Shown here one piece after another: positions 1 to 64,000 of a DNA stretch of 64,000 bases. Numbering within the stretch: position 1 is the first letter of the stretch; every line of letters starts with the position of its first letter. The DNA comes from Eledone cirrhosa (Eukaryota): the NCBI GenBank assembly GCA_964016885.1, contig OZ024743.1, forward strand, positions 31,372,001-31,436,000, given 5' to 3'. Below the pieces are notes generated by a model, which ran no database searches, was not told where the DNA came from, and saw nothing but the letters and a program-made list of their open reading frames with translations. The translations under genes and the position numbers were made by a program.

Positions 1-345
1 AATGATTGTTTGTCTTTAGAAATAACTTAAGCTGATAACTGATCTCTTTTTCCAGCTGAGATATGTTTTTTATAGTTATAACAAAGACGAAAATACCTAT
101 GTTTCAAACGTATCTTTTAAAATATTCTCTTTTATCACACCGATACTCTCATAACTATAGGCGTCTCCATGTCTGTAAAATAATAATGTTCTGTGATTAT
201 TTGTTTACATGAGTTAATGTAAGATAAGACCTAACCAACATCAATAGACAATCACTATATATTTGACATCGAATATATCGATTTGGGTGGGTAATTCAGC
301 ACTCACACACACACACATATGTATATATATATATATATATATATA

Positions 346-527
346 TCATTTAAGTTATTATGATCACCGAAGGGTAGAACTGCTGGTTCTGGCAGGCAAA
401 TCCTGATGTATCAAATCAATCAAAGACTCATACGTTATGCACGTCATCTATTGTAGAAGTGGTATCCACTGTTTGGAGGAGGAACGGAGTAAAGTATTTA
501 TAAAACGAAAACAGAAAGCCTTTATAC

Positions 528-599
<72 letters not shown>

Positions 600-604
600 C
601 TATC
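346..604 (-). repeat. Left copy of a ~180 bp interspersed repeat plus (TATC)n, inverted relative to 4748-4966
   Basis: tcatttaagttattatgatcaccgaagggtagaactgctggttctggcaggcaaatcctgatg is the reverse complement, with scattered substitutions, of 4791-4966. It is bounded by (TA)n and (TATC)n. Confidence 0.85.
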
Positions 605-790
605 TGACGTGCGGTAGATCGCTGGTAAGTTTTTGTAAAATTGCCTATACAAAAACAGAATGTATTGAGTGAAAATTTATATTGTTTGATAGATTAACAC
701 CCAGGCTGAACATGAAGCTGGGTGGTAATCTCAGTTTTCGCCCCACAGGGGCAAAAATCTAATTAAAAAAATTATTGAGATATTTTAAAA

Positions 791-2619
791 ATGTTCCTAA
801 CTTTAATAATGCGTGACTTACAGGGAACGCTAGACAGCGAGAAGAGAGGGAAAGAAGCAGATATAAGCATTATATTTCCCTCTCCTTCCATAGAAGTATC
901 TATTGAGACAAACAACAACCAAACTTCGTTTGGTAAAGAAATGGATATTTACACAACAAAAGATGAAAATAACAGCCGACAAAAGACACAAAGAAAATAC
1001 AGAAAATGCAGAAATTGAAACAATTGACACAACTACACACGAAAAAACCGACAACAACAACAAAATTGAAAAAGCAACATTCGCACAGACTGTGACAAAC
1101 AAATCAGAGTACAAACACATCGACATAAGCAACTCCAAAAAAATGTTGACCGATGCAAAACAATTCATAACCTTTGAAGAAAAGGGTGGGTTTCATATAA
1201 ACTCACCCTTGGAAATTAAACGAAAAACAGTTCGAAGGACAGTAACCTTCAGAACTGTTTCAAATCAAACGAAAAAACCGGTATTCCTCAGTCAAGGGGA
1301 ACTTGAAACCACATTGAAAGAGGCTCTGCCGGACATTGATTTTATGCAGAGGACCAGACTATATGGAAGTATTTCGGTACTTTTTAAAAGCGAGCCCCTC
1401 GCACAAAAGCATTCTGTTACACCAGTCATCACAAAAACACACACTTGTTCCCTACTTACATGTGAAAAAGAACAACACATTAAAATAAATAATATACCAC
1501 CAAACATCAACATTTGCTGGATCTTAGCAGGATTCATAGAGCCAGAAAGTGATACAGTTCTTTCGGTCAGGAAGTCGACCAGACAAAGGTGGGCAGGGAC
1601 AAATTTGAAAATTCTGATACAAATGAAACCAGAAATAATTTCCAAAATACCCGAAATAGTGCTGGTCGACAACCAAAACTACATAAACGTTGTAACTGAG
1701 GGCAGAAAGTCACACTGTTTTCGATGTGCAAGCACATCACACCTAAAAGCCTCCTGCCCTTTACAAACAAATCTTTTAAAAAAAGTACTTTTACCAACAC
1801 AAGCACCAAAACAATCATCACCACCACCGCAACCACCACTGCAGCAACAACACACAAAACAAGCAAGCACACCCAAACAAACAACCACTCAACTACAAAC
1901 AACACAAAAAACACAGACAGTACCGCTGAAGAACCACAACCCCACCTCACCTCACTCAATCCAACACTACCACAAACACACACACCAAAACACCATCACC
2001 ACACAACATACCTCTGCGCCACACTCCTGATGATGATTATTCATCAATAGATGAGGCCGCTTCTCCTTCTTTAAGTGAAGAAGAGCCCCGGAAATCAAAA
2101 AAAAAAGAAAAAAAGAGACACCACAAAACCCACAAAACTCCAATCACCAACACCAACACACATCCACAGACACAAACAACAACACAAACAACACCACAGT
2201 CAAACATCCCTCTACCAGCAAAACCAACACCAACACCACCCCAAACACAAGCACCCACCATAAAAAGAGAACCCCCGGACGAACAACAAACTAAAACAAC
2301 ACAACAAAAATACAAACAACAATACGCATACATCAATACAAACAACAAGAGTTTGATGGAGGTCATCTCCCAAAACCCCAAGTTTGAGATGGAGGGCAAA
2401 ACTTTCGTCAAAGCAGGATCGTCTCCACAACTAAAACTAATAAGGGTTTCGATAGAAACCTATCAGAAATTGGAAGAACAGTTTTCGCAGGATGTTGGCA
2501 ATCCCTGTAAAAAACCTATTAACCGCGTCTTATTAAAATGTTTCCCCACCCTACCCAACACCTCCACCAGAACTGAAATGGAGATTGAACAACCCGATCT
2601 CCAGGAAACGAAAAGGTAA
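791..2619 (+). pseudogene. Frameshifted gag-like ORF1 of a non-LTR retrotransposon (L1/Tx1-like)
   Basis: ORF 903-2030 has a CCHC zinc knuckle, CFRCASTSHLKASC, followed by a P/T/Q-rich tail. Coding-like sequence continues in other frames (791-1018, 2029-2619) and is cut by the PLE at 2618. Confidence 0.65.
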
Positions 2620-2733
2620 ACACACGCACCAGCTGCTTTCACTTCAATTTATTATAATAAATTCATAAATTTAGGAATTTATAAATTTCCGATTGGTTGG
2701 TTGGTTCCACAACCAGATGATTGTTTATATATT

Positions 2734-2777
2734 GTCAAAGTTCTTTCGTCACACATTATGTGACCTCTTCAGTGACT
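2734..2777 (-). ncRNA. Minimal type I hammerhead ribozyme motif (PLE family A)
   Basis: Minus strand reads gtca-CTGAAGA-g-gtcaca-taatg-tgtgac-GAAA-gaac-TT-tgac. Confidence 0.75.
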
Positions 2778-4405
2778 GGGGATTATTTTCTTTGTTTTTG
2801 TGCCTCTCCTTCGTTCTGTCCTACGCCATCTTGTTTTTGTGTGTGTTGTGTGCTTAATTTGCGCATGTGTTACATCTGGGTGTCTGTGTGTGTTTATATT
2901 TGTTTATTTATTTGTTTATTTACATGTTACTGGTTGTTTGTTTGTTCTATGTGCGTGTCTGTTTTCATTTTGTCCTTAATTGTAAGTTGTGATGTTGCTG
3001 TTCCATTCATGTTTTCTATTTAATTTTGGTTGGAGTTCATTTATGTTTATTGCCTCTGTGATTTGTCTAAACATTGCGTCATTTCTGTGTGTAGATTCTA
3101 TTTTTATTTCTATGTTCTCTAATTTACCCTTATGTTCTATTTTAGCATGTTGGTAGAGTACAGATGATTCTTTACTATCTTGAAGGTCTCGCCAGTGTTC
3201 ATTTATCCGTTCCCCTATACTACGAGCTGTCTCACCTATGTACACTATATTCTTATCTCTACATTGTCCTTCAGTACATATTATGCCAGATACTACATTT
3301 CTAGTTTTACAGATAATATGGGGGCTTAATTTACAGATTATACATTTCTTATCTATACAGGGAGGCCTTTGAAAGGGGTATGTATTGCTAATAAGTGTTT
3401 TTATGGAGGTACCTGTTCTTTCTACTATCTTAATATTGAGTTTATTTTTATCTAGGGCCCTTCTAAATTTGTAAGCTAATTCACCTCTAGGGGTTGTATC
3501 GATGAACATTACACTCTGGTATTTATTGCTATCATACCATGAGTTTATTCTACTAACCTTATTCCTAGTTCTTTCTATTATATTCCAAAATTTGCTCCTA
3601 TACAAGGGGCAGGTCCCATTTGTGTCATTATTTACCATTTTTTTCCCATTTGGTTCTGTCTCCTCTATATACTCTGATTTTATCTCTCTGATTGTAACCA
3701 GAGAACTGCATACGGTGGATGAAGTGTTGTATGTGTCTCTCTAGTGTATTGGGGTTGCACATGCGAGACACGTTTCTCATCACCCGTACCAAATCCGCAA
3801 TCAGTATGTTGATTTTGGTATGGTCCGGTTCAAAGACCTCCCTGTATAGACAAGAAATGTATAATCTGTAAATTAAGCCCCCATATTAACTGTAAAACTA
3901 GAAATGTAGTATATAGCATAAGATGTACTGAAGGACAATGTAAAGATAAGAATATAGTGTACACAGGTGAGACAGCTCGTAGTGAACACTGGCGAGACCT
4001 TCAAGATAGTAAAGAATCATCTGTACTCTACCAACATGCTAAAATAGAGCATAAGGGTAAATTAGAGAACATAAAAATAAAAATAGGATCTACACACAGA
4101 AAAGACGCAATGTTTAGACAAATCACAGAGGTAATAAACATAAATGAACTCCAACTAAAATTAAATAGAAAATATGAATGGAACAGCAACATCACAACTT
4201 ACAATTAAGGACGAAATGAAAACACACGCACATAGAACAAACAACCAACCAGTAAGATGTAAATAAACAAATAAATAAACAAATATAAAAACACACAGAC
4301 ACCCGGATGTAACACATGCGCAAACTAAGCACACAACACACACAGACGCAAGATGGCGTAGGACAGAACAAAGGAGAGGCACAATAACAAAGAAAAGAAT
4401 CCCTA

Positions 4406-4447
4406 GTCACTGAAGAGTCACAGAATGTGTGACGAAAGAACTTTGAC
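4406..4447 (+). ncRNA. Minimal type I hammerhead ribozyme motif (PLE family A)
   Basis: gtca-CTGAAGA-gtcaca-gaatg-tgtgac-GAAA-gaac-TT-tgac: stem I gtca/tgac, 6-bp stem II, minimal stem III. Confidence 0.75.
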
Positions 4448-4678
4448 AATATATAAACAATCATCTGGTTGTGGAACCAACCAACCAATCGGAAATTTAT
4501 AAATTCCTAAATGTATAAATTTATTATAATAAATTGAAGTGAAAGCAACTGGCGCGTGTGTTTCTTATTGGCAACATGACCCTCCCAAAGTATAACAATA
4601 TCGGTTTCAACACGTTTTCAGATAGAGAATCTTGCTAAACAAATTCAGAAACGAAACATATATATATGTATATATACT

Positions 4679-4738
<60 letters not shown>

Positions 4739-4746
4739 GGAGAGAA

Positions 4747-4747
<1 letters not shown>

Positions 4748-4790
<43 letters not shown>

Positions 4791-4965
4791 CGGCCTTCCG
4801 TTGTCGTTTTATTAATATTTTACTCCGTTCTCCCTCCAAACACTGGATACCACTTCTCCAATGAATGACTTGCATAACGTATGAGTGTTTGATTGATTTG
4901 TTACATCAGGATTTGCCTGCCAGAACCAGCAGTTCCACCCTTCGGGGATCATAATAACTTAAATG

Positions 4966-4966
<1 letters not shown>
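4748..4966 (+). repeat. Right copy of the ~180 bp repeat preceded by (GATA)n
   Basis: Reverse complement of 346-604. Confidence 0.85.
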
Positions 4967-5004
<38 letters not shown>

Positions 5005-5011
5005 TATACAT

Positions 5012-5410
5012 ATACTAGCAGCAGTACTCAACGTTTCCTGGGTAGGTAAAATAATATTTTGCTTTGATGAAAAGGTGTTGATCTTAGCGACTGCAATATT
5101 CTTGAAAATCGGTCATAAGGTGTAGCAGATGGCAAAATGTTGAGTGAAATCGTATGGAATATGTGGGATGTGGAAAAATCGTATTTTGAAGAGTTAAACG
5201 GTTGCCACGCCAATGCAAAGTGTAAAGCTACTATAAGATGGGCAATGATAGGTTCTATCGTAGTATAAAAGTTGGACCAAATAAATTGATTTATGTGTGC
5301 CGAAGTTTCGAATTTGAACGAAAGCGGTTGAAAAATATGGGAGCTAGAGCCGAAAAGATTCGACGTGACAGTGATTGGCAAGGGTGGGTTTCTAACGAAT
5401 AGGTATATGG
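5012..5410 (-). mobile_element. Probable non-autonomous Helitron remnant
   Basis: The minus strand ends in a degenerate hairpin (acccaggaaacgttgagt) followed shortly by CTAG-T next to (TA)n, the typical Helitron 3' signature. The other boundary is approximate. Confidence 0.45.
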
Positions 5411-8400
5411 CCTCTGACTTGCATCGAAACATTTTCAATCTACTAAATTTCATTTACAAGGCTTATGTCAAATTGAGGCAATATTAATTGCTACGAAGTT
5501 GGATCGAACTCGTTTACTAATGTTTCCGAAGCAATTTCTAAACGTTTCTTAACCATATAACAAGCAATGGCTGCTACCAATATTCATTAATAAATAAATT
5601 ATATTACATTCGATTTATACAATCTGAATTGAAGATGGAAGTTTAATTAATTGACCTCGAAATGTTGAAATTTCATTTTATTCTATATTTTATACATATG
5701 ATCTCTGCAAGAGGGCATACATATTCAGGAGATGTGAATAACAGTAATAATCTACAGAGACATTTTATTTACCAATTGATATATCACATATATATATATT
5801 TTATATATATACATGTATATATATAAATATATACATATATATCCAGGTATATATATATGAAAATGTGTATGTATGTGTGGCTGTGTGTATGTGTATATGT
5901 ATGTGTATGTGTGTGCATATGGACGTGCGTGGTTCTTCTGTGTATGAATGGAAATATATATTTTATCAGATTTTCTTTCTCTATGCAAAATCTCTGATAA
6001 CGGTAATATCCTAACTGCTACTCTTTTTGAATATCAAGTAACGTTTACAGATATCCTAAATTATATAATTATTCTGCGTATTCTTGCCTTCTTTAATCTG
6101 GCCAGCAGCGAATAAATGTCTCATATGCAATTTGCATAAGGAACTGTATGCAAAATGAGACGGCTTTCTCTCAATCTAACACTTCCATTTCAAATTCCTT
6201 ATCATATTAGTTGCTTCCTTATGATTTGCATGTATATCATCATACAGAGTTCGATAACATAATGCACCACCCAAGAGTTGCGACCGGTTAAACTCCACAA
6301 CAATATAGCCCAAATTACTAGACTATACCTTAATTTTCAAGCTTTTATCTCCATTGTCCAAATGTAATGTGTACATTTCGATGGCGGTAAGAGAACCTCT
6401 TCTTTCAATCAGGAGATTAAGGAATCAATCGATCAAAGAAGGATGCTTACAATAGATATTGATGATAATAAAATCTAGCTAAGATTGTATATTTCTTAAT
6501 AGTAAACGTGAATAATTATAATATAATCCACCGAAATATATTGGTTTACCGATTTTATTTTTTATTTTTCATATGAGCTGTCTTGAGTAAGCTATTGGTT
6601 TACGTTTATGATAGAATCGAGAACTCAATTCTACAACATAACAAAATGGCGGCTAATTATATGGCTTATTTTATTTTAGTAGCAAACTGTATTGATTTAC
6701 ATCTATAAACAACAGTTAAGTGTCACTTCAACGGTAATACTCTTCCTTTATCGTATTTTGTAAAACTACCTGTGACGAATACTTAGTGAAATATTTGAGA
6801 ATATAAATCTATTTTCTAATATAGAAAATATGTGTTATCCATTGAGTTGAAATATACATTTCATTGGGGTTAGTACCATAATAAATTGGAACTTAAAATC
6901 CACTCGTTTTGTAAGAAATAATTATATCTAGTCCTTCAGGTTCACAAGTGGTTGTAAGTATGTAACATTAACATAATGTTGATAGACGATACACTTATAC
7001 TAAAAGTACATTTTGTTTAAATATGAAATTCCATCTCTTCCTTTTCGTTTTGTCTGATACATTTAAATGAGTGTCGCTCTATATGTGTAAGAGAACACGG
7101 CACGTATACGTTTGTAAATTTCTGTGGTGTTGGCAGTAAACAGGGTCACGTATATCTATTTGACGATGAATTGGTATCCTTTTGTTCCAGCTGAGGCTGA
7201 TGCTATTTTTTTATGCCGATCTTGGTACTTGGATTATTTTTAACGGCCTGGAAATAGGAAAAGCTAAGTAGATTTCGGTAAGATATGAAATCAGAACCTA
7301 AACAGTTATTTGATCCGACGCTCAAATCAAATTGTTAATCCACCTCCTTAAACGTGGAATCAATTATGTATAACATTCGTGTCATATGACAGTAATGTAA
7401 ATGCTTGATATACGGTTATATTGTACAACTATTCCAAAACGGATATTATTTTTTGTATACGCTGAATGGATGAAGGTAGAAAGCGTGAGTTGATTTCCTA
7501 GGTTAAATGATATATTCCCATGCCGTATCATCAGCAAAATAAAGTCTGTCGTTTACTGTCTTAATAGAAATGCACTATTTACAACTTCATAGAAATGCAC
7601 TAATTACCGTTTTAAGTATTTTCCAAACAGTTCATCTGAGGATTATTAGAAACCTTTAATATTCGAAATAATATAATTCTTACTAATTTAGAGAAACATT
7701 GAAAATGAACTGAAACCTTTTAATTAGAACTTTTTATAGATTATTACTGATTGCTACTGTGATTAAAACCGATACGTACTTTTCAAACAACGCTAAACAA
7801 TTTAAATATGTGCACCAGCATTTCCTTATGTTTTCTTAAACATTTCAACCTTGGAGGAGTAGCAGCATGAATTTTATAGGCAATTAAATAATGAGTATAT
7901 TAGTGAATTATCCTATTCTGGTGTTATGATAGAGACATTGGTAGTCTACCTGAGGGATTTTCTATTTTGTGATACTGATACGATTCTGAACATAGATTTT
8001 AAAATAGAAAACACCTTCAAATCTCTGAATATTTAATTTTTTAAATTTCATTCATCTTCCTTTTCATTTAGTTATATTATAGATAATAACACCGAATATT
8101 CCAAACGTTCTATAAAAGTAAACCTCATGGAATTGCGAGCTGTAGGATGGTGAGGAAGTTATTTTAACAAACCTCATATGGAAATTATATATGCTGTTGT
8201 GTGTTTGGATTTATTAGCATCGAACATCAATTTCGTTTTGTTTTCTGGTAAGGACACTTTCACAAATCCTAATAGAGATGTGGTAGACACAGAATCATAC
8301 TTTTCTGTACACATATTTTAAAATAAGACAAAGCATCCTTTCCATTGGAGTCGAAGCATCCTATCATACATCAGGCGGGTTCATTTTTCTACGACATATG

Positions 8401-8499
8401 AACATATAATAGATGAAAACTAATTATTTTAAATAACTCCACCGCACACAAATGTTTCTTTGTATTCGTCATAAATATTGGCACCGTACAGATATTGCT

Positions 8500-9170
8500 G
8501 TTATCGATGGGTATATATCAATCAAGTCTTCCTTTTTTAAACTGTGGGCCTTCCGTCGTTTGGGCTTACTATTCAAGAATTTCTTCCTACATAACAACTA
8601 TCATGCCTCCATTCATTTCAATATACTTCTTTACCAAGACCCAATATTCGACCCACAGTGTCTTAGTTGTTGTCTACAACACAATTTTATTCTCAAACTT
8701 TTCCTTCTTCCTTCCGACTAATACTCATATGCAATTTCAGACATTCAGCTCTGGCTCGTATCCTTCTTCTGTCGACTCAACAGATACAGTTTCTGTTCTA
8801 CTCACTCCCAACTCCACCATCTAAACCTTTCTATTTCCAACACACGCCTGCAACTTCCATCCACTTACTACCTCTCTTCGCCCAAGATATACCCTACTTC
8901 ATATGTCAGCTCAACGAAGCCATCCTAACTTTATTCTACACTTACTTTAGCCCTTCCCGTTTATCAAACGGAATACTCTCTTCTCTCTAGAGATCTTGGT
9001 TTCGTATCCTCAACGCTTCTGCAGACAAGTATCAAGCGCTCATAGAGATCGTAAACTACAAGCGAGAGTCTAAATGGCGCACTTTCTTCCATGGACTTTC
9101 GATGAATTCGAACAGCTCCGATGACATTTACCGCCCGCAATACATCTCAATGGATGCCGACCGTTAACAA
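8500..9170 (+). pseudogene. Highly decayed LINE fragment (possible endonuclease-RT linker)
   Basis: C-rich island. One frame reads ADKYQALIEIVNYKRESKWRTFFHGLS, resembling the K..SW..F...L linker of APE LINEs. No catalytic motif seen. Confidence 0.3.
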
Positions 9171-9685
9171 TATATACCTCCACATAGGCAATCGCTTTGA
9201 CTTCCAAACATGCACTCAGTCTCTGAACATTTCTAAAGCTGCACTTCGACGGAAATATTGCTACACGAATTAATATAGCAATGAAGTTATTAGATTAAAT
9301 ACTTTAAATGATTATTCCAGATGTGAGTGTTTCAGTTTGACCGGGCGATCTTTATGTTGTTTGCCAAAGATTTAAACTAAAAAATATGCAATATGTTTAA
9401 TAAATTTCCAATTAAAATTACTACCTGTGAAGCTAGGAATCAGATAAAGTCAAATGTCTAGATTTTATACGCACAAGTCGCTGAAGTGGACATATAGTAA
9501 TGGATATTAGTAATCCTTTTTCTGTAATTGCGTAACTCGTAGCAGAATCCTAAGGTCACCGTAGTTACATTAGAGCATTTCTTGCGCATTTTGAATACAT
9601 CTTCATGTCTGAACAGTCAATTTCCTACAGAAAAGCCAAACATACATCCGAGTACAACCGATCACATTATTAAATTCATACATAG

Positions 9686-9868
9686 GGCGGTGGATTGGCA
9701 GTACCGGTAGAGGATCAGATACCATGCTTTGACGCATACAGTTATGGCCCTTGCCAGTTCAAATACCACCGAGGTTAACTTTGCCTTTCATCCTTACGGG
9801 GTCGATAAAATAAAGTACCAGTAATGCACTGGTTAATTGCTGGCCTTGTGCCAAAAGTAGAAACAATT
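9686..9868 (+). mobile_element. tRNA-type SINE (octopus-like family)
   Basis: B-box-like gttcaaat, core gaggttaactttgcctttcatccttacggggtcgataaaataaagtaccagt and tail ggccttgtgccaaaagtagaaacaatt. There are at least six copies in the window. Confidence 0.8.
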
Positions 9869-10741
9869 CTATCCTAAGGTTTAATAACTCACTAATTTAC
9901 CGCCTTTATTCTGAATAATTACAGTTTAAAAAGCCTCAAGCCAAAGAGTTGCGTTTATAGACAAGATAGAATATACAAAATATAATTGTACACACCACTA
10001 GTTAGTATTATCATACTATTTTCGATGATCGTCTTATTAACGCGTGTTGTAACATGATTTGAAATTCACTTGCGATTAATCTGTATAGTGGATGTAGTTT
10101 TAAACGTCTTGTTTTACATCACTGGTTCATATATTGCAATATCGATTTTTAACATTGGTTCATATACAGACAATTGATTTTTATCACCTGGCGTTATAAA
10201 TTTAGCTATGAATATAATATTCAATAGTATTCAATGACCTCAAATTTTATTCGAAATGATTGCTAGATGAGATTAAACATTTTTTATGCATAAATATATA
10301 CTTGTGTAAGTCGTAAATACAGTCTACGTTTTATACATAAACTATTTACGCTCTATTAACAAAATTATTTGATTCATTCAAAGTGCGATAAAAATATCGT
10401 TTCAACTTCGATCCACGATGCTGATATCATTGACAACATGTGCGCATATCTCTGATAGAAATATATTCTAGAGAAAATCGTTTATATAGTAACTCATTCT
10501 TCTTTTGAACTACACAAATCACCTATGTTCTTAGATTATCGACTATACTTCTGTGTTCCACTTATTATAGTATTATATTTTCGACTGGGTTTACAACAGC
10601 TACAATGGTACAGTTGATACCACAACCAACACCAACACTTCTACAACTGCTGATATTAATACTAACTGCTAACTCTACAGTGACATTTGTTTATTATCAT
10701 TAAGTATTACTTTTTTTCTGCAGATGCGTATAATAAAGTAT

Positions 10742-10851
10742 ATTCGTCAGGTTTAGAGATAATTAAATTTATTCGTCAGGTTTAGAGATAATTAAATATA
10801 TTCGTCAGGTTTAGAGATAATTAATCAAATTCGTCAGGTTTTGAGATCATT
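10742..10851. repeat. Minisatellite, 29-bp period, ~4 copies
   Basis: attcgtcaggtttagagataattaa at 10742, 10771, 10800 and 10829 (last copy variant). Confidence 0.95.
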
Positions 10852-11679
10852 CTATTACGTTTACGGTTGTAATTTAATACCAATACATATTGCAGTATAT
10901 TACAATATATGTTATGTTAATATTTTATGTAAATCTCCGCGGAATGCCGTCATATTACTGTACATTGTATTATAGTACCGATTAATTTATTGTATCTAGA
11001 ATTATTGTATTATACTAATAGATAATTACAATTATCTTTGCTTAGAATTAATGGTTATTATATGATCAAACTGTTGATTGTATTAATGTTACTGCTTGTA
11101 TTTTTACGCATACCTCAAGAAAACCAATACAATTCCTTACAAATGATTCGTATACGTAGCACAGAGAGATTACACTAAGCAATGCTGTTGTAGGCTTCGT
11201 GCGTTATACTAATTAGTTTCCATATTCCGCCTTCTGGTTTGGAAGTAAACTAGTATTATACTTTCATTAAATATTGCCGTTGTCAACAATCATTGTATGG
11301 TGTGTGCGTCTACAGTGTTTCATAAAATCCGCTTTACGTCCTTCCTCAACACTGCCTCTAGTCATTTCTCACCAATTCTCCGATTTTTCCCCGCCCAGCT
11401 TATTTAGTAGTCCACTGAGTAGGTTTCAGAAGTCTAATAAACGACAATTCTCACATGTGTCTCGGTTGGACACGGGTGTCCGAGTACTATACAATGTGTC
11501 TGACTTGACGAAAAAAAGTGGTCAGAAAATGTAACATAAAAAAACTTAGTCAATCGATAATTATTTCATTGCGTGTAATAAAGTAGTGTTTATGCACTGC
11601 TAAAGCTATTTTCACATAAATGACATGAACACGTCAAACATATAACGTGGACACAATAGCCGGTAGCACTACAATTACT

Positions 11680-12600
11680 ATCACCCCTGCGGCTAGCCAG
11701 CTCAGTGCCTATGGTGGTGAGTATGGAGGTAGCCCTAAAGCCGAGGATACCAGAAGTCTCCACTACCAAGGGTACAACCACAAACCTGTCGGAGAGCGAA
11801 CGGTATTTGAAGAGTTTGGCCTCCTCAGCCCGACGTGCCACAGAACCTGGAGCAGTCGCAGACTGCACCAAGTTGCGGCTGGAGAAAGTGTCGGTGCAAG
11901 TGGCAACACAGACGAGGGGTCTGCCACCGCTAAACGGGAAGATGGTCATGCCATCTGGCCTTTTGCCGTCCCCTCGGTCCAGCCTCACCGGCTCGAGCTG
12001 GGAAGGGAAGCTTGCAGCGTCCAAGCCATGTGTTATGACATCGTTGAGGGCAGCATGGCGTGGAAGGCGGCTGGCACTGTAGTGACAGGAAAGCGGGTGG
12101 AGGGCGAAAGTCTCCACGGTGCTGGACCGAGGGGATGGCAAAAAGCCAGATGGCATGACCATCTTCCCGTCGTTCCCTGGTGGCAAACCCCTCGTCTGGG
12201 ATGCCACTTGCACCGACACTTTCTTCAGCTGCAACCCGGTGCAGTCTGCGACTAACCCAGGTTCTGGTGCACGTCGTGCTGAGGAGGCCAAACTTTTCAA
12301 ATAACGGTCGCTCTCCGACAGGTTTGTGGTTGTACCCTTCGCAGTGGAGACTTCTGGTGTCCTCGGCTCTAGGGCTACCTTCCTACACACCACCTTAAGC
12401 GCTGAGCTGGCCAGCCGCAGGTGTGAGCCTCCTGAGCTGGAATGGCTTTTCCAGCGTGTCTCCCTTGCCGTCCTCCGGGGAAACGCCTTCTCCATTCTGT
12501 CCGCCGGGGCTGTCGAGAGGCCACCAATATGATTGACTGACTTGTCATTTGATCAGTCAGATGTTTTTAGACATTTAAATAGTTTGTTGGATTCCCTCAA
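11680..12600. mobile_element. CRE-like non-LTR retrotransposon 3' region, inverted duplication (minus 11680-12121, plus 12122-12600)
   Basis: Both arms encode a restriction-like endonuclease: H.LSC...RHAALNDVI...RGDGKRPDGMTIFPF.GG.PLVWDATCTDTF...K..KY...VETSG. The plus arm has a frameshift and a stop. Confidence 0.75.
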
Positions 12601-12639
12601 AAAGCTAAAGATTCAGTATCTCGTTTTATCTGCAACTAT

Positions 12640-12764
12640 TATCACCACCACTAGAACTATCACTACAACTACCACTACTACTACCACTACAACTACCACT
12701 ACTACTACGACTACTAATATCGCTTCTACCACTATTAATATCACTACTACTACTGCTTTCAGTG

Positions 12765-12828
<64 letters not shown>

Positions 12829-12847
12829 CACTACTACTACTACTATC
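12640..12847. repeat. (ACT)n microsatellite, partly degenerate
   Basis: Direct reading; it explains the poly-Thr and poly-Val ORFs. Confidence 0.95.
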
Positions 12848-13374
12848 ATGACATCACTAGTAGAACCAGCACCACTATTAATTTGCAAACTTTAATATTA
12901 TTAATTCTCTTCGGTCTACAACTCCACCGCCCACAAATGTGTAAGCCGTAAAACTGCGAATTCTCAATAGCGAAAGTAACAAATACTCACTATGTGAAAT
13001 ATCATTCCGTAAATATTTCCCATAGAGAATTATAATCTGCAATTCAGGCTAATTTTAAACAAATTCCATGGTTATTAAGCATGAAGGAAATTATTTCATT
13101 TCATCTATTAATTTCATCTTTGCTTTCTTCGTTTATTTTTCATGGCTGATCTGTTAAATCATATGAATGCCACTTGGAGACATAAATGTTTATTAAAAGC
13201 TATTAAATAGTCGACTCTATATTAAAGAGCAATAATTTTTATCTTAAGTGGTTATATGATGCAGTGCAATACTGTTGTATATTTACACACATACACACCC
13301 ACATGTAATGATATACATACATAGTTATGTGTACATGCATAGGATTATGCATGCGTATACACGCACACTCACAC

Positions 13375-13437
<63 letters not shown>

Positions 13438-14364
13438 CATATGTGTGTGTTTGTGTGTGTGGGTATGGGGGTTTGTGTGTGTGTTGCGGTGTACACCTAT
13501 ATTATAAATATATAGATTGTCGAGTAGTACAGGTAATAAAAGTTTCTCATGGGTAATTGTAATATTTATTGTCATTAAACGCAGGGGATATATTTGGAAA
13601 AAAATAAAATATCTATCGTATCCTATATTTGATTTGTCGTTTTAGATATCACGTGTAAAATATCATAAAATGAAACAGCTTTGATAACTTAAACAATACA
13701 ATCTTTCCTACATAATCAAATATTTCAAACAAGATTGATGTTTAAATATGATTTTAGATAAGATTATATCATATGGTTGATACCCCTCATTTGATGCGTC
13801 ATTTCATTATTGCGGCAATCTCGTCCATCAGAGTTATATACTCTTAATGATGTAATTGATATATATTTTCTGTATCCAGTATAGCATATATTAGAGTACC
13901 GTGTATTTTAATACTTATATTTATGTCAATTAGGTGAGTAATTAAAACTCGACACCTTTCAATATAAAAGAGCAACGATTTCCAGATGTACATAGATGGT
14001 CATGCATGCTGCATTCATTATTGAGCCACCACTGGGGGACGTATTTGCATATATGTATTTTTTCAGATTTGACTGCTTCATCAAAATTATATATGTTTAA
14101 CTTGAAAGGAAATGTTTGTTAGAATGTTGTCGATTGTTATATATAATTCACATTCAATTCCATATTTTTTATTGTCTCATAATTTCTAACGGGATTGGTT
14201 CTAACGGGATTGGTTTTGCTACTACGTAAATTCTGCTCATAGTCATATTGGTGATATATTGTTTACCAAGATATGAAGGCAAAGTTCACCCCAGAATAAT
14301 ATAAGGCATTCATCAAATATCAAGGTGCTTGTGCAGACTATGCTAATTCTACCATCCACATATC

Positions 14365-14465
14365 GGGTGGTTAGAGAATTGGATTCGCAATCGTGAGGTT
14401 GTTAGTTCGACCGGGCGATGCGTTATGTCCTTGGGAAAGACACTTTTTTTCACGCTGCTCACTGT
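14365..14465 (+). mobile_element. Degenerate tRNA-derived SINE of a second family
   Basis: A-box-like ggtggttagag, B-box-like agttcga, then tgtccttgggaaagacactt. Confidence 0.45.
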
Positions 14466-14962
14466 ACCTGGAGTTGCGACCGATAGATAGTATTAGCAAT
14501 TGGAAAAACCAAAGGAAACACTGTTTCGTCGGTCCGATTTGACGAAACTCGATCGACTATCCACATATGACACTATTCATCGTTCGTGTTATTTGTTTGT
14601 TTTAGTTTTGCTTTTGTTTTATTGTGAATAACGTTTGCTAATTTTTACATTGCATGCCAAAATTGTATTTCGATTATCATTCTTAACTACGTTTGCAGCA
14701 AAAACATTGTAAATATGGGAATCATAAGATTATTCCATTTGCCCTCACAGGTTGCATCCATTAACTAGAAACAAATCATATTAAAAGGCAACTTTCAACA
14801 TTTTTCCTCAGTCATATTACTTACCGATGGTTTGTTATGATATTAACGGTCATTCAAGAGCAGATCGTTTGGCAGACATACCCTATGTTTTAACCATTTC
14901 ATAAAATGTTGTCTACTAATTGTTCCGCAATTTGTTCGGTGGGATTCAATTCTCAACATAAT

Positions 14963-15138
14963 TGTTTCTACTTTTGGCACAAGGCCAGCAATTACCCAGT
15001 GCATTACCGGTACTTTATTTTATCGACCCCATAAGGATGAAAGGCAAAGTTAACTTCGGCGGGATTTGACTCAGAATGGCAAGGGCCGTGACTCTATGCG
15101 TCAAAGCATGGCGTCCGACCCTCTACCGGTACTGCCAA
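14963..15138 (-). mobile_element. SINE copy with 12-bp target-site duplication
   Basis: Reverse complement of the 9686 family. TSD tctcaacataat at 14951-14962 and 15139-15150. Confidence 0.85.
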
Positions 15139-16064
15139 TCTCAACATAATGTATTTTGGCCAGACATCGATTTTGAAGCATATATATCTGTTAAAAAATC
15201 GTTGAAATGTCGTGTTTTTTCTAAATCCTGTAGTTTAGTGAACATATTAAATCCTATAGTATACTAAAGATATTTGGCAGATATCAAGTGTCATTCCCAA
15301 TTCACTTGTACATTTCTCGAAATCTTTTAAGATTGTTATGTAAATATGTTTTGATAACAATATATTACTTCTTTAGCAACAGCTTGAGAATAGTATTTGA
15401 CTGGCTCACAAAAGAATCAATATACATTAGAGAAATTAATTCCTAACTTCGTCTGACAATTACTCGAAAGATTATTTATGTTGTGAATTATTCCGTTCAT
15501 TCCATATGTTAAAACACTCGTTAAAGTCTATATAAGTTTTTAAAAAAAATTAGAATGATAAAAGCTGTATGTTGTGTGATTTGCGACGTTAAAACTTAAT
15601 TAAATATTTGCCATTATATTTCTGTCAATTTAGTTCTATTCGATACGTCACACATTTTAAAAGATATTCACAATTTTCTTCTATTCTATTTCATCTGTCT
15701 TCTTCAAATATCTCTAGTAATGTGATTGTTCAGATCAACACAAAATGGTAGACAGAATAAGTATATTTTCCACAAGAGATAGGCGCCTCTTCAACATGTA
15801 TATTGTAAGCAAAGCTTTTCACATGTTGGATATATTATCTTTATAGTTGTTTAGGACTTGTACATCATATTTAAAAATGCGTCATGACATTGTTATTGAT
15901 TTTGACCTTTTAACATCATCAGCTGTAAAACTCTGAATTAGGTGCATAATACTAGGCTGGATTTTAACCAAGTATTTTATCTCTAATCTATTCCAAACTA
16001 CAATAGTACGTCTCATTGTATATAGAAATGAATATATTCCTTAATATCATTTATGAAACTTATT

Positions 16065-16100
<36 letters not shown>

Positions 16101-16160
16101 TTATTTATTTTAAAACATATTGGTGTAAACCACAAGTTGCGATATATTAGTAAAAGGAAA

Positions 16161-17629
16161 ATCAAACTCAATCCCAAAGTGTTCTTTTCATTTGCAAAAA
16201 AACACAAAATCACTGGCTCTACTGTTGGCCCTCTAATTGATGAAAATGGCACTCTTCAAGACAATGCTAAAACCATGGGTGAGATACTGCAGAAACAATA
16301 CTGCTCTGTTTTCAGGAATCCTGATATGGCCGATCTGGGCTGTATCGGCGATGTTACACCCCATTACACCTTATCGGACATAACGTTTGGCGCCCCTGAT
16401 GTCTTAGCGGCAATAAAGGAAATCAAGCATAATTCAGCAGTAGGTCCCGATAGGTTCCCTGCTTGTGTCTTGAAGGCGTGTCAACACCAACTTGCATCTC
16501 CTCTTGCCAATCTGTGGCGGAAATCACTGGATGCTGGATATGTGCCAGAAAACCTTCTATCCCAGTCTGTTGTCCCAGTTTTCAAAAAAGGAAACAAATC
16601 CCTTGCCGTGAATTACCGTCCAATCTCACTCACCTCTCATATCATTAAGGTATTTGAGAGAGTGGTGAGATCGCGAATGACCCACTTCCTTGAGAGTAAC
16701 AATATGCTGAACTCCAACCAGCATGGATTCCGTAATGGAAGGGATTGCCCGACGCAGCTACTGCATCACTTTGATGACATTTTGAGAGCATTGGGAGAGG
16801 GTTCCAACACTGATGTTATCTACCTTGATTTCAGCAAGGCTTTTGACAGGGTTGATCATAACATTCTACTGAGAAAGCTGTCCAATATTGGTGTCACTGG
16901 AAAGCTGCTGCAGTGGATCAAGAGCTTCCTGTCAAACAGAACCCAACATGTTGTAGTTGAAGGAGTCAAATTCAGCCCAGCCAAAGTCAGTAGTGGGGTC
17001 CCACAAGGCACTGTGTTGGGCCCACTTCTCTTCATCATCTATATTAATGACATCACTGACATCATCAAACACAGCAACATTAACATTTTCGCTGATGATT
17101 CCAAGCTCCAAAAGGTCATCAATGGCGTGGATGACCGGATAAGCATTCAGTCAGACCTACTGGCTGTTACCCAATGGGCGGAAAAGAACAACATGTTACT
17201 GAACGAAGACAAATTCGAACTGATCCACTTTGGAAAAGAGGATGCTCTGAAACTCCCGTACTCCCTTCCCTCCGGGGAAACTCTCGTGGCATCTAACAAC
17301 ATCAGAGACTTGGGAGTAACCGTGGACAGCAACATAAGCTGGGCCACGCATATAAGCAGCAAAGTTGACATGGCCCGCAGAAAGTGTTCCTGGATCCTCA
17401 GAACCTTCCAGTCGAGAGATTCCCACACCATTATCCTTCTCTTCTCTACTTGTGCCCGACCACACCTTGAATACTGTTGTCCACTGTGGTCTCCGCAAAC
17501 AGTAATTCTCTTCTCGAATGGGCCATGGTGCCCAAATCCTGAATTGAAAGACTTCGCCAGGTGGTGCTATTAAGTTAGACATTGCCTGGGCCAATACTGG
17601 CCAAAACATTTCAAAGTTATTCAAAGTTA
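16161..17629 (+). mobile_element. CR1/L2-group LINE family 1, 5'-truncated, with internal deletion
   Basis: RT motifs NYRPISLTS, NQHGFR, YLDFSKAFDRV, GVPQGTVLGPLLF, FADD, PHLEYC. Tail (ttcaaagtta)2 then (TA)n. It lacks 433 bp relative to the 20170 copy. Confidence 0.92.
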
Positions 17630-17647
17630 TATATATACATATATATG

Positions 17648-17682
<35 letters not shown>

Positions 17683-17695
17683 GTATATATATATG

Positions 17696-17730
<35 letters not shown>

Positions 17731-17743
17731 GGATATATATATG

Positions 17744-17816
<73 letters not shown>

Positions 17817-17957
17817 GTATATATATATGTATATGTATATATATATATATGTATATATATATATGTATATATATATATGTGTATATATATATATATGTAT
17901 ATATGTATGTATATTTATATGTATATATGTATGTATGTATATATATATGTATATATG

Positions 17958-18023
<66 letters not shown>

Positions 18024-18070
18024 TATATGTATATATGTATATATAGAATATATATACATATATATATATA

Positions 18071-18449
18071 TCAGAATTCTAGGGGAAGGAAAACTCTGAT
18101 ATAACACCTGCAACCCTGATGGTATCCAATGATGTTGACTTGTTCTTCTTTTTGGTAAATATCATCTTGGTTAAGAGAGTGGGACTGGCTTTGTCAGTGC
18201 CTTTGCTCACTATAAAAGCTTCACAGCACAGGCATTGCTTTATATCTGGAGATCTCTCTGCACTTGTCATCACATGGTACCATGGGCCCTGCACTATGTG
18301 TCAATAATGGTCACAGGTGTAGTCTTTGTACCAGAGTTTTCAAGTCGCTGGCTGGACTAAAATGTCACATTCGTTCAGCGCATCGGTAGGGGTTCACCTA
18401 CATGGATATAAAGTAGTGGCCGTACTCGAAAACGAGTTGGCAGCCACCA
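18071..18449 (+). mobile_element. 3' end of an RTE-type LINE with a C-terminal C2H2 finger
   Basis: From ~18318 the plus strand reads CSLCTRVFKSLAGLKCHIRSAHR*, followed by a short UTR with hairpin ctcg-aaaa-cgag and then (TA)n. Confidence 0.55.
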
Positions 18450-18485
<36 letters not shown>

Positions 18486-18507
18486 TATATATATATATGT
18501 ATATATT

Positions 18508-18558
<51 letters not shown>

Positions 18559-18564
<6 letters not shown>

Positions 18565-19121
18565 TAAATAGAAAATATGAGTGGAACAGCAACATCACAA
18601 CTTACAATTAAGGACAAAATGAAAACACGCACACACATAGAACAAACAACTTACAATTGAAAACACACACAAAATGAAAACACACACAAGACAAAATGAA
18701 AACACACACACACACATAGAACAAACAACCAACCAACAATAAATAAATAAATAAACAAACAAATAGAAAAATATAAATAGAAAAATAGAAAAATGAACAC
18801 AAACACACACAGACACCCGGATGTGGCGCATGCGCAAACTGAGCACGCAACCCACACACAAACAAAATGACGTAGGATAGAAGAAAGGAAAGGCACAGAA
18901 ACGAAGAAAGAAATCCCCAGTCACTAAAGAGGTCACAGAGTGTGTGACGAAAGAACTATGACTATATATATATAAACAACTATCTGGTTGTGGAACCAAC
19001 CAACCAACCAGAAATTTATAAATTTGTAAATTTATATATATATAATAAATTAAATTGAAGTGAAAGCAATTGGTGCGTGTGTTTCTTATTGGCAACATGA
19101 CCCTCCCAAAGTATAACAATA
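18559..19121 (+). mobile_element. PLE family A 3' arm without tail
   Basis: Starts at [16 protein letters not shown]. Hammerhead variant at 18919-18963 (agtca-CTAAAGA...GAAAgaacTA-tgact). Ends at cccaaagtataacaata|(TA)n. Confidence 0.9.
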
Positions 19122-19131
19122 TATATTTATG

Positions 19132-19162
<31 letters not shown>

Positions 19163-19201
19163 TTATATATATGTATATATATATATATATATGGATATAT
19201 G

Positions 19202-19253
<52 letters not shown>

Positions 19254-19259
19254 TGTATG

Positions 19260-19367
<108 letters not shown>

Positions 19368-19403
19368 TGTGTGTATATATATATATATATATACATATGT
19401 ATG

Positions 19404-19536
<133 letters not shown>

Positions 19537-19560
19537 ATATATATATATATGTGTATATTT

Positions 19561-19598
<38 letters not shown>

Positions 19599-19612
19599 AT
19601 ATATATATATAC

Positions 19613-19643
<31 letters not shown>

Positions 19644-19693
19644 TATATAAATGTATATATGAATATATATGTATATATATATATATATATATA

Positions 19694-19836
19694 TAACTTT
19701 GAATAACTTTGAAATGTTTTGGCCAGTATTGGCCCAGGCCATGTCTAACTTAATAGCACCACCTGGCGAAGTCTTTCAATTCAGGATTTGGGCACCATGG
19801 CCCATTCGAGAAGAGAATTACTGTTTGCGGAGACAT
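19694..19836 (-). mobile_element. Solo 3' end of LINE family 1
   Basis: Nearly identical to the reverse complement of 17489-17629; flanked by (TA)n on both sides. Confidence 0.9.
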
Positions 19837-19871
19837 ATATATATATATATAAATGTATATATGTATATATA

Positions 19872-19904
<33 letters not shown>

Positions 19905-19909
19905 ATATA

Positions 19910-19942
<33 letters not shown>

Positions 19943-19957
19943 ATATGTATATATATG

Positions 19958-20022
<65 letters not shown>

Positions 20023-20031
20023 ATATGTATA

Positions 20032-20120
<89 letters not shown>

Positions 20121-20121
20121 G

Positions 20122-20156
<35 letters not shown>

Positions 20157-20169
20157 ATATATATATATA

Positions 20170-22665
20170 TAACTTTGAAAAGTTTTGGCCAGTATTGGCC
20201 CAGGCCATGTCTAACTTAATAGCACCACCTGGCGAAGTCTTTCAATTCAGGATTTGGGCACCATGGCCCATTCGAGAAGAGAATTACTGTTTGCGGAGAC
20301 ATATCCGGGTGTGGGTGGTTTGTCCGGGATTACTTGGAGGAATTTGTCCAAAGACTTCTTGAATTTTGTATGGTCAGTTTCTGATTTGACGTGTCCTGGT
20401 GTGATTTTGAAGAGAGCAAGGCCGATTGAGCTGAAATAATTGTGCCGTATTGTTGTTATGAGTTGCGATTTAGATTTTTGTATGGGACGGATAGCACGGG
20501 GCCCAAGCCTTGGGTGTATCTTGAAGGCGATGCCAACATCATTTGGGCAGTGATGATGGAACATTTTCCACATCATGCAGATAATATAACGCTCGCGGCG
20601 ACGTTGGAGTGAGTAAAGTTTCAGCTTTTCTAGTCGACCCCAGTAGTCAAGGTCTGACATGCCATCTATCTTTTTTGTTATTGCCCTTTGAGGAGCTTCA
20701 AGATTCATTATACTTTGTTTCGTGTGGGGAGACCACAGTGGACAACAGTATTCAAGGTGTGGTCGGGCAAAAGTAGAGAAGAGAAGGATAATGGTGTGGG
20801 AATCTCTCGACTGGAAGGTTCTGTGGATCCAGGAACACATTCTGCAGGCCATGTCAACTTTGCTGCTTATATGCGTGGCCCAGCTTATGTTGCTGTCCAC
20901 GGTTACTCCCAAGTCTCTGATGTTGTTAGATGCCACAAGAGTTTCCCCGGAGGGAAGGGAGTACGGGAGTTTCAGAGCATCCTCTTTTCCAAAGTAGATC
21001 AGTTCGAATTTGTCTTCGTTCAGTAACACATTGTTCTTTTCCGCCCATTGGGTAACAGCCAGTAGGTCTGACTGAAGGCTTATCCGGTCATCCACGCCAT
21101 TGATGACCTTATGGAGCTTGGAATCATCAGCGAAAATGTTAATGTTGCTGTGTTTGATGATGTCAGTGATGTCATTAATATAGATGATGAAGAGAAGTGG
21201 GCCCAACACAGTGCCTTGTGGGACCCCACTACTGACTTTGGCTGGGCTGAATTTGACTCCTTCAACTACAACATGTTGGGTTCTGTTTGACAGGAAGCTC
21301 TTGATCCACTGCAGCAGCTTTCCAGTGACACCAATATTGGACAGCTTTCTCAGTAGAATGTTATGATCAACCCTGTCAAAAGCCTTGCTGAAATCAAGGC
21401 AGATAACATCAGTGTTGGAACCCTCTCCCAAGGTTCTCAAAATGTCATCAAAGTGATGCAGTAGCTGCGTCAGGCAATCCCTTCCATTACGGAATCCATG
21501 CTGGTTGGAGTTCAGCATATTGTTACTCTCAAGGAAGTGGGTCATTCGCGATCTCACCACTCTCTCAAATACCTTAATGATATGAGAGGTGAGTGAGATT
21601 GGACGGTAATTCACGGCAAGGGATTTGTTTCCTTTTTTGAAAACTGGGACAACAGACTGGGATAGAAGGTTTTCTGGCACATATCCAGCATCCAGTGATT
21701 TCCGCCACAGATTGGCAAGAGGAGATGCAAGTTGGTGTTGACACGCCTTCAAGACACAAGCAGGGAACCTATCGGGACCTACTGCTGAATTATGCTTGAT
21801 TTCCTTTATTGCCGCTAAGACATCAGGGGCGCCAAACGTTATGTCCGATAAGGTGTAATGGGGTGTAACATCGCCGATACAGCCCAGATCGGCCATATCA
21901 GGATTCCTGAAAACAGAGCAGTATTGTTTCTGCAGTATCTCACCCATGGTTTTAGCATTGTCTTGAAGAGTGCCATTTTCATCAATTAGAGGGCCAACAG
22001 TAGAGCCAGTGATTTTGTGTTTTTTTTGCAAATGAAGAGAACACTTTGGGATTGAGTTTGATCTTCTCAATGGCCCAGGCCTCTTCAGCTCTTATCTGAT
22101 TGTTGATGAGGGACATTATGTTGTTTTGGAGGTTATGTTTTTTTAATCTCTAGTGATGAAATGGCAGTCAAGTTGATGTGTTGCTGCTGAAAGTATTTCA
22201 GCTTGTTGATTTTTTTGTTCGTTCTCTTAATTTTTCTGATGAGCGTTTTTCTATTTCTAGGGATTCTGCTCTTAGATTTGTTTATAGTTCTTAATGGGGT
22301 GTGTTTTGCACATATGTTTGTAACAGTGTCCACAAATGTCTGCCAGGACTTTTTGATGTTAGTGGGTGTATGAGTGTGCGTGAAGGACCAGTCGACATGT
22401 GCAAGATCATGACTGGTCACTTCCCAGTTTGCATTGAGGAAATCCATAGCGTCAAACGGATGGACAGGAGAGATGATTTTGGGTTTGTATATTGGACGGT
22501 GGAATCTCAGATCACAGAGAACCATGTCATGATCAGAGAGTAGAGTTTTCTCCACTGCAATATTGTGGATATTGTCAGTGTGATTGCTGAAAATTAAGTC
22601 TAGGACGTTTTTGTGGCACCTCGTTGGTTCGAGCACCAGTTGGGATAGGAAGAAATCATCCATGA
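20170..22665 (-). mobile_element. CR1/L2-group LINE family 1, longest copy (APE C-terminus plus RT)
   Basis: ORF 20247-22070 is an RT ending LQRRRERY...PDKP...NSL. Upstream of it, LDLIFSN...SDH endonuclease motifs are separated by a stop and a frameshift. Both ends lie in (TA)n. Confidence 0.93.
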
Positions 22666-22695
22666 TATATGTATATATGTATATATATATACATA

Positions 22696-22775
<80 letters not shown>

Positions 22776-22888
22776 TACATATATATGTATATATATACAT
22801 ATATACATATATATGTATATATATACATATATACATATATATGTATATATATACATATATACATATATATGTATATATGTATATATAG

Positions 22889-22953
<65 letters not shown>

Positions 22954-23072
22954 TACATATATATGTATATATATATATATATATATATACATATATACAT
23001 ATACATGTATACATAAATATGTATATATGTATATACATATATATGTATACATATATATGTATAAATTTATAC

Positions 23073-23189
<117 letters not shown>

Positions 23190-23247
23190 TATATATGTAT
23201 ATATATATACATATAAATATATATGTATATATATATAAGTATATATG

Positions 23248-23287
<40 letters not shown>

Positions 23288-23291
23288 AGTA

Positions 23292-23327
<36 letters not shown>

Positions 23328-23330
<3 letters not shown>

Positions 23331-23427
23331 CGAAGGAAATGTGGTAAGGAGCCAGGTGGACCATAACGCACCAAAGTACTCAATACTTGAAGTAGTAGAG
23401 TGGGTAATAGGAACCAGTAAGACCCCA

Positions 23428-23428
<1 letters not shown>
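23328..23428 (-). mobile_element. Solo terminal fragment of the element at 52270-52459
   Basis: Reverse complement aligns with 52363-52459 (gttcctattacccactctacta...ccacatttccttcgtta). Confidence 0.85.
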
Positions 23429-23480
<52 letters not shown>

Positions 23481-23587
23481 GTATATATAACTTTGTATAA
23501 ATATATGTATATATATATATATATGTATACATTTATACATATATATGTATATACATATATACATATTTATGTATACATGTATATGTA

Positions 23588-23625
<38 letters not shown>

Positions 23626-23631
23626 TATGTA

Positions 23632-23718
<87 letters not shown>

Positions 23719-23769
23719 ATCTATACATACATATATACATATATATGTATATATGTATATATATACATA

Positions 23770-23862
<93 letters not shown>

Positions 23863-24137
23863 ATCTATATATACATATATACATATATATGTATATATGT
23901 ATATATATACATATATATGTATATATGTATATATATACATATATATGTATATATATACATATATATGTATATATGTATATATATACATATATATGTATAT
24001 ATATACATATATATGTATATATGTATATATATACATATATATGTATATATGTATATATATACATATATACATATATATGTATATATGTATATATGTATAT
24101 ATATATATACATATATACATATATATGTATATACAAA

Positions 24138-24187
<50 letters not shown>

Positions 24188-24487
24188 ACATATATATGTA
24201 TATATGTATATATATATATATATATATATAGTTTTGCGAGGTTTTTTATATGAAATCGTGTGTCGAAACAGATATTGTTATACTTGGGGAGGGTCATATT
24301 TGCGTAGTATTGCCAGAATTAATAACAGAACACACTCACTGTTTGGTTGGTTTTCGCTTCTCGCTGTCTTTTATTATATCTGCGATCTAACTTACTCGGT
24401 CCTCAATGTTGCCATTGACTGACCGGCGGTCAAAAAAATACAGATACAATATAGACACAAACACATATATATATATTTTACATAATT

Positions 24488-24530
24488 TAGATAAATCTTT
24501 CGTTGCACATCTGCAACATCGTCAGTGGTG
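24488..24530 (-). ncRNA. Hammerhead ribozyme motif (PLE family B)
   Basis: Minus strand CTGACGA-t-gttgca-gatg-tgcaac-GAAA-gatt-TA; stem I is weak. Confidence 0.6.
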
Positions 24531-26477
24531 TTATATTCATTGTTCCTCCTGTTGTGTTGTATGTCTACGCCATTTTTTATTCAGTCTGTCCATATATTAT
24601 TTATTTATTTGCTTGTTTGTTTATCTTATTTTATTTTGTCTTCTTTGCGCATGCGTTTGCGTGTGTGTATAGTGTTATGTGTGATGTGTGACTAGTGTGT
24701 ATAGTGTTGTGTCTGCTGGGTGACTAGTGTGTGTTTATGTGCTTGTTGTTATTGTGCTTGTGTATGTATTTATTTATCTTATTTTATTTAATTTTATTTA
24801 CTTATTTATACTTCTCTTAGGTCAGTGTTGTTTGTTTGGGTGTTGTTGTTGTTCCACTCATTCTTTCTGTTTAGCATTGGTCTTCTAATTTCTATTTCAC
24901 TGGCCTCTCTGATTTGCCTATCTGCTGGGTCATTCCTATGTTTAGATATTATTCTAATTTCTATGTTGTCTATGTTACCGTCATGTTGTTGTCTAGCATG
25001 TTCGTATAGTACTGACCCGTTTTATCGTCATTTTAGTTCCCCCCAGTGTTGGTCTATCCTTTCACCTATGCTACGAGCTGTCTCACCTATGTATGTTGTT
25101 GTCATGTTTCTGCAAGTACCCTCTGTACATCTTATGCTATAGACTACGTTTCTAGTTTTACAATTTATCCGGGGTTTCACCTTACATATGATACACTTCC
25201 TATTGGTATAGTGGGTTTTCTTAAAAGGGTAGGTTTTGCTGATCAGGGATTTTATGGCGGTTGCTGGCTTTTCTACCACCTTTATTGTTAAGTGGGTCTT
25301 TCTCAGGGCCTTTCTACACTGGTTAGCTAATTTCCCTCCAGGGGTGGCGTCCACAAACATGACACTCTGATATCTCTGGTTGTCGTACCATGATGTGGCC
25401 TTCCCTATCTTATGTCTAGCCCTATCTAAGCTATTCCATGATTTGCTCCTGTATAGTGGGCAGATTCCTTTCATGTCCAGTTCTATGAGGGTCTTATACT
25501 TTTCCATGGCTCCTTCGTATACTCTGACTCTGTCTCTTTGGTTGTAGCCAGAGAACTGCATGCGGTTGATGAAGTGTTGGATGTGTCCTTCCATTTCTGT
25601 TGGGTCGCACATGCTGGACACATTCTTCATCACTCGTACCAAATCTGCGATCAGAATATTAAACTTAGCACTACTGGACATTGCTGAGTTTTTGAGTATC
25701 AGGTATTTGGAGGCCATGGGTTTAGCATAGTGTGAGTGGAGAATTTGGGCTCTCTCGTCTATAGTGTTAATCCAGAGTTATGTGTCTAATACAGGTAGTC
25801 TATTGTTAGGGTGTTTGGAAGGGAAGTCTATAGTTACAGTTATACTCTGGTGTATGGAATTAGCTATCTGCTGGATGCTTTCCATCGTGCTACGTTCTAA
25901 ATCAAACTTGTTAGTGCTCTCTAGTGGGGATGTTCTTATAACTATATTGATATCATCTACATAACGAGAGTACATGATGAGGTCTATGGAGCTTTCATTA
26001 AGGAGATCTTTAAGTCTCCTTTCCCACCATACCATGAAAAGGTTGGCAACATCACCAGCTATGCTGACGCCGATGGCTGCTCCCTCATTTTGGGTGTAGA
26101 TTTTCTCATTGAACTTAAATATGTGGCCCTTTAGGGTAGTTTTGATACTAGCCCCTATTGCATGTGCGACCATTTTTCTTACCTGATCAGTGTTTTGGGG
26201 GGTCTGTATGGCTTTGGTCCACCCAATCCACCTTCCTATGGGAGTCTTTTTAGCCATTGAGGTTATGGTGGGGGGTCTACCTCTTATAGGTCTACTAGGG
26301 CAGAAACATCTAAGGTCATGGCTGTCTAGGTAGTCAGTGTCGTAGGTAAGTCTAAGTAGGAGGCCCAGTTCGTCTGTGTCGACGTCGCAGAACTCCACCT
26401 CACTCTCAATGATCATCTCCACACATCTTTTCACAGCAAAATTTTTGCTGTGAAAAGATGTGAAAAGATGAATATAA

Positions 26478-26520
26478 CACCACTGACGATGTTGCAGATG
26501 TGCAACGAAAGATTTATGTA
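26478..26520 (+). ncRNA. Hammerhead ribozyme motif (PLE family B, inverted arm)
   Basis: CTGACGA 26483-26489, stem II gttgca/tgcaac, GAAA 26507-26510; stem I is weak. Confidence 0.6.
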
Positions 26521-26737
26521 AATTATGTAAACTATATATATATATATGTGTTTGTGTCTATATTGTATCTGTATTATTTTTGACCGCCGGTCAGTCAATG
26601 GCAACATTGAGGACCGTGTAAGTTAGATCGCAGATATAATAAAAGACAGCGAGAAGCGAAAACCAACCAAACAGTGAGTGTGTTCTGTTATTAATTCTGG
26701 CAATATTACGCAAATCTGACCCTCCCCAAGTATAACA

Positions 26738-26771
<34 letters not shown>

Positions 26772-26936
26772 GTATATATGTATATATATATATATACATA
26801 TATACATATATATGTATATATGTATATATATATATACATATATATATGTATATATGTATATGTATATACATATATACATATATATGTATATATGTATATA
26901 TATATACATATATACATATATATATATATATATGTA

Positions 26937-26970
<34 letters not shown>

Positions 26971-26972
26971 TA

Positions 26973-27027
<55 letters not shown>

Positions 27028-27060
27028 GTGTATATATGTATATATATATATATATGTATA

Positions 27061-42646: not shown

Positions 42647-43330
42647 TACTCTTTTATTCTTCTACCTGTTCCAGCTATTCGGCTGAGGTCATGCTAGGAC
42701 ACCACCCTTGTTGCTAAACGTCCCATCTCCAGCCTGTGTTGGCTGGCCATTGATGTAAGACGGACTTCGTTGCTGTTGCGCTTAGGTTACCTTCGTACAG
42801 TGATGTGGGCTCATCTGGGATCCTGGATAGCAGAGTGTCAAGATGTTTCTTGAAAATATCCACGTCCTAACCATGCAGATCCCTCAAATTTCTGGGCAAC
42901 CTGTTGAAGAGTTGAGGGCCTTTGAACACCAGGCTATTGCAATAACTTCTTATTCTTGATGTGAAAGTCGGGACCTTTGGCACCACATAGTGACGTCCTG
43001 CTCGGGGGTTGGTCTAGCTCTCATTGCCAAAGATTGGTTCACGTTCCTCCAAGCTTTTCCGTATGTATATCACTGCGTATCTCCAATGAGTAGAATCTAG
43101 TCCTTTTAGTCTCTTCCAGTAGCTCATCTCCTTCATCGTGGCAATCCTCTTGGTGTAGCTTCGTTCGATTGCCTCAAGCTCCGTGGTTAGTTGGATTCTA
43201 TGGGGTGACCACAGTTGGAAGCAGTAGTCCAATCGGGTTAGGACAAACGTCCTCCATAGTATCAACATGGTCTCTCGTTCCCGTGTCCGGAAAGTCTTCA
43301 AGATCCAGCCAGTAAATCGCCTGTACATTG
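42647..43330 (-). mobile_element. LINE family 2 3' fragment, decayed
   Basis: GWILKTFRTR...RLDYCFQLWSP...LEAIERSYTK; the 3' part aligns with 30821-31284. Confidence 0.85.
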
Positions 43331-44179
43331 TCAAACACTTATGATGTTTGAAGAAAAAGATGCATCGTCGTTCATGACTAACCCCTGGTCTTGTATCGAT
43401 TTCGACACGGGGATATACATATGATTTAATATAGAAATGTTTTCTACATTTATATTTATTCATTTATTTATATATATGCACGACGAGAACAAACACCTAA
43501 AAGTATATATAAATTTAGGATTTCTTCCCAGTAACATTAAGAATGTCACATCTCACATTTCGATATTGTTGATTTATTGTCATTCCGTGTGGTTTTTAAT
43601 CTCACAAGGTGTTTTGCAATATATTTGAATTGGTTCGATTTAAAATTTAAGATTGAACACGGTTTATTTATATTTTGTTGTTTACAATGTCCTACATTCA
43701 GCGCATGATAAAATTGGTTGTAAAGAATATATTGTCTTTCATTTCCTACTCTGTCTTATTTCCTTTTCTGTGTTATGCCTGTTGAAAATCCAACACGTAT
43801 TTGATTCCATTCTAATGAATCGGATTTCATATAGCAATTCTGTATTGACACTTCATTATGGTGTTAATTAATAGCAGTAATGTATCGACAAATGTGAAAG
43901 TTTCGAATAAAAACAAAACATTGCCTCGTTAATAAATGGATTAAGCCTCGAAAATCATACTAGTTATTACGATTTCAGTGAAATGGAAGAAAGGTTTTTT
44001 TGTTTTAATTTAATGAAGTTACATTTAATAAAGTTACGGGAAGCGTTACAAAAACGCATGAAGTTTGGTAGGAACTCCCACCTGAGTTCAACATTGATTT
44101 ATTCGTTATAGAAGAGGTCGGGAACCGCTGACTAGCGTTTGTTGGAAATACCAATAAACTTGAAAGGTCATGCTACATT

Positions 44180-44290
44180 CAATTGTTTCTACTTTTGCCA
44201 CAATGTCAGCAAATACATCAGTGTATTACTGGTACTTTATTTTATCGACCTCGTCAAGATGAAAGGCAAAGTTAACCTCGCCGAGATTTA
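44180..44290 (-). mobile_element. SINE fragment (9686 family)
   Basis: actggtactttattttatcgacc...gatgaaaggcaaagttaacctcg. Confidence 0.75.
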
Positions 44291-44672
44291 TTCAGTTGGA
44301 TTCTCCAAAGTCGTATACATCGAATGTAGTTATATTATAACCCAAAATCCATATTAGCGAGTGTTAAAACATATAGTAACCAAAAACGTTACACTATTAC
44401 AAACTCAAAGTAAAGAATATCACTACATTATTCTGTATTTCTTTCTACGTCGAGGTTAGAAAGGACATAATTCAACCATGTTAAAGCGAATGCATGTATA
44501 TTCATACTAATTAGCTCATATAACTGTGATCTCACTTCACCTCTCTCCCTCTCCCGTTCTCTATCTCTCTTCATTACAATCTATCTATCTACTTCTTCCC
44601 TTCTCTCTCTTTCCTCTCTATATTTCTTTCTTCCCACCTGCCTATCTATTTCTGCACATTTCTGACACTTTT

Positions 44673-44726
<54 letters not shown>

Positions 44727-45876
44727 CACACTCTCGCTCTTTGACAATAAAAACGTGTATCCAAAATAATGTATTATTGGATAAATTATGCAAGGAAAAT
44801 TTCGGATGATCACAGGCTGACGCGAGGTAATGTAACAACAACATGTCCTACCCAGACGCTGCTCTGCTTCGTTAATTCCTTTGTTTTACTTCAGTTTTTT
44901 GTTTTCTAGAATATTTCCCTCCATCGCTAGTGTTAATGGAGCATCTAAGTTGATAAACATATGATTATAAATGCCGTGACATCGCCGCTGAGCATAGTTT
45001 AGCAATATTCCGAGTCCCGTGCATAATATCTAATTAGAAAGCTAAAGCATCTAATGAAATTAAATGCAAATTATTCACAATTCTACGTGTTTTAGCTAGA
45101 CTGAAACATATGCTAATTTTCTGTAATGCATGCTCCTTGATATTAACAATATTTTAAAGAAGTTGTTACTGGATTATTGTGTTTAAAGTAAGTGGTAGGC
45201 CAAATGATTAATGATGAGGAAATTAGTATTATACCCTTAGAAAGACATGTTTTGAAATGTTTATGACAATGAATTGTATTTATATAATCGATGTAAAAAC
45301 ATATGGCGTCTACAACCAGATTTAAGCAACGAAACATCATATTCTGAATAAATAAAGTACATTTGTCAATTCCATTATTTTTTTTCTGATGTAAGCAATT
45401 AGAATCATACGTTAAAATGCCGTTTCAAACACAGTACTATTGATATGCAGTTACCAGACGCCATAAGTGTCTTCAATTAGCAAGAAATGCTACTCTTGTC
45501 GGCTTTACGCACGAGAGACTTCAACAACCGCTTCGTTTTATGATACCAGAACCTACAATACCAAAGACAGAAAGATGTCTATTAATAGCAATTCAATTGT
45601 GTTTTATTATTCTGGTTGTGTAGTTATAAGATGAAAGCTATTTTAATTATGATATTCATTTGTAATAATTTCAAAAAATATTTCAAAAGTAATACTGAAG
45701 ACAGACCCTGCTAAATATATAAGGAAATATAGACTATTGAGAATGTTGTTAGACGAATCTTCTAACCGTAACGTTCTCCAAGTAGAGTATTTCAAAGCTA
45801 ATAAAACTTTACGTATAATATCATTGTAATTTCATTGTAAAATTTCTCTTTTCAATTGTTATCGATTATATCTATA

Positions 45877-45922
<46 letters not shown>

Positions 45923-45927
<5 letters not shown>

Positions 45928-46200
45928 CGGGTAAAATTCCCGAGATCCATGGACTAGTTCTCTCCAGCCGTCTCTGTCCCTCATTATCGCTGCCATGTCC
46001 TGCGTCTCCAAGAGACCAGTGTTTTTGTCCTTAAGGCATCAACATATTTTAACCTCGGTCTTCCTCTTCCAGTGTGACCACACAGGGGCTCCCACAGGAT
46101 CACTGAGTGCAGTGTCAACTCCGGTTGTCGGTGAGGATGTCCATCTAACCTCAGTCTCCTATGTGTCACTTTCGAGCTGATTTGGGGAGGCTACCTTACA
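45923..46200 (-). mobile_element. 3' fragment of the RTE family at 27061-30333
   Basis: [24 protein letters not shown]; same terminus ttttacccgcc next to (TA)n. Confidence 0.9.
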
Positions 46201-47609
46201 GTTCTGTGTGTGTTTAACTATATATATATATATATATTTATATATGGGAGGGGGTGCAAGCATATGTATATGTGTGCAGAGAGAGGGGGGGGATAGAGGG
46301 AGAGAAAGTGAGAGAATGATTCTGGAAGATCCAAACTTATATAGTTAAACGCAATGATATTTCATCACATCATCAAATCAATATGTTTTTATGAGAAGTA
46401 GTATTTGTAGCAACAGCAGCTGTTTAATTATGTTCTAAATCTCAACCAGCCTGAGCTAGGTTGTACTTGAGAACTCTAGAATTTGCTATAAGTAAATAAC
46501 AATAGGTAACCATTTAAATATTTCTAGAAGGATTTAGACTAGGATATGAGGCTGAATAAATATATATAAACATAACTGATCGATTGTCGCTCTTTAACTG
46601 TCACTGATCACTTCCCTACGTAACTTTCTCACAATAGCTCAATCCAAATGTTCACCGTGAGGTGCAAAATCTATTGGATTGGTAACATAGACTGCGACAT
46701 GTAGTTTACAGTAGTGCGTTCAAACCCTTCACATAAACACATACTGATCTCTATAAATCACATTGTATTGATCAGAATCATTGTGAATTTGATACAAATA
46801 TCTACGCAGTGATTATATTTTCATAATTAAAATGAAACGATTTTGAAGTATCAGCGCTGCCGCAATTGTACATTATTTGATTTTTTAAGTGCATGTACTA
46901 CAATTGTTGCTCATACTGAAATAATAATCATTGCAAAAGAGAATTGTATACGCTTCCGGGATTTTAATAATTTAAAGAGTGTCATAAAAAAATTGTGACT
47001 ATGTTTGGATATTTTTTAAAGAGAGGGTGCAGGACAGAATATACCATAAATACTGTAGCTTGTGAACTGGTGATAAATTTTCTATACCATATTTCAATAC
47101 TTATATTGATTTCGTTCATTAAAGGTTTTATCAATTTCAAACGAAATATATTTAAATGTACCACAATTAAATTATGAGTTCTGGAATATGGAAATAAAAG
47201 TTCTAATTGAAAGGAAACTAATTTCATGAGTATTTACATAAAATATATATTAGAAGAAAATATTCAAATTATTACATTGATATTTTGACTTCAATCATAA
47301 AACGACTGTTTACTGTATGAAATAATTTACGTAATAGAAAACAAATTAAAAATGAATCCAGATTATTCTATTCAAATGTTAATAGAAATACAAAGAAAAC
47401 AATGTGTTATGTGGATGTTTCTGTTGTAACATTCGAATTACAGCTATGATATTCCAAGATTCAATTCCAACTACATAGATACCAACTAAAAGTAATTTCA
47501 AGCTGTTTAATGGTGCAGATTATATGTAGGTGTATGTACTCATGTGTGCATATGTACACGTGTGTAGATGCATGTGTTTGTGTGTGTACCTGCGTGTAGC
47601 TTTATATAT

Positions 47610-47651
<42 letters not shown>

Positions 47652-47749
47652 GTAAGTATAATTTTAATGTATGATTGCTAATGATAACTACTACACCTAT
47701 CCCTCATTCATAAACGCTAATCAGGTATTGATCATATCATTATTAACTG

Positions 47750-48400
47750 CAGCTTGTGGTTTATATAGATTTTATACTGAGGTTGGTTTAGAAAGTGAGA
47801 TTTTATACAGAAACATTCAACAGTGAGATGATTAGATTTTCGTGTAGAACTAAGTGTCGCAATTATTTAGATTTTTGGTGGTGATAGGATTGTACTATTA
47901 GTGTGTTCGCAATGATTTAGATCTGTTTGTAGGTTCTTCTTAATATAGATGGATATGTTATTAGCATGAGGAGTGTATAGCTTGTTGTGATAGCTCCATT
48001 ATTAACTCAAAGTAAAGGTTGATAGAATGTGTTATACTTAAGAGGAGTTTGTTGGGCTTGTATCAACAAGCAAACGCTCCATAATTAGATTTACCTTTGC
48101 TGTTCCAAACCTGCACTAAAGAACTATTTGTTACGTAGCTGCATAACGTTTTATACCAAACGACCAAAGTCATCAATAATGAGTTGAAACATTTTCACAA
48201 ATCAAATTTAATTAGACGATGTTTTGAAAACGGGACAGCTCCTAATACACAATGTCAATATATTCGTCAATTCTGGCTTCACATTGATAGAATGGAATCT
48301 GAAATTGTTTCCAGAAATTATGATGTGATGCTGATCATACCTGAACCCAATGTAAATGTTATGAACATATATTCTAAAGTACATTCATTGTAGCCACGTG
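47750..48400 (-). pseudogene. Possible very old PLE RT remnant
   Basis: Traces in the expected order across frames (ANI-like, DD..VVW, SI.FT.E, KPT). No open frame. Confidence 0.25.
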
Positions 48401-49957
48401 TGTGACTCTAAAAGCACAACATCCGTTCATTTTACAATACGCGACACTTATGTTAATAAAAGTAAGTTGAATTGGAATTATTCACATAGAATTTAATAGA
48501 ATAATATTGTAACTGTGTGTTCCTTTCTTGCCGTACGTCATTTGACAAGGTTTATGGGTAAATGAATTAACTCTGTTCTATTAAAAATGTTCTTTCGATT
48601 CTACTGTTGCGAATTCATGGTCCATCACAGACATATTCAAGCTGTGTCGATATTATCTTTTCAGAAATATAGTATCTGAGTATATTTATAAGTGGCTCCC
48701 ACGTTAACGTAATTCAGGTCTCATATAGTGGTGGGGGATTTAAAATGAAATATGATGAATGGGAGTACGATGTCAGTATTTCATAATCATTTAAAACTAC
48801 CAACGGCCTAAGTGTTTGTCTCTCGTAACCATCCCCAATGGTGTGTGATACTCAAATATATACCTTAATATCAGGGAACCTTAAATTAATAACTATAAAT
48901 GCAGTCTTGATTAGGTATGCATTAACAGACTACGATTTCTCTGGTAGTAAAACTACTTTCCTTCGGGAGTTGTTTTAACCTGATATGTATTAATCAATAC
49001 TAACTAATCAATAACATCTCCCAGATATAAATATATAGTTCCAGGTGGCTAAATAATGAATTGAAATGTTACATTTTACGCATTTATTGAAAGCAACATT
49101 TCTACGGAAACGTCCTTCAGGTAGTATAAATAGGTCAACGAATTAGTCGATGAATATAGACCATTTTATGTCAAGCCATTAAAATATCGATTCTACATTA
49201 AACGAAACTGTTTTAGGCGATGAGGAAGTATATAAATGGGCGTCATTATAATATTGGTGACTTTTCTCCCAATGCTAGTGAATTGAATGATAACATTTTA
49301 ACACACAAATAGCAAGGATAGTATGAATTTCATTTGATGATTAAATCAATAAATATATATTTTACACTCGTGAATGATAACCGATGAACCAAGAGTATAC
49401 GTATACTGTAGAACGCTATCTACAAAACGTTGGTCGAGTCTAACATACTGAATCTAGTGATATATTCCTGATCTCAATAGAATAATTTCTTCATGACACA
49501 AGCGGTATTTATAAATCTATAGATATCGCTAGAATTATTGGTTTATCTGCCAACGTCAAGATTTTGTTTTAAGCCTCATCAACGACAATGAAACTAACCT
49601 CTCTAGTTTTGTGTGTAGGAAATTAACCTGGTGTCTTTTTGCATGTTAACTTATTCCCGAGATCGCTATAAATACACAGCATTTGGGTCAAATCTTGGCC
49701 TATTAGTTGCGCAATGATAGACTGGATCTGCACAGGCACCCGTCGTTTAGGTATATACGTATGTGTGTGCTATTTTGAGGTATTTCTGTTGTTCTACGAA
49801 TAATTCAATGAGATTATTAAGAACATGGAAATATGGTTTCTATGTCTGAAGGATATTTTAGGAATTGCTACATATAAGAGTTCGTCTATACATATATATG
49901 CATGTAATTTCACATCCTCTTGTAGGGTGGACACGTGCAATCAATACATCATTATTA

Positions 49958-50090
49958 ACGTCCCTTTACGGATTGAGTTCAAATCCCGTCGAGGTTAACT
50001 TTGCCTTTCATCCTTACGGGGTCGATAAAATAAAGTACCAGTAATGTACTGGTGAATTGTTGGCCTTGTGCCAAAAGTAGAAACAATTAT
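49958..50090 (+). mobile_element. SINE copy, 5'-truncated
   Basis: gagttcaaatccc, then core and tail nearly identical to 9771-9868. Confidence 0.85.
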
Positions 50091-52239
50091 TATTTGTGTG
50101 TGCATATCTCTTCAGGTATAACACTGTCATGCTAGGGATTATATGCATATTTTCCTTGTAGAAATACCCAATTACATTCCACTCTATCAGGCATGTTTAT
50201 ACCTACATACATACATATTAAATGCATAGATATGTAGGTAATCTATTTATGCAAGCATGCTTGTATGGTTAAACAGATGGATGTTTATATACAAGTGTAG
50301 TTGGGTGATAATGAACATGTGTACTCTGGTAAATCCTGTTGCATACATGGCCGGATAACCGGCTACCAATTATCCCGCTTAAGAGAGAGAGTCATATATG
50401 GACGCACTGTTGGTTTGACAACAGTATCCAGAAAGATGGGTACAAGCCAGCGTCGTCTCAATTGTATTCACATGGACATTTAATAAGTATAAGTATTCTT
50501 ACTTTAAACTAGTGGAGTTGGTTCTCTCTGAACATGTTTCTTCGTTTCTACTTATGGGTTTTAATATTTAGAGATTTGAATTCATGTTGCATATGAATTT
50601 GTTGTTATATCATTTGGTGCGTGGCTGTGCTTTCGTATTATATTTCATCATGTGGGTTAGAGTTCAGCCTTCTTGCAAGTACATCTTTATTACGAACGTA
50701 TGTATTGTTATTATTATATCCCCGCATCTCTACATTCTTGGAACACGAAAGCTCAGTTGTTGATGCTCTGGTAGCTCATTGACAAACTTACACTCATTGG
50801 TATATGTGAGCGGTGGCACGTATACCAACTGATGTGATGAGATCGGGAAGACTACAAATCAGGGGAGTACTCTATGCATGGGAAAAACAGTGTGTAAAGA
50901 GGAAGCTACATCCCAACCGCTATGTCAAAAGGTTTCTACATATATTCGGCAAGCCGAAGGTGTACTCATAAGGTTGTTGTTGTTGTTCATGTTGTTGTTT
51001 ATGTTGTGATCTGAAAATTGATGACTCTACAAACAGTTGAAACAATTATTTTAACTGAAAACCTAGGTCACATATGTTGAATTAAAAGTTTGAGCCCGGT
51101 GCCCCATCATGGACATGGCTCAATTACCCAAGCGATAAAAGCTGATACTGAGTGTGCGCGTGCGTGCGTATGTGTTCGTGCGTGTGCACATACGCGTGAT
51201 TAAATAGTTAAAGAAGTGATGGAGACATATAGTAAATCCGATTTATTAATTTCAATATGACAGTCTTCAGTGCGAAATCGATAGAATATTCCATGTAATT
51301 ATCAGGATACAAGGCCAGAAGATAAGGCGCATAATATTTAGATTCTTGCTATGCAGTATTATATTGGAATAGCAATTTATCTGGGATATAGTGGAATATG
51401 TTGTAATAATTTATAGTCATAGTTGATGAAGATAATAATTTTAACCAGCGGAATTCAATACAAGTGACAAAGCACGAATGTTTATTTCTCTGACATTTTG
51501 TGTAAAATATTGCTTCACTTGAAATCAGCCATTGGCAAATGTTGCTCATAGTCATTCTAGCTTAATCAACTTAAGTAATATAATACAGAGCAGCTTGTGC
51601 TGTAGGCATATATTTTATTCGAACTTACTTTAGTATTTAGATATCTTAATCCTAGTGATTTAACGTCTAGGTATATATGGGAAATGCATTTTATTACGTT
51701 TTGTATGATAATCATGTTTCTCCGAAATATTTAAGTATTTAAGTAAACGATTTCGAAACAGAAGTAAAAACGCATTTAGAATAGATGTTAATAACCATAC
51801 ACTAAAGGGGTAAATATTTTTCTTTAGATGCGTTTCCACAATGTAGTTATTTCTCTTAGAATCACGTTCAGCGTTCAGCTTAATGTCCGCGCGAGTAATG
51901 TAATTTCAGACTTTTCAGATATGTGTCTGGTTTGAATTACAAGGAGACCCACAACTATAAATAATCATTTCATGACATATATGTCTTACACATTGAATAT
52001 TTCGTTCGATTCTTGACAGAATACAGTTCACTACTGATGCATATCTTTCTATAGAATAGAGTATTCCAGCTGCTCTCGCACAACAAATTGAGATGTTTAG
52101 GTCTATGTTCATATATTAAACATACATTTATTTGTCGATCTCCGTATATTTATTTTATATTTGCCTCATTCGTTCATTTACGAATATATGTTATATAATA
52201 AATTATCTCCACCCCTTTCTCTCCCTCGTCATATCTCAC

Positions 52240-52269
<30 letters not shown>

Positions 52270-52270
<1 letters not shown>

Positions 52271-52456
52271 AACAAGTATGACCCAGACGGCAGAGCTCAA
52301 GCCGTTTCGACGGCTAATTTGAGAATTAGCCGTCGAAACGGCCTGAGTTCTGCTTCGGAGTGAGTCATACTTGTTCCTATTACCCACTCTACTAACCTAA
52401 GTATTGAGTACTTTGGTGCGTTATAGTCCATCTGGTTCCTTGCCACATTTCCTTCG

Positions 52457-52459
<3 letters not shown>
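52270..52459. mobile_element. Hairpin mini-element with one-sided tail in (TA)n
   Basis: Inverted arms 52270-52319 and 52324-52376 (19-bp perfect core, 13-bp perfect outer ends) and tail 52377-52459. Confidence 0.75.
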
Positions 52460-52519
<60 letters not shown>

Positions 52520-52523
52520 CACA

Positions 52524-52611
<88 letters not shown>

Positions 52612-52615
52612 CACA

Positions 52616-52690
<75 letters not shown>

Positions 52691-55600
52691 CTTATACAAG
52701 CATATATTTGCAAATCAACGAACGTGACCCATACAAGATAAATAATGGAATTTCCATAGTAGGCATCCTTTAAAACAACTGATCTTGATTAGTAATTTTT
52801 ATACAATATATTTGATAAACTATTATATTCCTATGTATGTATTTGAACCGAGAGAAAGAGAGAGGGCGAGTGAGAGATCAACAGGGATTGACATCAAATT
52901 AAGGTTGAATTAGGATAAAACACAGTTTATAAATTTCAATCTACCTCATTTAAGAGACGTTGTCATTTAATCCAATATAGGTTGTGTTATGTAAAGCAGA
53001 TGTTTGTACACGGCACGGGAATATATATAGAACACCGTCAGTGACCTACCACAAATTGTGTGAGGAAACGTTTGACACAAAAGAAATGTATGACACATTA
53101 AATGTGAATTTAACTGTTTGTTGATGATTTGAATGACTAAAATGACTCTTCCCTCGGGGAAATTACATTTGTTTCAATATATGGCTTCATATGCGTTGCC
53201 AAACAAGTACAACTCAAATATTCCGCTACGTTCAGTCAAACTATAGAACGACTGAGACGATAAAATCACTAAATAGGAAAACAATTAAAGAAAACTTTCT
53301 ATCGTGAAAAGTATGTATATACTTATATATATAACGTTTGAAGAGCTCTGTTTTCGGTAAAAGTTTGGATGTAACAAGCTAATTAGATATATACAGCGTA
53401 GGATATTGAGAGAACAAGAGAGACTGAGATGGATAGATATATAGATAGATAGATAGTTAGATAGAGAGAGACTTTTATCCAAATACCTCAGCGCAATAGT
53501 AGGCAGAAGGAAAGTATTAAAATGAAATAAACCCACAATTTGGATTAGTAACGTATATTACGTTGCTATTATGGGATTAAAACTAATTTTCCATTCGAAA
53601 ATTGAATATTATGGTGGTAACTTGTTGGGTGTGGGTGAAGACAGATAGTTTTAGAAAATATTTTTATACATGTTCGTGTGTATAAATTTATTTATTCAGC
53701 ATAAACGTACCAATGCGTATTATATGACTCATTTCTTCTATAATTGTATCAAACATAGAAGTGAAAATGAAATAAAAATTGACGCTTATTATTACTAGAA
53801 CTCATAAATATGATTTGTTATTTCCACATGCAAATACATATGGATGATGTGTTCAAGTATTTGTAGTGTAGGAAATTCTAATAGCAAATAGGTTTTTACA
53901 AACTTTTATTCCACAAAATGTTTAGTTTTCTATTTTTTCCGCCTAAGAGTAAAATGTCAGTTATATAATAGAATTCTAAAACTAAAAACTATGAATTTGA
54001 AAATAAATTAAGATTACCGGAAAGCATATAAACGTATTTACATTAATTTAACCCACGTTATACATGAAAATAGGAAGTTATATGAGTTCGTCTGCAAGTA
54101 TAGGGGTCTTTTCGTTGGAAAGAACACTATATACTCGTAAAAGAACTAACATATTTTTCAACTATGACGAGAAGGTATGTCTCCATAACGCTTATAATAA
54201 CATTGTCATAGCATTAGAAATATGCTGTTTTTATGGTTTCGATCGCCACAAATTTCAATTCATGTTCTCATCATATAGAATAACGAAGTTTGTGAAAGAG
54301 TAATAATCGGATGCATCTGAAAACTACCTATACGAGTATATAATGATATCATTAAACAAAACAAATATCTTCAACTGAAATATTGGCAATGAAATAAGAG
54401 AAATTAAATGCATATTCCAGTCTTTCGTAAATATATTAATTCGTCGGAATGCTGATGCCAGGTTCAAACACAAATGTGTGTGATAGCAAAGCCAATCGTA
54501 AGACACTCCGTCATGGAAGAGTATAATACAAAGTAGGAATCAATCAACAGCAGATAACACTCGATGCAACTACTGTTGTTACTTAAGTTTCAAAGCATGA
54601 GGACACAGACCAATGTTACAACTGCATGATAACCACCGACTCCCTACCAAAGATGGCCTAGAAAAACAAGACAACTGAAATATTCTAAACAATAAGCAAT
54701 GAACACATATTTGTGGAGGGATCACCTTCCTGCGTCAGATTCGACCAAAGGTGTGAGGTGTTTCTTATACATCAGCTAAACGTGACACTGTGTAAGAAGT
54801 GAGACCTGTAGAAAAGTGAATATCAAATGCATATCAATAAAGCCCTTAGCTGAATAACTTGAAATCCCCTGCTGACTAATGGCACTCGACTATATTCTGC
54901 AACAAAGCACGTTGGAGAGTAATTTCATCTTCTTAAGCACCACAGTTTAAAGTTTGAAACTGATGGATAATCTCACCAGCGTACTTTTGTAATAGTAAAG
55001 TCTTGTTTGTTCATCTGTTTAGTCAGATATCTCTTTTAAGAAAATATTTTGAAATGGGAATAAATTCTTTGCAGCGTTTAATTATGAAAGGAAGATACTG
55101 CATGGATTTTTCTTGGAAAGAAATCCCAGATAGGAGCAACTGCCCAGGCGGAAAAATTATGCCAGGGACATTATATTTCATGATCCACTACATGTATAAT
55201 AGCAATTCTTTTTTATTAGGTCGGAGTTTGTTAGCATTATTCTAAAGGTAAACTAATTTATCATTGCTTCTATTCTCGTCATACACAACTGTGATAAGAA
55301 TACAAATTATTTTACATCTGAGATGCTACATAATTAATAGATGTTTGTTATTTTATTTTGCGTTTAGATATATGTAAAGTCCTAATGTAATGAATGTGTC
55401 TATAATATTCCTTCCTAAGCTTTTCATTCATTTCACTCTCTTGAATTCTGTCTTTGAATGTCTATATTAGGTTTAAAACTCGTATGTATCTATTCAAATA
55501 ACCTGATATTCTTGTCTTAAGTTTTCTCCTTTACATCTTGTTGTGCAATTTTTTTTTATCTGAATGGCATAGCAATCTTTTCAGTGTACCCGCGTAATGT

Positions 55601-55885
55601 CTTCTGCGACGCCGTGAGCAGTATATCTCGTTGTTTAATACGGTGATATTTTTTATGTAAGAAATGGTTCATGATTCTAATATAATAAGTGTATCCATGT
55701 CCGCCCTGGTTTAGCATTTACACTTATTACGGCCAGATAGAAAAGCGGCCGAGACATTAGAGCCTCTTGGAAAATTCGCCTTCGAAGATGAAGGAAGTTG
55801 TTTTATAATTCTCAATTATTTGCCTGTAGATTTGTTTCTCATTTACCCATTAAGTATTTAATATATCATATTATTATTACTGTAA

Positions 55886-56106
55886 TGAGGGTGATGTATT
55901 GGCAGTATCTGTAGAGCGTCAGACACCATGCCTTGTAGCATATAGCTATGGCCCTTTATGTTCCGAGTTCAAATCCCACTGAGGTTAGCTTTGCCTTTCA
56001 TCCTTACGGGGTCGATAGAATAAAGCACCAATAATGCACTAGAGTGGATTTAATAGACTTTTCCCTCCACTTCAAATTGCTGGCCTTGTGTCTAAAGTAG
56101 AAACGA
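55886..56106 (+). mobile_element. Full-length SINE copy with TSD
   Basis: Same core. TSD ttattattactg(t/c)aa at 55871-55885 and 56107-56121. Confidence 0.85.
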
Positions 56107-57214
56107 TTATTATTACTGCAACGTTACTCAAGGGTAATATATTCAGGATTCACCTGTGATGAACGATATTAAACACCTTCAAGTAATCAACCAAGTTCCA
56201 ACCGCAGACCTTCCTTCCTCCTGCAAGAATCTTCGGATATTTAAATTTTCGTGATTTGCGTCAATGTGTGCCGTTGCAACAAACACATTTAGGAATCGGT
56301 AAAACCAGACCCAAGCAGCAAATGTATTATATCTCAATATTAACATTCAGTAAACACGTTTCTCTGTTAGAGATATATTTCAACACCATCATGCAATTTA
56401 TATTAGAAATGTTGTTTCGCCAATATTTCAAACTCAGGGCGTATTTATTGCAACCAGAAAAATACGCCGTGTTCATTATTTTCCGAGTCAAGCAAGATGA
56501 GCGGGTTAAAAAACAATTATTAAACTCGAAAATGGCATTGTAACATGCATCAATCAGCTCAACATATCAAACAATATATGCATATTATAGAATGAAGAAA
56601 TTTTGAAGAAATTAGCCCCCAAGATTCGAAATTGTTTGGTAAAATCAAACATTTGCATATTTGGTATTCTTCTACTTTGGTTTTGTCAGTTACTGTCAAG
56701 AGCGCTGCTACGAGGGTAAAATATTTAACTAGATTATTCGTGCATCTAAATTACCTGACTTCAGTCAAATATTTATGTCTCGGGAGGAGTTTCTAATGCA
56801 ACTCAATTTCTTTTACACGTGTATTAAATCAAGAATATTCCATTTAAAATAGTATATATATATATTCTTCCAGGAATCCCTATCAGCAATATTTCTTTAT
56901 CCATGCTTATGCACCGTTGTAATTTTTTTATGTTCGATTCTATTTCAATGTATTTTAAAAGCATTATAAATCAATAACTGATTCACTGCATCTGCAGTAA
57001 ATGTCATTTGGGGTTAAGATAATTGCTCATAATCTACATGTTGGAAATCCTATTTTGTTTCATTCTTCTTTGATGCTCTCAATGTAAGAATAATAAAATA
57101 GTAATTTTTTACCTTTATCTTATGACATCCGTTTCGCGATAATTCTCTGAAACACTTTACATTTTTCCTTTATTATTTCTTCGGGCATATACAGTCAGAT
57201 AATTATTTGTTGTT

Positions 57215-57613
57215 GTTGTGATACTGTATTGGCAGAATCAGGAAAACGTCGAGCAAAATGCTTTTCACCATTTGATCCGACCCTGGATTCAAATCTCGTC
57301 GAGATCAACTTTATTTTAAAGAACTGCGGAGGATGAAAAGCAAAGTTGTGTACTGAGGATGAGTCACTATAGTCGACATTTTCCTTCTCTTAAAATTGTA
57401 GGCGTACTGCACAGATTAGAGATCATTATTGTCACAAATTGGCAGTATCGGCAGAGGGTCGGACGCCATACTTTCCAATCATAGTTACGTCCCTTTACGG
57501 TCTGAGTTCAAATCCCGTCAAGGTTAACTTGCCGTTCATCCTTACCGTGTCGATAAAATAAAGTACCAGTAATGAACTGAGTAATTTCTGGCTTTGTGCC
57601 AAACGTAGACACA
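57215..57613 (+). mobile_element. Two tandem SINE copies (old 57215-57430, younger 57436-57613)
   Basis: Two heads, ttggcagaatc and ttggcagtatc. TSD attatt(g/a)tcac at 57425-57435 and 57614-57624. Confidence 0.75.
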
Positions 57614-58079
57614 ATTATTATCACCGACGAGTTGTATATTACGCCTGTAAGATTAGAAGAAAAAATATCGTTTTTCCTTGAATAGTTTTATTCTTTTTGA
57701 AGGTTTCTGACTATCGTATAAAGAGGCTGATCCGTTAATATTTCTTGAGTATTTCTCTATTGAATTTCAAATTAATGTTTTCCTTCAATATCAATGATGA
57801 TACTTGACAAAAATGTTAAACGTTTATGTAGCGGATTGTAAAGAAGTCGGGGGGGAGGGTAAAGGCTTTACCCGAGGAGAAACCCTATGTGAGGAATACC
57901 GAGCGATGATATATCAAATGTCGGTGACATTAAATGTTGTAAGGATAAGCAGCATTAATATTAGTGCCACGTCTAAACCTCTTATGGGTACTACAATTGG
58001 CATCTCATCAGACAATAGATCATGATTAGGTAACTATTTACTACGCCAAAATTCAACGAACAAGATCATCAATAAAGCG

Positions 58080-58800
58080 ACGAGGCCAAAAATCACTTAT
58101 CTGCCTCTTTCGAAGTATCTGCTCCTGGTAGTCAAAATAGTAAAGCTAAAGCGTTACAAAAGTGGCAAAGCAGATCCTTGCAATAATTTATTCTGCATGA
58201 GAATGAAAAAGAAGAACAGATCGTGTCATTCCATTATTTGTGCAAATATTTCTACCATCACATGCATACACCGTATGACGTGGACAGCAACGGAAACATA
58301 AACACATCAAATTTAGGAAAGGCGTCTTGCACTCATACACATATAAAGTGGTGGATAGCTCAGCCTGGCCGAACCTCTTCATAATGGCTTCGATATACCC
58401 GAAATACAATGTTTTAGACAGGTTTGTTAAGCCGTTGAACCTGGACGTGAGAATGATTAACTGCAAAGTGGGTACGCTTTGTCAACGGATTATACGCCTC
58501 AGTATAAACCTGGATGGTTAGATATTTCAGTATGACTGGAGACGTCCCATATGTATTCCTTCTCATTATTACAGGAATGAAAGATAATTTGGAGGTACAC
58601 ATTGATAGTGTGTGTCAATTCACTAGAGTTAAGGTTCTAAATCATCTCGTATGTTCGTAGGTATTTCCAACTGCTTCACAAATATCACCTTGATGAAAAC
58701 AAATGGCAGTTGGTAAACCCATTGGTACGTAGTTTCCACCTATGAATGCTTAGAATATGGAGTGGATATCGTTGTGTAGTTGTGTCCATAGACAACAATG
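58080..58800 (-). pseudogene. Possible very old L1/Tx1-type RT remnant
   Basis: Ordered traces VQV.NG, R(FG)QAELSTTLYV (compare VRQGCPLSPLLYV) and VYACD (compare YADD). Confidence 0.3.
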
Positions 58801-59005
58801 TTTTGAACGCTGTATCAAGTTATAAGGCGCCGTAAATAGACGACTGCAAGTTGAATGTTTCATGCATGGCACACGAACCCAGAGAATGCATTAGCAAATT
58901 AATATATATACACATACACTCGCACGCACACATACACACACGTACACCCACACATACACATATCATTATATATATAAATATATATATATACACATATATA
59001 TAGAT

Positions 59006-59057
<52 letters not shown>

Positions 59058-59604
59058 CTGTGTGTGGGGGGGGGGGGGATATGTGTGTGTGTCTGTTTTT
59101 AAAGAGTGGGTGAAGTGAAGGTTAGCTCATAATTGCAAAGTGGTCATCTGTCTATACATAATACGAATCATATTTAATGATTATTGTTCACATTTTAGTG
59201 AAGAGTTTCAGCTGACAGCTAAAGTTTTATGATGATTACTTAGTATTTTATATAGGTATAATATATTTTTTCACTTATAATGTAGCGCATTTTATATGAT
59301 GTTGCACGAAATATGTTTGTGTTGCCGTCTGGATTGCAATGTGAATCAAGAAGTAGGCAAGGCAAACGAAACATTCCAAAATACATGATGGCCCAATCAT
59401 AGATTTACTATTTGGCTCATATTACTGTCATATGTATATTGAAAATAGAAAATATGTAGATATAGTTTTATTTGGAATAAATGTACTGGTGTAGAAGAAA
59501 CCGTGCATATACATGTAGATGTATATATATGGTATATATTCAGTAGTCATAAGGCAAAGGGAAATTACATAGCGAATTGAAATTTGGCTGTGTTCTCAGA
59601 TACT

Positions 59605-59804
59605 NNNNNNNNNNNNNNNNNNNNNNNNNNNNNNNNNNNNNNNNNNNNNNNNNNNNNNNNNNNNNNNNNNNNNNNNNNNNNNNNNNNNNNNNNNNNNNNN
59701 NNNNNNNNNNNNNNNNNNNNNNNNNNNNNNNNNNNNNNNNNNNNNNNNNNNNNNNNNNNNNNNNNNNNNNNNNNNNNNNNNNNNNNNNNNNNNNNNNNNN
59801 NNNN
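59605..59804. other. Assembly gap, 200 N
   Basis: Run of n. Confidence 1.
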
Positions 59805-60578
59805 GAGATGAGAGTAAAAAGTGGAGAGGGAGGAGTATAATGAGGAAGGAGGAGATAGGAGGAGAGATGGGTGATAGAGAGAGGTAGCTTTTATAACTGA
59901 GAAAGATATATTGTTTTACATAGAGAGGTTGAAAACCGTTGGAAGATAATGTAAAAATTAAAAGACTTTGAAAATTAACGAAGAGAAAAATAATGTAAAG
60001 TTAAGGTTTGTATATTGAGGGGTTTGATAATATGTGCGATGAAAAAGAAAATGTTAATATCTATTGAGAATAATAATATTTAAGGTTTAATAATATGTGC
60101 GATGTTAAGAAAATGTTGATATGTATTATTAAAAGGAATAAAACAGGTTATTTAAGTAAGGAGATATTGAGATGAGCATGAATGAGTTAGATGAAAGGGA
60201 GAAAAAGAATAATGAATTGAGGATGAATAATCTAACGTCAAAAAAATGTGTATATGTTTACGAAGGATTTTTACAAGGTAATATAGAGTAAGAGTGTATT
60301 GTATTATGTAATAATTGATACTATGTTAGGCAAGAGTGAGAAAAGGTACAGATTAGGGGTTAGACATTAAAAGAAGAAGAGAAGAAAGGGAAGTGATAAA
60401 TAGAATGAGTAACAAGTATTATAGAATGTATAATTATAGAAGTATTATAGAATGTATAATTATAGAATGTATAATAACCTTTGAAATAAGGTAGAAAGAT
60501 GGGTATATTTTTAAAAGAAGTGTATATATATATATGTGCCTTTGAGAAAAAGATTCTAAATTGATAAAGAATTGAATC

Positions 60579-62075
60579 TTAGCTGTATACTTTGTGAAAT
60601 GTTTTATGGAATGTATGCAAGCAGATAGAAAACAAGTCAGTGCGTCTATTTATTATAGAATCTAAATTAGAAATAATGGTAAATTTTTCATTTAGACAGA
60701 GATTGCAAATTTTGGATAGAGAAGTGTTCAAGTTTGAATACGCAAAAGAAACCTTCTTCCAAAAGATGCTATATTTAAAATTTTTGTCTTTCAAGGACCA
60801 TATGAGTTCTGAGAGAGCCGTGTTGGTTCTTTTAAGTTTGTATTTAAAAGACGAATGATGGTTATAAAGACGAGCTTTAAAAGAGGTGGAAGTGGAGCCA
60901 AAATAGGTGAAGGAATTGGTGTCAGTTATAACTTTACATTCGTAAATTAAGTTTTTATCAAGACAATGGTTGTTGAGAGGATATTTATTTTTAATAGGGC
61001 AATTGCAATTGCGATTAGAGAGATTATTAATGAGTGACCTACTGTTATCTATAGAAGGAATTGGATTGGAGAAGTTATTTGCGATAGGAATAATAGTTTC
61101 TTGATTTAGAATGGGATTAAGAACATTTAGCGAAGTTGTGTTTGACGTTGTATTTGGGTTTGTAGAAATTAGCCTAGGGTTTACAATGACGTCGGGAGTA
61201 CTATTATTATGATATTCAGTGTTGGAAGGAAGAGATTTAGTATTTAGTATTTTATTGTTGTGTTTAGAGATAATGTTGGAGGATGTAGAATAGGAAAATG
61301 TTATAGTGTGTTTGTTAAATATTTTACTATAGATATGTGAGGGAGGGAAGCATTTATTTAAGGCACTAAAGAATAATTTAGGAATATTGTTATTAATAGA
61401 GATGGAGAAAGGAGCATTATACCAGATTATGTTTTTGTATCTAGGTCTTTTATTAAAGTTATTGGAATGATCATGATTAATTATTCTACTGTAATTTCTT
61501 CTAGAATTTGTTTCTTTACTATATTTGATTTTATCAGGATAGCCGGCTTTAGAAAGCGCGTTTTTGTAGTAATTGGCGTTAGCATCAATGATGTTTTTAT
61601 TAGAAGATAGGTTAGATATTCTTTTTCCAATATTACTAACTATAGCATTCTTGATATTAGTAGGATGGTTAGATTTAAAGTTAACATAATTTAGGTTCTC
61701 ATTGTTTTTATGGTAAGGGAAATATAGGCCAGTGTCAAGATTAAGAGATACATCCAAGAAATTAGCTAGTTTGATGCTGTTATCAAATTCAATTTTTAGG
61801 TTATGTTGGTTAAAGAGATTACGTATATTGTTCTTAAAAATATTAAGGTTAACTATGTTGCAATTTAAGATAGTAAAGAGTCCATCGTCACGATAAATTC
61901 CACCGCGAAGTTGAGGAATTTTCCGACCCAAAGAGTTCAAAATAAAGATACCAATTAAATCTGTCAATTGCGATGAATCGGATGCTCCCATTGTGATGTC
62001 GAAGTTGTTAAAGGTATCGGCTCTGGTCAAATATTCGTTGTTGAACTCTAGGATGGTTTTATGTGCGGTATACAT
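60579..62075 (-). CDS. PLE RT plus GIY-YIG endonuclease, N-terminally truncated, uninterrupted
   Basis: FDITMGASD, GIYRDDGL, NFLDV, SNHP, IWYNAPFS, CNC...PL...C, LIY...YFGST...FKARLYNH, CNLCLNEK. Confidence 0.85.
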   Translation of the reverse strand: MYTAHKTILEFNNEYLTRADTFNNFDITMGASDSSQLTDLIGIFILNSLGRKIPQLRGGIYRDDGLFTILNCNIVNLNIFKNNIRNLFNQHNLKIEFDNSIKLANFLDVSLNLDTGLYFPYHKNNENLNYVNFKSNHPTNIKNAIVSNIGKRISNLSSNKNIIDANANYYKNALSKAGYPDKIKYSKETNSRRNYSRIINHDHSNNFNKRPRYKNIIWYNAPFSISINNNIPKLFFSALNKCFPPSHIYSKIFNKHTITFSYSTSSNIISKHNNKILNTKSLPSNTEYHNNSTPDVIVNPRLISTNPNTTSNTTSLNVLNPILNQETIIPIANNFSNPIPSIDNSRSLINNLSNRNCNCPIKNKYPLNNHCLDKNLIYECKVITDTNSFTYFGSTSTSFKARLYNHHSSFKYKLKRTNTALSELIWSLKDKNFKYSIFWKKVSFAYSNLNTSLSKICNLCLNEKFTIISNLDSIINRRTDLFSICLHTFHKTFHKVYS

Positions 62076-62530
62076 ATCAACATTTTCTTAACATCGCATA
62101 TTATTAAACCTTAAATATTATTATTCTCAATACATATTAACATTTTCTTTTTCATCGCACATATTATCAAACCCCTCAATATACAAACCTTAACTTTACA
62201 TTATTTTTCTCTTCGTTAATTTTCAAATTCTTTTAATTAATACATAATCTTCCAACGGTTTTCAACCTCTCTATGTAAAACAATATATCTTTCTCAGTTA
62301 TAAAAGCTATATCTCTCTCTCTATTACCCATCTCTCCTCCTATCTCCTCCTTCCTCATTATACTCCTCCCTCTCCACTTTTTACTCTCATCTCCTCCTCT
62401 TTTTCATCCCCCCCCTCTAATTAAAATATTTTTCCCAATAACACACATCAATCTAAAACTACTTTTTATATGTTGATTTAAAACTGAAATATCCACAGGT
62501 GTTTTTTAACCTTCATGTCATGTCTTCCTG

Positions 62531-62597
62531 TTTTATCTGATGAAAACACAAATATTATTGCATGATGATATTTGTTTTTGAAATGCGGATAATAAAA
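62531..62597 (+). ncRNA. Type I hammerhead ribozyme motif
   Basis: ttttat-CTGATGA-stem II (acaaatattat/atgatatttgt)-GAAA-tgcgga-TA-ataaaa; 6-bp stem I. Confidence 0.72.
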
Positions 62598-62899
62598 TAC
62601 ATGAACTCTTTTCACCATCTTTTGTTCTTATATATAACATATATAATATATATATGTATGTATATATTTACATATGTATGTTCTTCTGGTTTTATAATTT
62701 CACAAATGTTTCCCAATAGAGAGAGATTCTGTTACTAAAATAGTTACAAGACATTCTCATTGGAATTTACACAACATCAACTAGGTAGATTATGTATGCA
62801 TGTCTGCATGTGTAGATATGGATGTTATTGTATGTGTCGATGCGGATGTTTTGAGTTGTATGTGTGCATGTGTATATCCTTTGTATCTGTACATGTGTA

Positions 62900-64000
62900 T
62901 ATGCAGTTTTTAGATGCAACATTTTTGAAATGTTTTACATATTTTTACTGGATTGTACTTGTAATTTCTTGACTAGTTGTGTTCTTTCTGTTCCTGTGAA
63001 GTCTAGCCTCTCAAGATTTGTATTGAGGCAGTTACTAACATACCCCAGTGCCCCAATAATCACAGGCATAAATCTGAAGGTGTAATCAGGGTGGAGTATC
63101 TGCAGATTTCTCGTCAGTTCTGCATAAATATTCTCCTTTTCACTAATCTTTGATATTATATTGGCATCTGCTGGGCAGTTAATTTACACTACTGTGCATG
63201 TTTTATTCTCCCTGTCCCATATCATAATATCTGGTCTGTTAGGCCTGCATTTTATTGGGGTTTTTACTGGAACATTCCACCAGTACTCTTTCATATTATG
63301 TACATGGATGTCTTCCATATTGTTGTAGCTTTTAATGTGTTTATTACCGGGGCTATCTTTTTTATGAACTGCATTGTACAGTGTTTTGGCCACTACATCA
63401 TGCCTCATAGGTAGATAGTACCGACACGACATCTTTGGACAGCTGCTGATGACATAGGTGATATCCGCGATGTTAGTTCTGCACAGTCTGCACTTGTTAT
63501 CACATCTAGGTGTTTTGCCTGCATCCCTATCTCTTTTGTGAATCAGGTATTTCGTGTATATCTCCTGTTCTTGGATTGCAAAAGCGTATCCAACAAAGTG
63601 GGAGCCAATATAACAGTTGGTGGTCCATGATAGACTACTTTCCTTATCTATATTACTCACACTCTCGGGCTTTCTGGCAACATATCCATGCATGATTTTT
63701 TGATGAAAAGCATGCAGTTTTTCATCCATAGATTCACTGCGATACTGCTGAGCGACTTCCCTGGATGTGAGTTTTGACTATCACGCAGGGCATATCTCTC
63801 GAGGAATTCCTTGCTAACTCTCATCATCTTATCTGTTTCATGCAGATAGAGTTGCTCGAGAAACGGGCTCCTACGATTTGAGGTTCATAGATGTCGGAGA
63901 GATATGATGCGACATTCAAATGTTGTCTGGACTGATGTTAGGCCTCTGCCTCCCTGCTTACCTTTCAAGTAAAGGCGGTCTATGTCACTGTTGATGTGGA
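62900..64000 (-). mobile_element. R4/Dong-like RLE non-LTR retrotransposon 3' part, decayed, runs off the window
   Basis: DIDRLYL....GGRGL, AIQEQ, CRLC...SSCP, RHDVVAK, NRPDIMIWD and PVIIGALG, with stops. Confidence 0.85.

What the first reader, a model, noticed from the sequence alone, without database searches (positions are those of the whole stretch)
2618..62630. One architecture in several unrelated PLE-type families: inverted arms, one-sided tail, hammerhead, (TA)n target
Seen: inverted arms at 2618-4656, 24231-26740, 35541-35644, 38817-39663, 41292-41839, 52270-52459 and 59805-62630. Where both ends are visible, one arm stops flush against (TA)n and the other continues into an extra terminal tail. 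Hammerhead-type motifs of at least five different sequences occur, at 2734/4406/18919/38982, 24488/26478, 34288, 41632 and 62531, with weaker ones at 36778 and 52309. Known: PLEs have pseudo-LTRs, tails, inverted 5' repeats and hammerheads, and some target microsatellites. Inference: both strands of the self-complementary (TA)n target prime reverse transcription, one at the RNA 3' end and one at a fixed internal site, so the products range from kb-scale down to 100-bp hairpins.
Basis: partly seen in the sequence, partly recalled or inferred. Interest (0 to 1): 0.72.

Follow-up and report, generated by a model that had tools for sequence, protein, structure and literature searches.

The report
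Two-armed Penelope insertions, one RNA
These inverted repeats are copies of known Penelope-type jumping genes sitting in TA repeats, and almost every back-to-back pair has exactly one short and one long end with both halves from the same source copy, which likely means both cut DNA ends start copying one RNA at two fixed internal sites.

Summary
Real, and mostly known. The window holds five Penelope-like element (PLE) families (two Neptune-type, three Hydra-type by motifs) inserted head-to-head into (TA)n. Inverted copy, one-sided tail, hammerhead and (TA)n targeting are published (PMC8557442), as are two internal RT start sites (PMC11167929). Added here: 124 of 126 joined pairs have one short (S) and one tailed (T) end. 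Either arm can be longer, and some T arms are 13-30-nt stubs that share nothing with the S arm, which rules out fold-back. The two arms share source-copy variants (49 of 51). In two families both arms stop together at an initiator-like TCATT or both pass it (0 of 37 and 2 of 32 mixed). Best reading: both ends of a break prime on one RNA at two fixed sites.

The parts
2618..3827 (-). Family A (Neptune-type) arm, S-1251 to S-38, EN-coding fragment; outer end missing, abuts a LINE-like ORF
   Evidence: (GIY-YIG E 0.0015, below cut-off)
3829..4656 (+). Family A tailed (T) arm with hammerhead (core 4410) and tail of about 55-60 nt, then (TA)n
18566..19117 (+). Family A one-armed S copy inside a (TA)n array
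23335..23426 (-). Family E one-armed T stub in (TA)n
24231..26442 (-). Family B (Neptune-type) T arm: RT-EN fragment, 3' UTR, hammerhead-like motif, 43-nt tail
26413..26471 (.). Short palindrome at the head-to-head junction of the family B insertion
26468..26737 (+). Family B S arm (core CUGACGA at 26483; stem I only 2 bp), ends flush in (TA)n
31709..34475 (+). Family F PLE fragment (RT, CX4CxxC linker, GIY-YIG), one-armed here; decayed hammerhead-like motif near 34288
35544..35606 (-). Family A S arm of a minimal insertion
35632..35644 (+). 13-nt T stub (last bases of the A tail); shares no sequence with the S arm
38817..39573 (-). Family A S arm with internal duplication
39575..39663 (+). 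Family A T arm (S-36 plus tail)
40270..40307 (+). Family D solo T stub in the (TA)n array
41292..41630 (-). Family D (Hydra-type) T arm, 137-nt tail; 5' end at the inferred start TCA(+1)TT
41628..41839 (+). Family D S arm with hammerhead (core 41642, 10-bp stem I, 115-nt stem II, palindromic stem III)
52270..52319 (-). Family E (Hydra-type) S arm
52322..52459 (+). Family E T arm, 80-nt tail
59805..62069 (-). Family C (Hydra-type) long arm with 502-aa RT-EN fragment; outer end hidden in the N gap
62070..62630 (+). Family C S arm with hammerhead (core 62537); the family tail of about 92 nt is absent from this end

Best explanation
These are head-to-head insertions of Penelope-like retrotransposons in (TA)n arrays with one short and one tailed end, likely made when the element's enzyme cuts both strands of the array and both free DNA ends start copying one RNA at two fixed internal sites. 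Shown: family identity, (TA)n flanks, one S plus one T end, either arm longer, shared source variants, joint stopping of both arms in D and E. Inferred: the GIY-YIG domain nicks both strands. One 3'-OH pairs with 2-4 nt of AU/UA at site S, the other at site T, 43-137 nt further 3'; this interval is the tail. Two RT active sites (a predicted dimer) copy the same RNA, the T-primed copy displacing the S-primed one. Each copy stops independently, or both run off the RNA's 5' end. The two cDNA 3' ends are then joined by end-joining with 1-3 nt of overlap or short templated inserts. If the protein binds the 5' pLTR of a transcript that starts at TCA(+1)TT, the product is a 190-550-bp hairpin. If it binds a downstream pLTR of a read-through transcript, the arms are kilobases long, up to several tandem units. 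Hammerhead cleavage does not set the usual ends.
For: S+T rule: A 37 of 38 joined pairs with two terminal ends (41 minus/plus neighbours examined; 2 were internal read-through, 1 was two pieces separated by a TA array), B 15 of 15, C 7 of 7, D 29 of 30 (32 examined, 2 outer ends not fetched), E 36 of 36 (38 rows). Independent choice of ends would give about half. Orientation: among neighbours within 6 kb, 41 head-to-head, 5 tail-to-tail, 5 tandem. Either arm reaches further, by kilobases. T stubs that share nothing with the S arm occur at window 35632, L057 and L085. Same source: in B, 49 of 51 family polymorphisms agree between arms, 22 insertion-private variants are shared by all segments, and the partner is the nearest arm in 12 of 15. 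In A, within-insertion distance is below the between-insertion median in 26 of 36 and above it in 4. The one T+T pair has two different tail variants. Coupled 5' ends: in D, 12 short pairs have 22 of 24 arms at S-202 to S-207, mode at the A of TCATT, and 18 of 20 long pairs have both arms past it (Fisher p 7e-7). In E, 58 of 58 arms of 29 short pairs stop at or 3' of the A of TCATT and both arms of 8 long pairs pass it (p 3e-8). 8 of 9 start sites end in at least 3 alternating A/T bases, against 3-12% background. In vitro precedent: PAc nicks and extends both strands from two internal starts that bound the tail, and is predicted to be a dimer (PMC11167929).
Against: All evidence is from one assembly; nothing was assayed. 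Shared variants prove one source locus, not one molecule, and gene conversion or assembly polishing could add to them. 24 private variants in B are not shared by all segments, and B1, B12 and B14 have several arm differences. The transcription start is inferred from a motif and arm ends only. In family A the 5' ends of the two arms are not tightly coupled. 4 of 18 resolved A insertions have one arm only. Two D long pairs have one arm ending inside the Inr boundary. Start-site microhomology is partly inflated because ends were called by extension into TA, and PAc initiates without homology to the cut DNA. Junction overlaps are short and only modestly above chance (43% have at least 1 nt by chance). 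Tails of A, B and E show no significant fold (z -0.4 to +0.6; D -1.8). One-RNA copying needs strand displacement, which is untested.
Confidence: 0.62

Rival explanations
1. Both ends prime at fixed sites, but on two RNA molecules from the same source locus, held by an asymmetric dimer (or only one source locus is active per cell).
For: Haplotype sharing cannot separate molecules of one locus. No strand displacement is needed. Some B insertions show several arm differences.
Against: A full-length RNA has S/T sites in both pLTRs, so independent RNAs should often give one short and one long arm; seen in 0 of 37 (E) and 2 of 32 (D). It also needs an extra rule to force S on one RNA and T on the other.
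Confidence: 0.2
2. Both cDNAs start at T (or further 3'), and the endonuclease later trims one arm at the AT-rich S site while resolving the intermediate, the idea suggested for the tail in PMC8557442.
For: It also yields one S and one T. S ends in ATAT/TAT, like the target. PAc endonuclease cuts AT-rich sequence in its own pLTR junction.
Against: PAc RT was seen to start at both tail boundaries in vitro. T+T pairs, the expected untrimmed class, are 1 of 126. T sites also pick TA/AT bases within a 15-nt zone (B: +43 to +58), as expected for pairing.
Confidence: 0.1
3. One arm is made by fold-back or self-priming on the first cDNA or on an antisense template (proposed in PMC3846280 for junction palindromes).
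For: Explains identical haplotypes. Short palindromes and snap-back inserts occur at some junctions (window 26413-26471), and 7 of 15 B junctions carry inserts or mismatches.
Against: A fold-back arm cannot hold sequence absent from its partner. Yet either arm can extend kilobases beyond the other, and T stubs of 13-30 nt share nothing with their S arm.
Confidence: 0.05
4. Independent insertions pile up in the same (TA)n tract, or the palindromes are assembly artefacts.
For: Arrays do collect many elements; nested and adjacent copies are common.
Against: No TA at the joined junctions, strong head-to-head bias (41 vs 5 vs 5), S+T rule, shared private variants, and junctions that differ copy to copy. 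A TA-targeting LINE in the same window lies tail-to-tail with TA between copies.
Confidence: 0.03

Closest known systems
Canonical C-terminal EN+ PLE insertion (Craig et al. 2021, PMC8557442, passages and section 11 read; Arkhipova et al. 2013, PMC3846280, passages and Discussion read)
   Same: Partial tandems, adjacent inverted 5'-truncated copy, tail at one end only, hammerhead in the pLTR, microsatellite bias, Asn-rich ORF inserts.
   Different: Tails are 43-137 nt (some D copies 226) instead of 30-40. The two-armed form is the majority (14 of 18 resolved A insertions). Those papers give no S+T counts in the passages read and ascribe tail and inversion to EN resolution or antisense self-priming.
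Poseidon PAc of Anolis carolinensis (Frangieh et al. 2024, PMC11167929, parts 1-2 of 4 read; supplementary figures not visible)
   Same: Both strands nicked and extended, two internal RT starts bounding the tail, hammerhead cleavage not needed, predicted dimer, start sites inside the ORF 5' end (as in A and B).
   Different: Other clades. Here the start sites carry 2-4 nt matching the (TA)n primer, whereas PAc showed no homology. The read text reports no strand difference in start sites and does not address pairing of S with T or the inverted copy.
Hydra clade PLEs (PMC8557442 section 11)
   Same: C, D, E: DKT, RW(K/R), CxCX5C linker (one Cys changed in the window copy of C), (TA)n targets, hammerheads in C and D.
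   Different: D is 6.9 kb with a 4-kb 3' UTR (Hydra described as under 3 kb) and a 115-nt hammerhead stem II. E lacks a canonical core.
Neptune/Nematis-type PLEs (PMC8557442 passages)
   Same: A, B, F: CX2-5CxxC linker before GIY-YIG, DKSG in B, microsatellite targeting.
   Different: Neptune versus Nematis not resolved; no named reference sequences were available for the tree.
L1 twin priming (recalled, not read here)
   Same: Both target strands prime on one RNA and the cDNAs are end-joined.
   Different: In L1 the second primer lands at a variable upstream site and gives a non-overlapping 5' inversion; here both sites are fixed and close, so the same sequence is copied twice.

Membership tests
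EN+ Penelope-like elements | Single ORF with PLE-type RT and C-terminal GIY-YIG endonuclease | tested here: met
   Intact ORFs in B (about 1,200 aa), D (824-aa frame) and E (786-aa frame) with YxDD and Y(I/F)GxT motifs. Pfam hits on window fragments are weak (GIY-YIG E 0.0015, RVT_1 E 0.0005, below cut-off).
EN+ Penelope-like elements | Tandem or partial-tandem units forming pLTRs, with adjacent inverted copy | tested here: met
   Units of 4,124 (B), 6,907 (D) and 3,118 bp (E); head-to-head composites.
EN+ Penelope-like elements | Tail at one end only | tested here: met
   124 of 126 joined pairs; lengths exceed the published 30-40 bp.
EN+ Penelope-like elements | Minimal type I hammerhead in the pLTR | tested here: inconclusive
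   Pattern met in A, C, D; partial in B; no canonical core in E or F; no Rfam hammerhead hit. Cleavage not testable.
EN+ Penelope-like elements | RT groups with named PLE references and telomerase | not testable with these tools
   No named PLE references held. The tree has only in-genome families and unnamed database relatives.
Hydra clade (C, D, E) | DKT, RWK-like motif, CxCX5C linker | tested here: met
   D and E carry SDKTGN, R(V/L)RWR and CxCX5C; C (N-terminus missing, one Cys changed) groups with them at 100/100.
Hydra clade (C, D, E) | Absence of the CCHH motif in EN | tested here: inconclusive
   Judged by eye from translations, no profile test.
Hydra clade (C, D, E) | Short element (<3 kb) with canonical hammerhead | tested here: not met
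   D is 6.9 kb; E (3.1 kb) has no CUGANGA. A general description in the paper, not its diagnostic motif set.
Neptune/Nematis (A, B, F) | CX2-5CxxC linker before GIY-YIG | tested here: met
   [27 protein letters not shown].
Neptune/Nematis (A, B, F) | Placement in Neptune rather than Nematis by RT phylogeny | not testable with these tools
   No labelled references; F is a long, unsure branch.
DNA-transposon MITE (considered for the D and E hairpins) | Terminal inverted repeats at both ends and a fixed interior | tested here: not met
   One end has an unpaired 80-137-nt tail, junctions differ per copy, and both are pLTR pieces of RT-coding elements.

The most novel reading that the evidence does not exclude
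PLEs integrate by default through one asymmetric RT-endonuclease dimer on a single RNA. Its two active sites start at S and T on opposite ends of a double-strand break, so the tail is the spacing between the two sites, the inverted copy is the second cDNA, and tens of thousands of MITE-like hairpins are run-off products that record the element's transcription start to the base.
Probability: 0.5. Interest if true: 0.72.

Novelty: new member of a known kind. Interest (0 to 1): 0.5.

Why it matters
How PLEs make their inverted copies and one-sided tails is named as an open question in PMC8557442, and the in vitro study explains the tail but not the inversion. The genome counts here exclude fold-back as the general route and tie both features to one two-ended priming event, which gives a sharp bench test. 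Family B has many intact, near-identical ORFs to test it with. The result also warns that abundant TA-flanked hairpins (29,594 exact motif hits for E) may be mis-filed as DNA-transposon MITEs. The elements themselves are ordinary members of known clades.

Tried and rejected
Rfam: no hammerhead family listed; TA arrays give spurious miRNA matches. Hammerhead cleavage as the usual 5' end: rejected for D (predicted cut at S-63, arms end at S-202 to S-207). Tail as RNA 3' end: rejected. Conserved fold of the tail in A/B: not found. Monomeric RNA circle as template: not required; in B5 both outer units share a variant that the inner unit lacks, which fits a linear tandem RNA, but this is one case. 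De novo TA addition by the RT instead of a pre-existing array: interruptions on the two flanks have the same strand polarity in 8 of 10 informative loci, a weak sign for pre-existing arrays; an empty-allele check gave no result, so the TSD is unknown. RNA support: no RNA holder listed. Dimer prediction for the N-terminal 246 aa of B: no verdict. Supplement text search of PMC11167929 found none of four terms, and its figures S1-S2 could not be seen and may bear on S/T pairing. Literature searches listed no paper on coupled S+T ends or twin priming in PLEs; the library lacks most subscription journals and Repbase reports. Also read: bioRxiv 10.64898/2026.07.22.740005 (part 1 of 5), PMC13282606 and PMC2377424 (passages; the latter shows an internal Inr/DPE promoter in Drosophila Penelope).
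Full report
Setting. The window is G000:C4:31372001-31436000 of a 3.0-Gb, TA-rich animal assembly. The closest named relative of family B's protein is an Octopus vulgaris protein at 70% identity, so the host is likely a cephalopod (inference).

Observation. After masking (TA)n, self-BLAST recovers inverted arms at six of the seven sites. The seventh, 35541-35644, is an S arm plus a 13-nt stub of tail and is not self-complementary. I call the end that stops flush at (TA)n 'S' and the end with the extra tail 'T'. All five sites with both ends visible are S+T. The 2618 site has lost its left end, and the 59805 site ends in an N gap. My motif scan finds a full minimal hammerhead in A, C and D, a 2-bp stem I in B, and no canonical core at 34288, 36778 or 52309. 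In E the 52309 motif is the 3' half of a degenerate fold whose 5' half lies upstream of the inferred start. Rfam lists no hammerhead.

Identity. The seven sites belong to five families: A (three sites), B, C, D and E. A sixth PLE, F, lies at 31709-34475. B is young: the 150 scored protein hits are 99-100% identical, many with open frames of about 1,216 aa; its unit is 4,124 bp. A, B and F have a CX2-5CxxC linker (Neptune/Nematis type). D and E have DKT, RWR and CxCX5C, and form one clade with C at 100/100, matching the Hydra description. D's unit is 6,907 bp, E's 3,118 bp. No labelled references were available, so clade names rest on motifs.

End rule. The A end motif has 27,851 exact matches: 13,079 S and 11,663 T. 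In the first 39.6 Mb of contig C1, 183 listed ends gave 41 head-to-head neighbours within 6 kb, against 5 tail-to-tail and 5 tandem. All 41 were fetched. 37 are S+T (two of them look like one duplicated locus), two are T plus an internal read-through, one is a true T+T, and one is two S pieces separated by a TA array. B: 15 of 15 composites, chosen as minus/plus neighbours from the list of 150 protein hits. C: 7 of 7 among the 30 best loci. D: all 32 minus/plus neighbours among the first 100 of 3,363 hits; 29 of 30 with both ends seen, one S+S. E: 36 of 36 classifiable pairs from the first 30 loci plus 20 chosen regions of 29,594 hits. Pooled: 124 of 126. Tails are about 60 (A), 43-58 (B), about 92 (C), 137 or 226 (D) and 80 nt (E). 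Of 20 distinct insertions in the first 30 A-motif hits, 14 are two-armed, 4 one-armed and 2 unresolved. Ends abut (TA)n in 28 of 29 and 26 of 26 cases versus 14% background.

Both sites are internal. In tandem copies the tail continues into the next unit. In A and B it encodes the start of the ORF; in D and E it lies in the leader. Eight of nine start sites end in at least three alternating A/T bases, suggesting that the nicked (TA)n pairs with the RNA; this count is partly inflated by how ends are called.

Not fold-back. Either arm can reach kilobases further than the other, and T stubs of 13-30 nt share no sequence with their S arm. Junctions show 1-3 nt of overlap in 8 of 15 B and 24 of 35 D cases, the rest blunt, mismatched or with short inserts. 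This looks like end-joining; chance alone gives at least 1 nt in 43%.

One source, probably one RNA. In B, arms agree at 49 of 51 family polymorphisms and share 22 insertion-private variants, while 24 private variants are not shared. The partner is the nearest arm in 12 of 15. The single T+T pair has two different tail variants. In D, 22 of 24 arms of the 12 short pairs end at S-202 to S-207, most often at the A of TCATT, 8 nt before the hammerhead core and far from the predicted cut at S-63. None of 20 long pairs has an arm ending there, and 18 have both arms past it. In E, all 58 arms of 29 short pairs stop at or 3' of the A of TCATT; both arms of 8 long pairs pass it, read from the printed flanks. 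TCATT resembles an initiator (recalled consensus; Drosophila Penelope has an internal Inr promoter). Joint stopping is what one RNA site would give; two RNAs from one locus cannot be excluded. Family A shows no such tight coupling.

Mechanism. Shown: family identity, targets, S+T rule, arm independence in length, shared source, joint stopping. Inferred: double nicking, pairing-guided starts, a dimer on one RNA, strand displacement, end-joining, and the transcription start. Confidence 0.62; rivals are two RNAs (0.2), endonuclease trimming (0.1), fold-back (0.05) and coincidence or artefact (0.03).

Known and new. Inverted copy, one-sided tail, hammerhead and (TA)n targeting are in PMC8557442 and PMC3846280; two starts and both-strand extension in PMC11167929. 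Six searches listed no paper with the S+T coupling or the single-template evidence; the library is incomplete. Earlier notes of this scan report the same pattern in this genome and in others. They are unchecked and not used as support; my start-site reading was noted before that look-up. One lead from them, twin RCTC...GAGY hairpins after each end, is present 4-6 nt after both S and T in D and E, without a covariation test.

Verdict. New members of known PLE clades with a known architecture; the counts sharpen an open mechanistic question. Interest 0.5.

Noticed in passing
window 16157-17623 (+), 19700-19829, 20176-22664 and 34941-35514 (-): A young LINE-type family (RVT_1 E 2e-31 and 4e-32; copies 98.6% alike) also ends flush in (TA)n, but its copies lie tail-to-tail with TA between them.
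   Followed up: partly
L132:2880-6506 (family B ORF); L086 (family A): Long Asn-rich insert of about 170 aa in the N-terminal part of an open ORF, like the N-rich inserts of Adineta Penelopes but upstream of the RT.
   Followed up: no
window 41632-41785: Family D hammerhead has a 10-bp stem I and palindromic stem III but a 115-nt stem II with a C-A mismatch at its base; the inferred transcript starts inside the 5' strand of stem I.
   Followed up: partly
window 347-582 and 4730-4959: Another inverted pair (89% alike), each arm with (ATCT)n and an outer TA flank, encloses the LINE-like ORF and the first A insertion; family not identified.
   Followed up: no
window 894-2619: LINE ORF1-like frames with a CCHC knuckle; no Pfam hit.
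   Followed up: no
window 11681-12426: GC-rich inverted pair of 306 nt (88.6%) not flanked by (TA)n; not examined.
   Followed up: no
window 9684-9868, 14958-15140, 44181-44289, 49948-50094, 55888-56114, 57438-57621: A dispersed repeat of about 180 nt in six copies, SINE-like; not examined.
   Followed up: no
L085:1087-1135: A minimal insertion of about 47 nt: 32-nt S arm plus 16-nt T stub between TA tracts.
   Followed up: yes
L038/L039, L047, L050/L051: Several small A hairpins join at an internal palindrome about 83-109 nt upstream of S, which would let two cDNAs anneal and may explain junction palindromes without antisense templates.
   Followed up: partly
window 36709-36955: TA-flanked island with a degenerate hammerhead-like motif; family not identified.
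   Followed up: no
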